This document shows, piece after piece, positions 1 to 64,000 of a stretch of 64,000 bases of DNA. The notes below the pieces were generated by a model that worked only from the letters and a program-made list of their open reading frames with translations, searched no databases and had not been told where the DNA came from. This DNA is from Gemmatimonadaceae bacterium (GTDB lineage: Bacteria > Gemmatimonadota > Gemmatimonadetes > Gemmatimonadales > Gemmatimonadaceae). Where the stretch lies: NCBI GenBank assembly GCA_035638155.1, contig DASRAP010000433.1, positions 4,569 through 68,568 on the forward strand. Direction: 5' to 3'. The number at the start of each line of letters is the position of its first letter. Position 1 is the stretch's first letter. The position numbers and the translations under genes are program-made.

Positions 1-725
1 CACGTGTCCATGCCGACGACGCCGTCGGGCTGTAGACCGTGATAGGCGATCTGGAACGCCTTGACCTTGGCGGCAGTCTTACTCCCGTACCAGCCGTCAT
101 CGTCGATGCCCACGACGCGCTGGACGCGCTTGACGTCTTCGCCCCGGCTCGGGATCGGCACGAGCCAGGACCACTTCAGCACGCGCGCGAGCGGATCGAA
201 GCCGTCGGGCATCTTTTCGCTGAGTGCGACCGCGGCGCGATTGACCGCCGAGCGGAGAGCCGCGTAGTGATGCGCGACGCGCTGCGCCTTGGTGGCGCCG
301 AAACCCCGATAGTAGTTGGTGTCGTAAAGGGCTTCGCTCACCGCATACAGATCGCCGGTTTTGGCAGCCTCGAGCACCGAGGGGCGCTTCACGTACATCA
401 CGCGCACGAGGTCGGCCCAGCCGACCTCGGGGGTTGCGTAGCGCCGGAAGCACACCTGATAGGGCACGTTCGTGCCGGTGTTGGTCGGGTTGGTGTCCGT
501 GTAGAGAAAGCTCGTTGCCGGATTGCAAGGTGGATTGCCAGCCTGGATCGCGCCGATGTTGTTCGAGCCCGCGCCGTCGCCGTGCCAGCCGGCGCCGTAA
601 TCGGTCTCGAGCCAGCCGACACCTTGGCAGGCTTGCAAAACCGCGCGCAGCGGCTCAGCCTGGACGCCGAAGTTTTTTTCGTAGCCGCGCGTGGTGTAGA
701 GGCGCGCGTCTTTGTGCGTCGTCAT
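1..725 (-). CDS. Peptidoglycan hydrolase (endolysin-like); C-terminus runs off window start
   Basis: ATG at 725-723 behind AAGGAGG. My translation is stop-free to position 1; the ORF is absent from the track because it has no stop in the window. LETDYGAGW..NNIGAIQ..CFRRYATPEVGWADLVRVMY looks FlgJ/GH73-like. C-terminal VQRVVGIDDDGWYGSKTAAKVKAFQIAYHGLQPDGVVG fits PG_binding_1. Confidence 0.75.
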   Translation of the reverse strand, partial: MTTHKDARLYTTRGYEKNFGVQAEPLRAVLQACQGVGWLETDYGAGWHGDGAGSNNIGAIQAGNPPCNPATSFLYTDTNPTNTGTNVPYQVCFRRYATPEVGWADLVRVMYVKRPSVLEAAKTGDLYAVSEALYDTNYYRGFGATKAQRVAHHYAALRSAVNRAAVALSEKMPDGFDPLARVLKWSWLVPIPSRGEDVKRVQRVVGIDDDGWYGSKTAAKVKAFQIAYHGLQPDGVVGMDT

Positions 726-861
726 CGAGCCCTCCTTGCCATTTGCCAAAACAGCGCGATGAAGCCCACGACCAAAACGGCACCGATGAAGGTCAAGCGC
801 TCAGAGCGCGGCAGCCGATCGAATGGCAAGCCCAGCGTCATCGGTTTTTCCCAGCGGAGTA

Positions 862-1113
862 TCATCCTCCGATTGGCTTCATTTGCAGCCACTCACCCGC
901 GGCTTTCTTGTTCGCTATCTCGAAAGAAGCCGCCTCGAAGGCGCGCACCCAAACGGCCGGATCAGTGACCTTGCCGCTGGTCAGCGCGAAGTCGAGCGCG
1001 CTCTGAAGGATCGGCATGATCGTGTCGGCGACGAGCGGCTCCTGCTCGGCGAGGATCAACAAGCGATTGACCAGGCCGAGGTAGTTTTCCGGAATGGGGA
1101 CGGGGACGTTCAT
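862..1113 (-). CDS. Hypothetical protein (83 aa)
   Basis: Internal ATG of track ORF 862..1263 (MNVPVPIPENYLGL..). GGTGAGGTG SD-like leader. ATGA overlap with the stop of 1110..1301. Confidence 0.55.
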   Translation of the reverse strand: MNVPVPIPENYLGLVNRLLILAEQEPLVADTIMPILQSALDFALTSGKVTDPAVWVRAFEAASFEIANKKAAGEWLQMKPIGG

Positions 1114-1301
1114 TTTTGGCACCTCACCCACTGCTTGAGCCGGTCGTGAAACTCGGCGTCGATTTCCTTCTTGGCTTCGCAGCGGTCGTCTTGCCCGTGG
1201 CACTTTTCGGCGAGGCTTGCGTGATACCAGGCGCCGACCGCGGCCATGTCTTCCACCGAGCACGCTTCATTGTGGACCGAAGCGCACGCCGAAGCGGCCA
1301 T
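1110..1301 (-). CDS. Small Cys/His-rich protein (63 aa)
   Basis: ATG 2 nt after the TAG of 1304..1594 (MAASACASVHNEACSVEDM..). The stop overlaps the next start (ATGA). The rest of track ORF 1110..1601 overlaps the ASCH gene in another frame. Confidence 0.5.
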   Translation of the reverse strand: MAASACASVHNEACSVEDMAAVGAWYHASLAEKCHGQDDRCEAKKEIDAEFHDRLKQWVRCQK

Positions 1302-1303
1302 CG

Positions 1304-1594
1304 CTAGGAGCCCGATGAGGGCATGCGCACGCGATCGGTTAGAATTTTTATCTTTACCTGGACAGCTACGAAGCCGACACGGAGACCGACGTGCGGATCG
1401 CCGATCATATAGGTCACTTGGACGTAGCAGGTCGGACCCGTGTACTCGCCCGCGTCCGCTGACCATTCCCGCAGCTTCAGGATGTCGCCGAGGAGAATCG
1501 GAGGTTGCGCTTCGCAGATCAGAAAGTGGAGACGCTTCTCGGCGATCGCCCGGTAGGTGGGGATGTGGAGTTTGATTTCGCGAAAACCGCTCAT
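1304..1594 (-). CDS. ASCH-superfamily (DUF3850-like) protein
   Basis: REIKLHIPTYRAIAEKRLHFLICEAQPPILLGDILKLREW..GEYTG..VQVTY resembles DUF3850/ASCH small beta-barrel proteins. ATGA overlap with 1591..2283. Confidence 0.6.
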   Translation of the reverse strand: MSGFREIKLHIPTYRAIAEKRLHFLICEAQPPILLGDILKLREWSADAGEYTGPTCYVQVTYMIGDPHVGLRVGFVAVQVKIKILTDRVRMPSSGS

Positions 1595-2283
1595 GCTGCA
1601 CGACTCACCACTTTCGTTAGCACGTAGATCGCGCCCGCCACCAAGGCCACCAATCCGATCGCTGCGCCCGCACTGGCCCCCTGGGCAACACCGCCAGATC
1701 CGCCGCCACTCGGCATCGGCTCGTTCCGCGCTTTGGTGATCGCCTGGAGGTTCTTGGTCATGGCGGCAATGTGTTTGCTCAGCGCGAGCTCGAAGTAGTG
1801 CGACTCGCGGAGCGTCTTCGAGAAATTCGCGATGTCGCCCATGTTGGCCGCCGCGAGCACCTTCGGACGCTGCTTGTAGAGTACCTGGATGAAGTGCGTG
1901 AATCCCTCATCGGGCGAAGCGTACTTGCGAAAGCATGCCTGGTAGGCTGTGCTTCCATGCTCGGGACCGCGATGGTCGGTGGCCTCGAAGCAGCTGCTCG
2001 AGCAGGGCGGCAGACCGCACTGCACCGCGCCCATGTTCCAGGTGTTGCAAGTGGTCGTGCCAGCGGGGATGTTTTTGTAGCAGGCTTGTCCGTAGTAGGA
2101 CTCGCCGCGCGAAACGGCTTGCGCGAATTGGGCCTCTAGTAACGTCGGCGTTCGGCCGAAAACGACCTTGAACGCGTTTTCGATGAAGGTGCGGGCGGAA
2201 ACGTCGCTTATTTGTGCCGCACCGAGGCCGACTTGGCGCGCGCCAAGCACTCTCACTTCACCGAGCCAAAGAAGCTTCGACAT
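1591..2283 (-). CDS. Membrane-anchored peptidoglycan hydrolase, paralogue of 1..725
   Basis: GESYYG..WNMGAVQ..CFRKYASPDEGFTHFIQVLY parallels the catalytic region of 1..725. C-terminal TM AAIGLVALVAGAIYVL. N-terminal MSKLLWLGEV tag. Confidence 0.65.
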   Translation of the reverse strand: MSKLLWLGEVRVLGARQVGLGAAQISDVSARTFIENAFKVVFGRTPTLLEAQFAQAVSRGESYYGQACYKNIPAGTTTCNTWNMGAVQCGLPPCSSSCFEATDHRGPEHGSTAYQACFRKYASPDEGFTHFIQVLYKQRPKVLAAANMGDIANFSKTLRESHYFELALSKHIAAMTKNLQAITKARNEPMPSGGGSGGVAQGASAGAAIGLVALVAGAIYVLTKVVSRAA

Positions 2284-3932
2284 TAGCGCCGACGCTTTCT
2301 GCCGCGGGCTCGTCGCTTGTGCGCGCGTTGGGCGGAGCGCTGCACTTTCGGCGAGCGATAGCCCAGTCGCACTACGCGCTCATGGGGCGCTGGACCTTGC
2401 GGCAAATCGCGGATTCCTGCCTCGGTCGGTCCGCGCCGCAGTCGCCGCGACACCATTGTGGCTGCCGCATCTTGAGAAGGCGCTCCGCTGACTCGATAAA
2501 CGGTTCCGTCATGGTTGTCATAGACGTAATACACGCCAGGCGGCGTCTGTGGAGATTCGGCTTCGTCCAGTGGCGTCTTCTTGAACCAACCGGACCAGAA
2601 GGCGTTCTCGTTGCTCGGATTCGAACGTGCCGCTGGCCGCTTCGGCGTGGCCGCTGTAGCACCGCTACTTCCGCCACCGAATATCGCCGCGCCGAGACCG
2701 AGGAGCGCGAGCGCCCCGACCGCAATCAGGATGCCAGTGTTTCCGCCACTTTCCGAGCTCGAAGGCGTTCCCCCGCCCGGGATCGGAGTCGGAGGGATCG
2801 GCAGGGGCGTCACGACGCAGAGCTTGCTCACCGGATCCCAATGGAAGCCGGGATCGCACTGCGTGACGTCGCTCGGATTTCCCGGAACGGGAGTCGGCAC
2901 GCGCGGAAGCGGCACTTGCGGAGTCGGCGCCGACGGAACCGGAGCGGATGGCGCCGGCGCGCTCGGAAATCCGGGGTTCGGGAGCTGTCCGGGGACGATC
3001 GTGATGCCCTTGGCCTGCGCCCAGACTTTCAACGAGTAAAGGCCCTGGGTCGTCAGGTCTTGCCACGCGATTTCGTTTTTCGTGGTGGGATTCGGGAGCG
3101 GTGGCGCCCATCCGGATTTGTTCCACCAGTTGTAAAAGTTCGCGAGGGTCCAGCCGTCGCGATCGCCCCAGACGAGCGAAATGTCGGCCGGCTGAAGACC
3201 ATAGCTGCCGATCGAATTGTTTCCGTCGGTTCCGTTCCATGCGGCGAGAATCGCCTTGGCCATCGCGACGTCGGCGTCGGGAAGAGCGCCGAGATCGCCG
3301 GGACCTTGGATGGTCACGGGAGGCCGATAGCGCGAGGTCGATGGAAAGATCGGAGCGATCGTTGTGAGAGGCTGGCGATATCCCGGGGGAGTTGGCATCG
3401 GTGCCGGGAGAGTGGGCAGGTAGGGAGGAATGCACCCGAAGCTGCCGTCGTCATGGACGATCTTCGAGTAGCCCGGAGGGCACGTGGTTTTGATTTGGGT
3501 GCCGGTGCTCAGAACTTCGTTGAGACTCTTCGAGACAGGGTCATAGCAATAGTAGTTAGCATTCCCACTGCCGGCGCTTTTGCTGAAATCGAAGGGTTCG
3601 AAGTTGGCGCCTTTCGGCACGAATTCGAGCGCGCACACCTTGAGCGGCTTCGATGTTTTCTTGGACCATTGCTCATAGAGCGCGCGCATGCGCTGTACGG
3701 CGACCCAGCGCAAAACCGTGTTGAAGGTGATTCCGCTCTGAAGTGGGAAATCTTCATGCACATAGTCATCGCCACCCGGGAGCGGGAAGACGGGGAATGG
3801 AGCCGCTGCGTTGAAAACGTAAATCTTCCACGCACCGCTCGTGTTCCACCACTGCCACTCGGCTGGCGTCATGCCGAGCTGCCCCGGCGCGCCGAGCACT
3901 TGGACCTTTTCTTCTAGCCATCGCATCGACAT
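2283..3932 (-). CDS. TM-anchored late protein with polybasic C-terminus (549 aa)
   Basis: MSMRWLEEKVQVLGA tag and Pro-rich linkers. Domain AWNGTDGNNSIGSYGLQPAD..FYNWWNK is shared with 3939..4559. TM GILIAVGALALLGLGAAIF. Tail AHKRRARGRKRRR. TAATG coupling to the next gene. Confidence 0.7.
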   Translation of the reverse strand: MSMRWLEEKVQVLGAPGQLGMTPAEWQWWNTSGAWKIYVFNAAAPFPVFPLPGGDDYVHEDFPLQSGITFNTVLRWVAVQRMRALYEQWSKKTSKPLKVCALEFVPKGANFEPFDFSKSAGSGNANYYCYDPVSKSLNEVLSTGTQIKTTCPPGYSKIVHDDGSFGCIPPYLPTLPAPMPTPPGYRQPLTTIAPIFPSTSRYRPPVTIQGPGDLGALPDADVAMAKAILAAWNGTDGNNSIGSYGLQPADISLVWGDRDGWTLANFYNWWNKSGWAPPLPNPTTKNEIAWQDLTTQGLYSLKVWAQAKGITIVPGQLPNPGFPSAPAPSAPVPSAPTPQVPLPRVPTPVPGNPSDVTQCDPGFHWDPVSKLCVVTPLPIPPTPIPGGGTPSSSESGGNTGILIAVGALALLGLGAAIFGGGSSGATAATPKRPAARSNPSNENAFWSGWFKKTPLDEAESPQTPPGVYYVYDNHDGTVYRVSGAPSQDAAATMVSRRLRRGPTEAGIRDLPQGPAPHERVVRLGYRSPKVQRSAQRAHKRRARGRKRRR

Positions 3933-3938
3933 GGAACA

Positions 3939-4559
3939 TCACCTCAAGAGCAGGGCAGCAAGACCGAGCACCGCGCCGACGATCGCAAGGACGCCCACCG
4001 CCCCAATGCCCTCCGAGCTCGGCGCTGACGTGATCGGCGCGGGCGGCGCCGGTAGGGGCGTCTGATTCGTCGGAACCGGAACCGGGATCGGTACGGGCAC
4101 CGGAACTGGTTGAGGTTGCGTGCGCGGACCGCAGGCCGCGAGACAGGTCGCGAGATTCGCGAGATCGCCCGCGTACTTCTGTTGACACGCAAGCGCGCAG
4201 TTGACGGATGGCGCCGGAACTTGGCCGGGATTGATGACGCCCTTTTCCACGCCCCATTGCAGAAGCGCCTGGAGATGCTCGGGCTTCAGATCGATCCAGG
4301 TGTACGAGCCGGGCGCGGGGAAGACCGCGGGCTGCTTGTTGTTGGCCTTCCACCAATTGGCGAAGCAGGCGAGCGCGTTTCCATCGCGCGTTTTCCACGT
4401 GGTCGGATCGACGTCGTCCGGCTCGAGGCCGTAGCCGGTGACGCAATTGTTGCCGTCGGTTGCCACGAACGAAGCGAGCAACGCCTTGGCTTGCGCGTTC
4501 GAGGGCGCGTCGAGAGCACCCAAGAAGTCGACTTTCTTTTCTAGCCAGCGCATGCCCAT
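3939..4559 (-). CDS. C-terminally TM-anchored paralogue of 2283..3932 (206 aa)
   Basis: MGMRWLEKKVDFLGA tag. FVATDGNNCVTGYGLEPDD..FANWWKANNK repeats the domain of the neighbouring gene. PVPVPVPIPVPVP linker. C-terminal TM GAVGVLAIVGAVLGLAALLL. Confidence 0.7.
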   Translation of the reverse strand: MGMRWLEKKVDFLGALDAPSNAQAKALLASFVATDGNNCVTGYGLEPDDVDPTTWKTRDGNALACFANWWKANNKQPAVFPAPGSYTWIDLKPEHLQALLQWGVEKGVINPGQVPAPSVNCALACQQKYAGDLANLATCLAACGPRTQPQPVPVPVPIPVPVPTNQTPLPAPPAPITSAPSSEGIGAVGVLAIVGAVLGLAALLLR

Positions 4560-4562
4560 GAC

Positions 4563-5141
4563 TCACCTCGAGAGAAAGAATGCCGCGAGGCCGATCACGA
4601 TACCCGCGATCGCGAGCGCCACGCCGGTGCCGCCGCCGGACGCCGCGGGCGTCGTAGAGCTCGCGGGCGGCGTCGTCGTGCCACCACCGCCGCCAGATCC
4701 GGGACGGGGGATTTTCTTACCGCCGGGCGTGCCTTGCGTCGTGGGACCGAAGCCGCACTTCTGGCCGCACTGAATCGCGGCGGCTTTGAGCGCCGCTTCG
4801 TCGGTGCCTACCGCTTCTTGCTGGAAGGCGTCCATACATGCGTTGAAGCACGGGCTCACCTTTGCGCCGACCTTCTGCATTTGCTCGTGGTCGACCAAGA
4901 TCCCCGCGCCGCACGCTTCGGTCATGCACTGGTTCACGCACGGCCAAATCAGAAGTCCGCCCCAGCCGCCGATGCCGATCGCGGTGCAGATCGCGTAGCA
5001 GGCGTCCTGGTTATAGAGGTTTGCCTGGCACGCGGAAGTGGTCGGCTCGGTGAAAAGTCCGACGCCAACAGGCGCAGCAAGGCGGCCGTTCCAGCGAACT
5101 GAGGAACGCGGGCCGACCTGGCCGCGCCAAGCTACGATCAC
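4563..5141 (-). CDS. Cys-rich C-terminally TM-anchored protein (192 aa)
   Basis: GTG at 5141 in GTGA overlap with the stop of 5138..5509. (M)IVAWRGQVGPRSSVRWNGRL parallels MIQSWSGQVALRPNGRL. 10 Cys. TM VALAIAGIVIGLAAFFL. Confidence 0.6.
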   Translation of the reverse strand: MIVAWRGQVGPRSSVRWNGRLAAPVGVGLFTEPTTSACQANLYNQDACYAICTAIGIGGWGGLLIWPCVNQCMTEACGAGILVDHEQMQKVGAKVSPCFNACMDAFQQEAVGTDEAALKAAAIQCGQKCGFGPTTQGTPGGKKIPRPGSGGGGGTTTPPASSTTPAASGGGTGVALAIAGIVIGLAAFFLSR

Positions 5142-5509
5142 GGGTTTGCTCTCATGTGCCCGCGTCCGCCCGCGAACATGATCGCCGCGGCGACCGCGAG
5201 CGCTCCGCCGAGCAACCACACGATCACAGGGACGCCCGCCGTCGCCGACGAGCTCGCGGGCGCGGGGGCCGGCGCGGGAGTCGGGGTCGGCGTCGGCGCG
5301 GGGACCGGAATGCCGGCGTTGATGACTTCGCCGATTTTAGCGGGGAGCTCCGCCGGGGTGAGGCCGCACGCCTTGAGGCACGGCTCGATGCACGTGAGGA
5401 ACGGGCGAGCGTTGGCGCACGATTGCGCGCAAAGCGCCTCGCAGTTCGAGAGGGCGCCGAGGCGCCCGTTCGGGCGGAGGGCGACTTGTCCTGACCAGGA
5501 TTGGATCAC
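5138..5509 (-). CDS. Cys-rich C-terminally TM-anchored protein (123 aa), paralogue of 4563..5141
   Basis: GTG start in GTGA overlap with the upstream stop. 6 Cys. PAPTPTPTPAPAPAP linker. TM VPVIVWLLGGALAVAAAIMF. Confidence 0.65.
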   Translation of the reverse strand: MIQSWSGQVALRPNGRLGALSNCEALCAQSCANARPFLTCIEPCLKACGLTPAELPAKIGEVINAGIPVPAPTPTPTPAPAPAPASSSATAGVPVIVWLLGGALAVAAAIMFAGGRGHMRANP

Positions 5510-6717
5510 GCTGCCGCCCTTCTACGCTTCGGGGCCGAGCGCCGACGCTTTTGCGAACGAGCTCGCGCCGCGCGCGCGGGCTGCTTCGGGAGGTTCGGGG
5601 CACGCATGCCCAAGAAGATCGCGCCGATGGCCGCGCCGATGCCGAGTAGCCAACCCCATCCGGAGCCGCCACCGATCCCGGCGGTGGTTGCCGTGGATTC
5701 GCAAGATCCGTCAGCTGCGCGCTTGTAACCCGTCGGGCACTTGTCGACGCACGATCCGGACACGCACTCCTTGGTCGGATCGGTGCACGGCGTTGCGGGC
5801 GTGCACTCCGGAGCGGGCGGCGGAGGAGCACCACCGCCGCTTCCCGCTGCGGCTTCGCACTCGTTCAGTTGCTGTTGGATTTGGTTGACCTGCGCTTGCG
5901 CTGCGTTTCGCGCTGACACTTGTCCGGCATATTGCGCGTCGAGAGCTTGGCCGGTGGCCGTGTCTCCGTTTTGATACGCCGCGATGCGCGCGGCATCGAG
6001 GTCGACGATGTAGCTCTTGATTCCCGCCAGTTTTGCCTTAGCGGCCTGCAACTGAGCATTTAGCGCGTCGCACGCTTCGTTTTGCCCGAGCCGCCCCTCG
6101 CCCGGACCGAACAAGAACGGAACCGGCGGGCGCGTGATGCGCGTCTGAAATTGCGTGGTCGTGACGGTCGTTCCGCCGAACGGCTGAGTCCCGAACGGGC
6201 TCAGCGGGATGCTTCGCCGAAAGAACGACGTGAACGGGAACGGATAGACGAACGGGATCGGATTGGGCGGAGGCGGCTGGTAGTTTCCGATCGTCGTCTT
6301 GACGCCGTCGTAGGTGCAGTACGAGACCGGCTGCATCAGGATGTTGGTCTTGGTGTACGAGCCGCACACGGCCTTGTATTTCCAGACCGGAGTGGCGCCC
6401 GGTGGAATGCCGCCCGGCTGCCACGAGTTGAACGCCTGCGTGATGCCCGCGTAGCCCTGCGCGTGCGTTCGCAGATGCGGCCCGCTGGTGCCGACGAGCT
6501 GGCCGTTGTTGTAAAAGTAGTAGGTCCAGTACTCGAGCTCGTAAGGCGCACCGACGCCTTCCTTCGGTCCGAGCAACTGCTGAGGCCCGCCGGCTCCGCC
6601 GCGATCGTGCAAGAACACCGGCCGGAGATTCGGCGGCATCACCGCGCTGCCGAAGTACGCTCGCGCGCTCGGTCCGGTTTGCGTCTTCACCGGGTCAATC
6701 CATTTCACGAGCGCCAT
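5506..6717 (-). CDS. Beta-rich + coiled-coil + Cys-cluster protein with C-terminal TM and polybasic tail (403 aa)
   Basis: Start moved to ATG 6717 (MALVKWIDPV), a 1-nt TGATG overlap with the upstream stop. Ala/Gln heptad-like stretch. TM WGWLLGIGAAIGAIFLG. Tail RSQKRRRSAPKRRR. Confidence 0.7.
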   Translation of the reverse strand: MALVKWIDPVKTQTGPSARAYFGSAVMPPNLRPVFLHDRGGAGGPQQLLGPKEGVGAPYELEYWTYYFYNNGQLVGTSGPHLRTHAQGYAGITQAFNSWQPGGIPPGATPVWKYKAVCGSYTKTNILMQPVSYCTYDGVKTTIGNYQPPPPNPIPFVYPFPFTSFFRRSIPLSPFGTQPFGGTTVTTTQFQTRITRPPVPFLFGPGEGRLGQNEACDALNAQLQAAKAKLAGIKSYIVDLDAARIAAYQNGDTATGQALDAQYAGQVSARNAAQAQVNQIQQQLNECEAAAGSGGGAPPPPAPECTPATPCTDPTKECVSGSCVDKCPTGYKRAADGSCESTATTAGIGGGSGWGWLLGIGAAIGAIFLGMRAPNLPKQPARAARARSQKRRRSAPKRRRAAA

Positions 6718-7607
6718 CAGCGTGGTCCTTTCGGTAAATCTTCGCAGCACGGGAAAAGCTCGACGGCCAAGCCGCCCGCGACTCGTCCGTAAACGACCGG
6801 CAAGGGTGAATCGAGCTCCTCGAAGGCAGAGACGAACTGATCCTCGGGGCGACCGACGCCCGCAGGGATGTTGAGGCCACAACGGCTGACCGGATTGGTC
6901 TGATGCACCGAGGCGTAGAAGGTCACTCGCCCAGGGCCGAGCACCGGGATCGAGAGCTCGCGCGCCGTCGGGTCGAGATAGCGCATGTCGCGCCACGTCC
7001 CGAGCAGGTCGACGTCAGCGCCAGGCGGGATGCCGGCGCCGGGGGGCTTGTACGGCAGGAACGGCGGCACATAGAGCAACGCCGCATCCTGGCCGCTCAT
7101 CGAAGGGCTCGCGCCGTCCGGTTGCGCGGGATCGTTGACCGACTCGGGGGAGAAGCGGTGGGGCTCGTAGCGCAAATGCCAGGAGATGTTTCCGTCCTGG
7201 AAGTGCCAGCCGGGGGAAGTGATCTCGAGCTCGACCGGGACCGGTCCGCACTCGGTGCTGCGCGATTGAGGCACGGTGCGAATCGTCGCGTACTGCCAAA
7301 TGCCGCGGATCACGATCGCGCGCTTCTTGTCGATTTCGACTTGAAGCAACCGAATCAAGTAGCGCTCAGCTTGCGATCGCGTCGCGTTGTCGGGCACGCG
7401 CACGCCAAGCGCGCTCGTGTCTCCCAGCCACGGCGTCGAACCGATGCCGAGCAAGTCGGGATCGAACGACTGCGTGAAGAGCTCGATCACCGCGCGGCAG
7501 TCCCAACGCGGATCGGCGCTCCCCAAAAACGAGGGATGGCCCACGACGCCCGCGCGCTTGGCGCGCTCGGCAGAGAGAGAGATTACGGATTTGGCGTTTG
7601 CCGACAC
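6717..7607 (-). CDS. TM-free structural candidate (296 aa), possible vertex/minor capsid protein
   Basis: GTG start behind AAAGGGGAA. Real CDS by composition. The function is inferred only from position after the two other capsid-size ORFs. Confidence 0.4.
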   Translation of the reverse strand: MSANAKSVISLSAERAKRAGVVGHPSFLGSADPRWDCRAVIELFTQSFDPDLLGIGSTPWLGDTSALGVRVPDNATRSQAERYLIRLLQVEIDKKRAIVIRGIWQYATIRTVPQSRSTECGPVPVELEITSPGWHFQDGNISWHLRYEPHRFSPESVNDPAQPDGASPSMSGQDAALLYVPPFLPYKPPGAGIPPGADVDLLGTWRDMRYLDPTARELSIPVLGPGRVTFYASVHQTNPVSRCGLNIPAGVGRPEDQFVSAFEELDSPLPVVYGRVAGGLAVELFPCCEDLPKGPR

Positions 7608-7621
7608 GGGCTATTCCCCTT

Positions 7622-8335
7622 TCAGGGGCAGCCCGGCCCCAAATCCCTCGGAGCGAAAACGCCCTCTGCCTGGAGCTCGTCGATGATCTGCGTGAAGTCG
7701 CAGCCGTTGTAGAGACCGGTCGGAAGCCGCGTCCCGTGAAAGGTGATAATCGCCTCGGTCGGTACTTCGTCGGCTTGAAGAGTGCGGAGGTTCGTGAAGA
7801 GGGCGTCGAAGGTGGCTGAGCACTTCAAGACCAGGCCGGCGGGGCAGACGCACTCGAAGACCGCTTCGATGTTCTCGAGGGGGGTCGGCTCGGTGTTGAT
7901 CAGGTAGTTGCAGAACGAGTGGATGATGAGCGAGTTCAGGTCGATGTTGGGGTTCAGGCGATTGAAGTAATCGGACTGAGCCTTCCAGATCGATCCTGCC
8001 GCGAAGTTCGGGCGGCGCACCGTGTAGGTGACGCGCCGGATCCAAATGTCGCTTTCGACCGTGCCGAGCATCTGACCCAGCACGGGCTTGTCCGCCGTGG
8101 TCGCATCCCAACGCGCTTTCACGCTGAGCATCACCCAGCCGTTGGTCTCGGTCACCAGCCAGCCGTCGCCAGCCATGCGGTAGCCGAGACCCTTTTTCGC
8201 GGCCTGCAAGAGCGTGTGCGCCAGCCGTGGCTCTTGGAGGGCGATCCCTCCGAGCCATTGCGGCGCCGCCGCTCGGCGCGCCCGGGCGAGCGCGGCCGAA
8301 ACCTCGTCGCCCGGAGCTGTGTTGGGTGCGTTCAC
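7622..8335 (-). CDS. TM-free structural candidate (237 aa), possible single-jelly-roll/penton-like protein
   Basis: GTG start 41 nt after the stop of 8377..9561. No TM and no motif. Functional call is positional inference. Confidence 0.4.
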   Translation of the reverse strand: MNAPNTAPGDEVSAALARARRAAAPQWLGGIALQEPRLAHTLLQAAKKGLGYRMAGDGWLVTETNGWVMLSVKARWDATTADKPVLGQMLGTVESDIWIRRVTYTVRRPNFAAGSIWKAQSDYFNRLNPNIDLNSLIIHSFCNYLINTEPTPLENIEAVFECVCPAGLVLKCSATFDALFTNLRTLQADEVPTEAIITFHGTRLPTGLYNGCDFTQIIDELQAEGVFAPRDLGPGCP

Positions 8336-8376
8336 TGGAGTGTGGCCTTGCCGATGACCTTACTTACCCGACGACC

Positions 8377-9561
8377 TTACTTCGCCGAGGCGAGGAGGTT
8401 GTCGAATTGCTTCTTGACGTCTTCCGGCAGGCCGTTCAGGGCGCCGCGGTTCGCGATGAGCTTGCTCGTCAGGTACGAGCCGATGCCCACCTGCTGGTAG
8501 AGCATTTCGAGCGCGCTTCCCGAGGTCACTCCCGCGAGGTACTCCACGCAAGCCGCCGGCACGAGGTCGTAGCCCGCGAGGACCGCGCCGATCGTGAAAC
8601 AGCCACCCGGCACCGTGTAGATCCCGGCGTTGCCCGAGCCGCACTCGAGCGTGTCCGTGAACTGGCTGCTCGGCAGAGTCGGAGTGGCGCAGTCGAGGAC
8701 CGCGTCGCGCCGCATCGCCGGGAAGAAGCAGCAATCACCCTCGACGCGCGTGAAACGGACGTCGATGGTCATGCCGGGCAACCAAAGGATCGGGAACGGC
8801 AGCGGATAGCAGCGGTTCGAGATGCCCTTGGTGTGCTGGCTTCCCCACATCGCTTCCGCAGTCGGCGCGGGCATGCACTCGCTACCAGCGGCGGTGTTCT
8901 GGGGGATGAATTGCTTGTTGCAACCCTTGGCCACGAGCACGTCGTTGACGTCGCGATTGAACGGAGTCGTCGAGATGAGCGAGGTGCCGCTCCCGACGAA
9001 TTCCATGGTCGCTCCGACGAGACCCATGACGTGGGCCGCTTCCTCGAAAATCTGGAAATGCCGTCCGATGAACATCGAGACGCGGTACGCCTGGAAGAAC
9101 TTCTCGATGATGTTCCAGGTCGGGTAACCCCATGCGAGCACCGCGTTGTGCTCGTCGAGCGCGCCGGTGCATCCGGTCACGCAAGGGGTCGGTCCGCCCG
9201 AGGCGACCACGTTCTTCATGACGCCCGTGAGCGCGAAGCCCTGGCCCTCTGCGGTCGCCAAGATGCCGAAGCCCATCATGAGGAACGGAGTCTCGACGGT
9301 CGTCCCGCGCGAGAGATTGGTCTGGCGACCCGGGCACGCTTGCGGCTGGTCGAGCGTGAAGAGTCGGATTTCCCCGGGGAATGCCGCGTCGAATTCCTCG
9401 GGCGTCATCGGCAGTTGGTACTGCGCGATGTCGTAGAGGCGAGCGGTCAAGCGCGAGAGCGGGCTCTTGCCGGCCGTGATCTGGCCGAGGATGCCGCCCT
9501 TGTGGGTCGGCTCGATCTGCGAAAACTGCTTGTGGTCTGCCTTGATAACTTCGGTCGCCAT
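8377..9561 (-). CDS. Candidate major capsid protein (394 aa, 12 Cys)
   Basis: Largest TM-free late ORF, preceded by the only ~100-nt gap of the late operon and an AAAGGA leader. Gly/Thr/Val-rich. Size is typical of double-jelly-roll capsid proteins. The CDS is solid; the fold is unverified. Confidence 0.45.
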   Translation of the reverse strand: MATEVIKADHKQFSQIEPTHKGGILGQITAGKSPLSRLTARLYDIAQYQLPMTPEEFDAAFPGEIRLFTLDQPQACPGRQTNLSRGTTVETPFLMMGFGILATAEGQGFALTGVMKNVVASGGPTPCVTGCTGALDEHNAVLAWGYPTWNIIEKFFQAYRVSMFIGRHFQIFEEAAHVMGLVGATMEFVGSGTSLISTTPFNRDVNDVLVAKGCNKQFIPQNTAAGSECMPAPTAEAMWGSQHTKGISNRCYPLPFPILWLPGMTIDVRFTRVEGDCCFFPAMRRDAVLDCATPTLPSSQFTDTLECGSGNAGIYTVPGGCFTIGAVLAGYDLVPAACVEYLAGVTSGSALEMLYQQVGIGSYLTSKLIANRGALNGLPEDVKKQFDNLLASAK

Positions 9562-9663
9562 TTTCTTTATCGATCCTTTTTCAGCGGGGCCGGCCGGTGT
9601 ACGTGCGCGGGCGACCCCGATGAATAAACGTGTTGGAGCAAACTTTTTGGTGAATTTTCGCGA

Positions 9664-11514
9664 TCAGACTTCTTGCGGCGCTTCGTCCATGTTCCAGAAG
9701 GAAATGGTCCCGGAGGGTCGCTGACGAGCAACAACCTTCTCGGGCTGTTGCGGCTGGCCGTTCGCCTTTTCAGGGGCGGCGCCGGCCATCGTTCCGGCGG
9801 CGGTCATGACCGTCGTCGTGGGGGGCGTGATCAACACACGCTCCGGGCCGCCAGGAATGGGAGCGATGGTCTCGGTGACGACCGTGCCCGAGGGGACATA
9901 CGGAGTCGACGGAACGAGCGGCACACCGGCGGGGACTCCGCCTTTGCGCTGTTCGACCACCAAGCACATGCCGTACGGCAAGCGCACCGAGTTTCCGACC
10001 ACCCAGTAGGTGTCCGGAGTGCCACCATTCATGGCGGAGACTGCGTCGATCGAGACACCACCGGCGGCGGCGATTTCGGCGAGATCATCGCCGACTTCCA
10101 CCTCGTAGGTGCACTCGGTGTACGGGCGGTAGCTGTCGCCACAGCCCGGACAGAGCGATTGGCAGTCGCTGTAGCAACCGTCTTTTCCACCGCACGATTG
10201 GCAGTTTCCAAGACGGTTCGTTTGGAGGAACGTCCGCGGATTTTGGCCGGAACCCACACTGCCCGCGGGGTCAGTTAGGGCTTGCGCTTTTCCCTGGGGG
10301 TTTGCTCCCAAGACCGCGAGGTTGGTCGTCTGGTCGCCGAGGGGCGAGTTGATCTGAGACGCTTCCCCTTGCTGGCCCGCCGAAAGCGAGGGCACCGTCG
10401 CCCAAGCCTTGAACGACGCATCGATCGCCTTCTGCACCGAGTCCTGCTCGAGTGCGTACATGCGATTCGCGAAGGACATCGGCTTCGCCGGGTCGACCTT
10501 CAGGATTGCCGGCATCAGGTACCAGTTAGCGAGCTTGAGGAGCGCGTTCGAGCCGAAGCCGAGCGCGATACCCGAAGCGAGCCACGGGATGATGCCGCGA
10601 CCGCGCGTCCAAGCTGCGAGGCCGAGGGCGACGACGCCGCCCACAACCTGCACGCCGAGGCGCGTGGCGTCCGGCCGGCGGTAGATCGCGGCAGCCGCGT
10701 CTGCGCCGTACCAGGCATTTTTGCCGTCCTTCGGCTTCATGGTCGCGACGACGCGATCCACGAAGTCGGCGACCAAGAGCCCGATCGCCACGCCGGCCGC
10801 AGCCGTGCCGTACCGAACGAGGTTTTCTCGGGTGTAGGGGCTCGCGGGATTCGAGAGAAGCCCGCCGATCCCGGGATTTTCGAGCATGGCCATTTCGCGG
10901 CGGGTCAAACCACCGGCGAATTTGCCGCTGCGCGTACGTTTGTACTTGCAGGGCGGGCAACGCCGACGCGAAGACCGGCGGCGCGAAGCCGCTCGAGTCG
11001 TCCGGCGACGCTTCCGGCCTCCACCGTGGCGGCGTTTCCGCCACCCCTTCCGGGCCGCTCGAGCATGCCGGCGGGGCTGACCCGGCCAGGCGTTCTCGAG
11101 GGTCACGGTGGTCGGATTTTCGTTCTGGGCCGCGGCGGCCGCTCGGCGCCGCTTCGGGCGTCGGCGTGCCTTTCGGCGGCGGCGGCGGTTCTCTTCGTAC
11201 CGCCCACGATTGTCCGCGACGCGGCGACGCTTGGCGTAGCGACGCTTTCGCGGATTGGCCGAGGCGCTCGCAGCGGCGCGGCGGCGACGGCCACCACGCT
11301 TCTTGCGACGAGCGGCTTGCGCCTTTCGGATGTTCTTTCGAGCAGCAGCGATCTGAGCGCGAGTTGCCATCTTGTTCTCTTCGTGGGCCTTCAGCGCGTC
11401 AGCACGACGCGGCGATTTGATGCCAGGATTTTCGAGGTAACGAGCGATTTGCGCTTTTACGCGCAAAGCGACTTTCGTCGGCTCCGCACACGCACACGCC
11501 ACGTTTCTCGCCAT
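9664..11514 (-). CDS. Polybasic + multi-TM + Cys-cluster + LysM protein (616 aa)
   Basis: The first ~215 aa are Arg/Lys-rich (RRKKRGGRRRR, RRRRRKARRRPKRRR, GGGRKRRR). Then 3-4 hydrophobic helices and CQSCGGKDGCYSDCQSLCPGCG. YEVEVGDDLAEIAAAGGVSIDAVSAMNGG..VVGNSVRLP fits the LysM pattern. Start is uncertain (11514 or ATG 11370). Confidence 0.7.
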   Translation of the reverse strand: MARNVACACAEPTKVALRVKAQIARYLENPGIKSPRRADALKAHEENKMATRAQIAAARKNIRKAQAARRKKRGGRRRRAAASASANPRKRRYAKRRRVADNRGRYEENRRRRRKARRRPKRRRAAAAAQNENPTTVTLENAWPGQPRRHARAARKGWRKRRHGGGRKRRRTTRAASRRRSSRRRCPPCKYKRTRSGKFAGGLTRREMAMLENPGIGGLLSNPASPYTRENLVRYGTAAAGVAIGLLVADFVDRVVATMKPKDGKNAWYGADAAAAIYRRPDATRLGVQVVGGVVALGLAAWTRGRGIIPWLASGIALGFGSNALLKLANWYLMPAILKVDPAKPMSFANRMYALEQDSVQKAIDASFKAWATVPSLSAGQQGEASQINSPLGDQTTNLAVLGANPQGKAQALTDPAGSVGSGQNPRTFLQTNRLGNCQSCGGKDGCYSDCQSLCPGCGDSYRPYTECTYEVEVGDDLAEIAAAGGVSIDAVSAMNGGTPDTYWVVGNSVRLPYGMCLVVEQRKGGVPAGVPLVPSTPYVPSGTVVTETIAPIPGGPERVLITPPTTTVMTAAGTMAGAAPEKANGQPQQPEKVVARQRPSGTISFWNMDEAPQEV

Positions 11515-11525
11515 GCACGAAAAGA

Positions 11526-12113
11526 TTATGGCCAGCGAAATCCGTGCTCGTCAACAATACAGCCGCGCGGAAGCGGCAAACGCCACCCCAAAGTGCGCTT
11601 GCTATAACGCACCTCAACGGGCGGATCGTATTCGTGCTCGAACGGCTTGTCGAAGCCCGGACGCCGATAGCGAATGAGACGCACGCGCGCTAAGCGCGCC
11701 CACGGTCCCTCGGGAATTTCCACCGATCCGTAAGTGAGAGGAAGTGGGCGGTCGTTCTGATCGACGAAGTACTTTTCTGCGTCATCGAGCACGTCGCCAG
11801 GTGCGTTTTTCGCACCTCCTCCGCGCGCTCGAACAATATACAAATCGCACCGGTCCAAAAGTGCGCCGGTCGTGTCGTGCACGAGCACATACCCCCGCGG
11901 GAAGGTCACGTCGGCCGCCGGCATGCGCGGTTCCCAGAAGACTTCGCGCTCTCCGTTTGGACCGGTCGCGCGCACGATGCGGCGCGCGCCGGAGTTTCGC
12001 ACGCGTTCGACGGACACGAATTGGATGTTCGTGCCGCGCACGATCATGTGGTGCGTGTAACACGCACCGGTCGTGCAATCTTCAGCTTCGACGATGCGGC
12101 CGGAGTCCGTCAT
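11526..12113 (-). CDS. Hypothetical protein (195 aa)
   Basis: MTDSGRIVEAEDCTTGAC.. with protein-like composition. TAATG coupling to the upstream stop. No motif recognised. Confidence 0.7.
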   Translation of the reverse strand: MTDSGRIVEAEDCTTGACYTHHMIVRGTNIQFVSVERVRNSGARRIVRATGPNGEREVFWEPRMPAADVTFPRGYVLVHDTTGALLDRCDLYIVRARGGGAKNAPGDVLDDAEKYFVDQNDRPLPLTYGSVEIPEGPWARLARVRLIRYRRPGFDKPFEHEYDPPVEVRYSKRTLGWRLPLPRGCIVDEHGFRWP

Positions 12114-12979
12114 TAGGCCGCTCGCGCCAATTGACGACTCGGCGGAAGCGCGCGCGAGCTCGAGCGCGCACCCGCAGGCGGCACCAAGCGCACGAGTGCG
12201 TAAAGCACACCGAGACCGAGCGCGACCAGCGCGACGGTCTTAATCGTGTTCGTGATGTCGGTAGTGGGCTGACTGCCGGCTTTGATTTGCTCGACCTTCT
12301 GCGCGCGCACCGCAGCGGCGCCGGTGTAGATCGATTGATTGAGCTTCGCGGCTTGGTCGGGCGTGCATTTTCCGGTCGTCACGCACTCGTAGGATTTTTC
12401 CGCGATCGTGCGCATCGTCTTTTGCTCGGCGACGTCAGTGATGTTGTTGACCGCTTTCTCGACCGCCCAGTACGCGGGCAGAGCGAGCACCGTGACGCCC
12501 AAGGTGGTAGCCCACACGATCGCGGGCACTCCGACTTGCCCTTGCACGTGCGTTTGCTCACCCGCGGGATTCACGATGATCGGCACGTCGCCATTGAGCG
12601 CCAAGCGCACGACGTCCGATGAGAGCCCCTCGATTTCGAATTGATTCTTTTCCGTGTTCCAAGCGACTTTGCGCTTTCCGGCGATCGCGTCGTTTAGGGC
12701 GTCGGTGATGATCTTCACCATCGCCATCGCGTCGACTGCGTTCTGATCGAGATCCGAAGACCACGCCGACGCGCTCGACATGCCCGGGACGGCGCCACCC
12801 TCCGGGCCGGCGCCGTCGACCAGGAACGGCAGGCCGAGATTCTGCCGGACCGTCTTTAGCCCGGTGTAGGCGGCGACAGCTCGCGTCCACGAGCCTTGCA
12901 GGTTGTCGCGGAGCGCCGTGAGGTACGCTTCCCAGGCTTTTTCGTCGGCCGGCTGGCCCAGCCATCGCAGCTTTTTCAT
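12113..12979 (-). CDS. Membrane protein (288 aa, two TM helices)
   Basis: Start moved to ATG 12979 (MKKLRWLGQP tag). TM helices VPAIVWATTLGVTVLALPAYW and IKTVALVALGLGVLYALV. Confidence 0.65.
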   Translation of the reverse strand: MKKLRWLGQPADEKAWEAYLTALRDNLQGSWTRAVAAYTGLKTVRQNLGLPFLVDGAGPEGGAVPGMSSASAWSSDLDQNAVDAMAMVKIITDALNDAIAGKRKVAWNTEKNQFEIEGLSSDVVRLALNGDVPIIVNPAGEQTHVQGQVGVPAIVWATTLGVTVLALPAYWAVEKAVNNITDVAEQKTMRTIAEKSYECVTTGKCTPDQAAKLNQSIYTGAAAVRAQKVEQIKAGSQPTTDITNTIKTVALVALGLGVLYALVRLVPPAGARSSSRALPPSRQLARAA

Positions 12980-13137
12980 TTGTTGAGTCTCGCTCGGTAG
13001 ATGTTGATTGCCAGGGAAGTCGCTGAAATCAGCAGGCCCACGATCGCAAACCACTCGATCCGCGAGAGCCTATGGCCGTCGCCCGGGATTTCCTCGGGAG
13101 CGGCGGAAACCTGACCGGACCAGCGCAAAATGGCCAT
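12976..13137 (-). CDS. Small TM protein (53 aa), not in ORF track
   Basis: MAILRWSGQVSAAPEEIPGDGHRLSRIEWFAIVGLLISATSLAINIYRARLNK has the N-tag plus one TM. High GC3. The stop overlaps the next start (ATGA). Confidence 0.5.
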   Translation of the reverse strand: MAILRWSGQVSAAPEEIPGDGHRLSRIEWFAIVGLLISATSLAINIYRARLNK

Positions 13138-13147
13138 CGCTCGCCCT

Positions 13148-14140
13148 CTAGAGTAGCGCCCAAATCACGAGCGCGACAATGCCGGCGCCGATCGCCAAGG
13201 GCGCGATGCTCGATCCGCCGCCTCCGCCGCCGCTCCCGGCGGCGGCGACATTCTTGAAGTCGATCTGCGATTTCAGCTTTTCGATGAGCGGCTCCATCGA
13301 TTTGCTCGGGAGCTCCGTCAAGCACTGCGGATCTTCACCGTGCATGTTGCTCGGCGTCTTCGGGTCGAAGACGTTGAAGAACCCCGCTGGGCAGTCGCCC
13401 TTACTCTGAAACCAGCTCGAGGCATTCTCCATGCGCCCGACCGCGAACCAATCGATCGGCTCGCCGGGCTTGGCGATGGGGCCGAAGTTACCGTTGAAGT
13501 AGGTCAGCCAAACGTAGTCCTTGCAGGTCAGCTTTTCGTTGACGATGCCGAGCTTCTTGGCCACCGCGCACTCGTCGAGCGCCGTCTTCGTCAACTCGAA
13601 CTTCTCATACGCTTGCGCCGCCGCGTAGCGCTCGGCGCTCGGCGCAAACTTCGAGAACACCGGCGCCGGTGGCAAGCCCGCTTCAGTCAGCGCCACGTCG
13701 GAAGCGCCTTGGCTGATGGCCAGATCGCGGAGCGTCAAATACGACTTGACGGCAAGGATGCCCTTGGCCGCGCGCTTGGCACGCGGGGCGGTGAAGTCGT
13801 TCCAGGTTTCCGAAACCAAGTCCTCCATGGTCGATCCCTTGGCCACAGGGATCGATTTTCCGATGAAGCCGCCGATGATGCCGCCCAAGATCGCGCAGCC
13901 GCCCGCGACTGGAGCAGTCACTACGAAGGCCGAGCACGCCGCAGCGCCACCAATTGCGCCGCCCACCTCGCCGTAGGCTTTCAGATCCGCCGAGCTCGTG
14001 CCGCCCTTCCGCTCGATGATCTCTCTCGTGAGCGGATTGGTTGCCTTGTCCATTCCGGAATACGCGCCGAGGCCGACGGGCCGCCTCGAGCTCGGCGAAA
14101 GCACGAGCGGGACAGACGCATTCCAGATAAGGGCGGACAT
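13148..14140 (-). CDS. Membrane protein with Gly-rich hydrophobic segment and C-terminal anchor (330 aa)
   Basis: MSALIWNASV tag. GGAIGGAAACSAFVVTAPVAGGCAILGGIIGGFIG segment. C-terminal GGGGGGSSIAPLAIGAGIVALVIWALL. Confidence 0.7.
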   Translation of the reverse strand: MSALIWNASVPLVLSPSSRRPVGLGAYSGMDKATNPLTREIIERKGGTSSADLKAYGEVGGAIGGAAACSAFVVTAPVAGGCAILGGIIGGFIGKSIPVAKGSTMEDLVSETWNDFTAPRAKRAAKGILAVKSYLTLRDLAISQGASDVALTEAGLPPAPVFSKFAPSAERYAAAQAYEKFELTKTALDECAVAKKLGIVNEKLTCKDYVWLTYFNGNFGPIAKPGEPIDWFAVGRMENASSWFQSKGDCPAGFFNVFDPKTPSNMHGEDPQCLTELPSKSMEPLIEKLKSQIDFKNVAAAGSGGGGGGSSIAPLAIGAGIVALVIWALL

Positions 14141-14159
14141 CGCCTCACCAGTTTAAGAG

Positions 14160-14906
14160 CTAGCCGGGACAGCGAGCAAGCGTGAGCGCTCTTTCGAGCG
14201 TCCGATCACCCGGCTTCCACACGACGCGAGCTCGGAGGCCGCGCAAGCCGTCAACGCCAATGAAAACGCCCTTGTCGACGAAGTTTAGCCGGTCGGGATC
14301 GAAGGACCTTCCGCCGCCCGCGCCGATGCACACTTCGTCGTCGCAAATCACCTTCACGTTTGGGACGGAGAGGATCCGCTCGTAGGTGAAGGGGACGCAT
14401 TTGCCGAGCTGGTAGTCGGTCGACGGATCGCCGTAGTGCCAGCGGCCGTCCAAGTGCGCGGCGCACAGCACGTGCTCGATGTTGTGCTCGTCGTCGTACG
14501 CATGGCCCACCACCAAGGTGTGGATCCCGACGGACATCCAAGCCGCGCCGAGGAGCGTCGCGACGCCGTCGCAATCGTCGCCACGAATGCAAACCTTGTT
14601 GGGGTTGGTCTTCGGATCGCACGCGAGCAAGGTCGCCGCCGGCATGTATTCGGCCCCGATTGGGTCGGGCACCCATAATTTCTTCTGGACGGCGGAAAGG
14701 AGAATGCGCGCGCGGTCGTTCGGGGTCTTGGCGCTCGAGAGGCCGCGTTCGCGGGCCACGTCGAGCATTTCGATCGCCCAAGTGCGCACGCCCGGATCGA
14801 TCGCGCCCTTCGAGACGCGCTTGGCCACTTCGTCGAGCGAGCTATTGACGCCCGCTTTGCCGAATGGGTGCTCGCGTTCGGTTACAGCAGTCCAAGGGGC
14901 GGGCAT
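14160..14906 (-). CDS. Transglutaminase-core / papain-like cysteine protease candidate
   Basis: GDDCDGVATLLGAAWMSVGIHTLVVGHAY..EHVLCAAHLDGRWHYGDPS fits the Cys-His-Asp transglutaminase-like core. Confidence 0.6.
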   Translation of the reverse strand: MPAPWTAVTEREHPFGKAGVNSSLDEVAKRVSKGAIDPGVRTWAIEMLDVARERGLSSAKTPNDRARILLSAVQKKLWVPDPIGAEYMPAATLLACDPKTNPNKVCIRGDDCDGVATLLGAAWMSVGIHTLVVGHAYDDEHNIEHVLCAAHLDGRWHYGDPSTDYQLGKCVPFTYERILSVPNVKVICDDEVCIGAGGGRSFDPDRLNFVDKGVFIGVDGLRGLRARVVWKPGDRTLERALTLARCPG

Positions 14907-14923
14907 CGATTCAGTGTAACCCG

Positions 14924-15238
14924 CTACTTGACGGGCGTCAGCAACGCGCGCGGAAGCGACCAGCCGCGGGTCAATCGGTCATGGACGGTCGACTTCTTGA
15001 ACCCGAACGCGCGAGCCTTGGCGGCGACGCTGCCGCATTTCTCCCACGGCTTGAAACGCCGGAAGCCGAGCTTCAGCGCTCGGCGACGCCGAGCTCGACA
15101 GTCTTTACACTCGCCGCGCCGGCCATCAGCGCAACGGCCATCGCGCTGGAATTCATCGATCGGGAGCCACAGGCGACAGCGCGGATTGTTGCACCGCTTC
15201 AGACGTCCAGACCGCGGCTCGACGCGCGGGATCTCCAT
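14924..15238 (-). CDS. Zinc-ribbon + HTH-like DNA-binding protein (104 aa)
   Basis: RCNNPRCRLWLPIDEF..GECKDCRARRR ribbon, the same type as the N-terminus of HNH 22451..22882. This is followed by KSTVHDRLTRGWSLPRAL. Confidence 0.55.
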   Translation of the reverse strand: MEIPRVEPRSGRLKRCNNPRCRLWLPIDEFQRDGRCADGRRGECKDCRARRRRALKLGFRRFKPWEKCGSVAAKARAFGFKKSTVHDRLTRGWSLPRALLTPVK

Positions 15239-15489
15239 CAGCCGGTTTTGCCGCTGGCCACGCTCGAGGCCGCCTCGGCGAGCTCCCGCGTGACGCCTTC
15301 CACGAATGACACACGCCCCGGATCTTCCTCACCGGGCACCTCGGCGTTGATCGCTCGCACGGCTTCGACGAGCTGCGCGGCGTGCTCGGGGCGCATCATG
15401 ATCGCGACTTGCATCTGCACGAAGCGCCCGGCGGCGGCGGGTTCGCAAGCGACGCGGATGGTGACGTCCTTGGTCTGGTAGGTGTTCAA
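15238..15489 (-). CDS. Possible small protein (83 aa, TTG start)
   Basis: C-terminal part of track ORF 15238..15900 (..VTIRVACEPAAAGRFVQMQVAIMMRPEHAAQLVEAVRAINAEV..). TTGA overlap with the upstream stop and an AGGAA leader. The stop is coupled (TGATG) to 14924..15238. Confidence 0.35.
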   Translation of the reverse strand: MNTYQTKDVTIRVACEPAAAGRFVQMQVAIMMRPEHAAQLVEAVRAINAEVPGEEDPGRVSFVEGVTRELAEAASSVASGKTG

Positions 15490-15926
15490 TGGAGATTCCT
15501 TTCGGGGTGGGCGAAGTCTATGTGTGCTGCGCACGCGGCGGAGCACACCGCTTCGTGGTCTTCGTTGACGTACCAGTCGTGCTGGAAGGACACCCATTTG
15601 TGATCTCCGAGCACGACCACTTCGGATTTCTCGCCGCAACAGGCGCAGGTCACCGGCATCAGGACGATGCCCTTTTCGCGCGCGCGCTTCTTCCAGTAGT
15701 TCAGGAGAGGTTGGGCGAGGAGACCGTGCAGCGGCCAGATCATCAACTGCACGAGCAGGCCGACCATCGACCACAAGAGCACCCAGGCGCGCGCGGTCGG
15801 CCAGCGGCGCATCTGATTTTTCACCACGCTCTTTACGCCGCGGCCCACGTCGGGATTGACGAGAAAAAGGAGCGCCTGGCCCGCAATCCCGCCCAGCCAC
15901 AACCAGAAAAGCAACGACACGATCAC
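15486..15926 (-). CDS. Membrane protein with C-terminal Cys/His cluster (146 aa)
   Basis: Three hydrophobic helices, then VTCACCGEKSE..HEAVCSAACAAH. ATGA overlap with 15923..17818. Confidence 0.65.
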   Translation of the reverse strand: MIVSLLFWLWLGGIAGQALLFLVNPDVGRGVKSVVKNQMRRWPTARAWVLLWSMVGLLVQLMIWPLHGLLAQPLLNYWKKRAREKGIVLMPVTCACCGEKSEVVVLGDHKWVSFQHDWYVNEDHEAVCSAACAAHIDFAHPERNLH

Positions 15927-17818
15927 GCTCCGTCGGAAGGAGTGACCGGAGCGATGAAGTCGGGCGGAGGCGGAAGCGGCTCGGCCTTCTCGGGCTCGGG
16001 TGCAGGCGGCGGTGGCGGAGGCGGCGCCACGGGCGCGCTCACCATGACGTGGCCGGGCGGCGGCGTGTATTGCGTCTGCGTGTATTGCGACGCCGGCACG
16101 AACGGAGGAGCGGGTGGAGGGGGAGGCGGCGGAGGTTGCGCCACGAACGGTGCCGGCGGCGGTGGCGGTGGCGTCACGAGCGGCGTCGCGGTGCCCATGC
16201 GCGCAGCTTCCGCTTTGATGACTTCGGATCGCGCGATGCGCTCTTGAGCCGTCGCCACGCGCTCGAGCACTTCGGCGCTCTTGATCTGCGCTTCGGCCTT
16301 CAGCTTCGCGGCTTCGGCTTCGCGCGTGATGATGTCCATCTGATCTTTCTTCCGCTTGTCCATCATTTCGACGAATTCCTTGACCGCGGCTTTGCCGAGG
16401 TCTTGGAACTTGTCGAAGTTCGAGGCGACGAAGGGACCGAAGCCCGTCACCATTTCGCCGTCGATCGCCGTTACGCGAAACGGCCCGACGTCGCGGACCT
16501 TGAGCGGGAAGTCATCGTCGGCGGCGGGATTTTCCCGGTGTTCCGGGGTTTCACTCTTTTCAGGGGCGAGCGCCTCGCGCGTCTTGCCCATGAGGTTCGA
16601 GAGCTCGAGCACCGATTGCACCGATTGTCGGGCCGCTTCCATCGGCGTCAGTTGCACCGGAGGCGGCGCCGGTTTTTCCACTGGCGCCGAGGCGGGCTGC
16701 TGGAGAGGGGACCAGGCCGAGCCGTTCCAGACGATCCATTGGCCGTTCCAGAATATCGGCTGACCAGGGGCGGGGCCGGCTTGCTGTTGCTGTTGGGGTT
16801 GCTCGCGGCGGGCGGCGGAGAGCTCGGCGACCAGGCGGTCGTTCATGGTGATGAGGGCGGCGATCGCGGCGTCGTTGGTCGGCGCCGCGGCCGGCGGCGG
16901 GGGAGGCGGCGGCTGGTGCTGCTGGTACTGCGGGCCGGCTACGCCGCTCGGTGGAGGCGGATACTGCGGACCAGGCGCGCCTTGGGGATACGCTGGCGGC
17001 GCACCATGCGCGGGCGGGTAGCCCGGAGGCGGATACGGCGCGGGAGCGGATTGAGGAGGAACGGCCCCCGGGGGATATCCATAACGCGGATCGTACGCTT
17101 GCTGCGGAGGGTAGCCAGCGGGCGGGTAACCCTGCGGCGGATAGCCGCCTTGGGGCGGGTAGCCTTGCTGCGGCGGATAGCCGGGAGGAGCGCCGTAGCC
17201 GCCTTGCGGCGGGTAGCCTTGTTGCGGCGGGTAGCCGGGCGGGGGGTAGCCGTTTCCTCGCTGACTCATTTCTCGGTCCTCTTCCTGCCAACGCGGATCG
17301 TCGAGCATGTAGATCATGCCCGTTGCCCAACATGGCTCCGTCGAATCTCCGATGGTCCACTTGCAAGTGCACTTCTTGCCCTGCGTGTATTCCGCTACAA
17401 ATCGCTGGAGGTCCCGCCACTCACGCAGCGATTCCACCGGCACCACGGGCAAGTGCGCGCGCGTCGGCTCCGTCATCATGATCGTGACGGACGAATTTGG
17501 ATGGAGCATCACCGCTTGCTGGTAGCGGAGCGGGAAGTCGGCGTTTAGCTTGACGTTGCGATCGCCACGATGCTTCTGCGCGACCTGGCCGCGATACTGC
17601 TGAGATATGACGGCGGCGGTGCGATCGAGCGGAATATTGAGCGCGTCTTCGGGCGAGACTTCGACTTCGTCTCCGATCGGCATGCTGTGAGCGTCAACCG
17701 GGAAGCCGTTGACGACCGCCTTTGCCGAGTCTTGGAGATCCGGCGGCGGGGCGGGCGGGTGACGCACGCGCGCGTCGCCGTTGGTTCCGTTTTCGAGACG
17801 TTTTCGACGACTTGCCAT
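15923..17818 (-). CDS. Pro/Tyr/Gln/Gly-rich low-complexity late protein (631 aa)
   Basis: Globular N-terminal ~185 aa, GYPPQQ/GYPPQGG repeats, a Lys/Glu/Ala helical segment, and two poly-Pro tracts near the C-terminus. Confidence 0.7.
   Translation of the reverse strand: MASRRKRLENGTNGDARVRHPPAPPPDLQDSAKAVVNGFPVDAHSMPIGDEVEVSPEDALNIPLDRTAAVISQQYRGQVAQKHRGDRNVKLNADFPLRYQQAVMLHPNSSVTIMMTEPTRAHLPVVPVESLREWRDLQRFVAEYTQGKKCTCKWTIGDSTEPCWATGMIYMLDDPRWQEEDREMSQRGNGYPPPGYPPQQGYPPQGGYGAPPGYPPQQGYPPQGGYPPQGYPPAGYPPQQAYDPRYGYPPGAVPPQSAPAPYPPPGYPPAHGAPPAYPQGAPGPQYPPPPSGVAGPQYQQHQPPPPPPPAAAPTNDAAIAALITMNDRLVAELSAARREQPQQQQQAGPAPGQPIFWNGQWIVWNGSAWSPLQQPASAPVEKPAPPPVQLTPMEAARQSVQSVLELSNLMGKTREALAPEKSETPEHRENPAADDDFPLKVRDVGPFRVTAIDGEMVTGFGPFVASNFDKFQDLGKAAVKEFVEMMDKRKKDQMDIITREAEAAKLKAEAQIKSAEVLERVATAQERIARSEVIKAEAARMGTATPLVTPPPPPPAPFVAQPPPPPPPPAPPFVPASQYTQTQYTPPPGHVMVSAPVAPPPPPPPAPEPEKAEPLPPPPDFIAPVTPSDGA
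16918..17254 (-). repeat. In-frame GYPPQQ / GYPPQGG degenerate tandem repeats
   Basis: aa ~189-300 of 15923..17818: GYPPPGYPPQQGYPPQGGYGAPPGYPPQQGYPPQGGYPPQGYPPAGYPPQQ... Confidence 0.8.
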
Positions 17819-17830
17819 TTTGGTGCGCTA

Positions 17831-18172
17831 TCAAGTAACCACGGGCTCGGACGCCGTCACGGCCGCCGGCATCAATGCGGCGAAGATTCGACCGAAGAGA
17901 TTGCGGGTCGCCTTCTTCAAGAGCTCGTCCGTTGGGAAGGCGTAGTTGCCTTGGGCTTCCACGTCATAGATCAGGCGGCGGCGGATTTGCCCGGAGAAGG
18001 GCGAGGCTTCGGTGATGTCGTCCGCGAGGTTTAGGCCGATGAGGGCGGCGGTCTCGCCGTTGTGATCGAAGACGATGGTGCTGGCGGCTTTGAGGAAGAG
18101 TTTCGTGCCGGGACCGGACGGTTGGTTTCCGACGTTGAGGTCGTAGATGAGCTCGATTTGGTTTGCCATCAC
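17831..18172 (-). CDS. Hypothetical protein (113 aa)
   Basis: MMANQIELIYDLNVGNQPSGPG... ATGA overlap with the stop of the RHH gene. Confidence 0.65.
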   Translation of the reverse strand: MMANQIELIYDLNVGNQPSGPGTKLFLKAASTIVFDHNGETAALIGLNLADDITEASPFSGQIRRRLIYDVEAQGNYAFPTDELLKKATRNLFGRIFAALMPAAVTASEPVVT

Positions 18173-18387
18173 TCAGCTGCCTTTCCGTTTACCGGCGACT
18201 CTTTGACGAGTCGACCCTGCTTCACTTCGGCACGATGAAGCCTTGCAAGCGCGAGCGCAATCACCGCGCTTCGGTTGATGTCGTTGGAGTCGGCGAGCGA
18301 CTCCAGATGGCGGAAGGATTTTGTATTCAAAAACACCACTACTCGAACACGATCCACCTGCCTGCGTTTGGCGGGGCGGGCGGCCAT
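18169..18387 (-). CDS. Ribbon-helix-helix (CopG/Arc-like) regulator
   Basis: VVVFLNTKSFRHLESLADSNDINRSAVIALALARL gives a beta-strand plus two helices, after a basic N-terminus. Confidence 0.6.
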   Translation of the reverse strand: MAARPAKRRQVDRVRVVVFLNTKSFRHLESLADSNDINRSAVIALALARLHRAEVKQGRLVKESPVNGKAAE

Positions 18388-18406
18388 TTTTCTAGGTGAC
18401 CTCCAT

Positions 18407-19036
18407 TTACGCGGTCGGGGAAACGTTTGTGCCGTTGGGTTTGGCGGCCGCCGGCTCTTCGTCGTCTTCGTCGTCGTCGTCGTCGGCGGTCTCTTCGGCC
18501 TGCACGACTTCGATGAGCTCGACGAGCTCTTTGGCGAGAATGCGATCGACCTCGCAAAATTGCTTCAAACGCGGGAAGCGCTCGTCGACCCAAGAGTTGA
18601 TCTGCTCGTCGAGATCCGGATCGGGGCCGGGCGGGATCAAATCCTGATTGAGCGTATTCATCATTTTCCCGAACATATCGATGGCGTCGTTGAAGCCTTG
18701 CGTACGGCAAAGGCGCGCCACGTTGTCGGCGGGGATCTCGTGCACTTGCGTCTCTTCGGGGCACGCGGGGCAGCCCGCGCGGTTAAGGGGCTGGCACTCA
18801 GGACACATGCCGGGGTTTTTGATGCCGTGCATGCCGGCGGCATCGCGCATCAGCACGTAGTAGCGCTCGGGGCGGATGGTCTTCGTCAAGCCGTGGAAGC
18901 TTTCGACGATTTCCGACTCGTAGCCGATCAGCCAGATGATGCCGCGGATGTTTTCTTTGCCCGTGTTGGGCCATTCTTCGTTGCAGGTGTAGACCGTGCC
19001 GTCCTTGCAAATCAGGCGGAAGTACTGTCGTTGCAT
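18407..19036 (-). CDS. Hypothetical protein with Cys cluster and acidic tail (209 aa)
   Basis: CPECQPLNRAGCPACPE cluster. C-terminal ETADDDDDEDDEE. Confidence 0.65.
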   Translation of the reverse strand: MQRQYFRLICKDGTVYTCNEEWPNTGKENIRGIIWLIGYESEIVESFHGLTKTIRPERYYVLMRDAAGMHGIKNPGMCPECQPLNRAGCPACPEETQVHEIPADNVARLCRTQGFNDAIDMFGKMMNTLNQDLIPPGPDPDLDEQINSWVDERFPRLKQFCEVDRILAKELVELIEVVQAEETADDDDDEDDEEPAAAKPNGTNVSPTA

Positions 19037-19236
19037 CGATTACCGGCTCGCTTTCCCAGTGCACAAAATAGACACAAGCTCGGCGGGAGCGCCATAGGCC
19101 ACAAAAAATCACGGCCACCTCGATCGCCCCGGCGGGTGGTGTTGTTTCCCTATATGGGAGACTCCGCCGAGCGCAACAGAAGTGGCCGAGACGAGAATCC
19201 GCGGTGAGCAGTCCTCGACGGCGAGGGTAGGCACTC

Positions 19237-20766
19237 TCACGCTGAAGCGCAAGTGGTGGAGAGTAGGTCGAAAAGAGTCGGGATTGGTGGGCCGCGAGCT
19301 CGAGTCACGTCCGGCCGCGGTGGAGCGTGCGGGCGCAGGGAGTCGATCGCGCCACAAGCTCGGCACTCGCAGTGCTGTTTTACCCAGAATTTTCGGCTAG
19401 CTGTGATGAGGCGCCCAGAATCGAGGCCGCAATAGACGGCGGAAAAAAGCCACGGGCTCATGAACACCGCGCCGTTTTTTCCCGACTCGATGTCTTTGGT
19501 CAGGTATTTGATGAGCTCGAGACCGAGGTCGAAGCCATCGACCGTGGCAGAATTCCCCCGCGGGGTCACGCGCTTGATGTGGACCATCGGGTAGGGGAGC
19601 CTCTGCGGCTGGTAGCGCGCCCAGGTCAGCGCGACTTCGTCGTTTGCCGCCTGGAGCTCCGCGACCACGGCCTTCTTGTCCATCCAAGCGTGCTCCGGCC
19701 AGTGCTCTTTCGGGAAGCCCGCTTTCATCAGAGCGCGGCCCCACATGGCGCGAATGATCTGCACGCGAAGGAATGGCGAAAGAAGCCAAATGTGGATATG
19801 CACGTGCCCGAGCTCGTCGCGGCCGGTGGTCGCTTCGATCACACGCACGAACGAAATCAGATCGAGACCGGGATGTACGTTGCCTTTTCTCTTGAAGCGA
19901 TTGCGAAGCGAATTCCAAAATCGACTCCACGCGTTTCGCACAAGATAGGCTTGCGCGTCGGGCCCGCGAAGCACCTTCCATGAGACTGTGCCGTCGGGGT
20001 TTTCGATCTTCGCCATGATGGATTGCTCCATCGTCAAGTGCGGACAGGTGAGCGTGATGAAGCGCTCGACCAGCGGATCGGATTTGACCTGACCGGGACC
20101 GAGGCGTGCGTCACGCACTCGTTGCAGGGCGTTTATGCGTGAGAGGGTGAAGCGCTTTCGGTTTTTCTTGATCTTGATTTGCCGGCAGTCGTGACAGAGC
20201 AGGATCGCTCCGCACATTTTTTTCAGCACTAGAGGATTGCCGGCAGCGTCGGCGCATTGGTTTTTGCAATGCACGCACTGCAAGATGCCGCGCTCTTCTT
20301 TGCCGCACTCAGCGACGCGCTTGAAGCGCTCCTCTTGGCCTTTCGCTCGATGGGCGTGCCAGCGGCTATCGATGCGGCGATCGCACTCTTCGAAGATTCG
20401 GGTGATGTAGTCGCTGGTGAGCTCGTTGACTTCGCGCAGCAAACGCGCGGCGCCGCGGGTGCGCTGACGGATCTGCGTGTCCCAGCGGCGGAGGATCTTT
20501 TTTATTTCGGGCGTGCCGCCCGGCAGCGCTCGCCGCTTGGCGAGAGGTCCGCAGCCGCGCTCGTCATCCAGGGCTTGGCGGATGGTGTTCCGGACGAAGA
20601 GCGCCTCCTCGCTTCGCTGTTGACCCTTGTCGGAGATTCGGTCAGCGCGGTCTTTTCGGTGCGGGCGTGTGAAGCGCTCGGCGTCTGTTAGCCACCAATC
20701 GGGCTTTTGTTTGAGGCTCTTTGCGCGCGCGACCGGATTTGTGAGCGCAAAGACCGCGGCTTGCAT
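19237..20766 (-). CDS. Rolling-circle replication initiator (HUH, pC194/Rep_1-like)
   Basis: FITLTCPH (motif I), GHVHIHIWLL (HUH motif II) and GLELIKYLTKD (catalytic Tyr motif III) in canonical order. N-terminal CVHC..CHDC zinc ribbon. Confidence 0.8.
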   Translation of the reverse strand: MQAAVFALTNPVARAKSLKQKPDWWLTDAERFTRPHRKDRADRISDKGQQRSEEALFVRNTIRQALDDERGCGPLAKRRALPGGTPEIKKILRRWDTQIRQRTRGAARLLREVNELTSDYITRIFEECDRRIDSRWHAHRAKGQEERFKRVAECGKEERGILQCVHCKNQCADAAGNPLVLKKMCGAILLCHDCRQIKIKKNRKRFTLSRINALQRVRDARLGPGQVKSDPLVERFITLTCPHLTMEQSIMAKIENPDGTVSWKVLRGPDAQAYLVRNAWSRFWNSLRNRFKRKGNVHPGLDLISFVRVIEATTGRDELGHVHIHIWLLSPFLRVQIIRAMWGRALMKAGFPKEHWPEHAWMDKKAVVAELQAANDEVALTWARYQPQRLPYPMVHIKRVTPRGNSATVDGFDLGLELIKYLTKDIESGKNGAVFMSPWLFSAVYCGLDSGRLITASRKFWVKQHCECRACGAIDSLRPHAPPRPDVTRARGPPIPTLFDLLSTTCASA

Positions 20767-20779
20767 GGATCCGCGGTGC

Positions 20780-21094
20780 TCAGACTGGCAAGCGGGCGCG
20801 GATCTGGGTTTTCAGGATCCCACGCACGTCGATGGCCGCACGGTGACGCACTTCGAAGGCGGTAGCGTGCGGGGCACGCAGCCGCGCTTCGTAGCGCGCT
20901 TGGTCGAAAATCTCGACGATCGACAGATCGGAGACTCCGAGAAGGATGAGCGCGTAGCGGAGCTCGGACTCGAGCGCGAGTGCATCGGTCTCGAGCGCGG
21001 CGTCGCGAATTGCGTCGTTGACTAAATGCTCTGCGGGCTCAGTGATCCGGTCGGACGGAAGCCACGCGGGAAACAACACCATCGGAACGGCCAC
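20780..21094 (-). CDS. Hypothetical protein (104 aa)
   Basis: MAVPMVLFPAWLPSDRITEPAEHLV.. with protein-like composition, upstream of rep on the same strand. Confidence 0.5.
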   Translation of the reverse strand: MAVPMVLFPAWLPSDRITEPAEHLVNDAIRDAALETDALALESELRYALILLGVSDLSIVEIFDQARYEARLRAPHATAFEVRHRAAIDVRGILKTQIRARLPV

Positions 21095-21142
21095 CGTAAA
21101 CGCGTGGCCGATCGAAGGTCAACAAACGGGAGAAAGAAAAAT

Positions 21143-21586
21143 TCACCAGTTCTTTTGGCGCCAATTTGGATCGCAGGTGTCGAGAATCGCCACAGCCAAG
21201 AGCGCCACGCAGCGGCGGATCTTCACAGCGTTTGCTGAAGAAACGTCACGCATCCCACCGATCATCAATAGCAAAGAAGCGCCCCGCATGAACGACGCGG
21301 CGTTGCTCAGCACGGCGCCGGTGGCGACATGCTCGAGCGAAGACCAGTCGGGAGCGTTGTCGGCGCGTGTTGCAATCGTGTACGCCTGGAGGCGGCGCTC
21401 CGACCAAAACGCTTGTAGACCGCCGCGCGCGGCGGTCGCCAGCGCCGCGGCCGCGTCGCTGTAGCCGCGCGCCTCGAGCCAGCGCGCAGCTCGCAGAAAT
21501 TCGGGTGACGCGCGAAATTGCCGTTGTCTTCCCCGAGCCGCCTTTCGATAGCGATCGACGTCCGGTCCTTCGGGCGGCTCAACCAC
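21143..21586 (-). CDS. Hypothetical protein (147 aa)
   Basis: MVEPPEGPDVDRYRKAARGRQRQF..; composition is acceptable. Confidence 0.5.
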   Translation of the reverse strand: MVEPPEGPDVDRYRKAARGRQRQFRASPEFLRAARWLEARGYSDAAAALATAARGGLQAFWSERRLQAYTIATRADNAPDWSSLEHVATGAVLSNAASFMRGASLLLMIGGMRDVSSANAVKIRRCVALLAVAILDTCDPNWRQKNW

Positions 21587-21761
21587 GCTCGGCCTTTGGA
21601 ACTGCCGGCGGCGCCGGCGGGGCGGGATCGGTCGGCGCTTCCGCCGGCTCGGTGGGCCGAGCGGGCGGGAGGATCGGAGGAACCGTCCCCGGAGGGGTCG
21701 GTTTCCAAGGTTTTGAAGGGGTTTCCGGTTTTGTAGGCGGCTCGTCCGGCGGGAAGCTCAT
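21579..21761 (-). CDS. Possible Pro-rich small protein (60 aa)
   Basis: MSFPPDEPPTKPETPSKPWKPTPPG... ATGA overlap with 21758..22090. Low complexity, so uncertain. Confidence 0.35.
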   Translation of the reverse strand: MSFPPDEPPTKPETPSKPWKPTPPGTVPPILPPARPTEPAEAPTDPAPPAPPAVPKAERG

Positions 21762-22090
21762 GGCGATTTTTCCGGATCGTCGGGACCTACGGCCATTTCT
21801 CGCAAAATTCCGTCGATCGTTGTGACCACGTGGGTTTTCAAAATGTACCTAACCGTGCGTAACATTTCGATTCCCACCACGTGCTCGGGGATCTCTCCTT
21901 TCGGATCTTGAGAAAGCTCTCGGAAATTTTCAATTATTTCGAGGCATACGGCGATTTGTTTGGCGAGATTGTCGGCGTTGCTATCGGCCAGAAGCTCTTC
22001 CGCCCGCTCGATCATGACTTTGGTCGAGGCACGCTGGGCGTCGAACACGCGATTTTGCTTGGCACGCTTCTTGGGGCTGAATCTTTTCAT
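21758..22090 (-). CDS. Hypothetical helical protein (110 aa)
   Basis: MKRFSPKKRAKQNRVFDAQRAST.. in a locally lower-GC stretch. Confidence 0.55.
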   Translation of the reverse strand: MKRFSPKKRAKQNRVFDAQRASTKVMIERAEELLADSNADNLAKQIAVCLEIIENFRELSQDPKGEIPEHVVGIEMLRTVRYILKTHVVTTIDGILREMAVGPDDPEKSP

Positions 22091-22154
22091 ATGGTTACCG
22101 ATGTATGGTCATTTCGTTTTTCACAGTTGTTCGATTCTGTATCGAGCAGAGAGA

Positions 22155-22439
22155 TCAGAACAGAGCGCCGCGCGAAGCATCGGGCCAATCGCTTCCCAGC
22201 CGCGTCTCTCGCGCCGCGATGTTTTGGCAGATCCAGCCTAGCTTTTCGCGCTCGGCGAGCGCATTGGCCAAGCGGATCAGCTTTTTTCTGACCCGCGGAG
22301 AGTGCTTGTATCCGAGTGCAATACGGCGGAGTCGTTCGGATTTTCTCTCGGCTCGAATGACGAATCGGTGCCGCGTAGCCCACTGCGCATCGTCGGCTTC
22401 GGCCGATTGAATTTGACTCGGTCTCATAAATTTGTGCAT
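22155..22439 (-). CDS. Hypothetical basic protein (94 aa)
   Basis: MHKFMRPSQIQSAEADDAQWATRHRF... First gene of the minus block at the divergence point. Confidence 0.5.
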   Translation of the reverse strand: MHKFMRPSQIQSAEADDAQWATRHRFVIRAERKSERLRRIALGYKHSPRVRKKLIRLANALAEREKLGWICQNIAARETRLGSDWPDASRGALF

Positions 22440-22450
22440 CGTGAAACTCC

Positions 22451-22882
22451 GTGAAACCGGTTGGCCATCGACACACGGAGGCGCTTCGGGCGGAACTGGC
22501 CCGGTGCTGGTGTCCTTGGCACAAGGCTTACCATCCGCGCGAGGAATTCGCCGTGTTCCGGGGCAAGCGCGACCGGTATTGCCGCGAGGCGCGCCGGGCT
22601 TACCAGCGGGAGTACTGGATCCGGAGCAATGGCACGGACAAGCGAAACGAGCGTTACTCGCAAGATCCCGAATTCAGGGATAAAGTTCGGGCGCGCTCGC
22701 GATTGGGGGGCAAGATCGCGCGCGGAACGCTCCTGCGAGGAGAGTGCGAAGGCTGCGGGACTACTGAGAATGTCCATGGGCATCACGAAAGCTACGACAA
22801 GGACTGGATTATTTGGCTTTGTGCCAAGTGCCACGCCAAGCATCACCGGCGGGATTTTTTAGTTCGGATTGACGCGGCCTAG
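22451..22882 (+). CDS. HNH endonuclease
   Basis: CEGCGTTENVHGHHESYDKDWIIWLCAKCHAKHH His-Me finger, plus an N-terminal Cys ribbon. Confidence 0.75.
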   Translation: MKPVGHRHTEALRAELARCWCPWHKAYHPREEFAVFRGKRDRYCREARRAYQREYWIRSNGTDKRNERYSQDPEFRDKVRARSRLGGKIARGTLLRGECEGCGTTENVHGHHESYDKDWIIWLCAKCHAKHHRRDFLVRIDAA

Positions 22883-22932
22883 TCTCTCTCTGTTACGGGG
22901 ATGGGCACCATTCGGGAGCGCAGACTGCGCCT

Positions 22933-24099
22933 TCACTTGCAGCCAAAACTTGCTGAAGTCCTTAGCTCTTTCGCCCGCTCCATCTGCTCGACGACGCTCT
23001 TGGCCACGGCGGCAGCGAGCGCCGGCGGCATGGCTTGGCCGATTTGCGACCAGCGCGAAATCTTGGTTTTCCCCGCGAACATCCAATCCTCAGGGAATCC
23101 TTGAAGGATCGCGGCCGCGAGCTCGGAAAGCACGACGGCGTTTGGTTGCGAGAGGATCGATCCCGTTTCGGGGTGATGACCGGGCGGCGGCAGGGCGGCG
23201 CGCGTGGTCACGGTGGTCGCGGGGCGTTCCCAGGGCCATTCGCACATGGACGCGCCTTGGGAGACGCGGCCGCCGTTGCACTTGATCACGAAGGCCGGAT
23301 CGTCGGCGCTCGAGATGGGGTGCCGCGGGTGAGCATCGAGCACGACGCGCTCGCGACCGGTGCGCGAAGCGGTGACAGTTTTCCCGGGCTGGTCGGGGAC
23401 GTGCTCGCGGGTCGAGCCGTCTTTACCGCGGATGCGACCGCGGGTTTTGACGGTGCGACCGATTTTTGCGGGTGGCAGGTGTGAAAGCGCCTGTTTCACG
23501 GTCACCCACGGCTCGAGGCGCGCGACGCCCGGCAAACCGAGCAGATGCGGCGCGCAGTGGGAGCGCTCGGGCCAGCGGATGCACGGCCCCGATTGGTGGC
23601 CAAACCAAAACGGCCGGACGCGGTGTTGAGGGACGCCGAAATCCGCGGCGTCGAGGCTCGCGTAGTCGAGCACGCAATAGTCCTGACCGCCGAGAAAGGT
23701 CCCGATGAGCGCCTGGACGATCGGCCAATTGTCGGCCGTGTCGAGGCCGGGGACGTTGCCGATCAGGTAAGCGTGGGGTCGGAGCGCCGCGATGATTTCG
23801 CAGGTCTCGCGCAGCATGTCGCGTTCGTCTTTGGGGCCTAGGCGTTTGCCGGCGAGCGAGTAGGGCGTGCACGGCGGATCGGCGACGATGAGATCGATCG
23901 GCGAGCTCGGCGACCAACCGGTTTTCACGAGCCGCAAGAGATCGCGCGCGTCCATTTGGATCGGCCGGTGGCCGAGGTTTTTTTCGTACGAGTCGCAAGC
24001 GTTGGGGTCTTTGTCGAACGCCCACGCAAACTCGACGCCCGCGCGGCGAAAGCCCTCGGCCATCCCGCCGGAGCAACAGAATATTTCGAGCGCCTTCAT
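22933..24099 (-). CDS. DNA (cytosine-5)-methyltransferase
   Basis: FCCSGGM (motif I), DPPCTPYS (motif IV) and QHRVRPFW (motif VIII) in canonical order. Motif VI reads GNV instead of ENV. Confidence 0.8.
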   Translation of the reverse strand: MKALEIFCCSGGMAEGFRRAGVEFAWAFDKDPNACDSYEKNLGHRPIQMDARDLLRLVKTGWSPSSPIDLIVADPPCTPYSLAGKRLGPKDERDMLRETCEIIAALRPHAYLIGNVPGLDTADNWPIVQALIGTFLGGQDYCVLDYASLDAADFGVPQHRVRPFWFGHQSGPCIRWPERSHCAPHLLGLPGVARLEPWVTVKQALSHLPPAKIGRTVKTRGRIRGKDGSTREHVPDQPGKTVTASRTGRERVVLDAHPRHPISSADDPAFVIKCNGGRVSQGASMCEWPWERPATTVTTRAALPPPGHHPETGSILSQPNAVVLSELAAAILQGFPEDWMFAGKTKISRWSQIGQAMPPALAAAVAKSVVEQMERAKELRTSASFGCK

Positions 24100-24103
24100 C
24101 TGC

Positions 24104-24316
24104 TCACCGCGTTCTCTCCTTCATGATTTCGCGTAAACGCGCCTCCGCTACTTCGCGCGTCAAGTACGCTTTGTCAGGCGGCATGGGCAGCAATTGTCCG
24201 ACGCCCACGATGACTAAGAGCTCGTCGTTGCTCTCGGACCACACCTCAGCCTCGAAGACCGCGGGGTCTCCGCCGTCTTCACGACCGATCACGTAAACCC
24301 GGCGTCGGGTGTTCAT
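24104..24316 (-). CDS. Hypothetical protein (70 aa)
   Basis: Internal ATG of track ORF 24104..24478 (MNTRRRVYVIGREDGG..). The upstream part is Arg/Ser-rich. Confidence 0.5.
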   Translation of the reverse strand: MNTRRRVYVIGREDGGDPAVFEAEVWSESNDELLVIVGVGQLLPMPPDKAYLTREVAEARLREIMKERTR

Positions 24317-24360
24317 GCTTGGGCGCCCTCTCGAATTTTTCGTGCTCACCGCGTTCTCCT

Positions 24361-24675
24361 TCAGTCGGCCGCCGGGTTTCTGCGAATTTCTTTGACTCGA
24401 TATTCGGCGAGCCCGCGATACTCGCCTCGTTCGGGATCGAGAAGCTTTGGCCGCTCGTGCGTGCAGAGCCACCACCAACCCTCGCTGCTGTTCGGGGGAC
24501 GGCTGGGGCAGCCAGTCACCTCGCAGATATGCGCGACGTGGGCGGCGCTCGCAGCTTGCAGCGCTTTCGCGTACTCCTCCGCCATTTCGCCTTCATCGAA
24601 AACGGCCACGGGCCACGTCCGATAGTCGTCGTAGATGCCGCTCGAGCCGCTTACCAGATAAACCTTGCAGGCCAT
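24361..24675 (-). CDS. Hypothetical protein (104 aa)
   Basis: MACKVYLVSGSSGIYDDYRTWPVAVFDEGEM... Confidence 0.6.
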   Translation of the reverse strand: MACKVYLVSGSSGIYDDYRTWPVAVFDEGEMAEEYAKALQAASAAHVAHICEVTGCPSRPPNSSEGWWWLCTHERPKLLDPERGEYRGLAEYRVKEIRRNPAAD

Positions 24676-25052
24676 TATGCTTGCGCTCCTTCATGAAGTT
24701 GCACGCGCACGCGCGCCCAAAACCGTTGCTCCTCTTGCACGCAACCGACGACGCACCGGAGCATGCCCATGGCTTCCACCGCGTCTACTTCGCAAAGCCA
24801 AGGCGTCACCTCCTCGAACATCGCCGGGACGTCGTGCTGGAGCTCGACGATGAGCCCCGCGCGCTTTTCGATTTCCATGACGATCACGGAGATGTCTTCG
24901 CCTACGCAGAAGAGGAATCCGAAGAGCTCAGTCAGGGGCTTTCCGTTTTCCTCGACTTGGGCGCAGAGAATTTCATGCGCGCTTTCGATGATGAGGTTGA
25001 TCCACGTTTCGTCCGCGTCGCTCGCGTTGTCGGTCAGGCATTTCACCGCCAT
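24675..25052 (-). CDS. Hypothetical acidic protein (125 aa)
   Basis: Internal ATG 25052 (MAVKCLTDNASDADETW..), 2 nt after the upstream stop. Confidence 0.55.
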   Translation of the reverse strand: MAVKCLTDNASDADETWINLIIESAHEILCAQVEENGKPLTELFGFLFCVGEDISVIVMEIEKRAGLIVELQHDVPAMFEEVTPWLCEVDAVEAMGMLRCVVGCVQEEQRFWARVRVQLHEGAQA

Positions 25053-25054
25053 GG

Positions 25055-25282
25055 TCAGACCCTCACTGGCACCCAAAGCGGAAACGACACCGCGCCATCG
25101 GTGGCGAGCCGGATCTTGTCCGCGAATTCGACGCTCACGCGCCGCTCGGGATCCTTCAGTTGCATCAAATGTCGGAAGTCGCGGTCGGACAGGCCCGCCT
25201 TCTTGGCAAACGCCGTGCGCGTCATTCCGTGGTCGCTGATCCAGCGGTCTAGGATGTCGTAAGCCAGGATTTGACAAGCCAT
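25055..25282 (-). CDS. Helix-turn-helix DNA-binding protein (Cro/XRE-like)
   Basis: ATG 25282 behind GGAGGGAAGG. ILDRWISDHGMTRTAFAKKAGLSDRDFRHLM forms the HTH. Confidence 0.6.
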   Translation of the reverse strand: MACQILAYDILDRWISDHGMTRTAFAKKAGLSDRDFRHLMQLKDPERRVSVEFADKIRLATDGAVSFPLWVPVRV

Positions 25283-25494
25283 GGGGCCTTCCCTCCGTGG
25301 GTACACCACTCGCGCAGTCCGCGCACGATCGCCTCGAGCTCGTGAATGCGCTCGAGCGGCGCGGCTTCAGCGTCGATTTGCGTGACGCTAACGTCCGCGC
25401 CCGGATGCCAGCACGCGGCTTCGGCCCACCAGGCGTGGCCGCGCATCGAGACGCAGAGCACACCAAACTCGTCCACTTCGGCTTCTACTTTCAT
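25249..25494 (-). CDS. Hypothetical protein (81 aa)
   Basis: ATG 25494 in ATGA overlap with the upstream stop (MKVEAEVDEFGVLCVSMRGHAWW..). The 3' end overlaps the next gene by 34 nt. Confidence 0.5.
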   Translation of the reverse strand: MKVEAEVDEFGVLCVSMRGHAWWAEAACWHPGADVSVTQIDAEAAPLERIHELEAIVRGLREWCTHGGKAPWLVKSWLTTS

Positions 25495-25700
25495 CGTTCC
25501 CCTAACATGCGTTTGATTTCTTCCCAGGTATAGCCCGCGTGGCTGCCGAGGTAGCCGAGCGCGTAGGCGGCCCGCTCGGTCAAGCTTCCGTTGATGGCGA
25601 GCGCGACTCGACACGCGCGCCGAAACACGATGCGGCGGCTCGGCTTCGGCATGGTCCGTTTTTTCTTCCGGCGCCGCAGCCTCACGTGCCGTCGAATCAC
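25491..25700 (-). CDS. Hypothetical basic protein (69 aa or shorter)
   Basis: ..MPKPSRRIVFRRACRVALAINGSLTERAAYALGYLG... ATGA coupling at both ends. Confidence 0.5.
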   Translation of the reverse strand: MIRRHVRLRRRKKKRTMPKPSRRIVFRRACRVALAINGSLTERAAYALGYLGSHAGYTWEEIKRMLGER

Positions 25701-25951
25701 TCGAGCCGCTCCACGTGGATGCGGTAGATCGGCGACCGCTTCTTTTCCTCGAAGACCACGCGCTTGCCGCGCTTTCGCTCGCGCGGAACGATCGCGCAGC
25801 CTTGCTTCGGATCAAACTCGGTGTGCCAGTAGGCGCCCGGGCCGAAAAGCTTGCGGAGCGCGAGCGTGCGCGCCTCGAGCCGATCGTCGGCTTCCACTTG
25901 GCACTCGAGCGTCGATCCCTTCCGCTTCAGTTGGATGATAAACGTGCTCAT
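25697..25951 (-). CDS. Hypothetical protein (84 aa)
   Basis: MSTFIIQLKRKGSTLECQVEADDRLE... ATGA coupling. Confidence 0.6.
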   Translation of the reverse strand: MSTFIIQLKRKGSTLECQVEADDRLEARTLALRKLFGPGAYWHTEFDPKQGCAIVPRERKRGKRVVFEEKKRSPIYRIHVERLE

Positions 25952-26145
25952 GTCTCGGCCTTTCCCTTCGCCACTTCCGCTTCCAATGCGACCACGCGCG
26001 CCTCGAGCTCCTCGGCGGCTTTGGCGATGCCCACCAGAAGCGCGGCGAATCCCGAGGTCACGCCTTGCCGTTGCGCTTCACGCGCGTGCTGTTTGACTCG
26101 CTCCTCGAACGTCATCGGGTCACCTCGTTTCGGGGTTCGGAGCAT
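25948..26145 (-). CDS. Hypothetical helical protein (65 aa)
   Basis: ..MTFEERVKQHAREAQRQGVTSGF..ELEARVVALEAEVAK looks like a coiled coil. Confidence 0.55.
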   Translation of the reverse strand: MLRTPKRGDPMTFEERVKQHAREAQRQGVTSGFAALLVGIAKAAEELEARVVALEAEVAKGKAET

Positions 26146-26149
26146 TTCG

Positions 26150-26371
26150 TTATCCGATCCATAGCCACGTCTCCCCCGGGCTCAGCAATCCTCCCGATTC
26201 AAGCTCGGCCTCGAATTCGTCGATGTCGTGTGCTTCGGCTTCGTCCACGAGATAACGGGCAATCTTCTTGCCGATCGGGCAGTAGACGCCGCTCGAGGAG
26301 GCGTTCAGGCGGATCCAGACGCGGACGCGGGTTGCTTTCTTGATCGCGGCGCGGAGTTCGTCACCGGTCAT
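26150..26371 (-). CDS. Hypothetical protein (73 aa)
   Basis: Internal ATG 26371 (MTGDELRAAIKKATRVRVWIRL..) in ATGA overlap with 26368..26601. Confidence 0.55.
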   Translation of the reverse strand: MTGDELRAAIKKATRVRVWIRLNASSSGVYCPIGKKIARYLVDEAEAHDIDEFEAELESGGLLSPGETWLWIG

Positions 26372-26601
26372 CCGACGCCTATCTTGCAGATCGCCTCGAG
26401 CAAGTCGGCCGCGGTGTGGAAGTAGAGCGTCACGATCGGCTCGCCGTCGGGCGCGTACACGCCGAGCACGTAGCCGCTCGCCCCGTCGGCTTCGGTCACG
26501 AGCAAGTAATGCTGGCCGACCGAACGCGTCCACTCCGGGCCGCCCGCGCCGCAGCCGTACTCAAAGCCGCTTTCGCGTAACGCTTGGTCGTCGGGGATCA
26601 C
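26368..26601 (-). CDS. Hypothetical protein (77 aa)
   Basis: MIPDDQALRESGFEYGCGAGGPEW... ATGA coupling at both ends. Confidence 0.6.
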   Translation of the reverse strand: MIPDDQALRESGFEYGCGAGGPEWTRSVGQHYLLVTEADGASGYVLGVYAPDGEPIVTLYFHTAADLLEAICKIGVG

Positions 26602-26906
26602 GACGCGGCCTCGATCGCGCGCCAGAGATCGACCAGCGTGGTCCGGTCGAGCTCGATCGAGTGCACGACCCCCTTTCTGTCAAACACGTAGATCAGAAAG
26701 ACGCGCTCACCGTTGACGGTCGAGCTCGTGACGGTCGCGTTTGCGTCAGGGCGTACGCCCATGGTGGCGGGCGGCCACGGCGCCGCGAGCGCGTCGAGCG
26801 CGTCGAGGATCTCCGGGATGTGATCGGCGGGCGAAACTATGTCTCGGCCGCTGCTTAGCAGGCGCGCGCTCGTGCGCTCTTTGATGCGTTCGGAAATCTT
26901 TTTCAT
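26598..26906 (-). CDS. Hypothetical protein (102 aa)
   Basis: Internal ATG 26906 (MKKISERIKERTSARLL..) in ATGA overlap with the upstream stop. The remainder of the 298-aa track ORF is Arg-rich. Confidence 0.55.
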   Translation of the reverse strand: MKKISERIKERTSARLLSSGRDIVSPADHIPEILDALDALAAPWPPATMGVRPDANATVTSSTVNGERVFLIYVFDRKGVVHSIELDRTTLVDLWRAIEAAS

Positions 26907-27187
26907 AGCGGATCCCAGATCCTTTCGATGAGGCGCACCATCGGAGCCCCACTGGCATCGCTGATTACGGCTGTCCGAGAAGGTGCGTGCCACTCGACCG
27001 AATCGAGCCCGCGCGGCGCGTAGATGCGGAGCACTGCTAGGGCGTGTTCGAGCTCGACGTGGGACGCCTCCCAAAACATCAGCACAGTGCCGCCGTAGTC
27101 GATTTCCTCCCAGTCTTCGATCGGCTCCCCGGGCTTCCAATCGGCGTACGTCATACCGGGCGGAAGGATTTCCACGCCATAGCGCAC
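26903..27187 (-). CDS. Hypothetical protein (~94 aa, start uncertain)
   Basis: ..VRYGVEILPPGMTYADWKPGEPIEDWEEIDYGG... GTG 27187, TTG 27190 or ATG 27154 are all possible starts. The track start 27271 would overlap the lipoprotein gene. Confidence 0.45.
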   Translation of the reverse strand: MRYGVEILPPGMTYADWKPGEPIEDWEEIDYGGTVLMFWEASHVELEHALAVLRIYAPRGLDSVEWHAPSRTAVISDASGAPMVRLIERIWDPL

Positions 27188-27216
27188 CAAGCGCCGCTTC
27201 GCGTCTCGACGCGCCC

Positions 27217-27516
27217 TTAGTTCGGCCGACACGCGGGCGCCTCGCAGTGGAACCCGGCCACGCAATCGCAATCATGCGCGCACGGCCAAGCGCATTTCCC
27301 ATAGGTGAGATTGCAGCGATGTCCGCCGCAATCGTCGTCGCTATCGCACGCGAACGCCAACTCGGCCGGCACGACTTCGCAGACCGAGTAAACGGGCTTG
27401 TAGCCGTCGGCCGAGGCGGCCGCGTCGGCCGCCTCCGTTCCATCGGGCGTGTTGATCGACGACGACGAGCAGGCCGCGAGCGCGAGCGCGACAAGCGCCG
27501 CGCGGATCACGGCCAC
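27217..27516 (-). CDS. Cys-rich lipoprotein (99 aa)
   Basis: MAVIRAALVALALAAC signal with an LAAC lipobox. The mature part has 9 further Cys. Confidence 0.65.
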   Translation of the reverse strand: MAVIRAALVALALAACSSSSINTPDGTEAADAAASADGYKPVYSVCEVVPAELAFACDSDDDCGGHRCNLTYGKCAWPCAHDCDCVAGFHCEAPACRPN

Positions 27517-27767
27517 ACCCGACCTGTAACAGTCGCGTTGACGCCACCGAGTTGTTTTGCGCGCTTGGCCGCCGCAATCGCCGACGTCCGCCGGTGAAAT
27601 CCAAACTCCAGGTCCCGCCAGCCCTCCGTAAACGAAAACCCCGCTCCGTCGTGCCGACGTCCTACGGCCGCACAGATCGCCTTGTCTCGCTCGCGATCGA
27701 ATCCTTTATATTCCACCATCACCGAGAACGGGGGCGGGGGCTTCCAGCGGACTTTCTGCTTTTTCAT
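27507..27767 (-). CDS. Hypothetical protein (86 aa)
   Basis: Internal ATG 27767 (MKKQKVRWKPPPPFSVMVEYKGF..) in ATGA overlap with the upstream stop. Confidence 0.55.
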   Translation of the reverse strand: MKKQKVRWKPPPPFSVMVEYKGFDRERDKAICAAVGRRHDGAGFSFTEGWRDLEFGFHRRTSAIAAAKRAKQLGGVNATVTGRVWP

Positions 27768-28609
27768 TTGGGTTCCCCCACGAACGTCTCGGCGATGCGC
27801 TCGGCCAATTGCCAGGCATTCCAGCCGGGGAAGCGTTGCCACGCGCCCGCGCTCGGAGACCAGCGAAAGCCGCTCGACTTGCAAAGCTTCCGGATTTCCT
27901 CGCTGGGCTTGCCCGGGAAGTAGATCCGGACGCGGTTTTCCTCTTCTGCGATGCGCACCTCGCCGATTTGCTTCGCTTTCGGCTCTGCCGCGCGTGCCAT
28001 TCGGAGCGATTCGATGCGCCCCCGGAGCCGTTTTAGCTCGCCGCTGCTATTGGTGAGGCGATACGCGGGGATCCCGGTACGCCCGGCAAAGTCGGGCGTG
28101 AGCAACTCTTCGATCTTTTCAGCGCCGAGACCAAGCTCCGCGAGCGCGCCGCGGGGGTGCTTGCTGCGCACGGCGCGATTAACGCGCTTCCAAAAGTCGC
28201 GCGCTGCCTCGAGTTCGCGCACGCGCGCCTCGAGCTTTTCGACCGCGTCGGGATCGTCCGATGAGATTGCGCGGTTTTCCTCAGCCGTGTCTGCGCGCCG
28301 GTCGAGCGCGTCGGCTACCTTCACCGCTTCGAACCCCTTGCGGTAGTTGGTTTCGATGCGGCCGCGGTAGCGGCGATCGCGGCCTTCCGAATGATGCCCG
28401 ACCAGGATCGGCTGACCGAGCGGAATGATGCTCGCCATTTGATGCGCGCGCTCTACACGCGCCTCGCCTTCCTTCCGGAGCCGCTCGGCCCGCGCTCGGA
28501 GCCTCTCGACTTTCGCCGCGCGCTTTTCCTCGAAGGCGAGCCGCTGGGCCGCGCGCTCGGCCGACTCGTCAATGCCTTGGATTACTTGCTCATGGGTTAA
28601 TCGTCTCAT
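27764..28609 (-). CDS. DUF3560-like protein (281 aa)
   Basis: LGQPILVGHHSEGRDRRYR matches my recollection of the DUF3560 core found on plasmids and phages. Helical Arg/Glu-rich N-terminus. Family assignment is from memory only. Confidence 0.5.
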   Translation of the reverse strand: MRRLTHEQVIQGIDESAERAAQRLAFEEKRAAKVERLRARAERLRKEGEARVERAHQMASIIPLGQPILVGHHSEGRDRRYRGRIETNYRKGFEAVKVADALDRRADTAEENRAISSDDPDAVEKLEARVRELEAARDFWKRVNRAVRSKHPRGALAELGLGAEKIEELLTPDFAGRTGIPAYRLTNSSGELKRLRGRIESLRMARAAEPKAKQIGEVRIAEEENRVRIYFPGKPSEEIRKLCKSSGFRWSPSAGAWQRFPGWNAWQLAERIAETFVGEPK

Positions 28610-28961
28610 GGCTCACCGCTTCGCTTTCTTCAGAGGTTAGGAAATCGATCCACTCGCGCGGCTCGCAAGCTCGGAAGCCGCGCTGCAAGTCGTACAGATA
28701 GCAATGGGGGTTCGGGGAGATTTCGCCGGCGGCAAAGCCGTTGCCGATGCTCTCGATTTCGCGCGATCGTTTGATGCGCTTCGCGTGGTCCGTTTCGGGC
28801 CGGACACCTTCTAAGAGCGTGGTTCCATGCTCGTGCAGAACCCAGCCGAAGGGGTGCCCGTCGTGCACGCGGAGAAACGCGCGATCGTGCTTCGTGAGAT
28901 CCGTCTTGAACGAAAGCGGCAGCCCGAGACGCGCGGACTCCGCGCGCATGGCGAGATACAC
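28590..28961 (-). CDS. Hypothetical protein (123 aa, GTG start)
   Basis: (M)YLAMRAESARLGLPLSFKTDLTKHDRAFLRVHDGHPFGW... Confidence 0.55.
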   Translation of the reverse strand: MYLAMRAESARLGLPLSFKTDLTKHDRAFLRVHDGHPFGWVLHEHGTTLLEGVRPETDHAKRIKRSREIESIGNGFAAGEISPNPHCYLYDLQRGFRACEPREWIDFLTSEESEAVSHETINP

Positions 28962-29015
28962 GGCCGCATCGTTGAACGTGGCGCGGCCGCGCTCGGATCG
29001 TCGTGGGCGAAAGTG

Positions 29016-29255
29016 TCACTTTGCACGGGCTCGACTATGAAGGTGCCTACGAGCGCACGTTCCGGCTCGGAGATTTGGCCGACGGTCATACAAAATGGTG
29101 GCGCGCTCGGGGACGATCCTTGTCCCGTTCGCGAGCCTGACGGACGCGGAGCTTCTCTCCGAGATTCCGAAAGCCGCGCGGCGTCCTTCGATCACGCGGC
29201 CTTGTCGCCGCGTGTCGCGATATTTGACGTCGCGGATTTCGATCGTGCGGCTCAT
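29016..29255 (-). CDS. Hypothetical protein (79 aa)
   Basis: MSRTIEIRDVKYRDTRRQGRVIEG... ATGA overlap with the radC stop. Confidence 0.5.
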   Translation of the reverse strand: MSRTIEIRDVKYRDTRRQGRVIEGRRAAFGISERSSASVRLANGTRIVPERATILYDRRPNLRAGTCARRHLHSRARAK

Positions 29256-29689
29256 GACAGCACCGAACGCGTGCGGCCCGAGACTACCGCCACCACGATA
29301 TGGTCACAGAACGCGATCCCGACCGCGTCACACCCCGCGCGCACGGCTTCCGTCATGAAGCGATCTTCCGGCGACGGCGTAGGATCCTCGCTTGGATGAT
29401 TGTGAGAGAGAATGATCCGCGAAGCGTTCAAGGTGAGCGCCGCGCGAAGCACGTCTGCAACGGTCACCGCGCAACCATGCAAGCCGCCCCGCGCTACCTC
29501 GACAAGCCCGATCACATTGTTTCGGGCGTCGAGCCCGAGAAGTAGCAGGCACTCCCCCGCCGGTCGCATGACGCGGAACCACGCTAAGAGAGTGCGCGTG
29601 GCGTGGTCGAAGTCCGGCGCGCTCGCTTCGGCGACGTTTAGAACGCGTTCACGCCGTAGCGTGAGCCGATACTGGATAACCTTGGACAC
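29252..29689 (-). CDS. radC: RadC-like JAB/MPN domain protein
   Basis: IILSHNHPSEDPTPSPEDRFMT..DHIVV is the JAMM-like HNHPS motif typical of RadC. GTG start behind AAGCGGTGAGAA. Confidence 0.75.
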   Translation of the reverse strand: MSKVIQYRLTLRRERVLNVAEASAPDFDHATRTLLAWFRVMRPAGECLLLLGLDARNNVIGLVEVARGGLHGCAVTVADVLRAALTLNASRIILSHNHPSEDPTPSPEDRFMTEAVRAGCDAVGIAFCDHIVVAVVSGRTRSVLS

Positions 29690-29719
29690 TTTCTCACCGC
29701 TTTCTTTCGGGACAAGCCC

Positions 29720-29825
29720 CGAAGCCTCGAACGCTGGCGCTAATCCTTTGGTCAGGCACCCGCCAAAGCGGTGAAACCAAAGCGGGCCGTTTCCCTTGGT
29801 GCTCGGCCCAGCGTTCGAGGCTTCG
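29720..29825. repeat. 18-bp perfect inverted repeat enclosing two CCAAAGCGG direct repeats
   Basis: CGAAGCCTCGAACGCTGG (29720-29737) pairs with CCAGCGTTCGAGGCTTCG (29808-29825). CCAAAGCGG occurs at ~29763 and ~29777 in between. Lies in the 177-nt gap between the clamp-like gene and radC. Confidence 0.7.
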
Positions 29826-29827
29826 AA

Positions 29828-29850
29828 GCGCGAGCCATGGTGGCTCGCGC
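29828..29850 (-). terminator. GC hairpin after the clamp-like gene (10-bp stem, 3-nt loop)
   Basis: GCGCGAGCCA-TGG-TGGCTCGCGC, 17 nt downstream of the TAG at 29867. No U-tract follows, so its role is uncertain. Confidence 0.3.
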
Positions 29851-29866
29851 CCGAATTTCCGCGCCG

Positions 29867-30484
29867 CTAGATGCGCGCGGGCATCACCACAATCGTCGCT
29901 TCTCCCTGATAGTCCGCGTTCTCGCCCATGAACGAAGCATCCACGCGGGCCGGATCTAACTCTTGCCCAAGTCGCAACTGACAGAGCGTCGTTTTGCAGC
30001 CGTGACTTTCGGCAATCTCCCCCAGCACACCGAGTGCCGCGAGATAGAAGGCATTGAACCCGACGCATGCGGCCGGCTCTGGCATGTTCGCGATCGTCGG
30101 AATGACTTGATCCGCGGGCGGGAAAGTCGCGTCGACTTTCGGAAGCGCGGCTTGGACGTCACCCGACGCGATCGTAAAGCCCTTTTCCCCTGGGGTGACG
30201 CGGACCTTTGTGCGCTTGCTTCCCAAGCCCTTCAGCGCGGCTTGGAGCTTCTTGGCGTTGACTAGGTGCTCCACGGCTTCCTTCGTTTCGTTGTCGCGTG
30301 GCTCGGTCGACTTGGCCGCGTCGATCTTGATCAACCGGTGCCCGTCCGTTGCGACGACACGCCCGCGACCCGTATCGAAACAGACGCTGGCCATGTGCGG
30401 CCGCGTGAAGTCCGCGCTTGCGTAGGATGTCACCGCGCGAAGCTCCGCGATCGTTGCCTCGAACGTTCCGTTTTCGTATTTCAT
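29867..30484 (-). CDS. Truncated DNA polymerase III beta-clamp (DnaN)-like protein (205 aa)
   Basis: Start at ATG 30484 (MKYENGTFEATIAEL). VVATDGHRLIK, DATFPPADQVIP, GFNAFYLAALG and C-terminal EATIVVMPARI parallel E. coli DnaN TVATDGHRLAV, DGRFPDYRRVLP, GFNVSYVLDVL and AAYVVMPMRL. Confidence 0.65.
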   Translation of the reverse strand: MKYENGTFEATIAELRAVTSYASADFTRPHMASVCFDTGRGRVVATDGHRLIKIDAAKSTEPRDNETKEAVEHLVNAKKLQAALKGLGSKRTKVRVTPGEKGFTIASGDVQAALPKVDATFPPADQVIPTIANMPEPAACVGFNAFYLAALGVLGEIAESHGCKTTLCQLRLGQELDPARVDASFMGENADYQGEATIVVMPARI

Positions 30485-30566
30485 TGGCTCACCGCTTTTC
30501 ATGTCGGGCTCGATTGCCCGAGTCGACGCGCTAGCCATGCTGGCGCGCCGAGTCGGTCTCGCGAGG

Positions 30567-30704
30567 TTACTTGGGGAAGTCCGGCAATCCGTTGATCCCG
30601 ATGCGCTTCCAAGTGTCGATCGCGTGCTCACGCGACCGGTAGATCCAATGTCCGTCCGCTCTGAACCAACGTTCGAACCGTTCCCATGCGGCCGCGTTAT
30701 TCAT
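30567..30704 (-). CDS. Possible Trp-rich miniprotein (45 aa), not in ORF track
   Basis: ATG overlaps the end of 30697..30900. MNNAAAWERFERWFRADGHWIYRSREHAIDTWKRIGINGLPDFPK, with high GC3. Confidence 0.4.
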   Translation of the reverse strand: MNNAAAWERFERWFRADGHWIYRSREHAIDTWKRIGINGLPDFPK

Positions 30705-30900
30705 CGTCGCACGCGATTACCAGATCCCGGTAATCGTCCATTTCGTCGACGCCGTAAGCGCCGGGCGCCTGGCACTCGCCCGCATGCGGAGCGCAGTCCG
30801 CGACTTTGCAATCGGCGCAAAGTACCTTCCCGCTTTCACCGTCCGATGCGATCGCAATTTCGCAGCAATCGCGACAATTGCAGCAAACATAGCCGGACAT
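30697..30900 (-). CDS. Cys-rich (zinc-binding-like) small protein (67 aa)
   Basis: MSGYVCCNCRDCCEIAIASDGESGKVLCADCKVADCAPHAGECQ has 11 Cys. Acidic tail. Confidence 0.6.
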   Translation of the reverse strand: MSGYVCCNCRDCCEIAIASDGESGKVLCADCKVADCAPHAGECQAPGAYGVDEMDDYRDLVIACDDE

Positions 30901-31266
30901 TTAGAAGCCCTCCGCTTGCACGTCGGCCGGCATGTAGGCTCGGAGCCAGGGATAGGCGCGTAGTGCCGCTCGGATTTGTATGTCGGCCGCTTTTCGGTCT
31001 TCGCCGTACTTGAGGCGCCAGTAGTCAATCAAGCCCTTAAACGACAAGCGGACTTCTTGCGGCTTGTCGGCCGTGGCTTCCCGCTCGTTTCGGGCGCGGC
31101 ATGTCTCACAAAGGTCCGTTTCGTCGAATTGCGATCGCAACGCCTCCGCATCTTGCTTGCTCACGCGAGACCAGCGCTCCCAAACCCAAGAGTCGGATCC
31201 GCGCATGGGCGCGTGCTTTTCGCATGCGATCGCGCCTCTTTCGCTCCAAAACAATGTTTTTCCCAT
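30901..31266 (-). CDS. Hypothetical protein (121 aa)
   Basis: MGKTLFWSERGAIACEKHAPMRGSDSW..CETCRARNE. Leader AAGCGGTGAGCCA precedes the ATG. Confidence 0.6.
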   Translation of the reverse strand: MGKTLFWSERGAIACEKHAPMRGSDSWVWERWSRVSKQDAEALRSQFDETDLCETCRARNEREATADKPQEVRLSFKGLIDYWRLKYGEDRKAADIQIRAALRAYPWLRAYMPADVQAEGF

Positions 31267-31488
31267 TGGCTCACCGCTTGTTTCGCGCGTCTTATCGGCG
31301 TCTTTTCCGATCGTCGTGCCATGTTCTCACCGCTTGTCGTGCGCCCGACTCGGGCTCGTACGGACATCTAGCACCGGACATGCCACACCGGACCGGTGCG
31401 CCAAGCGCCCGAAACTACTATAACGACGTAGTTTTACCGCGTAGGACGATGCGCACTTGGCGCCCGGACGGTTCGCACTCGGAGCGAA

Positions 31489-32142
31489 CTACGGTTCGCC
31501 TGTCTTTTTGACCTTGGCCCAACGGTCAAAACGACCGTTTTTCCAGGTTCGGCCGGAGAGGATCGCCTTGATCGTTTCGTGCGACACGCCGAAAAGAGCG
31601 CCGATGGCTTTCCGCTTGGCGCCTAGCTTGGCGAGCCTACGGATGAATCGGACGTCCCTCTCGGTCAGTTTCGCTTTCCAGTGCCGCTCCCCTTGGCGGT
31701 AGCGGCCTTTTCTGGCGCAGTCCTGATTATTCTCTCGGCGCGTCCCGAGGAAAAGATGACCGTCGAGCACGCAAAGCGGGACGTCGCAGCGATGACAGAC
31801 GCACATGCCGGGCGGGATCGGTCCGTGGTGCAATCGCCATGCGACGCGGTGTGCCGACTCGCGCTTTTTGGTGTCGCGATCGTAGACGTAACCATAAGTC
31901 ATTCCGCGACGATCCGTGCGAGTAGGGCCAATCCAGATCACGCATGCGCCCGATTGCTTCGTTTTCGACCAGAACCACTCATCCACGGCGCTTAACGCCG
32001 ATTGTAGCGCTCTCACACAGAATTTTTCGCGCCTTTTGGTCAGTAGTTTTTTGGTGATTTCGTTACGGGGTTCCGCAACTTTGGGGATCCGCGGCCGCTC
32101 ATCCGCCGCGGCACCGCCGCGGAGGCGCCACAAGCCGGCCAT
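31489..32142 (-). CDS. HNH_3-type homing-like endonuclease with C-terminal HTH
   Basis: ESAHRVAWRLHHGPIPPGMCVCHRCDVPLCVLDGHLFLGTRRENNQD, plus RKAIGALFGVSHETIKAILSGRTW. Confidence 0.7.
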   Translation of the reverse strand: MAGLWRLRGGAAADERPRIPKVAEPRNEITKKLLTKRREKFCVRALQSALSAVDEWFWSKTKQSGACVIWIGPTRTDRRGMTYGYVYDRDTKKRESAHRVAWRLHHGPIPPGMCVCHRCDVPLCVLDGHLFLGTRRENNQDCARKGRYRQGERHWKAKLTERDVRFIRRLAKLGAKRKAIGALFGVSHETIKAILSGRTWKNGRFDRWAKVKKTGEP

Positions 32143-32160
32143 TGCGCGGCCGCTACGGCG

Positions 32161-32421
32161 ATGTTATACCCGGCGCTTATGAGCAATGAGACGGTGAGCA
32201 GCGGCCCCGATTTCGACTTCGATCCCGATCGCACCGATTGCAAGAAGTGTGGCCGGCAGAATTGCCCAGACTTCCGCCGGCGCCCTGACGGCGGCGTGAC
32301 CATCGGAGAGCACGTGGATGCGCTCGAGGGGCTCGAGGAGCCGCGGGTGGGCATCAATTTCAATGACGAGCAGGCGCGCGACCTGTGCGCTTGGCTCCGA
32401 AAACACGGCTACGGCGACTGA
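32161..32421 (+). CDS. Hypothetical protein (86 aa)
   Basis: ..MSNETVSSGPDFDFDPDRTDCKKCGRQNCPDF... First gene of the plus block. Confidence 0.55.
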   Translation: MLYPALMSNETVSSGPDFDFDPDRTDCKKCGRQNCPDFRRRPDGGVTIGEHVDALEGLEEPRVGINFNDEQARDLCAWLRKHGYGD

Positions 32422-32428
32422 GGCGCCC

Positions 32429-32788
32429 GTGGATCTCTGGCTTTTGGCCTTCCAGGCCGCGGCGATGACGTTCGTGGTGACGCGAAGCGGGCTTTTTGCT
32501 CCGCTCCGAGAGCACGGCCCCGCGGGGTGGCGCTCCTTTATAGGGTGCTCGCTTTGCGTCGGGGTGTGGGTGGGGATGCTCCTCACCGCGGCGCAGCTCG
32601 CGGCGGCTGGCTATCGGCCGGCGAGCTCCGCGGTCTTTTGCTCTTGGGCGCTGATGGCCCTCGGCACCGGCGCTCTTTCGGGCGTGGTCGCCCTCGGCTT
32701 CACCGTGGCGATCGACTTTGCCGACGGCGTCGCGAGCTCAGTGGAAAAGCTCGCAACGCGTCCGATCGCCGAGCGCAAAAACGAATAG
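32429..32788 (+). CDS. DUF1360-like membrane protein
   Basis: GTG 32429. FVVTRSGLFAPLRE..FIGCSLCVGVWVGMLL resembles the DUF1360 core, followed by further TM helices. Confidence 0.55.
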   Translation: MDLWLLAFQAAAMTFVVTRSGLFAPLREHGPAGWRSFIGCSLCVGVWVGMLLTAAQLAAAGYRPASSAVFCSWALMALGTGALSGVVALGFTVAIDFADGVASSVEKLATRPIAERKNE

Positions 32789-32799
32789 CGAGCCGACTG

Positions 32800-33051
32800 A
32801 TGGTGCACACGAAAATCCGCGGTGAACTAACGAGCTTTACGCTGAGCTCGAAAGGCGAGGCTCTCCCGGGCGAATACGCCGAGGCGAGAAGCGCGCGTCG
32901 AGCTCTGCAATTCTGCAAGCACACGCTGCAAATGCTCGAGGACACGATCAACGTCGGCGAGCATCGCTTGATCACCAGCGTGGACCTCCGCTGCTATTCG
33001 CGGCTCTGCCACGACTGCTCCATGGCCAAGGCGCGGGAGGCGTTCAAGTGA
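32800..33051 (+). CDS. Hypothetical protein (83 aa)
   Basis: Internal ATG 32800 (MVHTKIRGELTSFTLSSKGEAL..). Confidence 0.55.
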   Translation: MVHTKIRGELTSFTLSSKGEALPGEYAEARSARRALQFCKHTLQMLEDTINVGEHRLITSVDLRCYSRLCHDCSMAKAREAFK

Positions 33052-33269
33052 CGCCGCCGCTGGTGACGGTGCATTGGTCGGAGTGGCTGCTTGTCCCGAC
33101 GACCGTGAAGATCGGCTGCGACGAGTCGAGCTCGAGCATTGCGATGATGACCGCGGACGGGCAAAGCGGGCTCGATGACTCGAGCCGCCGCTTCGACTTC
33201 GACACGACGCGCGTCACCTGCGCCGACTGCAAAGCGCTAATCGCCGAAGCGCTCCAGGTGCGGCCGTGA
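33048..33269 (+). CDS. Hypothetical protein (73 aa)
   Basis: GTGA overlap with the upstream stop. ..TVKIGCDESSSSIAMMTADG..VTCADCKALIAEAL. Confidence 0.5.
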   Translation: MTPPLVTVHWSEWLLVPTTVKIGCDESSSSIAMMTADGQSGLDDSSRRFDFDTTRVTCADCKALIAEALQVRP

Positions 33270-33394
33270 AACGCGCTTGTCCGTTCTGCGGGCGGACGCT
33301 CCGCTATCGGAGTCGGCACGCCTGCTACAAGTGTTTGCCGCAACTGGTGTCGGCTCTGATTGCTCTCAGCAAGTTCGCGCGGAGTCTTCGGTGA
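33266..33394 (+). CDS. Zinc-ribbon miniprotein (42 aa), not in ORF track
   Basis: GTGA overlaps at both ends. VKRACPFCGRTLRYRSRHACYKCLPQLVSALIALSKFARSLR contains CxxC..CxxC. Confidence 0.5.
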   Translation: MKRACPFCGRTLRYRSRHACYKCLPQLVSALIALSKFARSLR

Positions 33395-33588
33395 GCTACG
33401 ACACCACTCCGATCCCCGTGACTTGGACGCACGCTTGCGGCTTTCGCGAAGTGGTGTGCGGCAAGAAAACACCTGACACGAAGCGCTACTGCAAGCGGCA
33501 CCGGATCTGGACCGAAGAGCAGTGCCACGAGTGCGCGCGCTGCAAAGAGTGCGTGGCAGCTCGGCGGCGCTCGGAAGTTGCTCGATGA
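33391..33588 (+). CDS. Cys-rich small protein (65 aa)
   Basis: GTG 33391 inside track ORF 33277..33588. VSYDTTPIPVTWTHACGF..CKRH..CHECARCKEC. Confidence 0.5.
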   Translation: MSYDTTPIPVTWTHACGFREVVCGKKTPDTKRYCKRHRIWTEEQCHECARCKECVAARRRSEVAR

Positions 33589-33803
33589 AATGCGAGGCGC
33601 AATGGTTTTGCATCAACAACAACGGCAAGCGCCCGACGCCGTGCAAACAGCCCGCGTCGATCGAGCTCGAGGGGCGTCGACTCTGCTACGTGCACCATTC
33701 GGTCGTGAAGGCGGGTTACGCGACCCTCGCGCAAGTGCTCGCGGGAGAGCGACCGCGGCGTGCCACCGATCACTGCTCACCGCCCGGGGACGTGGTCTCG
33801 TGA
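33585..33803 (+). CDS. Cys-containing small protein (72 aa)
   Basis: ATGA overlap. MKCEAQWFCINNNGKRPTPCKQP..RRLCYVHH. Confidence 0.55.
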   Translation: MKCEAQWFCINNNGKRPTPCKQPASIELEGRRLCYVHHSVVKAGYATLAQVLAGERPRRATDHCSPPGDVVS

Positions 33804-34018
33804 CCGACAAGCAACGCCCGTCGGTCGTTTCGTTAAACGGCATCTGCTCGAGTTGCTCTCGGATGGAGCCGCTCTTCCGGAACCCGCTCGGCCCCTTGGC
33901 GCTTTGCTACGAGTGCTTACGAGACCGCGAGCCGCTCGCGAGCGAGAGCCAGTGCACGTGTCCGCAGTGGGTGATTCGGGGCGACTGCCCGACTCATGGT
34001 TTTCCGATTCCCAGGTGA
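33800..34018 (+). CDS. Cys-rich small protein (72 aa)
   Basis: GTGA overlap. VTDKQRPSVVSLNGICSSCSRMEP..LCYECL..CTCPQWVIRGDCPTHG. Confidence 0.55.
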   Translation: MTDKQRPSVVSLNGICSSCSRMEPLFRNPLGPLALCYECLRDREPLASESQCTCPQWVIRGDCPTHGFPIPR

Positions 34019-34033
34019 CGAGAGGAGAATGCG

Positions 34034-34216
34034 GTGAGCGACGACAAACGATGTAACCACGGATTTCTGCGCGGTCTCTGCGTCATGAATAACTGCGCCC
34101 ACTTCGATGGCGCGAGCGATTGGAAAGCGCGGCTCAAGACGCGCTTCAGCCACGCCAAGGGTGACGGGCGCGTAATTCGGGTCAAGAGCGTCACGCAAAA
34201 GGAGCGGGCGCGATGA
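34034..34216 (+). CDS. Small CxHGFL-motif protein (60 aa), paralogue of 46169..46354
   Basis: GTG behind GAGGAGAATGCG. KRCNHGFLRGLCVMNNCAHFDG resembles IRCEHGFLEKLCAKPGCKHWDG. Confidence 0.55.
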   Translation: MSDDKRCNHGFLRGLCVMNNCAHFDGASDWKARLKTRFSHAKGDGRVIRVKSVTQKERAR

Positions 34217-35118
34217 GCGACGAAGCACGCGCAGCGGTCGCTTACATCGAGCGCGATTCCGATCACCGCATCCTATGCGTCTGGAACAAACGTTACGGCG
34301 GATGGGGGATGCCGGGCGGAAAGGTCGAAGACAACGAGACCGTGGTGCAGGCGCTTGCTCGCGAGCTCGGCGAGGAAACCGGTCTATCGATCGCGGGGCA
34401 GCCCGAGGCGATCTACGATGCGCCGCACAAGACCAAACCGATTCCCGGAGTCAGCGGCCGCGGCTCTTGGGTGATCGTGTTTCGCGTTTGGGCACGCGGG
34501 CAGCCCAAGGAGATGGAACCGGGCTGTCCGGTTACTTGGCTCACGCGCGAGGAATTCCTTCGGTGGTCGCCGTTCCGGGATTTTTATGAGCTGATGTTCG
34601 AGACGATTTTTCCTCCGGAGTGCAGCTGTGCGGAAATTCAGCGGAGGGATCCGAAGCGGCATTTCAAGGGATGCGCTCTCCGCGTCGAGCTCGCTGAAGC
34701 GCGCTGCTGTTGCGCGAAGATTCACTTCCCGTCGGGGGAGGTTTTCGGAAATCCCTGCCCCGCCTGTCCGCTCCACGGCGACAACGCTGTGCATGCAGCC
34801 CAACTTGGCCAGCGGCTGACCGGCGGCGGCCCGCTCACTTATCCCGACGGGAGTCTCGTAGAGGGTCCGGATCCGAAAGGCTTTCCCGAGTGCGTGCGCA
34901 ACGGCGGCTCGAGCCGCATGTGCGAGCGCGGAACCAAGGGATGCGAGATCCACCACGGCGGTGTTTTCGGCTGCACCTGCAAATACCCCTATCCGCATCC
35001 GCTCAAAGGCGGCGGCGGTTTCCAAGTGCACCAATCGGACTGCGCGATTGGTGGGATTTCACCGGCCAAGGATTGCACCGTTCCGGAGACGGAAGGCTTT
35101 CGGGAGCGAAAAGAATAA
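34213..35118 (+). CDS. NUDIX hydrolase with Cys-rich C-terminal extension (301 aa)
   Basis: GKVEDNETVVQALARELGEETGL is an exact Nudix box (GX5EX7REUXEEXGU). The C-terminal ~150 aa have many Cys/His. Confidence 0.75.
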   Translation: MSDEARAAVAYIERDSDHRILCVWNKRYGGWGMPGGKVEDNETVVQALARELGEETGLSIAGQPEAIYDAPHKTKPIPGVSGRGSWVIVFRVWARGQPKEMEPGCPVTWLTREEFLRWSPFRDFYELMFETIFPPECSCAEIQRRDPKRHFKGCALRVELAEARCCCAKIHFPSGEVFGNPCPACPLHGDNAVHAAQLGQRLTGGGPLTYPDGSLVEGPDPKGFPECVRNGGSSRMCERGTKGCEIHHGGVFGCTCKYPYPHPLKGGGGFQVHQSDCAIGGISPAKDCTVPETEGFRERKE

Positions 35119-35122
35119 CCCC

Positions 35123-35599
35123 ATGGGCCGCCGCCTGAACCCAAACTGCACCGGATGCGGGATACCTCGCGTCAATGGCCCCGACTTCTACAAAGAGAAG
35201 AGCGGGAATCCGCGCCCACATTGCAAGCGCTGCATGGGCAAGTCGGCAGCTCGGTGGCGCGCTCGCAATCCAGACAAGCATCGGGTGATCTATCGCCGCT
35301 GCAATCATCGCGTGAATGTTCGCCAACGGTTTGGGTTGAGCGTCCAGCAATTCGGCGTATTGCTCGCATCATCGAACGGCAAATGCGCGATCTGCGCTCG
35401 CCCTGAGGGTCGCTCAGACCGACGGCGGCTTTCACTCGACCACGACTACACAACGGGAGCGCTTCGCGGCTTCCTCTGTTCGCACTGCAATCTTGCGATT
35501 GGCGTTTTTCACCACGACGTTGTCTGGTTGCAGCGCGCCATCGATTACCTTCGCAGCGGTGTCGATTTGCGTGATCTGCTGAAAGTTGGTGTCACATGA
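35123..35599 (+). CDS. Recombination endonuclease VII-family nuclease
   Basis: Internal ATG 35123 (MGRRLNPNCTGCG..). GKCAICARP..LSLDHDYTTGALRGFLCSHCNLAIG fits the Endo VII pattern. Confidence 0.7.
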   Translation: MGRRLNPNCTGCGIPRVNGPDFYKEKSGNPRPHCKRCMGKSAARWRARNPDKHRVIYRRCNHRVNVRQRFGLSVQQFGVLLASSNGKCAICARPEGRSDRRRLSLDHDYTTGALRGFLCSHCNLAIGVFHHDVVWLQRAIDYLRSGVDLRDLLKVGVT

Positions 35600-35808
35600 C
35601 CGAACCGAGCCCGACTCTGCTTCCGATTCCAATGCTGCTGTGGTGTCCCAAGTGCGGCGAGCGTCATATCGACGCTGGAGAATTCGCAACCCGGCATCAC
35701 TCGAGCCACGCATGTCAATTTTGCGGACTGGTTTGGCGGCCGGCGATCGTGCCCACGGTCGGTGTCGCGTTTCTACCGGGGTTCAAGGACAAAGCGGAGG
35801 CACCATGA
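35596..35808 (+). CDS. Zinc-ribbon small protein (70 aa)
   Basis: ATGA overlap. LLWCPKCGERHID..HACQFCGLVW. Confidence 0.6.
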   Translation: MTEPSPTLLPIPMLLWCPKCGERHIDAGEFATRHHSSHACQFCGLVWRPAIVPTVGVAFLPGFKDKAEAP

Positions 35809-36023
35809 GCGAATACCAAATCGTAGATGGCGTCGAGATTGCTCCCGAGAACGAGTGCATCGTTTGCGGGCTGAAGCGACAGGCGGACGTGCAGCGCTGG
35901 GGGATTTACCTTGCCGGATCGATTCCGCTTGGCGCGCTCGCTTGCTCGCCCCGCTGCGCCGCGCTCGCGGTCGATCGCATGAAGGAAACCGGGCGAGTCG
36001 ACGATCGGAACGAGGAGCATTGA
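35805..36023 (+). CDS. Small protein with CxxC (72 aa)
   Basis: ATGA overlap. MSEYQIVDGVEIAPENECIVCGLKRQ... Confidence 0.55.
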   Translation: MSEYQIVDGVEIAPENECIVCGLKRQADVQRWGIYLAGSIPLGALACSPRCAALAVDRMKETGRVDDRNEEH

Positions 36024-36025
36024 CC

Positions 36026-36376
36026 GTGCTGATCACCGAACATCTTCCGGACTGTCCGCTCGGCTCTGCACTCGGCCCGGTCGCGATTGAGTGCATACAC
36101 GGCTACGACGTTTGCCCGCAGTGCGATCCCTGCCGCTGCGACGGCACTACTAAGTACGCGATCGAAACATGGCAGACCGAGCGCGGCTGGTCCGCTCGCG
36201 AATCGTTCACGAGGCTCGAGGCAGTCGGCGGCTTGAGCGAACAGCACGCTTTCAACGAAGTCGCGGGCGCTCTGCTAATCGCTCTCGGCCATCGTCGACA
36301 CCCGCCGACTCGGATCGCGCTCGTTACCGTGCGGCTCGGTTCCGATCCCGAAAGCAACCAAACCAAGGAGCCATGA
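36026..36376 (+). CDS. Cys-containing protein (116 aa)
   Basis: GTG 36026 behind GAGGAG. VLITEHLPDCPLGS..CIHGYDVCPQCDPCRCDG. Confidence 0.55.
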   Translation: MLITEHLPDCPLGSALGPVAIECIHGYDVCPQCDPCRCDGTTKYAIETWQTERGWSARESFTRLEAVGGLSEQHAFNEVAGALLIALGHRRHPPTRIALVTVRLGSDPESNQTKEP

Positions 36377-36768
36377 TGCGCTTGACGATCAGAAAGAGCG
36401 ACTGGATCGACGATTGGTGGCTAATCGAACGCGCTGAGCATGATGGCCGTCAGTGGATGGAGAAAGTAGGCCCAAATGCGATGGGATGCGGCAGTTGTAA
36501 TTTTCCGCTTCGCACAAGCTCCCGGTTTTCGGACGCGGACGTCGAAGGATACGGCTCCGAGATGCTCTCTCTCGCGGCGGCGATCACCGAGCGCTCGAGC
36601 TTTCGCGCGAAACGCTGCGCCGTGGCAGTGAAGGGGCAGACCGCCGAGTTTTGGTCACCGCGCAATAGCCAGGAGCACGGCGTTGTGACCATCGAGGAGG
36701 CGGACGAGCTCGCCGCGCTGATTGTCGCCACCGTCCCCCAAAGCACCCAAACCCCGGAGCCGAAATGA
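36373..36768 (+). CDS. Hypothetical protein (131 aa)
   Basis: ATGA overlap. MMRLTIRKSDWIDDWWLIERAEHDG... Ends in IVATVPQSTQTPEPK (junction cassette). Confidence 0.6.
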   Translation: MMRLTIRKSDWIDDWWLIERAEHDGRQWMEKVGPNAMGCGSCNFPLRTSSRFSDADVEGYGSEMLSLAAAITERSSFRAKRCAVAVKGQTAEFWSPRNSQEHGVVTIEEADELAALIVATVPQSTQTPEPK

Positions 36769-36971
36769 TTTTGCTTTTCGAAGTTCCCTGCGATGTCGAT
36801 TTCCGTTTCTACGGCACCGTTGGCTCTCAGGCGACCGCGTGCAGCGAGGATCGGGACACGGTTGCAGTCGAATGTGATCCGGAGGATCGCCCCAAGGTGA
36901 TCGCTCTATTTCGTAAGCTTCTTTCGCTGCTGGAATCTGGTCGGCCCACTGATCCGGAGCCGAACAAATGA
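36765..36971 (+). CDS. Hypothetical protein (68 aa)
   Basis: ATGA overlaps at both ends. MILLFEVPCDVDFRFYGTVGS... Confidence 0.55.
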   Translation: MILLFEVPCDVDFRFYGTVGSQATACSEDRDTVAVECDPEDRPKVIALFRKLLSLLESGRPTDPEPNK

Positions 36972-37201
36972 GCACCGAGGGGCGCCTGGTGATCAAGGCC
37001 GTCATCACCATCTGTAACGGCTGCAAGCGCGAGATTACGTACTACCCGGATCCGCCGCTGGTTGGCGCCGAAGCGCTGATGGCTTGGACCAAGACGGAGC
37101 TCCGTCAGTGCAGTTGCGGGGCGGTCACGTGTGATTTGAAGATCCCGCTTCCGCCGGACTTCGAAACCGGGCTGACGAGTGCGCCGAAGGAGGAGCCATG
37201 A
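36968..37201 (+). CDS. Small CxxC..CxC protein (77 aa)
   Basis: ATGA overlaps. ITICNGCKREITYYPDPP..RQCSCGAVTCDL. Confidence 0.55.
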   Translation: MSTEGRLVIKAVITICNGCKREITYYPDPPLVGAEALMAWTKTELRQCSCGAVTCDLKIPLPPDFETGLTSAPKEEP

Positions 37202-37401
37202 AACAGCACACGCTTGTCGCACTGCTCCTGTCCGCCTGCGCCTCGAGCCAACAGCCCGAGGCTTGCCCCAAGTGCTACGCGATCGACGAAGTCGCGCCCT
37301 ACGACCCCCCGAACCGCGTCGTCATCCTGTGCGATCAACCGGACGCAGGAGCGCCCGTGGACGATCCCGACGCGGAGCCGACGGGACCGATTTCCTTCTG
37401 A
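37198..37401 (+). CDS. Small lipoprotein (67 aa)
   Basis: MKQHTLVALLLSAC signal with an LSAC lipobox. ATGA overlap. Confidence 0.6.
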   Translation: MKQHTLVALLLSACASSQQPEACPKCYAIDEVAPYDPPNRVVILCDQPDAGAPVDDPDAEPTGPISF

Positions 37402-37445
37402 TCAAACCCACGGAGAAAGCAGCCAATGCAAGTGAGAGAGATCAA

Positions 37446-37805
37446 ATGAGCACGGGGTGGTCGATGATCGCGCTTGCATCTGCGATGGGCCACGAAGGCG
37501 CGACGCAAGTACTCGAAGACCACGTCGAAGAGTGCTTCAAAAACTGGCAACCCGTGGACAGCCTAAAAGCGGAGAACCCAATGGACGAACCCATTCCCGA
37601 CCTTCTGATCAAAGTTGCCGATGTCCTCCACTTCCTCGGTCGCTACCGAGAAAGCAACGTGCTGATTCTGCTCTCGCGTTGGCTCCGAGCTCGCGGCATC
37701 GCTACGGACGAAACGCTTCAGCGCGCGGTGGAGGCGGCGGAGCGCGACATGCCGCCGTTCATTGTCGCCCCCCAAAGTATGGAAACCCCGGAGCGCAGCA
37801 AGTGA
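37446..37805 (+). CDS. Hypothetical protein (119 aa)
   Basis: Internal ATG 37446 (MSTGWSMIALASAMGHEGATQ..). Ends in FIVAPQSMETPERSK (junction cassette). Confidence 0.6.
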   Translation: MSTGWSMIALASAMGHEGATQVLEDHVEECFKNWQPVDSLKAENPMDEPIPDLLIKVADVLHFLGRYRESNVLILLSRWLRARGIATDETLQRAVEAAERDMPPFIVAPQSMETPERSK

Positions 37806-37927
37806 AGCCTGCGATCCACAAGGAGCGCATGGCTGAACTCCTGAATCTTTTTCGGCTTCTTCGGGACCTCCGCCGCGTCATCACGTCACTCATTTTCGCT
37901 CCTAGCCAATGGAAGCCGAGCAAATGA
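37802..37927 (+). CDS. Possible miniprotein (41 aa), not in ORF track
   Basis: GTGA overlap upstream and ATGA downstream. VKPAIHKERMAELLNLFRLLRDLRRVITSLIFAPSQWKPSK. Confidence 0.4.
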   Translation: MKPAIHKERMAELLNLFRLLRDLRRVITSLIFAPSQWKPSK

Positions 37928-38184
37928 GACCGCTCGCGATGGTGCAAACGGTCGAGCAAAACGTGCGCGTGGTGCTGGTTTGGAGCTCGACCAGAAACCG
38001 CTACGTGAAGAGCGATCGGAGCGTGCTCTTCGCGCGGTGCCCCGTGTGCAAATCCAAAAAGATGGAGCCCTGCGTCGGGCCGCGCGGCTACCACGGCACG
38101 ACACATTACAAGCGCCGCGCGAAGGCCAAGCGGTTCATTCGACGCGGCCCCCAAAGTCTCGAATCCCCGGAGCGCAGCAAATGA
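37924..38184 (+). CDS. Zinc-finger-like basic protein (86 aa)
   Basis: ATG 37924 (MRPLAMVQTVEQ..). ARCPVCKSKKMEPC. Ends in GPQSLESPERSK (junction cassette). Confidence 0.55.
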   Translation: MRPLAMVQTVEQNVRVVLVWSSTRNRYVKSDRSVLFARCPVCKSKKMEPCVGPRGYHGTTHYKRRAKAKRFIRRGPQSLESPERSK

Positions 38185-38198
38185 TTCTGGCAGACGCG

Positions 38199-38228
38199 GG
38201 TTTGCGGGTTCGATTCCCGTTCGTGGTG
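38199..38228 (+). other. tRNA 3'-half-like fragment (variable region + T-arm + acceptor 3' strand), candidate att core
   Basis: GCGGG-TTCGATT-CCCGT at 38204-38220 forms a canonical T-stem/T-loop, followed by a 7-nt acceptor-like TCGTGGT and G. No matching 5' acceptor, D-arm or anticodon arm lies upstream. Confidence 0.45.
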
Positions 38229-38380
38229 GGTCTTGACTGGTACCCATCGCTCCTTTCTCCCGCGAAGAGCGCGAAGTCGCGTGCTCTCGCATCCCGAGCG
38301 GTCTTTGCGCCCGCCGGTTCTTTCGCTGCCGAGCGCAATTTTCGTTACGTGGAAGCAAACTTTTGAGGAGCGGTGAGCCG

Positions 38381-38632
38381 ATGGCAGCACAAGACGACGC
38401 TGAGTTTTACAACGCCTCGCAGGAATCGCTGGAGAAGTTCCGCGAGGACTATCGCGAGCGCAAATCCGATCCGTTTCGGATGACGCTTGAGCAAGCGTAC
38501 GCCGCGGGTTTTTCGGCGGGGCATCGACACGGGCGAGCAACCATGGTCGGCGCGTTGATTCGGTTCGCTGAGATTCAGGAGAAGGGCGAGCCGGTCGTAG
38601 AGCCGGTCGTCCAGCAGGAGCCGGCACGCTGA
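38381..38632 (+). CDS. Hypothetical protein (83 aa)
   Basis: ATG 38381 behind TTTGAGGAGCGGTGAGCCG. MAAQDDAEFYNASQESLEKFREDY... Confidence 0.6.
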   Translation: MAAQDDAEFYNASQESLEKFREDYRERKSDPFRMTLEQAYAAGFSAGHRHGRATMVGALIRFAEIQEKGEPVVEPVVQQEPAR

Positions 38633-38645
38633 TGTATCCGCTTAC

Positions 38646-39005
38646 GTGTCAAAAGTGCGGCGTCGTCGACTGCAAGCGGCATCCGCTCCACATGATTTGG
38701 CTCCGGCTCCGGTGGCTTTTCTCGTGACCGTCACGAACGCCATGCGGGCCGATGCGGCTTTCGCTATCGAGCAGGGCTTGCGCGCGATCGCACGCTGTCC
38801 GACTCCGCTCCAAGTTTTCATCGATCACTTCGAGGGCTTGAAGCGCGCTTTCGCGGTCGAGCAGGGCGTGCGCGCCATTGCGCGCTATCGCATCCCGGTC
38901 TGCGGCGAGCACGGCTTCTACCGCTCTCGCTGCGAGCGGCTCGGTCTCTACCACGCCAACGGAAAAGTCACCCACGGGTGCATCAAAGAAAGAGGGACGT
39001 ACTGA
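38646..39005 (+). CDS. Hypothetical protein with internal 17-aa duplication (start uncertain)
   Basis: AFAIEQGLRAIARCPTP and AFAVEQGVRAIARYRIP form a tandem duplication. C-terminal CGEHGFYRSRCE..HGC. Confidence 0.5.
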   Translation: MSKVRRRRLQAASAPHDLAPAPVAFLVTVTNAMRADAAFAIEQGLRAIARCPTPLQVFIDHFEGLKRAFAVEQGVRAIARYRIPVCGEHGFYRSRCERLGLYHANGKVTHGCIKERGTY

Positions 39006-39385
39006 TGAGACCAAGTGAAGTGCTTCTGGACGGCGGTGGCTATCCGCTTCCCGACACGCTCGGCCGCGCCGACTTCGAAATGGCCGCCGGCATGATCGTG
39101 CTGGCGTGCGCGCTCTACGACGACAAGTGGCAGCCGGTCTCGGGGCCACAAATCGCCTACGCGCTCGAGCAAAACATCCGCGCCGGCCGCATGCCGTGGG
39201 TCGCGCTCCAGAAAAACCCCACGGTCGCGGCTCCGTCGTTCCAGGCGCTTGCCGATCGCGGCTACGCGCGCTTCACGAAGTCGGATCGCGAGCGGAGCCC
39301 GATCGAGCTCACCGACAAGGCGCTCGACTTGATTCGGGCCAAATGGTTTCGGCCGGGCGGCATCGCAGCGGTGGTGAAGTCGTGA
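39005..39385 (+). CDS. Hypothetical protein (126 aa)
   Basis: ATG 39005 in TGATG overlap. MRPSEVLLDGGGYPLPDTLG... Confidence 0.55.
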   Translation: MRPSEVLLDGGGYPLPDTLGRADFEMAAGMIVLACALYDDKWQPVSGPQIAYALEQNIRAGRMPWVALQKNPTVAAPSFQALADRGYARFTKSDRERSPIELTDKALDLIRAKWFRPGGIAAVVKS

Positions 39386-39612
39386 GCCAATCGGTAGCTG
39401 CCCACGTCATCACCATTCTCGTGCTCGAGAACGGTGCCGTAGAAGGCGATCTGGACGACGCCGTCTCGCTCTGGCCCGTCTGCGCGACGGAAGGCCAAGC
39501 GACCACCATCGACGGGCAAGCCCGCTCGATTTTGGATCAGGCGCTCAGGAGGATTCTGGTCGGGGACCTCGCCCCAGAAAGATTGCCGTCCCCGGAGCCC
39601 TCCGATGGATGA
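39382..39612 (+). CDS. Hypothetical protein (76 aa)
   Basis: GTGA overlap. VSQSVAAHVITILVLENGAVEG... Ends in LPSPEPSDG. Confidence 0.5.
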   Translation: MSQSVAAHVITILVLENGAVEGDLDDAVSLWPVCATEGQATTIDGQARSILDQALRRILVGDLAPERLPSPEPSDG

Positions 39613-40021
39613 GATCACTCGAGACCAGGCGCGCGGTTACATCATGCAGAACCTGCTCGAGATCGCGCACAGGGCGGCACTGACCGAGCTTTCGTGCGCT
39701 CGCGATTGTCTTGTCGAAGGAGAAGGCGAGCCGCTCGTGTTTCTCGTCGATGGCACGACTGCGGCCGTGGATACGTTTCGCGCCGAAGTCGCCGCATTTG
39801 CACCGAGCTTCGCTGAAGTGCAGGTCCGGCGCGCTCGGCCTGTTTGCTTCTGCGATGGCAACGGTTACGTCCCGTGCGACGAGTGCGAGGGCGAGGGCAT
39901 CGTCGGGCCCTTTTGTGGCGATGATCTCTGCACCGGCAACGAGTGCTTTCACGACATGCCGAAGCACGTGTGTGGCGTGTGCAAGGGCAGCGGGATCCTC
40001 CTCTGCCCAGCCCACGAGTAA
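39605..40021 (+). CDS. Protein with DnaJ-type CxxCxGxG zinc-finger repeats (138 aa)
   Basis: CDECEGEG and CGVCKGSG are exact CxxCxGxG motifs. Additional CFCDGNG and CTGNEC. Confidence 0.6.
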   Translation: MDEITRDQARGYIMQNLLEIAHRAALTELSCARDCLVEGEGEPLVFLVDGTTAAVDTFRAEVAAFAPSFAEVQVRRARPVCFCDGNGYVPCDECEGEGIVGPFCGDDLCTGNECFHDMPKHVCGVCKGSGILLCPAHE

Positions 40022-40054
40022 CGCGGTTTCCAAGCTTTGAGGAGCGGTGAGCAG

Positions 40055-40444
40055 ATGGACAAAACACCTACTGAGCTTTTCGCAGTCGTCTTTCCCGACG
40101 GCGGCTCGACGACGTTCAACAAGCTGAGCGAGGCCGAGCTTTACGCCGGCCGCGCGCGCGGAGCTTACGGGCCGCTCGTGATTGCGCGATTCGTGCTCGA
40201 TGGCGCCGTGCCGCCGAAAACCTACGAACCGCCGACGATACGCATTCTGTCGTGCCAGACGTGCAAACACGCCGAGCTCGATGACGATGGCGACCTCAAT
40301 TGCACAAAACTCGCACAGGACGACGCCGTGTTCCGGAACAGCGTTTTCATGGCGTACAACAGCGACGGACCGGCGGAAGCGGTCGCGGTCGGCGACGATT
40401 TCGGCTGCGTCCTTCACGAGCAGCGAGATCCCAATGAACGTTGA
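40055..40444 (+). CDS. Hypothetical protein (129 aa)
   Basis: ATG 40055 behind TTTGAGGAGCGGTGAGCAG. MDKTPTELFAVVFPDGGSTTF... Confidence 0.6.
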   Translation: MDKTPTELFAVVFPDGGSTTFNKLSEAELYAGRARGAYGPLVIARFVLDGAVPPKTYEPPTIRILSCQTCKHAELDDDGDLNCTKLAQDDAVFRNSVFMAYNSDGPAEAVAVGDDFGCVLHEQRDPNER

Positions 40445-40787
40445 AGGCTGGCAAGCCGGTTTATTCTTCGGGACGGCGTTCACGCTGGTCGCGGAGTTCG
40501 CGGTGCGCACCGTGCTCCACAAGGTTCGCCACCGCGGCCACGACCACTGCACCAACTGCCAAGGCTGCCTCCGCCCTGACGGCCGCGGCGAGGGCGCGCT
40601 CGAGACTCTCTTCGTCTGTCCGGTCTGCGGCGACACAGTCCCGGAATGGGCGCCACACGACCAGACGCACACGATTCCGATTGGAGAGGTCGTGTGCCAA
40701 TGCGGCGCCGCCTTCGGGCAACGCCTGCCGCTCGACTCCTGTCCGGTGCACGGTCCGGATAAGCAAAACTTTGAGGAGCGGAAATGA
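40434..40787 (+). CDS. TM + zinc-finger protein (117 aa)
   Basis: MNVEGWQAGLFFGTAFTLVAEFAV gives the TM. Followed by HCTNCQGC, CPVCGD and CQCG..CPVH. Confidence 0.55.
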   Translation: MNVEGWQAGLFFGTAFTLVAEFAVRTVLHKVRHRGHDHCTNCQGCLRPDGRGEGALETLFVCPVCGDTVPEWAPHDQTHTIPIGEVVCQCGAAFGQRLPLDSCPVHGPDKQNFEERK

Positions 40788-41083
40788 AGTCCTGCAAGTT
40801 TCGTTGGAAACGTCGTCGCCCCACATACGACTGGCAACCTCCGCGCCGAGGACGCTACGCGGAACTGGCCATTGCGGTCAGCAAGCGCTCGCCCGACCCT
40901 GCTACGTACATCACCAAACTTCCCCGCGGCTGTTCGCTACAGGATGCTTTGAGTGATTTCGCACGCTCCGAGTGGAACCGTCAGACGTTAAAAACCACCG
41001 CGACGCTTTATGTCGACGGGGAAATAGCTGCTGAGTCGGCGGTCACTTTTCGCGTGCGCGAGACGAGAGGCAGGGCGCAATGA
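40784..41083 (+). CDS. Hypothetical protein (99 aa)
   Basis: ATGA overlap behind TTTGAGGAGCGGAA. MKSCKFRWKRRRPTYDW... Confidence 0.55.
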   Translation: MKSCKFRWKRRRPTYDWQPPRRGRYAELAIAVSKRSPDPATYITKLPRGCSLQDALSDFARSEWNRQTLKTTATLYVDGEIAAESAVTFRVRETRGRAQ

Positions 41084-41520
41084 CATCCGAGTCTCGCGCC
41101 TGGGGCGTTTGGGGTGGGGTGCCGGGCGGCTGGTGCCACATTGGCGATCCGCACGATGACGACGGCTATCGCGGCTCGCGCGAAACGGCACTCGCTTTTC
41201 TCGAACGCTTTCGCCGCGAGTATCCGGAGCTCGACGCGCGCTCTCCGTACGAAGCGATGCTTTTCAATCCAGGCAAGGAGCCTCCGTTTGCTCGCCGTCG
41301 GTTGACTCCCGCGATGCTGGAATGTCTGAAGCAGATCGCCGCTCGGCGGCGGGCGGCCTGCGATCAGTCGCCGCAGTCGTGGGGCGGGTTTTCACGCGCA
41401 ACCTACAGCGCGCTTCTTTTGCACGGCTATGTGATGAACAGCGCATCGCGGCGGGTGGGACTCCGGATAACGCGTGCAGGACAGGCGGAGCTCGATGCTG
41501 CATTGGAGAAACGCCCATGA
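41080..41520 (+). CDS. Protein with winged-helix-like C-terminus (146 aa)
   Basis: ATGA overlap. LTPAMLECLKQIAARR..ATYSALLLHGYVMN..LRITRAGQAELD looks MarR-like. Confidence 0.5.
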   Translation: MTSESRAWGVWGGVPGGWCHIGDPHDDDGYRGSRETALAFLERFRREYPELDARSPYEAMLFNPGKEPPFARRRLTPAMLECLKQIAARRRAACDQSPQSWGGFSRATYSALLLHGYVMNSASRRVGLRITRAGQAELDAALEKRP

Positions 41521-41786
41521 GCGACGAGCATGAACGCCTCTTGCGTAAGGTGATGATCTGCAAGCCCGAGGATTACGAGCCCTGGGGCGAGCTCAAGCGA
41601 TGGGGCAAGCCCGACGATCGGCATGCGGACTGCTCGACGGGATGCAAATTCGCCCGGTGGCTCGAGGACGTGAAGATCGAGGGCGATCAGCACTATTTGT
41701 CGATGGACTGGTGCGTGTGCACGAATTCATTGGGCGCTACGGCCCGCCCGCGTCGGCCGTGTGGGAGCAAGAGCCATGAAGGTTGA
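41517..41786 (+). CDS. Hypothetical protein (89 aa)
   Basis: ATGA overlap. MSDEHERLLRKVMICKPEDYEPWG... Confidence 0.55.
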   Translation: MSDEHERLLRKVMICKPEDYEPWGELKRWGKPDDRHADCSTGCKFARWLEDVKIEGDQHYLSMDWCVCTNSLGATARPRRPCGSKSHEG

Positions 41787-42081
41787 TTTTTCTCATCTGG
41801 TCCGCGTGGTGTCCGGTCGCAAAGCCAGCGACGTCACCGCCCATCAAATGCGCAATCTGCTCGGCCTGATGATGCGGATCCACGGCATCTTTGGCGACAC
41901 GCCGGGGCAGTTCGCGTTCATTGCTGACATGCTGCAACAGTGCTCGGAGAGCGACGAGCAGCTTCGGGTGCTTTGCATGCGCCTCGCACGGTTGATCTGC
42001 GTGGTGCACGTGGACGCCATCGGGAAGTGTTTGGCTACGGACTACGGAATCGGGGACGACATTGAGCGCCCGTCAAATTAG
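41776..42081 (+). CDS. Hypothetical protein (101 aa)
   Basis: ATG 41776 (MKVDFSHLVRVVSGRKASDV..) behind GGGAGCAAGAG. Confidence 0.55.
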   Translation: MKVDFSHLVRVVSGRKASDVTAHQMRNLLGLMMRIHGIFGDTPGQFAFIADMLQQCSESDEQLRVLCMRLARLICVVHVDAIGKCLATDYGIGDDIERPSN

Positions 42082-42096
42082 TGGAACCACGAAACG

Positions 42097-42699
42097 ATGA
42101 GACAGCTCGACATCGATACTTTCGTAGCATGGAAGGATGCGCCCGCATGGGCGCCCTGGCGCCGCGTGCACAAGGGCGATGTCCGTTGCCGCGTGCTCGC
42201 GGACAAGCACTACACGCGGCAGAGCCCGGGGCATCCCATGTGGACGCGCCCCGGCTACAACTTCGTGCTCTACGCGAACGACCTCGTGGGCGACGCCGTT
42301 TTTTGCTGGTGGCGTCCGAAGTGGGAAGCTGGCCAAGAACGCAAGGACCGGCTCCACGTCATCGAATGCACGATCTTTCGCCGCGAGCAGTTGCCGTGGG
42401 TCGCCTCGGATCTGATTCGCGCGGCGGTCGCGGCGCTCGACACCCCCGAAGCGGCGGCGGATTTGCGCTACGCGAGCATGGGCCTCATCGATTGCTTGAT
42501 CACGGGCGTCGGCTCGAAAGCGACGGCACGGCTGCGCGGCAAGCGCAGCCTTCCCGGACACTGCTTTCGCCGCGCGGGCTGGCGCGAGCTCGCGAAGCGC
42601 GGTGGGCGCGCTGACGTTTGGCTTTGGTATCCAGCGCCGGCAGCGCTCTCGTTTCGCTGTCCCGCACCCGAATGCAACGAACAAGGAGAACCGCGGTGA
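42097..42699 (+). CDS. Hypothetical protein (200 aa)
   Basis: MRQLDIDTFVAWKDAPAW..HYTRQSPGHPMW..IECTIFRRE. No family recognised. Confidence 0.65.
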   Translation: MRQLDIDTFVAWKDAPAWAPWRRVHKGDVRCRVLADKHYTRQSPGHPMWTRPGYNFVLYANDLVGDAVFCWWRPKWEAGQERKDRLHVIECTIFRREQLPWVASDLIRAAVAALDTPEAAADLRYASMGLIDCLITGVGSKATARLRGKRSLPGHCFRRAGWRELAKRGGRADVWLWYPAPAALSFRCPAPECNEQGEPR

Positions 42700-42911
42700 G
42701 CGAAACAGAAGAACGCATTTTGGATCTGCTCGATGAAGTGCGCATGGACCTCGGCCGGATTGCAAATCACCTGCCCAATCCGGAGGAGCGGCGGGCGCGG
42801 CTTCGCGCTCAGATTGCTGCGATGCTTTTCACTACCGAGGCATACGACGCTGCCGGTGCAGCGCATGCTGTGAAGGGTGCGGATCTGTTGCTCACGGAGC
42901 TCGGCCTGTGA
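42696..42911 (+). CDS. Hypothetical helical protein (71 aa)
   Basis: GTG in GTGA overlap behind AAGGAGAACCGCG. VSETEERILDLLDEVRMDLG... Confidence 0.55.
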   Translation: MSETEERILDLLDEVRMDLGRIANHLPNPEERRARLRAQIAAMLFTTEAYDAAGAAHAVKGADLLLTELGL

Positions 42912-43219
42912 AAGCCCACCTCGAGCTTCGCCGCAACAAGGACTTTCCCTTCTCGCTCGTGGTTGCGCGAGACCGGGAATCGGTGAGCGCGAAGACCGCG
43001 CGCGTACTCCACGATCGGTGCGCGTTTCGCATCCACGATCAGTGCCTGGACGACCACTGCAAAACCGCTGACGGCGGACCCCTCACCCACGGCGCGATCG
43101 ATGGCAATTGCCTCGCGCTCTTGCTCCAGCACCCGGCCAGGCCGCTCGAGACGAGCAAGAAGGCGAATCGGATGCTCTCGATGTTTGTAGAGAGCTGGTT
43201 TCGGGAGCAACGGACGTGA
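42908..43219 (+). CDS. Hypothetical protein (103 aa)
   Basis: GTGA overlap. (M)KAHLELRRNKDFPFSLVVARD... Confidence 0.55.
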   Translation: MKAHLELRRNKDFPFSLVVARDRESVSAKTARVLHDRCAFRIHDQCLDDHCKTADGGPLTHGAIDGNCLALLLQHPARPLETSKKANRMLSMFVESWFREQRT

Positions 43220-43680
43220 AAGCGCTATCGCTCACGCGACCCTGGGGCTGGATCATCCTAAACCTCGGGAAGCGCATCGAGAATCGCACCTGGGAGACCG
43301 AATATCGGGGACCGGTGCTCCTTCACTCGTCGAAAACGATGACGCGCAATGATTGGTACAGCGCCCACGATTTCGTCGAGACGTTCGATCCGGAAGGTGC
43401 GTCCCGGATCCCCCAGCCGAAAGATCCGCGGCTCGTCGCGAGCGCGATCGTCGGGTACGCGGAAATCATCGGCGTCATCCAACCCGGCTGGCGCTTGCGG
43501 CGGAAGGTTTCGGAGCGGCAGCGCGCCGAGCTCGAGGCGCAGAAGCATTGGTACATGGGGAGCTACGGCTTCGTGCTCCGGAACGTCCGGGCCACGCCAA
43601 TCGTACCGTGCAGCGGGCTTCTCGGGCTCTGGACGCCGGCGCCCGCCGTGGTAGCAGCCGCGCTCGGAGTTCCGGCGTGA
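43216..43680 (+). CDS. ASCH domain protein
   Basis: GTG 43216. VKALSLTRPWGWIILNLGKRIENRTWETEYRGPVLLHSS matches the ASCH N-terminal pattern. Confidence 0.65.
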   Translation: MKALSLTRPWGWIILNLGKRIENRTWETEYRGPVLLHSSKTMTRNDWYSAHDFVETFDPEGASRIPQPKDPRLVASAIVGYAEIIGVIQPGWRLRRKVSERQRAELEAQKHWYMGSYGFVLRNVRATPIVPCSGLLGLWTPAPAVVAAALGVPA

Positions 43681-43862
43681 GCTTCGAGGATACGCCCGCC
43701 GGCTACGCCGTCTGCCAGGCGTGCGACGCGCCCGCGACGCATACGGTCAAGTACGAAGGGAAAGAGACGGTGCTTTGCAAGTACCACCGCGAGCTCTTGG
43801 GAAAACACGCGAGCTTCGCGGAAGCGCTCCAGGAACGGGCGAGGAAGGAAAAGAAGCGATGA
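43677..43862 (+). CDS. Small protein (61 aa)
   Basis: GTGA overlap. VSFEDTPAGYAVCQACDAPATHTV..LCKYH. Confidence 0.5.
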   Translation: MSFEDTPAGYAVCQACDAPATHTVKYEGKETVLCKYHRELLGKHASFAEALQERARKEKKR

Positions 43863-44317
43863 GCTCACGACTCAAGAAACTCTGGAAGGACGACGACATG
43901 CCTCGAGCTCTGCTCGAGGCGTGGGCGCAACACGAAGCTTTCCGCCGGCTCGGATTTTCGCCGGACGACATTTTCTTCGGCGCCAACCAGCCGGAGCAAA
44001 TGGGCCTCACTCCGATCCTGAAGCACCAGCCGGATCTCCGCATTTGCGTCACCGAAGAGCAGTACTGGCAAATCGTTTGCGTGCTGAAGACGCAGGAGAA
44101 GCAATTCGTGGTGACGTGCGGGTGGTGCCCGAAGCGGATGAGCCACGAGCAGATCCTCGCGCGTTGGGAAAGCTTCGTGGAGCGGTTCAATGCGGGGAAG
44201 ATCGAAGACTCGTACCTTCAGCGCGTTTGGGAGCGCTCGCAGGTGCGGCGCGATGCGGTCCATCTGATTGAAGCGCTCGGGCGCGCAGAGATCCGGATAC
44301 CGGGGGACCTCTCATGA
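43859..44317 (+). CDS. Hypothetical protein (152 aa)
   Basis: ATGA overlap. MSSRLKKLWKDDDMPRALLEAW... Confidence 0.6.
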   Translation: MSSRLKKLWKDDDMPRALLEAWAQHEAFRRLGFSPDDIFFGANQPEQMGLTPILKHQPDLRICVTEEQYWQIVCVLKTQEKQFVVTCGWCPKRMSHEQILARWESFVERFNAGKIEDSYLQRVWERSQVRRDAVHLIEALGRAEIRIPGDLS

Positions 44318-44640
44318 TGCACACGTGCCACGCGGTCGACTGCAAGGAGCACGTTCCGCCGCGGCTTCTCATGTGCCGTCGGCACTGGTTTATGGTGCCG
44401 GAGGAGCTCCGTGGAAATGTCGAAAAGACGTTCGTGTCGGGGCAGGAGCGCAGCAAGAAGCCGACTTTTCTCTACCTCCTGAACGCTTCGCTCGCGATCG
44501 CGGAGGTTGCCGAGAAGGAGGGCAAGACCCAATACGCTCAAGTCCACCGCGAGGCGGCGGCGCGTTGGGCGGCGCGACTCATCGCGCTCAAACCCGAGGG
44601 TCGAGAGCTTCTCCGCCGCTACGCGGCATCGCGGCGCTGA
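44314..44640 (+). CDS. Hypothetical protein (108 aa)
   Basis: ATGA overlap. MMHTCHAVDCKEHVPPRLLMCRRHWFMVP looks like a zinc-binding N-terminus. Confidence 0.6.
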   Translation: MMHTCHAVDCKEHVPPRLLMCRRHWFMVPEELRGNVEKTFVSGQERSKKPTFLYLLNASLAIAEVAEKEGKTQYAQVHREAAARWAARLIALKPEGRELLRRYAASRR

Positions 44641-44642
44641 AC

Positions 44643-44894
44643 ATGAAGCCGCTCACCACGCCGCAATATCGCGAGCTCGTCGAGCTTTCTCGTCCCGGCT
44701 ATCCGGACATGGATCCGAGTTCCGAGCCTGTTTGCCAAGAGCTTCGGCGTGAAGGTTTTGCTGTCATCACGCGCACCGAGGAAGACGGGGACGACGAGAT
44801 CGAGTTTTGGGACATCACCGAACGCGGTCGCTTGGCGCTTCGCATCCATCTGCTGTTTTTGGCCTCAGTGGCGGTGTCGCATGTACGACTCTGA
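44643..44894 (+). CDS. Hypothetical protein (83 aa)
   Basis: Internal ATG 44643 (MKPLTTPQYRELVELSRPGYP..). Confidence 0.55.
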   Translation: MKPLTTPQYRELVELSRPGYPDMDPSSEPVCQELRREGFAVITRTEEDGDDEIEFWDITERGRLALRIHLLFLASVAVSHVRL

Positions 44895-45126
44895 CAACAA
44901 TTACGACCGCTGCGATGCCGAGATCGGCGAATTCCAGTGCTTCCGCAAAGACGGGCACTACGGGCGCCACTCGGCGCGTCACTACAAACGAAACACGTTC
45001 ATCTATTGGATCATCGAGACACGTCGCGAAGGGCCGGAGCCGTGCACGTGTAACGCTGGTCCGCAGCACAAGCCGGATTGTCCGGCCTATTCGGAAATCC
45101 GGCGACGAAAACGAGGTACGCGGTGA
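44881..45126 (+). CDS. Hypothetical protein (81 aa)
   Basis: Internal ATG 44881 (MYDSDNNYDRCDAEIGEFQCF..). Confidence 0.55.
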   Translation: MYDSDNNYDRCDAEIGEFQCFRKDGHYGRHSARHYKRNTFIYWIIETRREGPEPCTCNAGPQHKPDCPAYSEIRRRKRGTR

Positions 45127-46172
45127 GAAAGAAGATTGTCCCGATTCGAGGCACCAAGAAACGGAAGTTCCGGCCGATCCCCAAGCACCTGCCACCGGTA
45201 AAGACGCTCGGCGCGCCGCGGCCACTGGTAGGCGGGGGGGTCGGGGAGCTCGTTCGGCATTTCTTGTCGAACCGCGCGGCGACCACGCTGAAAGCCTACC
45301 GAGCTGACCTGGATTCGTTCGCGGGGTTTTTGGAGAAGCACTCGAGCGAGGAGGCGATCGCGGAGCTGCTCGAGGGCGGCTCGGGCAATGCGAACCTGAT
45401 TGCGCTTCGCTGGCTCGGTCAGATGCGCGACGACGAGCTCGCGAGCTCGACGCGGGCGAGACGCATTTCGACGCTGCGCTCGGTGGTTGTCTTGGCGCGC
45501 ATGCTTGGGATGGTGACCTGGGAGATTGAGATCAAGCCGCCCAAGTTTCAACGCACCTCCCACACCGTTCCAGAGGTTTCCGATCTGCAATGCTTATTGC
45601 GGGCGTGCGGAGATGGCTTGTTGGGCACGCGCGACAAGGCTCTTTTGCTCATCGCTCTGACAATGGGATTGCATCGGTCGGAATTGGCGACACTGACGCT
45701 CGGCGACTACGATCACGCTCAATCGCGGCTCTTGATCCACGGGAAAGGCGGTCGCAAGTCTTGGATGAAGGTGCCACCGCGGACGGCGGAAGCCCTGAAC
45801 GCCTGGATCTGTCTATCCCGCGGCGAATTCTGCTCGACTACCTCGCCGCCTTTGCGCGCTGACCCCAAGAGCCCCATTTTCTTCCGCTTGGACCGAACGC
45901 TCAGCGAGGAGTGTGCCTCGATGACCCCCGACGGGATCTACATCGTCATCCGCCGCTTGGGAAAACGGGCCGGCATCCGCGTTTCTCCGCACGACTTGCG
46001 TAACGCGTCGTTGGCGGCGGCTCTGAAAGCGACCAATGGCAATATTCGCGCGGTCCAAAGATTTGGCCGGTTCAGCGACCCCAACTCCGTTTTGCCGCAC
46101 GACGAGCGGCGCATCGATGCGGCAGGCACGATTTCCGAGTCGGTGGCAGCTTTGACGGATGGTCGCAAATGA
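45123..46172 (+). CDS. Tyrosine-recombinase-like protein lacking an obvious catalytic Tyr
   Basis: GTG 45123. GLHRSELATL (Arg I), HGKGGRKSW (Lys) and SPHDLRN (HxxR) are present. Where LGH..T..Y is expected the sequence reads FGRFSDPNSVLPHDE, and no Tyr follows up to the stop. Confidence 0.6.
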   Translation: MRKKIVPIRGTKKRKFRPIPKHLPPVKTLGAPRPLVGGGVGELVRHFLSNRAATTLKAYRADLDSFAGFLEKHSSEEAIAELLEGGSGNANLIALRWLGQMRDDELASSTRARRISTLRSVVVLARMLGMVTWEIEIKPPKFQRTSHTVPEVSDLQCLLRACGDGLLGTRDKALLLIALTMGLHRSELATLTLGDYDHAQSRLLIHGKGGRKSWMKVPPRTAEALNAWICLSRGEFCSTTSPPLRADPKSPIFFRLDRTLSEECASMTPDGIYIVIRRLGKRAGIRVSPHDLRNASLAAALKATNGNIRAVQRFGRFSDPNSVLPHDERRIDAAGTISESVAALTDGRK

Positions 46173-46354
46173 CCCGCCGCGCGATCCGCTGCGAACACGG
46201 CTTCCTCGAGAAGCTCTGCGCCAAGCCCGGTTGCAAACACTGGGATGGACTCCGCACCGCGCGCGAGAAAGCGTCGCTGACTCCGCGCCAGCGCTCGTGC
46301 CACGCTCGGCGCAGCAAAAAGTACCTCCCCAACTTCCGCACCGATCCGAGGTGA
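46169..46354 (+). CDS. Small CxHGFL-motif protein (61 aa), paralogue of 34034..34216
   Basis: ATGA overlap with the integrase-like gene. IRCEHGFLEKLCAKPGCKHWDG. Confidence 0.55.
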   Translation: MTRRAIRCEHGFLEKLCAKPGCKHWDGLRTAREKASLTPRQRSCHARRSKKYLPNFRTDPR

Positions 46355-46359
46355 CGCCC

Positions 46360-46623
46360 ATGATGCAGCTCATCGTCCGCACGTACGAATACCAAGGCCA
46401 GAAGCTCGCGCTCGTTCTCGAGCACACGTTCATTGGCAAGACCCGCGCCGAGGCGCTTCACTATTCCAAGTCGCACGAGGCAACCGATTCGTTCTATCGG
46501 AAGACGGGCGGCCATCTCGTTGCCAGGAACGCGTTCAGCGGGGTCGGACCAACGATCGCGCATGCCAAGTACAAAGGGATTCAGACCGTGACCGATGCCC
46601 AATTCCGGAGGCGCGAGCGATGA
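46360..46623 (+). CDS. Hypothetical protein (87 aa)
   Basis: Internal ATG 46360 (MMQLIVRTYEYQGQKLALVLEH..). Confidence 0.55.
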   Translation: MMQLIVRTYEYQGQKLALVLEHTFIGKTRAEALHYSKSHEATDSFYRKTGGHLVARNAFSGVGPTIAHAKYKGIQTVTDAQFRRRER

Positions 46624-46868
46624 GAGAAATCCGACAATGGATGAAAAAGACCAAAGGGACGGTCACGTTTCAGCCGGGGCCGTTCGGAGGGGTGATCGTG
46701 CTTCTCTCGACGCCGCGCTCGGCCTCGGTGCGCCGCGAGGTGCTCACCACCACGAGCCCCGAAATGGACAACATCAGCGAGGCGTTTCGGCTGGCTCGGA
46801 CCCGGCACACGATCAAATTGGCGGCTACCACTTGCGTCAGCCGCGAAGTCGACGGAAAGCATTCCTAA
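46620..46868 (+). CDS. Hypothetical protein (82 aa)
   Basis: ATGA overlap. MREIRQWMKKTKGTVTFQPGPFGG... Confidence 0.55.
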   Translation: MREIRQWMKKTKGTVTFQPGPFGGVIVLLSTPRSASVRREVLTTTSPEMDNISEAFRLARTRHTIKLAATTCVSREVDGKHS

Positions 46869-47077
46869 TGAGCGACCACGAAGTCATCCTGGCGGACGCT
46901 TTCAAGGTGAGGACCACCCGGCCCGCGCGGCACGTGGTCGTCCCGCACATTCACACCAATGCCGTGGTGAGCGACTTTCTGGCGCCGCTCGTAAAGTACG
47001 CCGAGACGGCCGACGGCTGCGTCGCCTACCTCTCGGTCCGCGGAAAGACGCTCAGAATCACGCTCGAGCGGCTGTGA
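46868..47077 (+). CDS. Hypothetical protein (69 aa)
   Basis: TAATG overlap. MSDHEVILADAFKVRTTRPARHV... Confidence 0.55.
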   Translation: MSDHEVILADAFKVRTTRPARHVVVPHIHTNAVVSDFLAPLVKYAETADGCVAYLSVRGKTLRITLERL

Positions 47078-47090
47078 TAAACTTTTTTCC

Positions 47091-47540
47091 GTGGCTCACC
47101 GACTGACGTTCGAGGGGTGTTTCGACAAGCGGAAGCTGCGCGCGCTGATCGTGACGCTGCCGCTCACCTACGCCGTGCTCAATTCGATGGTGAGCAAACC
47201 CGTCAAGTGGCCGAGCCAAGTGCGCTGCATGACCGACTCGAAGATCCGCGCCGGCAGGAAACGCGGCGCCGGCCACGGGTACACGTACACGAGCGGCCCG
47301 CGGCGCAATACGATTTGGCTCAATCACTACATGACCGAAGCCGGTTACTGGCTGGTCTTCACGCACGAGAATCTCCACCACGCCTTCCCCGATGCGAGCG
47401 AAGACGAGATCAACTGCTCGCAATTGCCTTACGTTTTCGAGGAAGTGTTCGGGCGCAAATGGCCGGGGCACGAGTGGGCGCGGAGCCAAGGCGTCGGCTC
47501 GCCGCAACCTGGCACCGGAGACCGAAGCTATTGTCGGTGA
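47091..47540 (+). CDS. HExxH zinc-metallopeptidase-like protein (149 aa)
   Basis: WLVFTHENLHHAFPD contains HENLH. GTG start. Confidence 0.5.
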   Translation: MAHRLTFEGCFDKRKLRALIVTLPLTYAVLNSMVSKPVKWPSQVRCMTDSKIRAGRKRGAGHGYTYTSGPRRNTIWLNHYMTEAGYWLVFTHENLHHAFPDASEDEINCSQLPYVFEEVFGRKWPGHEWARSQGVGSPQPGTGDRSYCR

Positions 47541-47896
47541 AAGCCGCTGGCCTCTTCGTCGCCGCTCGCTCGACGCGCGCGCACCTCTTCGTGCAAAACA
47601 GCACGACCGGCTGGTGGGAATCGACGGGCGGCCATATCGAGCGCGGCGAAACGGCCATGATGGCCGCGATTCGCGAATTCTGGGAAGAGACCGGCTACCG
47701 GGGCTCGCTCACGATCGAAGACCACAACTATCAAGTCGGAGAGTTTCTGCTGTTCGATGGCTGGATCCCGGTCGAGTTTTCGCCGGTGCTCAGCGTCGAG
47801 CATCGCGCGTATGCTTGGCGCCACCTCGACCACCCGCCTCGCCCGCTCCATCCGGGGCTCGAGGCCGTCATCCGGGAGAAGGGCTATGCTGTTTGA
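47537..47896 (+). CDS. NUDIX hydrolase (119 aa)
   Basis: GTGA overlap. GHIERGETAMMAAIREFWEETGY is an exact Nudix box. Confidence 0.7.
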   Translation: MKAAGLFVAARSTRAHLFVQNSTTGWWESTGGHIERGETAMMAAIREFWEETGYRGSLTIEDHNYQVGEFLLFDGWIPVEFSPVLSVEHRAYAWRHLDHPPRPLHPGLEAVIREKGYAV

Positions 47897-48146
47897 TGTC
47901 CACGTCGATCTGATCAAGAAAATGGCGCGCGACGTCGGCATCGGAAAGCGCGACGCCGAAATCAAAGCCGTGAAGCTCGGCCCGAACGAAGTCACTTACG
48001 TCGGAGCCAAGAGCGAAGATGGGTTACAGTTCGTGAAGGATTTGCGGGACGGGTACAAGCTGCCGCTCATCGAGTACTCGCCCGATGACGACGACGAAGA
48101 TTTCGACGGGGACGACGATGACGACGGAGACGACGACTCGGAGTAG
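47886..48146 (+). CDS. Protein with poly-acidic tail (86 aa)
   Basis: ATG 47886 (MLFDVHVDLIKKMARDVG..). C-terminal SPDDDDEDFDGDDDDDGDDDSE. Confidence 0.6.
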   Translation: MLFDVHVDLIKKMARDVGIGKRDAEIKAVKLGPNEVTYVGAKSEDGLQFVKDLRDGYKLPLIEYSPDDDDEDFDGDDDDDGDDDSE

Positions 48147-48297
48147 CTACGCGAACCGGATCGTCTTTCTGGCGATCGGATGCGGCTACGTCTGGGATGG
48201 CGTCGTCTGTAAGAGCGTCGGACAAGCCGTAGTCGACTGGTGCTTTTCGACCGTGCTCTTGTCGTTTCTGATCCTGGACGTGTTTCTCGGCGAGTAG
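48118..48297 (+). CDS. Possible small hydrophobic protein (59 aa)
   Basis: ATG inside the acidic tail of the previous gene, in another frame. ..RIVFLAIGCGYVWDGVVC..WCFSTVLLSFLILDVFLGE. Weak support. Confidence 0.3.
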   Translation: MTTETTTRSSYANRIVFLAIGCGYVWDGVVCKSVGQAVVDWCFSTVLLSFLILDVFLGE

Positions 48298-48303
48298 CTA
48301 CTC

Positions 48304-48322
48304 GAAGCCGCGACGCGGCTTC
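48304..48322. terminator. Palindromic GC hairpin at the convergence of plus and minus blocks
   Basis: GAAGCCGCG-A-CGCGGCTTC lies between the stops at 48297 (+) and 48333 (-). A second short palindrome AGGCG-T-CGCCT follows. No U-tract. Confidence 0.35.
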
Positions 48323-48332
48323 AGGCGTCGCC

Positions 48333-48938
48333 TCACGTGCTGCCGCGCACGGGCAAGAGCGCGCGGATCGGGTGCTGGGTCAAAACCGGCTGGGCGCGGC
48401 CCACGGTCGCAGGCAGCGGGCCGCGGAAGGCCGCGAGCTCGGCGTTGGTCGCCGCGTCGGGTGTCCACGCTCCGTTTGAATAGCGGTAGAAGCCGCAATC
48501 CATTTTCGAAAACGCGCGCGCGCTCGGGTCGGAGGTGAATTCCGATTTCGCGGCCGTCCAGGTCGAGACGGCTTGGTTTTCCACGTACCAGAGGTGATAT
48601 CCCTTCGCTTGCTCGAAGGCGGTGAGCTCCTCGAAGGAAGCGCAAGCGGCCGCGGCAGGGGCGCTCTCTTTCTTCAACGCCCAGGCGACGCCGAAGACCA
48701 CCACCGCGCCGATCGCGATCGCGAGGAGCGTGCCAGCCGGATCGGCATTCTCCAACATGGCTTCGTCGTCCTTGCCTTCGCGGCGCAGGGCCGCGCGGCG
48801 CTCGGCGGCGCTCATCTTGTGGTACCAGAGCGCGCCGCACACCGCGCCCGGGTTTCGCGCAGAGCGTGAAGCGCCGCGCACGCAATCGCGCATCCACTTC
48901 TTGGGCGGACGCCGCGGGTTTTCCTGTGCCGCAGTCAT
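48333..48938 (-). CDS. Single-pass membrane protein (201 aa)
   Basis: Start moved to ATG 48938 (MTAAQENPRRPPKKWMRDC..), in TGATG overlap with the upstream stop. TM TLLAIAIGAVVVFGVAWAL. Confidence 0.6.
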   Translation of the reverse strand: MTAAQENPRRPPKKWMRDCVRGASRSARNPGAVCGALWYHKMSAAERRAALRREGKDDEAMLENADPAGTLLAIAIGAVVVFGVAWALKKESAPAAAACASFEELTAFEQAKGYHLWYVENQAVSTWTAAKSEFTSDPSARAFSKMDCGFYRYSNGAWTPDAATNAELAAFRGPLPATVGRAQPVLTQHPIRALLPVRGST

Positions 48939-49516
48939 CACAGAATCTTTTCGACCAGCGCGTAAGACAATCCGCCGAGCGCCGTCGCTGTGCCGGTCGC
49001 GCCGGTCACGCGAAGCTTGACGGTTTGGCCCGCGCTTCCCGTCGTCACGAAGGTCTCCGCCGTCGGTTGCGGCTGCACGCTGTTGGTGTTCGTGACCGGA
49101 GTCAGATACGCGCCGTGGCCCGCATGGATCGGCAGGTTGGTGATCGCGTCGACCCACTCGATGCCGAAATTGACGGTTTCTCCGCTGAAGGTCGAAAGCG
49201 CGAAGTGCGCGCTCAGTCGAAAGGTGCCGCTCGGGCCGAGGGTGAAGATCCCCGTCGCGGGGTTGTACGCTATGTCGCCGAAGCCGGCGTCGTCGAAGCG
49301 AATGTCGGTGTTGTTCGCGAGGAGCTGTCCCGGGCCGAGCGCGTTGTACTCGGTTTGCACGAAGTTGCCGCTCTGCGACGGATGCGACGACTGACCGGAC
49401 GATCCACCTTGCAGCGATTCGACCGCGTCGCTGATTTTCTGCGCCCAGTTTCCGGCCGGCGAGGAAAGCTGAAGTTGTCCGCCGACGGCTTTCAACGCGT
49501 CTCTGATCAGGCCCAT
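48938..49516 (-). CDS. Spike/fibre protein 1: shared N-terminal adaptor + beta-sandwich-like head (192 aa)
   Basis: MGLIRDALKAVGGQLQLSSPAGNWAQKI adaptor motif. The C-terminus is Thr/Gly/Val-rich and ends in GGLSYALVEKIL. Confidence 0.6.
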   Translation of the reverse strand: MGLIRDALKAVGGQLQLSSPAGNWAQKISDAVESLQGGSSGQSSHPSQSGNFVQTEYNALGPGQLLANNTDIRFDDAGFGDIAYNPATGIFTLGPSGTFRLSAHFALSTFSGETVNFGIEWVDAITNLPIHAGHGAYLTPVTNTNSVQPQPTAETFVTTGSAGQTVKLRVTGATGTATALGGLSYALVEKIL

Positions 49517-49520
49517 GTGC

Positions 49521-49805
49521 TCAACTCCCTTTCCAAAACCAGTACGCCAATCCTACCAGCACCGCGACCACTCCGATCGCCGCGGGCGATAGGCCCGCGC
49601 CCGAAGTCTTCGGGGAGGCCGAAGGGTTGGGCGATGGAGAAAGACCAGAGGCAGGGAGGGGGGAAGAGCCGGTCGTGCCCATGAAGTCGGGCGGAAGAAT
49701 CACGCTCTTCGCACATTGTCCTACCGCAGCGAGATTGCCGGAGCTCGAGAGTACTCGCCGCCCCTGCCGCGGAACGATCGCTTGGATTGGGTGAAAACCC
49801 AACAT
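49521..49805 (-). CDS. C-terminally TM-anchored small protein (94 aa)
   Basis: Ser/Pro-rich linker, then AAIGVVAVLVGLAYWFW. Confidence 0.5.
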   Translation of the reverse strand: MLGFHPIQAIVPRQGRRVLSSSGNLAAVGQCAKSVILPPDFMGTTGSSPLPASGLSPSPNPSASPKTSGAGLSPAAIGVVAVLVGLAYWFWKGS

Positions 49806-49806
49806 T

Positions 49807-50580
49807 TCAGCCTACGTAGCACGCCGAGTCGGGTGCTTTGGGGTCGATCGCGTTCCAGCGGGCGGCGAGCGTCGCGATGAGAGCTGCAGGCATGACTGCC
49901 TTGGCCTGGTAGATGTGATCGGCCGTGCCCATCGGTATGTCCCTGTTTTCAAAGCCGTAAATGATGAGACCGCCGCGGCGGCGCGGAGGCTTTGAGGGTG
50001 GGATTGGGTAGGCGACGGTGCGATCCGGCCCGGTCACCGGTCCGCCTTGCACGTGGACGCTGGTCGGGAGGATCGGCAAGACCGGCGCTTTGGGGTCTTC
50101 CGAGGGCGCCAGGCCGCCGCTCAGCGTTTTCCAGAGCCAATCCGCGGTTTCGGTCGTGCTCGCGTAAGTGGGTTTTACGGCCGAATGGGTGATGGTGAAG
50201 AGGCGCTCGTTGAGAAACGCGAGCTTGGCGAAGTTCAGCCAATTGGTCATCGCGGCGGGGGTGATGGGTTTTCCCGTGTGGATTCCATCGATTGCCACCG
50301 CCGCGTCCAAATGGCCGCCATCGCTCGAGGCCAAGAGCGAATGCACGCCTTGACACGAGGCAGAAAACCCCAGCGTCGCAATCCGCAGCGGCGTCACCCC
50401 GGGCGCGAATTTCGCGACGATCGCTCGTACCGGGGATGGCGAGGAATAGCTTGCGAGCGGTTGCCCCCAGCTCGCCGGATTCGGCAGCACCAGAAAACGC
50501 GTCGGCCGCTGAAACGCGGCCTTGGCCGCCTCGGGAAATCCAGAGTGCGCCCAGGCAATCACGATGTCCGCGTCGGCCAT
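49807..50580 (-). CDS. Hypothetical protein (257 aa), possible alpha/beta-hydrolase-like
   Basis: Start moved to ATG 50580 (MADADIVIAWAHSGF..). LGFSASCQG is nucleophile-elbow-like, and AIDGIH / TADHIY are possible Asp/His residues. The upstream 190 aa of the track ORF are Arg-rich. Confidence 0.5.
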   Translation of the reverse strand: MADADIVIAWAHSGFPEAAKAAFQRPTRFLVLPNPASWGQPLASYSSPSPVRAIVAKFAPGVTPLRIATLGFSASCQGVHSLLASSDGGHLDAAVAIDGIHTGKPITPAAMTNWLNFAKLAFLNERLFTITHSAVKPTYASTTETADWLWKTLSGGLAPSEDPKAPVLPILPTSVHVQGGPVTGPDRTVAYPIPPSKPPRRRGGLIIYGFENRDIPMGTADHIYQAKAVMPAALIATLAARWNAIDPKAPDSACYVG

Positions 50581-50591
50581 CGAAGAGAAGG

Positions 50592-52433
50592 TTACCGCTT
50601 TTTCCGGCGGTTCGGAAGGCGGCGCCGGCGGCGCGGCGCGGGCGGCGGCGGCAATGGGTCCTTCGCGCGCTCGGCGCCGACCGCTAAAATTGCAATGAGC
50701 GCGAGCGCGAAGGCGCCCGCGGCCAGCCATTTCACCCAACGGAGGTCTTCGGCCGGCTTTTCTTCGGCGACCGGGATCGCGGCGAGCTCGCGGGTCACCA
50801 CGGGTAATGCTGCTCGCAACGTCTCGGGCACCGGCAACGTCACCGCCGCCGGGATCTTCGGCACGCGCGCGAAGCGCTCGCGACTGAACGGATCCGCATA
50901 GCCGAACGGGATCCGCTCGAGCGGATCGGCGTAGTGCCAGCGCCCGTCCGCCCAAACAGCGACCAGAATGCGCTCGTCGCGGATTTGATAGGTGTGCGCC
51001 ACGATCGCCGCATGAAGGCCCGCATCGATGTAGCCCGCGGCGAGCAAGCTCGAGAGTTGGAGGTCCGATCCGGGACTGCCGCGCACGGCGTCGAGGAGCT
51101 CCGCGGCGCGCTTGGTTTCGCTCTTCACTTTTCGCGCGTAGTAACGGCCCCACTCGAGGACATCGAGACGCTCTGCCTCGAGCGCGGACTTTTCAGCGAT
51201 CGCGTCGACATCGGCAGCTGGCGCGGTTTCTCCATAGGTGTCGATCGGGGCGAAGTAGAACGATCCGCCTCCGGCGGCCGTCGAGCTCGACGACGGCGCG
51301 ATCGGTTTTGGTTTGGTCGGTACGATCGGTTTCGGTTTGGGCGGCGTCGGAGGCGTCGGAGGCGTGAGACTGATGAGTGCGCCGGTTTGCGCAAAGGACG
51401 CGGACAGTGTGCCGGCGATGTCTGTGCGGGTCGTCAGATCGCCGGATTGACCAAAGCTTGCGGCCGTTACAGCCGCGAACGCACCGACGCCCGCGAGCGT
51501 GGCCGATTGAGAGAAGAGCGCGGCGGAGACGGCGACGAGCGGCGCCTCCGCAGTTAAATCGCCCGTTTCTCCGAAAAGCGCGGCCGACGTCGTCAGAAGC
51601 GCGCCGGCCGCGTCGAGTGCGCCACTCTCGCTAAAGGTCGCGGCGGTCAAAGTCAGAAGCGCGCCGGCGCCGCTGAGATCGCCGGATTCGAGGAAAGTCG
51701 CCGCGGCCTGTCCGAGAAGGGCGGTGTTCGAGAGAGAGGCGGTCTGATCGAAGATCGCGGCGGCGGACGCTAAGAGAGCGCCAGACGCTTCTAGAGTCGC
51801 TGATTGAGAGAAGAGCGCGGAGGAGAGGCTCGCGAGGTCGCCTGCGCCGGCGAGCGCGCCCGTTTGGCCGAACAAAGCCGAGGTGATGCCTGCGAATGGT
51901 CCCGTCCCGGTCAGCGACTCCGTTTGACCGAAGACGGCGGAGATCGAGCCGGCGAGGGCGCCCGCGGCCGTGAGATTGCCGGTCTGGGAAAAGGTGGCTG
52001 GGTTATTTGCGGCGAGCGCGCCGGAGGCCGTGAGAGCGCCAGTCTGGTTAAACGCGGCGGGGGTCGTTCCTGCGAGTGCCCCGGAGCCGGTCAGATTTCC
52101 CGTTTGATTGAATGCGGCCGAGCTCGTCGCGGACAACGCGCCCGCTCCGGTCAAATTGCCGGTTTGCGCGAAAGTCGCGGCGTTGGTGGCGGCGAGGGCG
52201 CCGGTGCCGCTCAAAGATCCGGATTGGCCAAAGACCGCGTCGCTTACCGCTGCGAGCGCGCCGGCTCCGGCCAGGTTTCCGGTTTGGCCAAAGAGCGCAT
52301 CGGAAGTCGCAGAGAGCGAGTTGTCTCCGGAAAGGGAAAGGCCCGTCGCCAGCGGATGAATGACGTTGGAAATCGCGATCGCGGTCCGCGATCCCGGCAC
52401 CAGCGAAACTATCGGGCGAAACGCCGCAGGCAT
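50592..52433 (-). CDS. Repeat protein: 16 x 20-aa repeats + Pro linker + degenerate transglutaminase-like domain + TM + polybasic tail (613 aa)
   Basis: AxFxQTGxLxGxGALA repeats. TPPTPPTPPKPKP linker. SDLQLSSLLAAGYIDAGLHAAIVAHTY..VAVWADGRWHYADP parallels 14160..14906 but lacks the Cys and His. TM WLAAGAFALALIAILAVGA. Tail PRRRRRLPNRRKKR. Confidence 0.7.
   Translation of the reverse strand: MPAAFRPIVSLVPGSRTAIAISNVIHPLATGLSLSGDNSLSATSDALFGQTGNLAGAGALAAVSDAVFGQSGSLSGTGALAATNAATFAQTGNLTGAGALSATSSAAFNQTGNLTGSGALAGTTPAAFNQTGALTASGALAANNPATFSQTGNLTAAGALAGSISAVFGQTESLTGTGPFAGITSALFGQTGALAGAGDLASLSSALFSQSATLEASGALLASAAAIFDQTASLSNTALLGQAAATFLESGDLSGAGALLTLTAATFSESGALDAAGALLTTSAALFGETGDLTAEAPLVAVSAALFSQSATLAGVGAFAAVTAASFGQSGDLTTRTDIAGTLSASFAQTGALISLTPPTPPTPPKPKPIVPTKPKPIAPSSSSTAAGGGSFYFAPIDTYGETAPAADVDAIAEKSALEAERLDVLEWGRYYARKVKSETKRAAELLDAVRGSPGSDLQLSSLLAAGYIDAGLHAAIVAHTYQIRDERILVAVWADGRWHYADPLERIPFGYADPFSRERFARVPKIPAAVTLPVPETLRAALPVVTRELAAIPVAEEKPAEDLRWVKWLAAGAFALALIAILAVGAERAKDPLPPPPAPRRRRRLPNRRKKR
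51368..52346 (-). repeat. In-frame 60-nt (20-aa) tandem repeats, ~16 copies
   Basis: The F-x-Q/E position recurs every 20 residues from aa ~46 to ~350 of 50592..52433 (ALFGQ, AVFGQ, ATFAQ, AAFNQ ...). Confidence 0.8.
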
Positions 52434-52448
52434 GGCCGCGTCAGCCTA

Positions 52449-53222
52449 TCAGTTGCGTGATGCGTACATCATCCACTGCGGAGTCAAGGTGTTCGAGGCG
52501 CTCGAGGTGCCCCAGATCACCGAGACACTCAAGCCCTGCGCGACCGTCTGATCGATGGTCGTCGGAATGAGGCCGCCAAAAACGCAGGTGGCCACCGTGG
52601 TCGCCGCAGCTGCGCCGGCACAGATCACAAATCCCGACCCGGTGATGGTCGCCGTGCTCGCGGCGACTCCAATTGAGCGGCAACCAAAGATTCCGGAGCC
52701 GTGGAAAGGCTGGGCTGTGAATGTGCCCAGCGTCATCGTCGGCCCAACGCCGAGGTCGACTCCGGTCGGCGGCGCGGCGTTATTCGTGCCGCAGCGGGCG
52801 CGAAAGCTGATCGCCGGTGTGCCGGTCGTCCCGTGCACGCCGCCGAAGTCGAGTTGCCAGGCACGGCCGCTTCGGATTTCGCCCACGGGGAGCGGCGCGA
52901 GAACGCCCGGATCCCAAAGGTTGGTTTCGGTGACCGTCGTGTTGATCGCTGCGCGGAGCGAAGCGGAAGGAAACTCGGTGTAGTCGCTCGAGGTGAAGCC
53001 CTGCTTCGAGCACAGCGCTTCGGAGAAGCGCTCTTCCTGCATACGAGCGAGGATTTTTTTGACCTGCTCCGGTGCGCGATCGAAGAGCCATGCGCGATGA
53101 TACGGCCCGAACATCACGCCAGCGGCTTGCTCGCGCTCGATCGCCCAACGGGGATCGAACTCTCGAGTTATTTTTTCGAGGTCGATCCCGTGTTCGTGGC
53201 TGACTAGCTCGATGAGGCGCAT
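52449..53222 (-). CDS. Structural candidate, Gly/Thr/Ala-rich beta C-terminus (257 aa)
   Basis: Start moved to ATG 53222 (MRLIELVSHEHGIDLEK..), 1 nt after the upstream stop. Confidence 0.6.
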   Translation of the reverse strand: MRLIELVSHEHGIDLEKITREFDPRWAIEREQAAGVMFGPYHRAWLFDRAPEQVKKILARMQEERFSEALCSKQGFTSSDYTEFPSASLRAAINTTVTETNLWDPGVLAPLPVGEIRSGRAWQLDFGGVHGTTGTPAISFRARCGTNNAAPPTGVDLGVGPTMTLGTFTAQPFHGSGIFGCRSIGVAASTATITGSGFVICAGAAAATTVATCVFGGLIPTTIDQTVAQGLSVSVIWGTSSASNTLTPQWMMYASRN

Positions 53223-53223
53223 G

Positions 53224-53672
53224 TCAATCCACGGTGCAAACGAGAGCACCGATCGCGAACGATGGGGTGATGCCGGGGTTTATGACGAGCGAGGCCGTCA
53301 GCGCGCCGTACCAGAGCATTTCACCCGCGCCGCTCGTGTCGCGGCCGACGTTGAAGTGCGTCATGGTCTGCGGGCCGCTTCCCGCCGACGCGTAGGTGAT
53401 TGCGGCGACGTTTGCCGACTGCGTCGGGGCCGTGCCCGACACAGTCCAGCCGCCCGCCGAGCGCGCCACGGGCACGCGGGCGTAGTTGGTCCAGGTCGCT
53501 TCGTTGGTGAGCTGGGTGCCGGTTTCGCCCGGGTCGGCGGTTTGAAGCCCTATGAAGAACGATCCGGCCGTGGTGCTTCGCGGAGCCCCGTGGCATCGCC
53601 GAGGTTTGCCCAGTTGGTGTTGTTGAAGATCAACAACATCAGGTCGTTCTCGGCGGCGTTTCCTAAGCTCAT
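53224..53672 (-). CDS. Fibre-module protein interrupted by a -1 frame change at a G4 run (~149 aa if joined)
   Basis: Frame 1 from ATG 53672 (ATGA-coupled) reads MSLGNAAENDLMLLIFNNTNWANLGDATG and stops 11 codons later. The continuation APRSTTAGSFFIGLQTADPGETG..YARVPV..FAIGALVCTVD is in the -1 frame. The switch point is CCCC at 53586-53589 (plus strand). Confidence 0.5.
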
Positions 53673-53956
53673 GATTTGGCTCCCAGGTCAGCTTCACGAA
53701 CGAGCCTGTCGACTTCGGCCCAGAGATCCTTCCCATGTTTCTTCTGCCGGTAATGCACGTCGTCCGGATCTTCGCCACTGGCGGCGGGAGGGGTCGGCAA
53801 CTGTGCATGGAGCGCCTCGAACACCTTGGTGCGCGTGGCGCGCACGAGCGCCTCTTCTAGCGGCAGGTCGCCATGGACGCGGCGATCGCGCTCGTGCTTC
53901 ATGATCTCGGCCTGATAGAGAGATTGGACGTCCGCCTCGGTGAGGGTGTGCTTCAT
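53669..53956 (-). CDS. Hypothetical protein (95 aa)
   Basis: Internal ATG 53956 (MKHTLTEADVQSLYQAEIMK..) in ATGA overlap with the upstream stop. Confidence 0.55.
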   Translation of the reverse strand: MKHTLTEADVQSLYQAEIMKHERDRRVHGDLPLEEALVRATRTKVFEALHAQLPTPPAASGEDPDDVHYRQKKHGKDLWAEVDRLVREADLGAKS

Positions 53957-54207
53957 TTGGGGTGCCTCTTCATTTCTCCGAGCACGAAGGCCGCAACGTC
54001 CTTCATGTCGACTCGGCCGTCCTTGGTTTGGCACTTCTCCATGGCTTCGGTGAGAAGCCTCGAAAGCGCGTCGATCGCAGTCGTGTCTTCCACGATCTGG
54101 TCGAGACGCTCGACCGCGGATTTGCCATACAACAGGCGCATCCGCTGGCGCAGACCCGGCGTCGGGCGGGCGACTCCGGAGAGCACGCCGTTGTCAACGA
54201 CTTTCAT
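53953..54207 (-). CDS. Hypothetical protein (84 aa)
   Basis: MKVVDNGVLSGVARPTPGLRQRMRLL... Confidence 0.55.
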   Translation of the reverse strand: MKVVDNGVLSGVARPTPGLRQRMRLLYGKSAVERLDQIVEDTTAIDALSRLLTEAMEKCQTKDGRVDMKDVAAFVLGEMKRHPK

Positions 54208-54264
54208 CGCCCCAAGAGTAGCCCCATTTCAGTCCGCGTAGCACGCGGTAATCGGGCTAACCGC

Positions 54265-54645
54265 TCAGCAGCGCTCGATTTTGAAGTCCATGACGATGCC
54301 GCCGGCAGTCGGCGCCGCGAAGGCTACCTGAAATCCAATGGTCGCCTTGGCGGGGATCGCGAATTGCTGCAAGTTGCCCCCGAGCATGGTGCCGATCACG
54401 ATGTAGTTGGTGTCGGGTTGCACGCAGCCCTCGGGGAACGGCACGAACTGACTCACCTGTCCGTTGGCGATCGGAACGTGTAGGAGACAGCAGCCGCCCG
54501 CCGCGGGCGCGTCATCGCCACCCAGATTGCCGCCACCTAAGCCAGCGACCGCTTGAGCCAAACGCATGAGAGCTCGGCCTAGCGGCGATCCAAGCTGCAC
54601 TTGGCTGCCCACATTTTTGACGATGTCTTCGATTGCTGTTGCCAT
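54265..54645 (-). CDS. Spike/fibre protein 2: shared N-terminal adaptor, short head (126 aa)
   Basis: MATAIEDIVKNVGSQVQLGSPLGRALMRL adaptor motif. Confidence 0.6.
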   Translation of the reverse strand: MATAIEDIVKNVGSQVQLGSPLGRALMRLAQAVAGLGGGNLGGDDAPAAGGCCLLHVPIANGQVSQFVPFPEGCVQPDTNYIVIGTMLGGNLQQFAIPAKATIGFQVAFAAPTAGGIVMDFKIERC

Positions 54646-54660
54646 GATTTGTCTCCCTTA

Positions 54661-54960
54661 CTACTTCACCGGCACCGCGACGACCAGCGCGAGAGCGCCG
54701 TCCGGATCGTCGTAGGCGAATTTTGGGGTGTCCGAGGGGTCTTCGGGATCTCGCGGCAACTCGCGGCGCGCGGCGTTCCAGCCGTCATCGGTGTAAGCGC
54801 GGCACTCGCCGGTCGCGTCGATCAGATGCGTGTGAAGGCTTCCCCTGTAGCCGAGCTCGGCGGCCGCGGCATGCAGGATGTCACTCACGTCGTCGCCATC
54901 GAACACGTTCGGGGGGTACGTTTTTCCAACGACTGTGATCGCGTAGGCCATGGGTTTCAC
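54661..54960 (-). CDS. Hypothetical protein (99 aa)
   Basis: ..MAYAITVVGKTYPPNVFDGDDVSDILH... ATGA overlap with the fibre 3 stop. Confidence 0.55.
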   Translation of the reverse strand: MKPMAYAITVVGKTYPPNVFDGDDVSDILHAAAAELGYRGSLHTHLIDATGECRAYTDDGWNAARRELPRDPEDPSDTPKFAYDDPDGALALVVAVPVK

Positions 54961-56624
54961 CAGTATCCGTACATGTGGATAAAATCCATTTGGTTATTGG
55001 TGGCGCCCTTCGAGCTCTGCACGCAGGTCGGACGAAGGTTGGTGGTGTTGAGCGGCAGCGTCGCGGAAATGTCTGCGTCGTGCACGACGGTGTTGGTAGA
55101 ACGATTGATCAGCGTCGTGTGGATCTTGGTGTCATTGGGGAGCGCCCACATCTGCACCTCGAACACGCAGGGTCCGGCCGTGTTTGGGTCGCCGGTCACG
55201 AGCGAAGCTTTGGTGATGATTGCGGCCGACTTGGTGCTCCCACCGACGTTGTCAGTGCTGATGACGGTGATGTTGGCGTCTCCGGTGTCGGCTCCATAGA
55301 CGACCCGGTTACCGCTCGCGCTCGGGTTGGCACCTCCGGCGATCACGGCGTTGTTGATGCCGATGGAAATGATCGAGTCGGTTTGGATGACCGCGACCGC
55401 GAAGCGGAAGCAAACGAAGAACCCACCCACTCCCGCGACGGCACCGCGGCACATGCCGGGGTCGGTGAAGTTTTGGCCGACGAGAATGTTGGCCGTCGAG
55501 GTCGTGGTGTTGTTGCGCGGGCTCGAGGTGCGGAGATCGGTGTTGGTCGGCGAAACGGTCGTCACGCCGGTCAGGGCGTTCGTGGTGAGACCGAGACTGT
55601 CTTGCAGACCGCCGTTGCTGCGCGGGATCACGTAACGAAAAGAACGCGACAGGACCGCGGTGCCCACTAACGCTTGAGGGATGCGAGCGAAAGAGGCGGT
55701 GGAAGCTCCTGCCTGGAGCGCCGCCGACACCTGCACGTCGTCGGCGTTGACGACGACGGAGCCATCGGCGTTTTGGCCGACGTCAAAGGTGCGATTGGCG
55801 GAGAGGTCGCCGCCGCCTGTCAGACCCGCTCCAGCTGTCAGCGTGCGCGCGGGTTGCACGCTGGTCGCTCCGAGCGCGGCTCCCGATTGGATCGCGGCGG
55901 ACACCTGCACGTCGTTGGCGTTTACGACTACCGAGCCGTCAGCATTTTGGCCGACGTTGAAGGTGCGATCGGCGGAGAGGTCGCCGCCGCCCGTCAGGCC
56001 CGCGCCAGCCGTCAGCGTGCGCGTGTTCGGGACGGAGAAGGCTACGAGAGAGTCGAGTGCGGCCTTGTCGGCCGCGCTCATGAAGCCCGCGACGAGGTTG
56101 GTGGCTATTGCGTGGAGGGCGCCGCCAGAAAGGTTTCCGTGGTTTGCGTCAGCGATGACGCCCACACGGATGTCGTCCGCGCCGACGATGATCGTGCCGT
56201 CGGCGGCGACGATGTTAAACGTGCGATCTGCCGAGAGCTCGCCGCCGCCGGTCATGCCCGCGCCGGCCGTCAAGGTGCGTGTGACCGGAACGTACGGACC
56301 ACCCGCGACCAGCGCATCGAGCTGTGCCTTGTCGAGGGCAGACATGAAGCCAGCGACCAGCGGCGTCGCCAGATCGTGGAGCGTGCCGCCCGGAAGATTT
56401 CCGTGCGCGTGGACGTGATCCGCGCGCGACGCAAAGAACGAGTTCCCTCCGGACCCGACGACCCCAACGGGCATCGCGGAGTTTCCGAACGGAGTCGCTC
56501 CGCCCGCAGCGATGATGCCCGCGTCGGCGAGACGCGAAATCAGTTGCATCCACACGCCGAGCGGCGACGACAGTTGGATCTGTCCGCTCGTGGCCTTCAG
56601 AACGTCTTCGACTAACCCGGACAT
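54957..56624 (-). CDS. Spike/fibre protein 3 with phage-fibre repeats (555 aa)
   Basis: MSGLVEDVLKATSGQIQLSSPLGVWMQL adaptor. Three RTLTAGAG(L/M)TGGG(D/E)LSA(D/N)RTF repeats. Two HGNL.GG.LH..AT.LVAGFMSA.DKA.LD motifs, common in phage tail-fibre proteins. Confidence 0.75.
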   Translation of the reverse strand: MSGLVEDVLKATSGQIQLSSPLGVWMQLISRLADAGIIAAGGATPFGNSAMPVGVVGSGGNSFFASRADHVHAHGNLPGGTLHDLATPLVAGFMSALDKAQLDALVAGGPYVPVTRTLTAGAGMTGGGELSADRTFNIVAADGTIIVGADDIRVGVIADANHGNLSGGALHAIATNLVAGFMSAADKAALDSLVAFSVPNTRTLTAGAGLTGGGDLSADRTFNVGQNADGSVVVNANDVQVSAAIQSGAALGATSVQPARTLTAGAGLTGGGDLSANRTFDVGQNADGSVVVNADDVQVSAALQAGASTASFARIPQALVGTAVLSRSFRYVIPRSNGGLQDSLGLTTNALTGVTTVSPTNTDLRTSSPRNNTTTSTANILVGQNFTDPGMCRGAVAGVGGFFVCFRFAVAVIQTDSIISIGINNAVIAGGANPSASGNRVVYGADTGDANITVISTDNVGGSTKSAAIITKASLVTGDPNTAGPCVFEVQMWALPNDTKIHTTLINRSTNTVVHDADISATLPLNTTNLRPTCVQSSKGATNNQMDFIHMYGYW

Positions 56625-56626
56625 GG

Positions 56627-58285
56627 TTATGCGAACGCTACAATCATCGCGCCGTTGCCAGTGCCGACAGTCACGCCGTCGTAGCCGTTCATGTACGGGA
56701 TCTGCGCCCAGGTGCGCGCAGTTCCGCCGACGTTCGCGTCGGTCGCTCCGGTGACCGTAGGTTTGGTCGTATACATCGTCTTGCCGCCAGAGCGCACGCG
56801 CATGCCGACTCCAGTCGAACCCGTTCCCCAGATCAGATCGTTGCCGCTAAAGAGTGCTGCGGCTCGCACGTTACCGTCTTCGATGAGGAGTCCATCGGCG
56901 CCAGCATCGAACACCGCCATCGTTGCGACACGCAGCACGCCGTTGTAGCGCACGCGGATACCGTCATTACCGCTCTGGCTAAATAGCGTGTCGTAGTCGA
57001 CGAAAAGGGTTGCCCCCGATTGCACCGACGGCCGTCCGCGCACGAGGCACGCGAAGAACGAGGTCGAGCTCGGCGCCGCTGCGATCACGACACCCGTGTC
57101 GATGAAGCACGTGCACAGGTTTGCATTGAAGGGCGGGTGCATGCGGCAGCCGTAGGCTACTGGCGCATTCGTGACCGTGCCGATCGGCAGCATCGAGATC
57201 GGGATGTCGCTCTGGGTCAGGTAGACGTTCTGGAGGACAACCTGCGTGCCGTTCACGCTGGCGGCGCCGCCGTACTGCGCACTGATGTTATTGAGCGTGA
57301 GGTAGCCGATCGTCGTCAGGCTCTCGACTACGAACGTGTTTCCGGCCGCGACGTTGACGGGCGTCGGCGTGAAGGGCAGCGGGTTTGCCGCGAAGGACAT
57401 CGTTGTCCATGGGCTCGTGCGGTACACGCCTCCGCCGAAGTCTCGATCCAACCACGCGATGGCGCCGGTGCTAGCGCCGCTCGTTGCGCGAATGCGCTGG
57501 CCGGTGCGGCCGGCGCCGAGGCCCGCCTCGGTGATCGCGCTCGCGGTTTGGGTGGCGCGGTTCAGGTTCGTGACGGCGGAGAAGCCTCCGCCTGGCGACG
57601 TGTAGATCGTCGTCGCAACACCGGTGATGCGGAGTACGCCCGCTGACCCGAGGATGAAGTTGAAGATGCACGGGTCGGTCGCGGGGACGTTGTTGAGATA
57701 GGTGACGGTGGTGTCGGCGACGATGTTCCAGATCGTTCCGACGCGACGCTGACGTTCAGCGTCGTGCTGGATTGCAGTGCCCGCAGTGAGCCCGTCGTTC
57801 GCATCACTTCCTGCGACTGGATCGATAAACCAAGCCGTCTGGGCTCGCGAAGCTACGTTGCCTACGCCGAGAGCTGGGTTTATTTGCAGGTCGTTCGCGT
57901 TGACAAGGAGCGTTGCGTCAGCATTTGCGACAACATCGAATGTTCGGTTGGCGGAGAGATCGCCACCGCCGGTTAGACCGGCGCCGGCTGTGAGCGTGCG
58001 CGTGGGCTGCACAGCAGTCGCGCCAGCCGCGGAACCCGCCTGAATGGTCGGGTTCACTCGAATGTTGTCGCCGTTGACGATGATGGAGTTGTCGGGGTTT
58101 TGGCCGACCGCCAACTGCGTTCCATTGGGCACGAGCCCCGGGCCGGCGAGCGCGTTCACTTCACCGGCGGCGATCGAGACTATTTCATCAACACCTTGCG
58201 AAACCGCGAGAATCCACCGCCCGTGGCGACTCGCAAGCTGGAGTTCGCTTGCGAGGGACTTCGCTATATCGAGTATATTTCCCAT
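56627..58285 (-). CDS. Spike/fibre protein 4 with beta-helix-like (depolymerase-like) C-terminal part (552 aa)
   Basis: MGNILDIAKSLASELQLASRHGRW adaptor. One RTLTAGAGLTGGGDLSANRTFDV repeat. The C-terminal ~400 aa show Gly/Val/Thr/Asn periodicity, e.g. GIRVRYNGVLRVATMAVFDAGADGLLIEDGNV. Confidence 0.7.
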   Translation of the reverse strand: MGNILDIAKSLASELQLASRHGRWILAVSQGVDEIVSIAAGEVNALAGPGLVPNGTQLAVGQNPDNSIIVNGDNIRVNPTIQAGSAAGATAVQPTRTLTAGAGLTGGGDLSANRTFDVVANADATLLVNANDLQINPALGVGNVASRAQTAWFIDPVAGSDANDGLTAGTAIQHDAERQRRVGTIWNIVADTTVTYLNNVPATDPCIFNFILGSAGVLRITGVATTIYTSPGGGFSAVTNLNRATQTASAITEAGLGAGRTGQRIRATSGASTGAIAWLDRDFGGGVYRTSPWTTMSFAANPLPFTPTPVNVAAGNTFVVESLTTIGYLTLNNISAQYGGAASVNGTQVVLQNVYLTQSDIPISMLPIGTVTNAPVAYGCRMHPPFNANLCTCFIDTGVVIAAAPSSTSFFACLVRGRPSVQSGATLFVDYDTLFSQSGNDGIRVRYNGVLRVATMAVFDAGADGLLIEDGNVRAAALFSGNDLIWGTGSTGVGMRVRSGGKTMYTTKPTVTGATDANVGGTARTWAQIPYMNGYDGVTVGTGNGAMIVAFA

Positions 58286-58289
58286 GGCT

Positions 58290-58916
58290 TTAGCCCTGGG
58301 AACTTTGCACGATCGCGCCGACCGCTAACCCTCCGACTACGGCTCCGACCGGACCGGCCACGAGCGCGCCGACTGCGGCTCCCGCGGCGGCTCCGATGAG
58401 CGTCGCCGTGCTGAGACCACCCTTGCTCGAGGCGACCGGAGTAATCGCTCCGCCGCCCGCCCCCGAACCAAGCCGGGGCTTCAAGACTGCCCATGCGGAG
58501 TTTTGCTGAGCGAGCGTTTGCGCCGCTGCGCGACTTCCGACGACGAGCAAGTGGTAGAGCTCGCCGGGCTGGCCCTGCATCAACTTCAACGTGTCGTTGA
58601 TGTCTGCGAGCGTGATCTGATCGGCCGGCAACTCTTGGAGCTGTTGCGCGGCGGTTGGCAAGCCCTCGAGCTGGATGCCTTGCTGGTTCAGGGCTTGCGG
58701 AGTGACGGCGATGTAGCCGGTGGCTCCCGCGACGCCCGTGTTCTGGGGATCGAGAACCACATAGCGGTTTTGCAAAAACAACATGACGTTGTTTGCAGCG
58801 TCCGCGCCGAGCTCCTGGACACCATCACTCGCGATCGATCCGATCGATGGCGCGGGCGCGTCTTGCGACAAGCGGCCTTGGCCGCGGGGTGCGGCCAGAT
58901 TCTGATACAAGTGCAT
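58290..58916 (-). CDS. Protein with C-terminal Gly-zipper membrane anchor (208 aa)
   Basis: C-terminus is LIGAAAGAAVGALVAGPVGAVVGGLAVGAIV. Confidence 0.6.
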   Translation of the reverse strand: MHLYQNLAAPRGQGRLSQDAPAPSIGSIASDGVQELGADAANNVMLFLQNRYVVLDPQNTGVAGATGYIAVTPQALNQQGIQLEGLPTAAQQLQELPADQITLADINDTLKLMQGQPGELYHLLVVGSRAAAQTLAQQNSAWAVLKPRLGSGAGGGAITPVASSKGGLSTATLIGAAAGAAVGALVAGPVGAVVGGLAVGAIVQSSQG

Positions 58917-58928
58917 GGTTTGGTCCTC

Positions 58929-59342
58929 TTAGTTCGGGGGCGCGGGAGTCGCGGTCTCTGGCTTCGGACTTTCGATCGGATCGTCGTTTTGGACGATGAC
59001 GATCGAAGACGAGGCACGCTTTTGATATTCGGTCGATTCGAGAAAAGCTCGAACCGCTGCGCGCATGAAGACGAGAGACACCACAACTCCCACGGTCGAC
59101 ACCAAACCGAGCGCGTAAACCGAGTGGACGACTGAAATCGCCGATACGAACGCGAGCACGAGCAGGAAGAGCCCAATCACCGCGCCGGCCGTGAACGCGA
59201 TCGCAAGCTCGGTGCGTCGCTTCAATTGGCCGTGGCTGAAAGCAGCTCGGAGGCTTTGCCCCTGCTCATCACGAATCGACTGAAGCCAATTATCCGCTTG
59301 ATCACCGGGGGCTGTTTTGGCTTGCAGACTGGCGCTTTTCAT
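58929..59342 (-). CDS. Two-TM membrane protein (137 aa)
   Basis: LAIAFTAGAVIGLFLLVLAFV and LGLVSTVGVVVSLVFM. Confidence 0.6.
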   Translation of the reverse strand: MKSASLQAKTAPGDQADNWLQSIRDEQGQSLRAAFSHGQLKRRTELAIAFTAGAVIGLFLLVLAFVSAISVVHSVYALGLVSTVGVVVSLVFMRAAVRAFLESTEYQKRASSSIVIVQNDDPIESPKPETATPAPPN

Positions 59343-59373
59343 CGTCGTTCTCAGAGCTTATGATGCGAGCACC

Positions 59374-60369
59374 ATGTCGGGCAAGCCGCGCGCACTCATC
59401 ACGGGGATCACTGGGCAAGACGGATTTTACCTCACCCGCCTTTTGCTCGAAAAAGGCTACGAGGTTCATGGGGTTGTGAGACGGGGGCAAAACCCGGATT
59501 TGCCCGTGGGCGTGGGCGTCCATCTTGGGGATCTCACGGACCCGGCTACCATTTACCAGGCGATCACCGACTCGGACCCGAGCGAGATTTACAACCTCGG
59601 TGCCCAAAGTCACGTCGGCGCGAGCTTCAAAGAAGCGTCGTACACGTTTCGCGCGACGGCCGAGCCGATCCTCACGATCCTCGAATGCCTCCGCGCGAAC
59701 GGCGGCGCCGCGCGCGGCGTCCGCGTCTATCAAGCGAGCTCGAGTGAGATGTTCGGGGATGCGCCGGCGCCGCAAAACGAAAACTCGCCCTTCCGTCCGC
59801 AAAGTCCGTATGCGGTCGCGAAGGTCGCCGCGCATCACACCGTCAGTCTCTATCGCAAGGCGTACGGCCTGTTTGTGGTGGGCGGGATCTTGTTCAATCA
59901 CGAGGGGCCGCGGCGGCCCCCGAGTTTCGTCACGCGCAAGATCACGCGCGGGGTCGCGCGGATTTTCTCGGGTAACGACGACTCTCTCACGCTCGGCAAT
60001 CTCGATGCTTGTCGGGACTGGGGCTTTGCGGGCGACTACGTCAAGGCCATGTGGCTCATGCTCCAGCAGGACACGCCGAAGGACTACATCGTGGCCACGG
60101 GCAATACGCATTCGGTGCGCGACTTCGTGATCGCCGCCTTCGATCACGCCAACCGACTCACGGGTAGAAATCTCCAGTGGGAGATGTTCGTGAAGACGAG
60201 CGCCGACCTCCAACGCCCCTCGGAGGTGCCGCATTTGCTCGGCAACGCCAGCCGCACATGCCAAGAGCTCGGTTGGGCGCCCGAGGTCAACTTCGACGGC
60301 TTGGTCCGGATGATGGTCGAGGCGGATCTCGAAGACCACGGCGTCGCGTTGATCCGCGCGACCGGTTGA
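59374..60369 (+). CDS. gmd: GDP-mannose 4,6-dehydratase
   Basis: Start at ATG 59374. ALITGITGQDGFYLTRLLLEKGYEVHGVVRR, YAVAKV (YxxxK) and overall SDR-extended layout are typical of Gmd. Confidence 0.85.
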   Translation: MSGKPRALITGITGQDGFYLTRLLLEKGYEVHGVVRRGQNPDLPVGVGVHLGDLTDPATIYQAITDSDPSEIYNLGAQSHVGASFKEASYTFRATAEPILTILECLRANGGAARGVRVYQASSSEMFGDAPAPQNENSPFRPQSPYAVAKVAAHHTVSLYRKAYGLFVVGGILFNHEGPRRPPSFVTRKITRGVARIFSGNDDSLTLGNLDACRDWGFAGDYVKAMWLMLQQDTPKDYIVATGNTHSVRDFVIAAFDHANRLTGRNLQWEMFVKTSADLQRPSEVPHLLGNASRTCQELGWAPEVNFDGLVRMMVEADLEDHGVALIRATG

Positions 60370-60396
60370 CATCTTGTTGCAAGATGTTACATCTTG
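60369..60396. promoter_or_regulatory. Operator-like AT-richer inverted + direct repeat (ACATCTTG)
   Basis: ACATCTTG-TTG-CAAGATGT (60369-60387) plus a third ACATCTTG at 60389-60396. Lies between the gmd stop and the ATG of the HTH-TM gene. Confidence 0.35.
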
Positions 60397-60400
60397 CTAC

Positions 60401-61072
60401 ATGGTGAAACTCTCGCATTCGTGGACCCATCAAGACATTCAACGCGTCTCGGCGGAAAGTTTGGTCGATACGCGTACGATCGAGCGGGCGCTGCGTGGCG
60501 ATCCAGTTCGACCGGGAAGCCGCACGCGCATCGTTGCCGCGGCGCGCGTCCTTCGTCTCAAGCTTCCGGCCGTGCTTTTGGCCGCTCTCTTGGCGTTCGG
60601 GTGCTCGCTCGACTCCGAGAGCTCGCGGCTTTTCGGGAGCGGCGGGGCGGCGGGCGCGGCGGTCGATAGCGCGGCCGGCGGCGTGGCGGGCAGCGTGTCG
60701 CTCGGGGGCGGCGCGGGCCCGGGCGGGAGCAATACGGGAGGCGTCAGTGGCAGTCCGCCCGTGGATTCCGGGACAACGACGTGCAGCGACGGAGAAAAGC
60801 GACCGTGCGCATGCATCGGGATTGAGGGCTCGGAGCGTTGCACCGGCGGCACTTGGGAAGTCTGCAAGGAAGTGCTCGGCGGGCTCTGTTGCAGTCAGCC
60901 CGGGGAATGGCTCGGCTGCTGGGGAAGCGGGTGTTTGGTCTGCCAACAGGATATCGCAGCGTTCCCCCATTACATGGAGCACCACCCTGCTTGCGTGATC
61001 ACCGATTGCGCGCCATCGGCGCGCGGCGCGTGTAACTCGGCTTGCCCCATGCCGACGGCGGCCGACCAGTGA
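60401..61072 (+). CDS. HTH-like N-terminus + TM + Gly/Ser-rich + Cys-rich ectodomain protein
   Basis: ATG 60401. DIQRVSAESLVDTRTIERALRG is HTH-like. PAVLLAALLAFGC is a TM, or a lipobox if processed. The C-terminal half has 16 Cys. Confidence 0.55.
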   Translation: MVKLSHSWTHQDIQRVSAESLVDTRTIERALRGDPVRPGSRTRIVAAARVLRLKLPAVLLAALLAFGCSLDSESSRLFGSGGAAGAAVDSAAGGVAGSVSLGGGAGPGGSNTGGVSGSPPVDSGTTTCSDGEKRPCACIGIEGSERCTGGTWEVCKEVLGGLCCSQPGEWLGCWGSGCLVCQQDIAAFPHYMEHHPACVITDCAPSARGACNSACPMPTAADQ

Positions 61073-61938
61073 TCTCGTCGATTCGCGTCACCCGCGATTA
61101 TCCGGTCTCGATTGCGGACAACGACGAATGGGCGCTCGGCGCGTGCCGCGGCGATGCGGATAACGTCAATTGGGACATGCTCTTTTCCCAAATCTCGCGC
61201 GATTGTTTGGTGGTCGACGTTGGCGCGCATCTTGGCACGTTCGCGGTGCGGGCGGCGGCGCTCGGCGCCTTCGTCATCGCGCTCGAAGCTGGGAGCTCGA
61301 ACGTGGAGCACCTTCGCAGAACTGCGCGACTCAATCCGGATCTTCGGATCGAGGTCGTCCACGGCGCGGCCTGGTCGAAGCCCGGACGAGTTCGGTTTCG
61401 CGAAGATCGCGCGTACGGAATGATCTGTGCGGAGGGCGGCGCAGAGATTGATGCCGTCACAGTCGACGATGTCGTGGATCTCTATCCGCGCTCGATGCGC
61501 AACCCCGACGTTTTCGTCAAAATCGATGTCGAGGGCTCGGAGCCGCAGGTGCTCCGCGGAATGCAGCACCTCCTTGCCTTCGATCCGGTGGTTTTTTACG
61601 AAAGCAATTCGCATACGCTCGCGCTCCAAGGCTCGGACATTCTTGAGCCCCGGCGGATTCTCGCGGAGAGTGGCTACGTCAGCTTTTTGATCCACGAGGG
61701 CGTGCTCTATCGCCTCGGTCCGGAAGACTCACAGCCGACGGTCTATACCGACGTGATTGCGCTCCGGCGGGAGCGGGCTATATCACCCGCGTCCGGAATG
61801 CCGCTTGCGCTCTTTCAATCGGCAATGCTTGCCGGGATGGCGCGTCTGCCCATTGAAGGCAAAGCGCACGTCCGGCGGGAGCTTCTCCGCCGTCCGGATC
61901 TCGCTAGCCCCGAGCTTCTCCATTTGATCGGCGAATGA
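61069..61938 (+). CDS. FkbM-family methyltransferase
   Basis: GTG in GTGA overlap. VVDVGAHLGTFAVRAA..ALEAGSSNVEHL..VKIDVEGSEPQVLRGM fits the FkbM pattern. Confidence 0.7.
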   Translation: MISSIRVTRDYPVSIADNDEWALGACRGDADNVNWDMLFSQISRDCLVVDVGAHLGTFAVRAAALGAFVIALEAGSSNVEHLRRTARLNPDLRIEVVHGAAWSKPGRVRFREDRAYGMICAEGGAEIDAVTVDDVVDLYPRSMRNPDVFVKIDVEGSEPQVLRGMQHLLAFDPVVFYESNSHTLALQGSDILEPRRILAESGYVSFLIHEGVLYRLGPEDSQPTVYTDVIALRRERAISPASGMPLALFQSAMLAGMARLPIEGKAHVRRELLRRPDLASPELLHLIGE

Positions 61939-63178
61939 CTCGAAACTCGGGCAGCGGCACAATGAACGCCCCACCGGCATCGAGGTAGGCCGCTTCGCGC
62001 TCGAGAAACTCGTCTAGGAAGTGCCACGGCAACACCAAGAAGTAGTCCGGCTTTTTCGCCCGCGCCTCTTCCTCGGAGATGATTGGGATTAACGAGCCGA
62101 CGGTTTTCTTTCCCCACTTGTCCGGGTTCCGCTCGGCGGCGGCCGCGATCATCGGGTGCTTCAAGCCGACATATTGGAGAAGCGTGTTGCCCTTGGTCGA
62201 GGCTCCGTAGACGTAAATGGTTTTTCCGCTCGAGCATTCCTTGGTGATGAAACTCGCTAGCTCGGTGGTTTCAGAAATCACGCGCTCGGCGAAGGACGTG
62301 TAGGCGTCGAGGCTGTCGAGGCCCATCCGGAGCTCGTCTTCGCGCATGCGGAGCACCGATGGGGAGGGAGAGCGGCCGAGCGCGGCCTTTCGCACGAACA
62401 CGCGGATGCTGCCGCCGTTGACATCATTGTGCTCCACGAATTCGACCGCAAACCCGTGCGCTCCCAAGAGGCGCTCGAGCGAAAGCAGCGAGTAATATTC
62501 CAGGTGCTCGTGACAGATGTTGTCCCACATCGTTCGGTCGAGCATCGATTTCAAGTCGGCCATTTGGATGATCCAAACGCCATCGGGCGCGAGCACGCTC
62601 GCAACATCGCGCACGAAAGCGTTTGGGTCGTCGAGGTCGTAGAACATCGCGATAGACGTCACGATGTCGGCGGGCGAGCTCATTTTTTCGTGGTAGGCCG
62701 CTGCGTTGAAAAAGTCGTTGATGATGAGGTTGTTTCCCTCGCTCGCGGCGGCGATCAGATTCTTCGCGGGCTCAAATCCGACGCGGGTGACGAAGTCGTC
62801 CGGGCGTCCGAGAGCGCCGCAGTAGGCGCGCAGCAACGTCCCGTCATTGGCGCCGATGTCGAGCGCGACCAACTTTTCGGGCAACCGATCGCGCTCTTCG
62901 GCGATCCAAGTGACCGCCAAGGCGGCGATGTCCTCGAGCTCTTTCGTCATGGATCGGTTGGTGCTCGAGCGATACCAGTAATGCCGATACATTTCCTCGG
63001 GCGGCACGGTGTGACGGAGTTGCACCAAGGTGCAGCCGCGGCAAAGCACCAAGTCGAGCGGGTAGGACGGCACGACGGTGTCGTCATCGACGAAGGCCGA
63101 CAAGTAGAGCTCGCCGAGGCCCAGGACTTCGAGCAGATCGGCGGAGTGACAAGCCCGGCAGACTTCGATGGTGCGCAT
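61904..63178 (-). CDS. SAM-dependent C-methyltransferase (NDP-hexose C-methyltransferase-like)
   Basis: N-terminal CRACHS..LCRGCTLVQL zinc ribbon. YWYRSSTN. LDIGANDG is a SAM motif. Length and layout resemble TylCIII-type enzymes. Confidence 0.7.
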   Translation of the reverse strand: MRTIEVCRACHSADLLEVLGLGELYLSAFVDDDTVVPSYPLDLVLCRGCTLVQLRHTVPPEEMYRHYWYRSSTNRSMTKELEDIAALAVTWIAEERDRLPEKLVALDIGANDGTLLRAYCGALGRPDDFVTRVGFEPAKNLIAAASEGNNLIINDFFNAAAYHEKMSSPADIVTSIAMFYDLDDPNAFVRDVASVLAPDGVWIIQMADLKSMLDRTMWDNICHEHLEYYSLLSLERLLGAHGFAVEFVEHNDVNGGSIRVFVRKAALGRSPSPSVLRMREDELRMGLDSLDAYTSFAERVISETTELASFITKECSSGKTIYVYGASTKGNTLLQYVGLKHPMIAAAAERNPDKWGKKTVGSLIPIISEEEARAKKPDYFLVLPWHFLDEFLEREAAYLDAGGAFIVPLPEFRVIRRSNGEARG

Positions 63179-63218
63179 CTCGACCCCGAGTGTCGTTCGA
63201 GAGGCCCGGTCCGGTCAA

Positions 63219-63719
63219 CTAACCGCGGGCAACGAGCGCGAGATTCGTGTCTTCTTCGGTGATCGATTCAACGACCATCCCGAGCCCGGCCATGAGATCG
63301 AGGAGGCGCGCATGGTCGAAGCCCGCATAGTGCGCGTTCAGGCGCCAGTTTTCTCTGCCGACCACGGCTTCGTGGCCGCCGTAGATCCAAAGGCTTGCCT
63401 CGCGCGCGTCGAATGTCCCATCGAGATAACGCTGACAGAGCACGCGCAAGTTCGGGACGCGGAGGGTCAGGCTCCCGCCGGGCTCCAAGACGCGTTTCCA
63501 TTCGACCAGAACGGTCTCCGTGTGCATCCAGGACGTGTGCTCGAGAATGTCACCCGCCAGGATCTCGGAGAACGCGCCGTCCGGCCACGGCAGCGGGCCG
63601 AAGACATCGACCGTCTCGTCGCACGGCATGCCTTCGGCGATGTCGACGTTCCAGAAGTCGTCTCGCCAATCGGGGCCGCAACCGAGGTTTAGCTTGTTGA
63701 AGTCTTCTCGTTGTCGCAT
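63219..63719 (-). CDS. Class I SAM-dependent methyltransferase (166 aa)
   Basis: LNLGCGPDWRDDFWNVD..ILAGDILEH..VLEPGGSLTLRVPN. Confidence 0.7.
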   Translation of the reverse strand: MRQREDFNKLNLGCGPDWRDDFWNVDIAEGMPCDETVDVFGPLPWPDGAFSEILAGDILEHTSWMHTETVLVEWKRVLEPGGSLTLRVPNLRVLCQRYLDGTFDAREASLWIYGGHEAVVGRENWRLNAHYAGFDHARLLDLMAGLGMVVESITEEDTNLALVARG

Positions 63720-64000
63720 CTATTCGATTCCCATCGCGCGGAGCATGTTCGGGAAAGAGTGGCGGGCGGCGTACGCGGACTGGCGCTCGAGCGCAGCTCT
63801 GCGCTTGTCGTCGTCTTCCAAGAGATCTCTCACGACCGCGTCCACTTCTTCTTTGTTTTCGTAGACGACGACCGCGCCGACGTGGCCGTGCAGGTCGAAG
63901 TAGGATTTGCTCCGGTCGACGACGAGCGGGATCTTAGCGGCCATGCAAAAACGCGCCGAGGCTGACGAATAGGCGCGACTCGTTGCGACGCGCGCCAGCA
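63720..64000 (-). CDS. Glycosyltransferase-like protein, C-terminal part only (N-terminus beyond window end)
   Basis: The frame stays open upstream of the track Met to position 64000 (..LARVATSRAYSSASARFCMAAKIPLVVD..). The tail resembles GT C-terminal regions. The functional call is weak. Confidence 0.45.
   Translation of the reverse strand, partial: LARVATSRAYSSASARFCMAAKIPLVVDRSKSYFDLHGHVGAVVVYENKEEVDAVVRDLLEDDDKRRAALERQSAYAARHSFPNMLRAMGIE

Follow-up and report, generated by a model that had tools for sequence, protein, structure and literature searches.

Gene content of a circular 73.5-kb genome

Lysis, membrane-protein, replication, fibre and glycan-modification genes lie in the window, the whole stretch of 64,000 nt of DNA that we analysed, and these 64 kb belong to a complete circular (or circularly permuted) dsDNA genome of 73,522 bp, of which the window is 87%. 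A 100%-identical Logan contig joins the start of the window (positions 197 to 1) to its end (64000 to 53219) across 9,522 nt, and the ends of that contig lie at window position ~27,990, where the window itself runs unbroken. Other, independent assemblies measured 73,536, 73,644 and 73,663 bp; the genome of a 95%-identical strain is longer, at 77.6 kb. The initial annotation had described a region spanning ~59 kb or more, with unseen flanks and ending at 59,342; the sequence runs on through 64,000 and the 9,522 nt back to position 1, so that 59,342 is no boundary, and the element is a free circle, not a prophage with missing flanks. Features are listed below by coordinates and strand.

3..749, minus: g1, endolysin with a glucosaminidase-like N-terminal part and PG_binding_1 (PF01471, E 2e-8; PHROG endolysin families)
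1591..2283, minus: g5, second glucosaminidase-like wall hydrolase (PF01832, E 3.5e-6, below the curated cut-off)
2283..6717, minus: g6-g10, five membrane proteins, each with an ectodomain, a Pro-rich linker and a single TM segment (hydropathy)
6717..7607, minus: g11, conserved TM-free protein of 296 aa, candidate vertex or second/third capsid protein
7622..8335, minus: g12, TM-free beta-sandwich (jelly-roll-like) protein of 237 aa, candidate minor or second capsid protein
8377..9561, minus: g13, 394-aa candidate major capsid protein with a predicted jelly-roll-type beta fold, not HK97
9664..11514, minus: g14, 616 aa, candidate membrane-anchored DNA-condensing core protein
11526..14140, minus: g15, g16 and g17, core module; g15 soluble (195 aa), g16 and g17 with two TM segments each
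14160..14906, minus: g18, homologue of the SSIP-1 structural protein gp34
15923..17818, minus: g21, 631-aa Pro/Gln/Gly/Tyr-rich low-complexity and coiled-coil protein, scaffold or matrix candidate
19237..20766, minus: g24, candidate HUH (rolling-circle) replication initiator (PF23343, E 0.002, below cut-off)
22933..32142, minus: early/replication block, named genes and small ORFs (Pfam and PHROG matches)
22933..24099, minus: C5-methyltransferase (Pfam E 3e-38)
27764..28438, minus: DUF3560 protein
29252..29689, minus: RadC
29867..30538, minus: beta-clamp-like protein
31489..32142, minus: HNH endonuclease
32363..48146, plus: block of about 35 small genes
34213..35118 and 47531..47896, plus: NUDIX (PF00293)
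45078..46172, plus: tyrosine integrase (PF00589, PF02899, E 3e-11; PHROG integrase)
48333..59225, minus: host-recognition block, with fibre/spike, Gp80-like, repeat plus gp34-like, and TM proteins
48938..49516, minus: g84, fibre/spike with the shared N-terminal anchor motif
50592..52433, minus: g86, repeat, gp34-like domain (against gp34, HMM E 1.5e-10) and TM segment
53224..53697, minus: g88, Gp80-like (PF23140 Gp80, E 2e-16)
54265..54645, minus: g91, fibre/spike with the shared motif
54957..56624, minus: g93, fibre/spike with the shared motif and PHROG tail-protein repeats
56627..58285, minus: g94, fibre/spike with the shared motif
59374..64000, both strands: glycan-modification island (precomputed Pfam hits on L056)
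59374..60369, plus: GDP-mannose-dehydratase-type epimerase
61042..61938, plus: FkbM methyltransferase
61904..63178, minus: methyltransferase
63219..63719, minus: 166-aa protein
63720..64000, minus: C-terminal end only of a 1039-aa multi-domain glycosyltransferase

The region encodes about 102 genes at 87% coding density, consistent with its initial description as virus-like; IMG/VR lists the element among viral genomes, and a virome data set includes it as a vOTU. Genes shorter than 150 aa number 62, and 60 of 97 same-strand neighbours lie no more than 15 nt apart (39 of these 60 overlap), so the earlier count of over 80 stop-start-coupled small ORFs was too high. Scans for tRNAs, Rfam families, tandem repeats and inverted repeats found no tRNA, RNA family, att site or origin signature, and 50 kb of the window had no megablast match among 50,697 phage records.

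The lysins, integrase-like gene and C5-methyltransferase of the initial annotation were all recovered. The first lysin, g1, is cut at its 3′ end by the window start and is complete as a 257-aa protein in L054/L056, the second, g5, carries a C-terminal membrane anchor (hydrophobic segment at residue 202), and the 9.5-kb gap encodes an SLT-like protein. Of the HNH/EndoVII nucleases, the HNH gene stood and no EndoVII was found. The proposed rolling-circle Rep, g24, keeps two motifs (HVHIHIW at residue 321 and IKYLTKD at residue 421), but its Pfam match is sub-threshold and it has no homologue among phages or plasmids (tblastn) or in the PDB.

Fibres are present as claimed, though at least five proteins are of fibre type and not four. 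An N-terminal anchor motif of ~30 aa is common to g84, g91, g93 and g94. A g93 motif also occurs in 40 unrelated IMG/VR contigs; g95 and g96, in the same block, are TM proteins. The glycan-modification island belongs to the virus because it is contiguous with the rest of the circle. The 9.5-kb gap adds two further glycosyltransferases, and a relative (L060) also encodes a glycosyltransferase and an FkbM methyltransferase.

Tailed-phage hallmarks and packaging genes

Pfam and PHROG searches of the full gene set (window and gap) recovered no terminase, portal, HK97 capsid or tail gene and no tape-measure, tube, sheath or baseplate family; the only matches of this kind were fibre-type domains (PF23140 and the g93 repeats). 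The lack of tailed-phage hallmarks first noted in the window thus holds for the complete genome, and a terminase-portal-tail module adjoining the window is excluded. No unassigned ORF is of terminase or portal length, and every ORF of at least 400 aa has an assignment (membrane protein, fibre, Rep, methyltransferase or glycosyltransferase). A motif scan of the 73.5-kb genome found no P-loop protein or conserved Walker A motif, and none of nine relatives has a P-loop protein within 10 kb of its capsid genes; an FtsK/HerA-type packaging ATPase, sought beyond the window following the initial annotation, is therefore absent from the whole genome and from the relatives' capsid modules. Rejected candidates were the single PHROG 'portal' match, which sits on a NUDIX domain; GQITAGKS in g13, considered as a P-loop, which is not kept across the g13 family; and a 625-aa ORF from the related strain's gap region, a high-GC artefact whose Arg-rich nonsense frame is overlapped by better-scoring genes.

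If the element were a tailed phage with genes for HK97 capsid, terminase, portal and tail that had diverged beyond recognition, this would account for fibres that match PHROG 'tail protein' families and a podophage GP4 fibre domain, and for a g93 repeat motif common to many IMG/VR contigs. We nevertheless regard this as very improbable, as the complete genome offers no candidate for such genes, the P-loop motif is wholly absent, and Pfam and PHROGs normally recover terminase large subunits, yet recovered none. The structural model of g13 likewise has no HK97 protein among its neighbours in BFVD or the PDB, libraries that hold thousands of them, and the g12 model retrieved none either.

A conserved module of soluble and membrane proteins

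The module g10-g18, in which membrane proteins are interleaved with three soluble proteins, is kept in nine diverged metagenomic relatives (31–61% identity, contigs of 20–97 kb). The three consecutive TM-free ORFs of the initial annotation, g13, g12 and g11, lie exactly where they had been placed. The gene for g13 has the highest per-length codon-usage score in the window, and its AlphaFold (AF2) model is beta-rich (pLDDT 77, pTM 0.75). In BFVD, the best Foldseek match of this model was I1ZBH9 (E 6e-4, prob 0.99), which we take to be gp46 of the tail-less phage SSIP-1, judging from consecutive accessions and protein lengths (211 and 256 aa), and SSIP-1 gp47 was also listed (prob 0.51). Against the PDB, the top of the list consisted entirely of jelly-roll capsid proteins, none significant or reaching E 0.1, among them PR772 P3 (E 0.25, prob 0.16; chains of 379 and 392 residues matched) and VP4 of SPV1 (6oj0_A). 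The structure check of the 394-aa protein thus points away from HK97 and towards jelly-roll capsid proteins, with fold matches that are all marginal (TM-scores 0.26–0.42, best E 6e-4).

The model of g12 (pLDDT 84.5, pTM 0.79) has small beta-sandwich and jelly-roll proteins as Foldseek neighbours, including bromovirus coat proteins and the SPV1 capsid protein VP4 (prob 0.85, E 5e-3), none at E ≤ 1e-3, and it matches neither gp46 nor gp47. Neither model retrieved the capsid proteins of P23-77, HHIV-2 or SH1. At the sequence level, the g13 family comprises 147 clusters at 50% identity in metagenomes, with no Pfam family in a scan of 82 diverse members, no PDB sequence match and no similarity to gp46 or gp47 by hhalign, also when a gp46 homologue was added. 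Homologues of g12 form 81 clusters, and orthologues of g11 occur at 36–47% identity in six relatives (L007, L008, L010-L012 and L040), with no Pfam, PDB or phage match. Paralogy among the three families was not detectable by hhalign. Searches with g13, g12, g11, g15 and g17 against phage records (tblastn) gave nothing significant, and sequence and profile searches of the PDB with g13, g12, g11, g18 and the Rep gave nothing meaningful, the g18 matches being designed coiled coils.

The protein g14 combines an N-terminal protamine-like Arg/Lys domain of ~200 aa (36% R+K; net charge of the protein +61) with membrane segments and a Cys-rich C-terminal domain, and its gene is always directly upstream of that for g13. 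Four full-length orthologues keep the basic composition (34–40% R+K) in a region that is itself not alignable. A LysM-like stretch seen by eye in the C-terminal part had no Pfam support even at E 5. Among g6-g10, which have no Pfam or PHROG match, g6 and g10 bear Arg/Lys-rich tails, g8 and g9 are Cys-rich, and g6/g7 and g10 are kept in relatives. Orthologues of g15, g16 and g17 were found in three to four relatives apiece, with no family, PDB or phage match. For g21, which has an 18-nt tandem repeat at 17133-17252, the scaffold or matrix assignment is suggested by composition and a weak orthologue in L011.

SSIP-1 is the only characterised relative of this genome, and a link independent of the g13 fold match runs through g18 (tblastn E 9e-10; HMM against gp34, E 5e-9), for which SSIP-1 was the only match among the 50,697 phage records (E 5e-5, 87% coverage). 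The invariant columns of g18 (DCD...H...DP) contain a Cys-His-Asp set that, by eye, looks transglutaminase- or cysteine-protease-like.

Hydropathy indicates about 13–16 late proteins with hydrophobic anchors, in agreement with the initial annotation. Their Cys-rich ectodomains lack signal peptides and their basic tails follow the TM segment, a puzzling topology, equally compatible with an inner membrane and with an outer envelope. One alternative is a virus of enveloped or pleomorphic type, or an element of the plasmid-vesicle type, that would wrap its genome in host-derived membrane without an icosahedral outer shell, with the DNA coated by the basic domains of g14, g6, g10 and g86, Cys-/Pro-rich ectodomains and fibres facing outward, and g13, g12 and g11 as matrix or nucleocapsid proteins. 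The ectodomain-linker-TM-basic-tail layout of about 15 anchored proteins, the missing packaging ATPase, ectodomain cysteines that suggest an extracytoplasmic location and the weakness of the g13 and g12 fold matches are all in keeping with such a particle. We nonetheless consider it unlikely, given that codon usage within the module is most optimised in the gene for a soluble, jelly-roll-like protein whose best structural match is a structural protein from an icosahedral phage, that g18 is homologous to an SSIP-1 virion protein, that the fibres are without anchors and have in common a docking motif suited to a protein vertex, and that three lysins imply lytic release and not budding.

The host is possibly a member of the Gemmatimonadaceae, judging from metagenomic binning, which placed a near-identical contig in a MAG of that family. 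Scans of 185,579 species-representative genomes found no relative of g13 or of g12, and hence gave neither a prophage copy nor a direct link to a host. Binning with a MAG would also suit a non-viral circular plasmid or mobile element that carries phage-like fibre, lysin and surface-glycan genes, as would the circular topology, integrase, Rep-like gene, methyltransferase and sugar-modification island. Such an element is nevertheless highly unlikely: conjugation, partition and NTPase genes of any kind are missing, the Rep has no plasmid homologue, a syntenic and codon-optimised structural module is kept across nine diverged relatives, lysins occur together with multiple receptor-binding fibres, and both IMG/VR and the virome data set list the element as viral.

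Proposed virion and comparison with known systems

Taken jointly, these observations are in our view best explained, with a probability of roughly 0.6, by an undescribed tail-less bacterial virus with a jelly-roll shell, a membrane and motor-free genome condensation; we infer both the tail-lessness and the membrane content of the virion. It would represent a lineage of tail-less bacterial viruses that is diverse in metagenomes and invisible to hallmark-gene classifiers. The icosahedral shell would be built of jelly-roll proteins, with g13 as the main component and with partner or vertex roles for g12 and perhaps g11, over a lipid membrane holding about 15 virus-encoded anchored proteins. The absence of a packaging ATPase, together with the fusion of a protamine-like domain to membrane segments in g14, suggests ATPase-independent condensation: instead of being pumped in by a motor, the DNA may be condensed on the basic domain of membrane-anchored g14 and on the basic tails of g6, g10 and g86, and assembly would then enclose it, as happens in archaeal SPV1. 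At least five fibres would dock through the shared ~30-aa N-terminal adaptor and set host range, while g1, g5, the SLT-like protein of the gap and gp34-like g18 may act as virion-associated or late wall hydrolases in entry and lysis. Replication would be started by the HUH-type Rep with host polymerases, and the glycosyltransferase/methyltransferase island may decorate virion proteins or the host surface.

A bolder reading, which we hold tentatively and think somewhat doubtful, is that of a bacterial counterpart of the portoglobovirus design, a lineage of family rank or higher that has no packaging NTPase and condenses its genome on g14. If true, no tail-less phage would be known with a larger genome, the virus would offer a second, independent motor-free route to filling a large icosahedral capsid, and motor-free enclosure of a large dsDNA genome in an icosahedral particle would become testable in a bacterial system. 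SSIP-1 gains its first identifiable relatives, and the size range of tail-less phages would extend to 73.5 kb, while the contigs of relatives reach 97 kb. For the biology of host range and surface modification, the shared-adaptor fibres and the glycosylation island carried by the virus offer secondary leads.

Tail-less membrane-containing phages comprise a handful of isolates, mostly with 10–15-kb genomes. The initial annotation had likened the element to PRD1- and PM2-type membrane phages, with which it would share the tail-less, membrane-containing concept and late genes with many small membrane proteins; g13 (394 aa) has about the length of a PRD1-type P3, and PM2 uses a rolling-circle Rep, for which g24 is the candidate here. 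The likeness to membrane phages stands inasmuch as the sole characterised relative is tail-less with an internal membrane, but PRD1/PM2-type phages are defined by an FtsK/HerA-type packaging ATPase, and the present genome, which has none, is by this test not of their type. It is also five to seven times larger and shows no sequence similarity to genes of tectiviruses or corticoviruses. The comparison with 10–15-kb genomes had also overlooked SH1 and HHIV-2 (about 30 kb) and SSIP-1, a 44-kb (43.8 kb), T=49, tail-less icosahedral phage with an internal membrane and two capsid proteins.

To our knowledge, SSIP-1 has until now stood alone as an orphan. Both genomes are circular dsDNA, large for a tail-less phage and almost wholly orphan in gene set, and both have a gp34-like gene upstream of the capsid-protein genes and a structural block with many small membrane proteins; gp46 as the most likely best structural neighbour of g13 adds to the resemblance. 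SSIP-1-like viruses have two adjacent genes for major capsid proteins with single vertical jelly rolls; here g13 and g12 are adjacent and both model as jelly-roll-like sandwiches, of which g13 alone matches the presumed gp46 and gp47. They differ in size (43.8 kb against 73.5 kb), in their capsid proteins (211 and 256 aa for gp46/gp47 against 394 aa for g13, without profile-level similarity), in host (halophilic Salisaeta against perhaps Gemmatimonadaceae) and in having no shared genes beyond gp34-like g18 and the g86 domain, and SSIP-1 lacks an equivalent of protamine-like g14. SSIP-1 has a predicted packaging ATPase, gp40, with the Walker A motif GEKGSGKS, so in lacking one the present genome truly departs from its nearest relative.

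Packaging ATPases are also missing from SPV1 (Sulfolobus polyhedral virus 1, Portogloboviridae) and FLiP. SPV1, with its jelly-roll shell, inner membrane and nucleoprotein core, resembles the present virus in its circular dsDNA, in encoding a glycosyltransferase and a methyltransferase, and in the appearance of VP4 in the Foldseek lists of both g13 and g12; its jelly-roll outer shell, inner membrane and DNA core condensed by a basic protein are likened here to the virion proposed above. It differs in its archaeal hyperthermophilic host, 20-kb genome and non-lytic cycle, has no sequence similarity to our genome, and uses a small, soluble nucleoprotein as opposed to a membrane-anchored fusion, while lysins, fibres, Rep and integrase belong to the present virus. 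We therefore read the relation to SPV1 as one of functional analogy and not of membership in the Portogloboviridae.

Genome closure and gene content

Because raw ORF lists are untrustworthy at the G+C content of the window (60–67%), gene calling relied on a codon-usage model that was trained on this sequence itself. This gave 102 genes at a coding density of 87%, with the longest uncalled stretch at most 842 nt, while a scan of the 64 kb found no tRNA or Rfam RNA.

Layout of called genes in the window
1–18,172, minus strand: structural and lysis genes
19,237–32,142, minus strand: replication and early genes
32,363–48,146, plus strand: about 35 small genes
48,333–59,225, minus strand: fibre genes
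59,374–64,000: sugar-modification genes

The initial annotation had drawn the boundary of a virus-like element at 59,342, but the sequence runs on past this point. A Logan contig (L056; 73,536 bp, 100% identity to the window) matches both window ends, with its bases 1–197 corresponding to window 197–1 and its bases 9,720–20,501 to window 64,000–53,219, so that the ends are joined by a gap of 9,522 nt to give 73,522 bp in total. The termini of L056 fall at window ~27,986–27,999, where the window runs unbroken, and each assembly thus spans the other's break. This makes the element a closed circle of 73.5 kb. The same genome was also assembled at 73,644 and 73,663 bp, and a strain at 95% identity at 77,617 and 77,759 bp. 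Since no cellular genes flank the closed circle and a search of 185,579 species-representative genomes turned up no relative, the element is a free viral genome rather than a prophage fragment. In IMG/VR the 77.6-kb strain is catalogued among viral genomes, and one of the relatives carries the label 'DNA_vOTU_520'. The near-identical 73,663-bp contig, source of protein HYV99612.1 in the cluster of gene g12, was deposited within a 'Gemmatimonadaceae bacterium' MAG; it exemplifies a viral genome binned as cellular, and its deposition is the sole hint of a Gemmatimonadaceae host.

Searches with Pfam or PHROGs confirmed the integrase, HNH, C5-methyltransferase and lysin genes listed initially and matched RadC, two NUDIX genes, a beta-clamp-like protein and DUF3560. 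EndoVII, also on that list, was not found, and the count of stop-start-coupled small ORFs was too high as stated. The proposed RCR Rep (g24) retains a sub-threshold match to PF23343 and HUH- and Tyr-type motifs but has no homologue in phages, plasmids or the PDB, leaving a weakly supported candidate. The 9,522-nt gap encodes two glycosyltransferases, an SLT-like hydrolase, a fifth fibre protein, three membrane proteins and a few small genes. The lack of tailed-phage hallmarks reported for the window extends to the entire 73.5-kb genome, in which Pfam and PHROGs searches found no terminase, portal, HK97 capsid, tape measure, tube, sheath or baseplate, and every ORF of at least 400 aa was assigned as a membrane protein, fibre, Rep, methyltransferase or glycosyltransferase. 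That this is a tailed phage with hyper-divergent genes is very unlikely, as the genome is complete yet holds no candidates for them and the structure models of its capsid-region proteins are non-HK97.

Several other genes have unusual compositions. The NUDIX hydrolase g52 (34213–35118) is fused to a Cys-rich C-terminal region in the window; this type is kept in relatives (56% identity; L007 1525–2052, L061 295–822), where it adjoins the structural module, and the second NUDIX gene lies at 47531–47896. By eye, the small protein g64 (39605–40021) has DnaJ-like CxxCxGxG zinc-finger repeats, for which a family search gave nothing, and many small ORFs around it are also Cys-rich. Long Asp/Glu runs end the products of g23 (18407–19036) and g82 (47886–48146), and g23 is probably abundant, since its codon-usage score per length is among the highest in the genome. 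The 631-aa g21 (15923–17818) combines long tracts of GYPPQ type and of poly-Pro with a coiled coil at its centre, with an 18-nt tandem repeat (17133–17252) underlying part of it; could it be a scaffold or matrix protein?

A conserved structural module and its predicted folds

Homologues of g13 (8377–9561) group into 23 clusters at 90% identity and into 147 at 50%; these clusters are all unnamed, and a scan of 82 family members gave no Pfam domain. For g12 there are 81 homologue clusters. Nine diverged relatives on contigs of 20–97 kb share one gene order (g18, g16, g15, g14, g13, g12, g11, g10, then g6/g7-type membrane proteins, with g17 close by), so that the module consists of anchored proteins alternating with three soluble ones. 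The three soluble proteins singled out initially thus belong to a conserved, interleaved set. Relative to its length, g13 had a stronger codon-usage signal than any other gene of the window, which is what the most abundant virion protein should show. A plasmid is an unlikely identity for a circle with such a conserved and codon-optimised module, with lysins and fibres, and with no transfer or partition NTPase; a conserved Walker A motif is absent from all called genes.

The AlphaFold model of g13 (23-sequence alignment; pLDDT 77, pTM 0.75) is mostly beta. Against the PDB its best match was not significant (E = 0.12), and the top of the list, in which no match reached significance, comprised jelly-roll capsid proteins (papillomavirus L1, SPV1 VP4, nodavirus, PR772 P3 and polyomavirus VP1) and no HK97 proteins. 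Against BFVD, the sole match past E = 1e-3 was I1ZBH9 (211 aa; E = 6e-4, probability 0.99, target-normalised TM 0.42), with I1ZBI0 (256 aa; probability 0.51) lower in the list. We infer that these are gp46 (211 aa) and gp47 (256 aa), structural proteins encoded side by side in the orphan phage SSIP-1. The model of g12 (62 sequences; pLDDT 84.5, pTM 0.79) shows helices at the N terminus of a compact beta-sandwich, and its neighbours were small viral beta-sandwich proteins, the SPV1 capsid protein VP4 (probability 0.85) and coat proteins of bromoviruses, with no match at E ≤ 1e-3. The HK97 fold, named initially as the result that would point to a tailed prophage, did not appear in either model, and a jelly-roll capsid is favoured by these predictions though not proven.

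SSIP-1, a tail-less phage with an internal membrane, T=49 and two types of capsid protein, has a circular dsDNA genome of 44 kb and almost no database relatives. Its virion protein gp34 has sequence homologues here in g18 (14160–14906) and in one domain of g86 (pairwise E = 9e-10; family HMM 5e-9 and 1.5e-10), which share an invariant Cys/His/Asp set. Among 50,697 phage records SSIP-1 was the sole match to g18 (E = 5e-5, 87% coverage). Two unrelated tests, the fold match of g13 and the sequence match of g18, therefore indicate the same orphan phage. The relationship is distant: the genomes have no further proteins in common beyond the gp34 homology, and the g13 family has no profile similarity to gp46 or gp47. 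The 613-aa g86 (50592–52433) is a mosaic in which degenerate repeats of ~20 aa, rich in Ala/Gly/Ser/Thr and spanning ~370 aa, precede a Pro-rich linker; after this come the second copy of the gp34-like domain, a TM segment and finally an RRRRR tail. Its Pfam 'Zein' match is spurious and caused by the repeats.

Fibres, membrane-protein motifs and the glycan island

One N-terminal motif of ~30 residues (...[QE][LIV]QL[STGA]S..., as in MGLIRDALKAVGGQLQLSSPAGNW) begins five otherwise unrelated proteins and has the look of a docking adaptor shared by alternative, interchangeable receptor-binding fibres.

Proteins with the shared N-terminal motif
48938–49516: g84
54265–54645: g91
54957–56624: g93
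56627–58285: g94
L056 2238–2858: 206-aa protein of the gap

Residues ~40–240 of g93 carry a repeated fibre motif (TLTAGAGLTGGGDLSA.RTF.V) common to about 40 IMG/VR viral contigs. As these contigs lack the capsid module, L040 alone excepted, the repeat is an exchangeable fibre domain, which suggests that such domains are traded with other phages, probably tailed ones. Fibre cassettes also differ between the two 95%-identical strains. Around 2 kb of the 77.6-kb strain (L013 12366–14369) has no similarity to window ~52250–54262, which suggests a swapped fibre-block cassette, consistent with host-range diversification.

Six membrane-anchored structural proteins, all without a signal peptide, share an N-terminal M-x-x-[R/K]-W motif that may be a sorting or processing signal.

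Proteins with the M-x-x-[R/K]-W motif
2283–3932: g6
3939–4559: g7
5506–6717: g10
12113–12979: g16
L056 660–1184: gap protein
L056 1184–1999: gap protein

An enveloped or pleomorphic particle is the serious rival reading: among the anchored proteins in general, a layout of ectodomain, anchor and basic tail without signal peptides would fit an envelope as well as an inner membrane. On the genes and models, the balance tips toward a shell over an inner membrane because of the links to SSIP-1, the anchorless fibres and the soluble jelly-roll proteins.

The right-end genes encode a GDP-mannose-dehydratase-type epimerase, an FkbM methyltransferase, a second methyltransferase and the end of a 1039-aa glycosyltransferase; host-like as they appear, they are viral because they are contiguous with the closed circle. 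Together with L056 4600–10000, window 59374–64000 forms a glycan island of an epimerase/dehydratase, two methyltransferases (one FkbM-type) and three glycosyltransferases, of which the 1039-aa protein is a multi-domain enzyme. Pro/Ser/Thr-rich linkers of the membrane proteins could be its substrates. In relative L060, a glycosyltransferase and an FkbM methyltransferase lie near the capsid module.

Packaging and comparison with known systems

The central idea of the initial annotation, a tail-less virus, comes through the two checks proposed with it: the models show no HK97 fold, and the sequence outside the window holds no terminase-portal-tail module. Its filing as a PRD1/PM2-type phage fails on the missing packaging ATPase, whose location beside the capsid genes is part of the definition of PRD1-type and sphaerolipovirus-type viruses. 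P-loop proteins are missing from the whole 73.5-kb genome and, in the nine relatives, from the sequence within 10 kb of the capsid genes. The argument that the element is several-fold larger than known tail-less genomes had left SSIP-1 out of the comparison. Scaling up from SSIP-1 by volume of the genome would predict an angular shell about 110–125 nm across.

In every relative, g14 lies directly upstream of g13. Its first ~200 residues are 34–40% Arg+Lys in all four full-length orthologues, yet this region is not alignable; membrane segments and a Cys-rich domain follow, and the window g14 has a net charge of +61. Arg/Lys-rich tails also stand right after the membrane anchors of g6, g10 and g86. 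Given the absence of a P-loop protein, these basic proteins and the precedents of FLiP and SPV1, jelly-roll, membrane-containing viruses without packaging ATPases, we propose that DNA may be condensed on membrane-anchored basic domains and the particle assembled around it.

This virus is best described as a new and large version, lacking a packaging ATPase, of the tail-less phage design with jelly-roll proteins and a membrane. SSIP-1, its closest characterised relative, differs in having a packaging ATPase, gp40 (Walker A GEKGSGKS), to which this genome has no counterpart. The closest functional analogue is SPV1, whose nucleoprotein core lies inside a membrane and a shell of single-jelly-roll type and whose genes likewise include a glycosyltransferase and a methyltransferase.

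Follow-up and report, generated by a model that had tools for sequence, protein, structure and literature searches.

An uncultivated soil phage encodes about a dozen membrane proteins that share an N-terminal Trp-Leu-Gly peptide but are otherwise unrelated. This tag is genuine and works at the level of the protein; a diverged virus family has kept it, and it occurs solely in the structural module. Sequence comparison shows that it marks the single-pass membrane proteins of that module in a novel family of large dsDNA phages. A common N-terminal tag on unrelated late proteins had been claimed in an earlier note on this DNA, and the signal proved stronger than reported there, both in the window (the whole analysed stretch of 64,000 nucleotides) and in independent related contigs.

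All ten N-termini quoted in the earlier note were found in the sequence as given, on the minus strand. One of them, MPAPWTAVTE (14160-14906), was rejected as a tag, as it is part of the peptidase family's own conserved N-terminus, W.P.V..R.HP.GE.GV. The core motif reads [R/K]-Φ-x-W-[L/V]-G-[Q/E/A]. The tag is more than 10 residues long and often bipartite, the W box being followed by a second box, x-L-G-A. In some genomes it is doubled to Φ-x-W-V...Φ-x-W-L-G, and extremely short forms exist (MKWLG, MIQWLG, MIAWLG). Leu-Gly is the most conserved part, retained in the 28 orthologues of 12113-12979 even where the Trp changes. The residue behind it is Ala (25), Glu (14) or Gln (12), and Leu-Gly-[Ala/Glu/Gln] usually runs into a linker rich in Pro, Ser, Thr and Gly.

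Scanning 2482 candidate starts in six frames of the whole window with the pattern ^M.{2,5}W.[GED][QEKDP] gave 11 matches, nine of which lie in the late module. A Trp at residues 3-8 was present in 11/15 late-module proteins versus 6/88 other predicted proteins of the window (p=6.6e-8), and the late proteins of related loci were likewise enriched (47/134 versus 14/111, p=3e-5). A motif scan of this kind, over the window and related contigs, had been proposed in the earlier note. LG[AQE] was 5.4-fold more frequent in the first 30 residues of late proteins than in the remainder of the same proteins (p=4e-21), and about 20-fold enriched at their N-termini compared with those of early proteins.

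An artefact, be it a nucleotide-level start-context or translational-coupling signal, wrong starts or simple paralogy, was tested and rejected, and is hardly conceivable. It could draw on the tight gene coupling with overlapping stop and start codons, on the one paralogous pair of bearers and on a genuine nucleotide-level effect at the C-termini, where GCN-GCA-TGA overlaps give rise to ...AA-stop endings. However, the tagged genes overlap their upstream genes by no more than 4 nt, and many synonymous codons are used at the conserved Leu and Gly of the tag. Selection therefore acts on the protein, and a start-context artefact, which the earlier note had named as a possible refutation, is excluded, as is one at the RNA level. 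The motif is also missing from the early genes of the same genomes. The three re-assigned start codons were upheld: together with the GTG start at 5509, they overlap the upstream stop (5141 GTGA, 5509 GTGA, 6717 TGATG, 12979 ATGA), and independently called orthologues start at the same motif. This is true of orthologues from 12 independent contigs and of 28 database homologues whose starts were called by other pipelines. After removal of the first 25 residues, the sole detectable homology among bearers is that of 2283-3932 with 3939-4559 (E 1e-14), all remaining pairs being unrelated.

Features of the structural module discussed in the text (aa, amino acids; TM, transmembrane helix).
Coordinates	Strand	Feature	Remarks
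722..865	-	47-aa small TM protein, tag MILRWEKPMTLGLP...TM	translation; ATGA stop/start overlap upstream
1591..2283	-	230-aa lysin-like protein, tag MSKLLWLGEVRVLGARQVGLGA, three LG boxes, C-terminal TM	
2283..3932	-	549-aa membrane protein, tag MSMRWLEEKVQVLGAPGQLGM, TM at residues 400-418	paralogue of 3939-4559
3939..4559	-	206-aa membrane protein, tag MGMRWLEKKVDFLGA, C-terminal TM	
4563..5141	-	192-aa Cys-rich membrane protein, tag (M)IVAWRGQV...NGRLAA, C-terminal TM	GTG start, GTGA overlap with upstream stop
5138..5509	-	123-aa Cys-rich membrane protein, tag MIQSWSGQVALRPNGRLGA, C-terminal TM	GTG start
5506..6717	-	403-aa membrane protein, tag MALVKWIDPV, TM near C-terminus, then basic tail	TGATG overlap
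6717..7607	-	296-aa conserved capsid-associated protein, untagged N-terminus, internal PSFLGS about 25 residues in	
7622..8335	-	237-aa conserved protein after capsid gene, internal QWLGGIAL at about residues 25-32	
8377..9561	-	394-aa major capsid protein candidate, jelly-roll-like model, disordered N-arm with GGILGQI	23 homologues
9664..11514	-	Arg-rich membrane protein, internal motif ENAWPGQPRRHA (NAWPGQP) starting at 11106	
12113..12979	-	288-aa two-TM protein, tag MKKLRWLGQP	ATGA overlap
12976..13137	-	53-aa protein, tag (MAILRWSGQV...), linker, TM	
13148..14140	-	330-aa membrane protein, tag MSALIWNASV...RRPVGLGA, C-terminal TM	
14160..14906	-	248-aa transglutaminase-like Cys-His-Asp peptidase (C112, H145, D160)	fold model and invariant residues
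14205..14228	-	tag-like motif RVVWKPGD, residues 227-234 of the peptidase, W230 nearly invariant	

The tag varies between orthologues. That of the 403-aa protein (L003_8745) begins MGALKWLDPV, those of the 330-aa protein open with MLTWDRTSRVRLLGV, MIAWLGEP or MYLEAYLGD, and L002_12765, the orthologue of the lysin-like protein, carries the tag duplicated in tandem. The lysin-like protein itself has a weak Glucosaminidase match (E 0.015), under the Pfam cutoff. In the 288-aa protein, the tag stands 8 residues ahead of a conserved AWEAYLxALRD domain, and nearly all of the 28 homologues open with M-x(1-12)-[W/Y/R]-L-G-[Q/A]. The motif at 11106 in the Arg-rich protein marks either the true N-terminus or a junction behind a protamine-like segment of 136 aa. 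The tagged gene 722..865, whose counterpart L002_14287 starts MTPVRVLGEEP, sits outside the range covered by the earlier note.

The description that best fits the tag bearers is that of membrane proteins anchored by one TM helix, which mostly lies at the C-terminus. Any TM was found in 58/68 tagged versus 39/87 untagged proteins, and a C-terminal one in 35/68 versus 9/87 (p=1.5e-8). In tagged single-TM proteins the C-terminal flank of the helix is the more basic in 32 cases and the N-terminal flank in 9, which by the positive-inside rule suggests an N-out/C-in topology. The N-flank forms a stalk of Pro, Ser, Thr and Gly. Among the bearers are cell-wall or lipid hydrolases (SLT, GDSL). The likeness to capsid-interior cargo such as the T4 internal proteins, drawn in the earlier note, was not borne out for these TM proteins. 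No HK97-type capsid, portal, scaffold or terminase was recognised.

The AF2 model of the capsid candidate (pLDDT 77, residues 1-22 disordered) matched jelly-roll capsid proteins in Foldseek, including one BFVD match at E 6e-4, and a double-jelly-roll capsid is suggested by this model. The capsid-size proteins had been reported to lack the tag. This holds for their N-termini; nevertheless, the capsid candidate and its two downstream neighbours carry an internal Φ-L-G-[Q/E/G/S] 20-30 residues in. LGQ is conserved in the N-arm of the capsid candidate. Orthologues of 6717..7607 show FLGES or FLAGN at the position of PSFLGS, and those of 7622..8335 show PRFLGEIAL, VTLGEIA or LWLGNIA at that of QWLGGIAL.

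The protein encoded at 14160..14906, called a protease in the earlier note, is indeed predicted to be of the cysteine-peptidase type. Its AF2 model (pLDDT 86) shows a transglutaminase-like fold with Cys112, His145 and Asp160, and the PDB matches in Foldseek were 3kd4, 3isr, PNGase, LapG (4fgo/4fgp/4fgq) and TG2, with similarity also to TG3 and factor XIII. Neither a Pfam match nor a PDB match at sequence level was obtained. A profile search with the family reached 1040 clusters, and the Cys, His and Asp are conserved out to gp34 of the Salisaeta phage SSIP-1. Across the family, a tag-like motif lies directly behind the catalytic domain. The model has low confidence there (pLDDT ~51-67), and the stretch bearing W230 is probably flexible. 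The peptidase motif resembles the tags of its own genome, both being bipartite in L013 (permutation p ~0.05, 7 genomes).

In longer relatives of the peptidase, alignments place the motif where the peptidase joins proteins that elsewhere stand alone with an N-terminal tag. Residues 248-476 of P0125 match residues 6-232 of the free-standing L011_6420 (60% identity, E 2e-89), the alignment opening at WLGD/YLGD. Similarly, residues 222-350 of P0114 match residues 17-141 of L002_11308 (E 2e-28), with an opening at LGQ/LGA. The 53-aa tagged TM protein of the window aligns end to end with the C-terminal tail of such fused peptidases.

Tentatively, and with somewhat less than even confidence, the tag is read as a leader or junction signal which is recognised, and probably cut after Leu-Gly, by a virion peptidase. 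The peptidase 14160-14906 would bind Trp-Leu-Gly with the Leu seated in a hydrophobic S2 pocket, as is typical of papain-like enzymes, and the cut would fall after the Gly. A minimal leader of 5-25 residues would be taken off each membrane protein, the disordered N-arm of the capsid protein would possibly be removed too, and in relatives with joined genes the peptidase would be split from the protein fused behind it. Processing would then be a maturation step tied to the incorporation of the tagged proteins into the virion membrane.

Cleavage is favoured because the motif is enriched and position-specific at late N-termini, in the window and at independent loci, under protein-level selection, and because the conserved Leu-Gly followed by Ala, Glu or Gln and a linker is the pattern expected for P2-P1-P1'. 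It is further favoured by the motif adjoining the catalytic domain family-wide in a probably flexible stretch, by gene fusion and fission occurring exactly at the motif, and by a fold common to known N-terminal-processing proteases such as LapG (PMC3032545). By its annotation, SSIP-1 gp34 belongs to the structural proteins of the virion and has a C-terminal TM, which would put the enzyme in the right place. Precedents are the processing of CP, SP and L27 by Prp in phage 80α (PMC5744158) and of pVI and pVII by AVP in adenovirus (10.1101/857581). The likeness of the peptidase motif to the tags of the same genome also favours cleavage, although this co-variation is weak. Several points weaken the proposal. 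The transglutaminase-like fold also covers non-proteases (transglutaminases, PNGase, N-acetyltransferases), and a cysteine peptidase anchored in the virion could serve at entry instead, as a hydrolase of the cell wall. The conserved Trp, the upstream Φ-x and the doubled W...W resemble a β-hairpin docking element and exceed the subsite needs of a protease, the loss of merely 5-8 residues brings no obvious benefit, and tandem copies at junctions are explicable by plain fusion of a motif-bearing peptidase with a tagged gene downstream. In the more distant relatives SSIP-1 and L015 the peptidase is present, yet their membrane proteins show no recognisable N-terminal tags, so the tag system is no general requirement of the enzyme. 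The earlier suggestion of a virion-incorporation or protease-recognition signal stands as regards a genuine tag with a circumstantial link to the peptidase, but not as regards the protease's own N-terminus.

The main rival, possible but rather unlikely, is that the tag stays uncleaved and serves for docking or sorting. As a short β-strand or β-hairpin it would bind one common site, such as the underside of the jelly-roll capsid protein or some assembly factor at the membrane, and would thereby select the membrane proteins of the virus, along with the membrane-anchored peptidase, for the membrane patch that ends in the virion. The tight association of tag and TM fits with this, as do the alternating hydrophobics and doubled Trp boxes (RVDWVKPTKKLQWLG), which resemble a Trp-stabilised hairpin, the tandem duplication in L002_12765, which would increase avidity, and the similar Φ-L-G-[Q/E]-[I/V] that the capsid protein and both of its conserved neighbours have in their N-terminal arms. 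The peptidase would bear the motif simply as another virion membrane protein, and the N-terminal peptides of adenovirus pVI and pVII occupy one pocket of the hexon cavity (10.1101/857581). The shortest tags, however, offer little to dock with, the bias favours the extreme N-terminus over disordered stretches in general, the specific link to the boundary of the peptidase domain would be superfluous, and SSIP-1 and L015 do without the tag.

The extreme N-terminal position would suit an unconventional membrane-targeting or export signal, read as the chain emerges, for proteins that have no Sec signal peptide and may expose large N-terminal domains on the membrane's trans side. The bearers lack a classical signal peptide, include hydrolases acting outside the cytoplasm and have the flank charges of N-out/C-in proteins. 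This is nonetheless improbable: the motif is also internal, both behind the peptidase domain and within fusions, nothing was recognised as a candidate translocase, and hydrophobic core, twin-arginine motif and lipobox are all absent from the tags. Topology deduced from flank charge is moreover weak for tail-anchored proteins. Very improbable is a true transglutaminase which would cross-link the Gln of the tag (W-x-G-Q) to Lys on capsid or other proteins and so staple membrane proteins into the particle. The similarity to TG2, TG3 and factor XIII and the Gln in many tags (WSGQV, WRGQV, WLGQP) speak for it, but Ala and Glu are both more frequent than Gln behind Leu-Gly, hence Gln is dispensable, and several window tags have Glu, Lys or Asp/Pro instead.

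Known viral tag-and-protease systems are resembled, but in a new virus family and with a new peptidase fold. In T4, the capsid targeting sequence (CTS) of the internal proteins is an N-terminal peptide of about 10 residues, the sole feature common to diverse virion proteins, and is coupled to the phage maturation protease (PMC3012670). Both have the short peptide on diverse proteins and a phage-encoded protease, in T4 the prohead protease gp21, which cleaves the CTS, and here a candidate. The targeted proteins of T4, in contrast, are soluble and go to the scaffolding core of a prohead with the HK97 fold, while the proteins here are TM proteins of a non-tailed jelly-roll-type virus, motif and protease fold are unrelated, and cleavage is a proposal. 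In phage 80α of Staphylococcus, a conserved N-terminal motif on the non-homologous capsid and scaffolding proteins is removed, with 13-14 residues, by Prp, a cysteine protease of the host for which ribosomal protein L27 is a further substrate; the benefit is unclear (PMC5744158). There the protease is host-encoded with two or three substrates, whereas the candidate here is phage-encoded, itself motif-bearing, and accompanied by about a dozen tagged proteins, all membrane proteins. The N-terminal peptides of adenovirus pVI and pVII bind the cavity of the hexon, a jelly-roll capsid protein, and are removed by the virion cysteine protease (10.1101/857581). Several adenoviral virion proteins (pVI, pVII, pVIII, pIIIa and others) have such short peptides with a hydrophobic-x-Gly-type site at the end, and an Arg-rich core-like protein (9664..11514) is motif-bearing here as well. 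The adenoviral protease site is (M/I/L)XGG-X or (M/I/L)XGX-G, different from W-L-G-[Q/E/A] on membrane-anchored bearers, and adenain has a Ulp1-like fold, unlike the transglutaminase-like enzyme here. Bacteriocin double-glycine leaders are short, have conserved hydrophobic positions, end in Gly-Gly, Gly-Ala or Gly-Ser and are cut by a papain-like C39 peptidase. They share with the tag the N-terminal position, a Gly near the end and the proposed type of peptidase, but their substrates are secreted peptides instead of large membrane proteins, the spacing of conserved residues differs, and neither an ABC transporter nor a C39 domain is present here.

The transglutaminase-like Cys-His-Asp fold is shared with bacterial transglutaminase-like cysteine proteinases, among them LapG, which cuts a short small-residue motif near the substrate N-terminus at the membrane surface (PMC3032545, PMC10990149). 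LapG differs in being periplasmic and calcium-dependent and in recognising di-alanine, in one or two giant adhesins. At sequence level, the peptidase is no member of its family. The only cultured relative found was SSIP-1, a phage with an internal membrane and two capsid protein types (PMC6356626). Its gp34, the sole cultured homologue of the peptidase (24% identity over 87% of the peptidase), is the one SSIP-1 protein similar at sequence level, and no W-L-G tag was seen on SSIP-1 proteins. SSIP-1 has a Walker-A ATPase, gp40, whereas none was found here. As here, SSIP-1 has many small C-terminally anchored membrane proteins, and the best structural matches of the capsid model in BFVD agree in length with SSIP-1 gp46 and gp47.

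The ten N-termini quoted in the earlier note as sharing a short tag were all found in the sequence. The tightly packed minus-strand module to which the tagged late proteins belong fills positions 700-21,000 of the window, and most of its genes are joined by stop/start overlaps (ATGA, GTGA, TGATG). The internal starts re-assigned at 5141, 6717 and 12979 each overlap the upstream stop codon, as does the GTG start at 5509, and all four agree with orthologue starts set by other pipelines in independent contigs. Six-frame scanning of all 2482 candidate start codons with a test pattern derived from the quoted list gave 11 matches, nine of them inside the late module. Trp at residues 3-8 was present in 11 of 15 late-module proteins, whereas the window's other predicted proteins had it in 6 of 88 cases (p=6.6e-8). 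For 12 related loci, retrieved via the capsid and peptidase genes, the corresponding figures were 47/134 for late proteins and 14/111 (p=3e-5), with a positional peak at residues 5-6. LG[AQE] was enriched 5.4-fold among the first 30 residues of late proteins over the rest of the same proteins (p=4e-21) and about 20-fold at late compared with early-gene N-termini. The enrichment of [WFY]LG in the first 30 residues was 7.9-fold, and none was seen for GG, AG or LA at late N-termini. Motifs were counted with fixed regular expressions and controls instead of free ZOOPS-EM motif discovery, which yielded a degenerate model (λ about 0.9) and no usable motif on the N-termini.

Synonymous codons at the conserved Leu and Gly are used roughly in proportion to genome usage and overlaps with upstream genes do not exceed 4 nt. 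The signal therefore lies in the protein and not in the RNA, which rules out a start-context or RNA motif as its source. What a nucleotide-level artefact looks like is illustrated by the C-termini ending in AA-stop, which arise from GCN-GCA-TGA overlaps, a real effect of this type. Endings in R-A-A-stop (21 of 348 C-termini, e.g. at window 1591, 5506 and 12113) are likewise a nucleotide-level constraint and not a protein signal, because in late proteins GCN-GCA-TGA, GCG-TGA or TGATG overlaps the next start codon. Paralogy was also rejected: the bearers are otherwise unrelated, as had been claimed, and after removal of the first 25 residues one homologous pair was left (2283-3932 and 3939-4559). 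An artefact is very unlikely as an explanation; the tag is genuine and conserved, and existing annotation does not account for it.

The core of the tag reads [R/K]-Φ-x-W-[L/V/S]-G-[Q/E/A]-[V/P], where Φ is hydrophobic. Many tags contain a second box, [R/K]-x-L-G-A, 3-15 residues downstream of the first, as in WLGEVRVLGA, WLEEKVQVLGA and WSGQVALRPNGRLGA, and a Pro/Ser/Thr/Gly linker follows. Tags are doubled in the related locus L013 (MRVDWVKPTKKLQWLG, MKVNWVAPRRNVQWLG), take the form M-x-L-x-W-V...LG in L011, and occur as two tandem copies in one lysin of L002. Among 28 orthologues of the 288-aa two-TM protein, the spacing from Met to Trp varied between 1 and 12 residues, the W-L-G was constantly located 8-10 residues upstream of the conserved domain, and Leu-Gly was kept even when Trp was substituted. 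Signals of the Sec, Tat and lipoprotein types display a hydrophobic h-region of 7-15 residues, a twin-arginine motif or a lipobox Cys. Inspection of the tags excluded such an identity, as charged residues interrupt them and neither RR nor L-x-x-C is present.

The related motif NAWPGQP was found within a larger ORF; in orthologues, either the protein starts at the motif or the motif follows an Arg-rich segment. The first 136 residues of this ORF are extremely Arg-rich and protamine-like, and are followed by the conserved NAWPGQPRRHARAARKGW motif and a membrane domain. Its orthologues start at the NAWPGQPRRHARAARKGW motif or hold it internally once or twice, and its true start is ambiguous between ATG 11514 and GTG 11106. 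The Arg-rich part could be a DNA-condensing segment freed from a membrane protein.

A transmembrane (TM) helix was predicted in 58 of 68 tagged and 39 of 87 untagged late proteins, and it was located near the C-terminus in 35 and 9 of them, respectively (p=1.5e-8). In tagged proteins the flank preceding the helix is a Pro/Ser/Thr/Gly stalk, and the flank following it was the more basic one in 32 cases versus 9. About 12 small single-pass TM proteins are predicted in the structural module, indirect evidence of a possible lipid membrane inside the capsid. What lies between tag and anchor varies widely: Cys-rich modules, a weakly matched glucosaminidase-like domain in the window, a GDSL lipase and SLT transglycosylases in relatives, and many domains that carry no annotation. 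Late proteins also contain a second recurrent motif, Φ-x-[E/D]-N-P (LLENP, LQENP, LRDNP), about five times as often as expected. Most occurrences are in basic tails past the TM helix or within the Arg-rich protein (MLENPGIGG in 9664-11514), with further examples in L004, L006, L008 and L013.

Early genes and the methylase lack the tag. Rep, the fibre-like proteins and the capsid candidate had also been named as non-bearers; this holds for their N-termini, but the N-terminal arm of the capsid candidate has a Φ-L-G motif inside it. The capsid candidate and its 237-aa and 296-aa neighbours all carry Φ-L-G-[Q/E/G/S] 20-30 residues in, within N-terminal arms, and the arm is predicted to be disordered in the capsid model. 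Four fibre-like proteins have in common the N-terminal module MGxIxDxLKSVxGQxQLxSPLGxW, which is also found in L002:16371-17775 and L003:13732-15219, and their bodies beyond it are divergent and partly repetitive; it differs from the tag and probably serves as a shared attachment domain of alternative spikes or fibres. Two other proteins of the fibre region have tag-like beginnings, comparable to MALVKWIDPV and MTLQWEWRED, and could be additional tag bearers lying outside the main module.

Features of the window discussed in the text
Feature	Position	Strand	Remark
Endolysin-like protein	3-749	-	PG_binding_1 domain; runs past window end
Extra tagged gene	722-865	-	
Protein	1304-1594	-	L002 and L003 orthologues match DUF3850
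296-aa protein	6717-7607		Capsid neighbour
237-aa protein	7622-8335		Capsid neighbour
Capsid candidate, 394 aa	8377-9561	-	
NAWPGQP, related motif	11106	-	Within ORF 9664-11514
288-aa two-TM protein	12113-12979		
53-aa tagged TM protein	12976-13137		
Candidate peptidase, 248 aa	14160-14906	-	
'Rep'	19237-20766	-	Sub-threshold Pfam match only: REP_ORF2-G2P, E 3.6e-4, 21 bits vs cutoff 27.8
C5 cytosine methyltransferase	22933-24099	-	
DUF3560 protein	27764-28438	-	
NUDIX hydrolase	34213-35118	+	
Tyrosine integrase	45078-46172	+	
Fibre-like protein	48938-49516	-	Common N-terminal module
Fibre-region protein	52449-53249	-	Begins MLSFAPWIDMRL
Fibre-region protein	53224-53697	-	Begins MKLTWEPNHELRK
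Fibre-like protein	54265-54645	-	Common N-terminal module
Fibre-like protein	54957-56624	-	Common N-terminal module
Fibre-like protein	56627-58285	-	Common N-terminal module

Pfam and PHROG scans of the structural proteins gave nothing significant. For the capsid candidate, 23 database homologues were found; a profile search against PDB sequences returned nothing significant, no match was obtained in cultured phages, and scans retrieved no relatives from genome-collection contigs and the source contig only from viral contigs. Its AF2 model (pLDDT 77) consists of two β-rich halves with one helix in each. The best structural neighbours were jelly-roll capsid proteins, those from the PDB being sub-threshold with none passing E 0.1 in Foldseek, and one BFVD match was significant (E 6e-4, a 211-aa protein). 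The BFVD matches I1ZBH9 (211 aa) and I1ZBI0 (256 aa) agree exactly in length with gp46 and gp47 of SSIP-1 (Salisaeta icosahedral phage 1), and are identified with them by length only. Both gp46 and gp47 are structural proteins encoded by adjacent genes; hhalign of the capsid profile against them was not significant.

SSIP-1 was the sole cultured relative found. Its gp34, annotated as a structural protein and ending in a C-terminal TM helix, is homologous to the peptidase (tblastn E 5e-5; pairwise E 1e-11; phmmer matches from nine loci). SSIP-1 is icosahedral, has a membrane inside the capsid and uses two types of capsid protein (PMC6356626, PMC6260650), so that the most reasonable inference for the present element is a non-tailed virion that contains a membrane. 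Neither a Walker-A packaging ATPase nor a terminase or portal could be recognised in the window or in the related loci L002-L013 and L015. SSIP-1 has a structural Walker-A protein, gp40 (GEKGSGKST); the only Walker-like strings here are GQITAGKS, which occurs by chance in the capsid N-arm, and one in a UvrD helicase of L010. No W-L-G tag was seen on SSIP-1 membrane proteins. As SSIP-1 and the distant L015 possess the enzyme and not the tags, the tag set is an innovation of the subfamily of the window. The related contigs (45-112 kb) encode PolA, ThyX, UvrD, dCTP deaminase and NUDIX, and a protein identical to the peptidase has been deposited from a Gemmatimonadaceae MAG. The integrase makes it likely that the element is temperate, and the Rep assignment is tentative, because its match is sub-threshold and PolA and UvrD are found in place of Rep in relatives.

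The 248-aa protein matched neither a Pfam family nor, in a profile search, any PDB sequence. Its AF2 model (pLDDT 86) confidently displays a transglutaminase-like cysteine-peptidase fold, with Foldseek matches to 3kd4, 3isr and LapG (probability 0.98-1.0) as well as PNGase and TG2. Cys112, His145 and Asp160 do not vary among 34 homologues, and SSIP-1 gp34 retains them. A profile search of metagenomes revealed 1040 clusters of the family at 50% identity. The N-terminal MPAPW of this protein, previously listed as a weaker example of the tag, proved to be a different, family-specific conserved motif. Across the family, however, the tag motif comes immediately behind the catalytic domain, within a stretch of low model confidence and around the nearly invariant Trp230: RVVWKPGD in the window, and RIAWLGVG, RFRWLGAE or RLEWLGEV in the family. 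In L013 it reads RVVWVPDERPPVKWLGS and is doubled like the tags of that locus. The peptidase motif is nearer to the tags than to random Trp-centred octamers (8.6 vs 4.6), and slightly nearer to those of its own genome (p about 0.05). In a co-variation test, the locus (L015) of the distant peptidase P0155, whose junction holds SGLIG three times, showed no matching N-terminal tags.

Long forms of the peptidase continue after the motif with a linker and a TM helix, and the 53-aa tagged protein of the window aligns end to end with the tail of these forms. Many relatives of 400-900 aa are fusions of the peptidase to a downstream domain, with 1-3 copies of the motif at the junction. At two junctions the correspondence is exact: residues 248-476 of the homologue P0125 match residues 6-232 of the free-standing L011_6420 (E 2e-89), the alignment beginning at WLGD/YLGD; residues 222-350 of P0114 match residues 17-141 of L002_11308 (E 2e-28), beginning at LGQ/LGA. 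The downstream domain of P0104 showed no significant similarity to window 13148-14140.

The proposal of the earlier note, a virion-incorporation or protease-recognition signal, is partly supported by the conservation of the tag and by the motif beside the peptidase domain and at fusion junctions. The most economical reading, though a tentative one, is that W-L-G is a site recognised, and probably cut after the Gly, by the candidate peptidase. Leu at P2 would suit the specificity of papain-like peptidases (clan CA); moreover, the leaders are no longer than the P-side requires and the motif marks natural polyprotein junctions. On the other hand, the fold also includes non-proteases, the enzyme could be a peptidoglycan peptidase acting at entry, gene fusion alone would trivially yield repeats at junctions, and SSIP-1 and L015 have the enzyme without the tags. 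The main rival, an uncleaved docking hairpin, is regarded as rather less probable; in its favour are the strong conservation of Trp, the doubling of W boxes, the association with membrane proteins and the precedent of adenovirus pVI/pVII (10.1101/857581). Cleavage and docking can be combined. An export or insertion signal is improbable, and still more so a transglutaminase cross-link site, as the tag does not require a Gln.

A fuller model uniting docking and cleavage is considered unlikely in its entirety. The tag would act as a viral 'zip code', an N-terminal β-hairpin on all virion-membrane proteins that docks on the inner face of a jelly-roll capsid lattice and nucleates shell assembly over a host-membrane patch enriched in viral proteins. 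The same tag would recruit the membrane-anchored transglutaminase-like peptidase, which would clip the tags after Leu-Gly, so that the membrane is released from the shell and the particle matures. Such a process would parallel, in prokaryotes and with a protease of unrelated fold, the maturation by Gly-specific cysteine proteases in adenoviruses, virophages, asfarviruses and poxviruses, and would imply convergent evolution with the Gly-specific maturation proteases of eukaryotic jelly-roll viruses.

In function the tag system is akin to the T4 capsid-targeting (CTS), adenovirus precursor-processing, 80α/Prp and LapG systems, but it belongs to none of them, because capsid type, protease fold or sequence family, and motif all differ. 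As with the T4 CTS, a short N-terminal peptide is the sole similarity among diverse proteins (PMC3012670); T4, however, has an HK97-fold prohead, a scaffold core, a portal and a gp21-family (S77/U9-type) protease, whereas here no HK97-type prohead protein was matched in Pfam or PHROG, the capsid model is jelly-roll-like and the enzyme transglutaminase-like. The resemblance to 80α/Prp is functional (PMC5744158). LapG-type proteinases have in common with the enzyme the transglutaminase-like fold and a Cys-His-Asp triad (PMC3032545), but there is no Transglut_core/LapG sequence membership and the motif is W-L-G, not T-A-A-G (di-alanine). With SSIP-1-like internal-membrane phages, the likeness is the homologue of structural gp34. 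The best 50 Foldseek PDB matches of the enzyme are transglutaminase-like, not adenain (MEROPS C5) or Ulp1. The adenovirus consensus site, (M/I/L)XGG-X or (M/I/L)XGX-G, is found on several virion precursors; the motif here is W-[L/V]-G-[Q/E/A], and the likeness is one of general logic alone, a hydrophobic residue then Gly on many precursors.

The system would consist of a common virion signal and a cognate protease, in an uncharacterised group of soil phages that is apparently large and apparently of Gemmatimonadota. The selection of virion membrane proteins by membrane phages (PRD1, PM2, SSIP-1 and relatives) is poorly understood, and for bacterial membrane-containing phages neither a maturation protease nor a common signal for sorting or cleavage is known to have been described. 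One short motif common to about 12 unrelated membrane proteins and physically linked to a virion-type cysteine peptidase offers a concrete testable hypothesis. As the group is large (about 1000 peptidase clusters) and its structural proteins are without Pfam or PHROG annotation, the tag is a practical marker for the structural membrane proteome. If it directs incorporation or cleavage, engineered proteins could be loaded into virus-like particles that contain lipid, or released there, by means of the tag.

The peptidase homologues P0044, P0047, P0049 and P0051, L008:10001-11197 and L012:10001-11125 contain an insertion of about 150 aa. It immediately precedes the catalytic Cys (GDD/CFAEGT...VSQ/CDG) and is probably a mini-intein at the active site; a weak Hint_2 match only was obtained (E 0.003, below cutoff). 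Several other representatives in the peptidase profile search have similar length anomalies.
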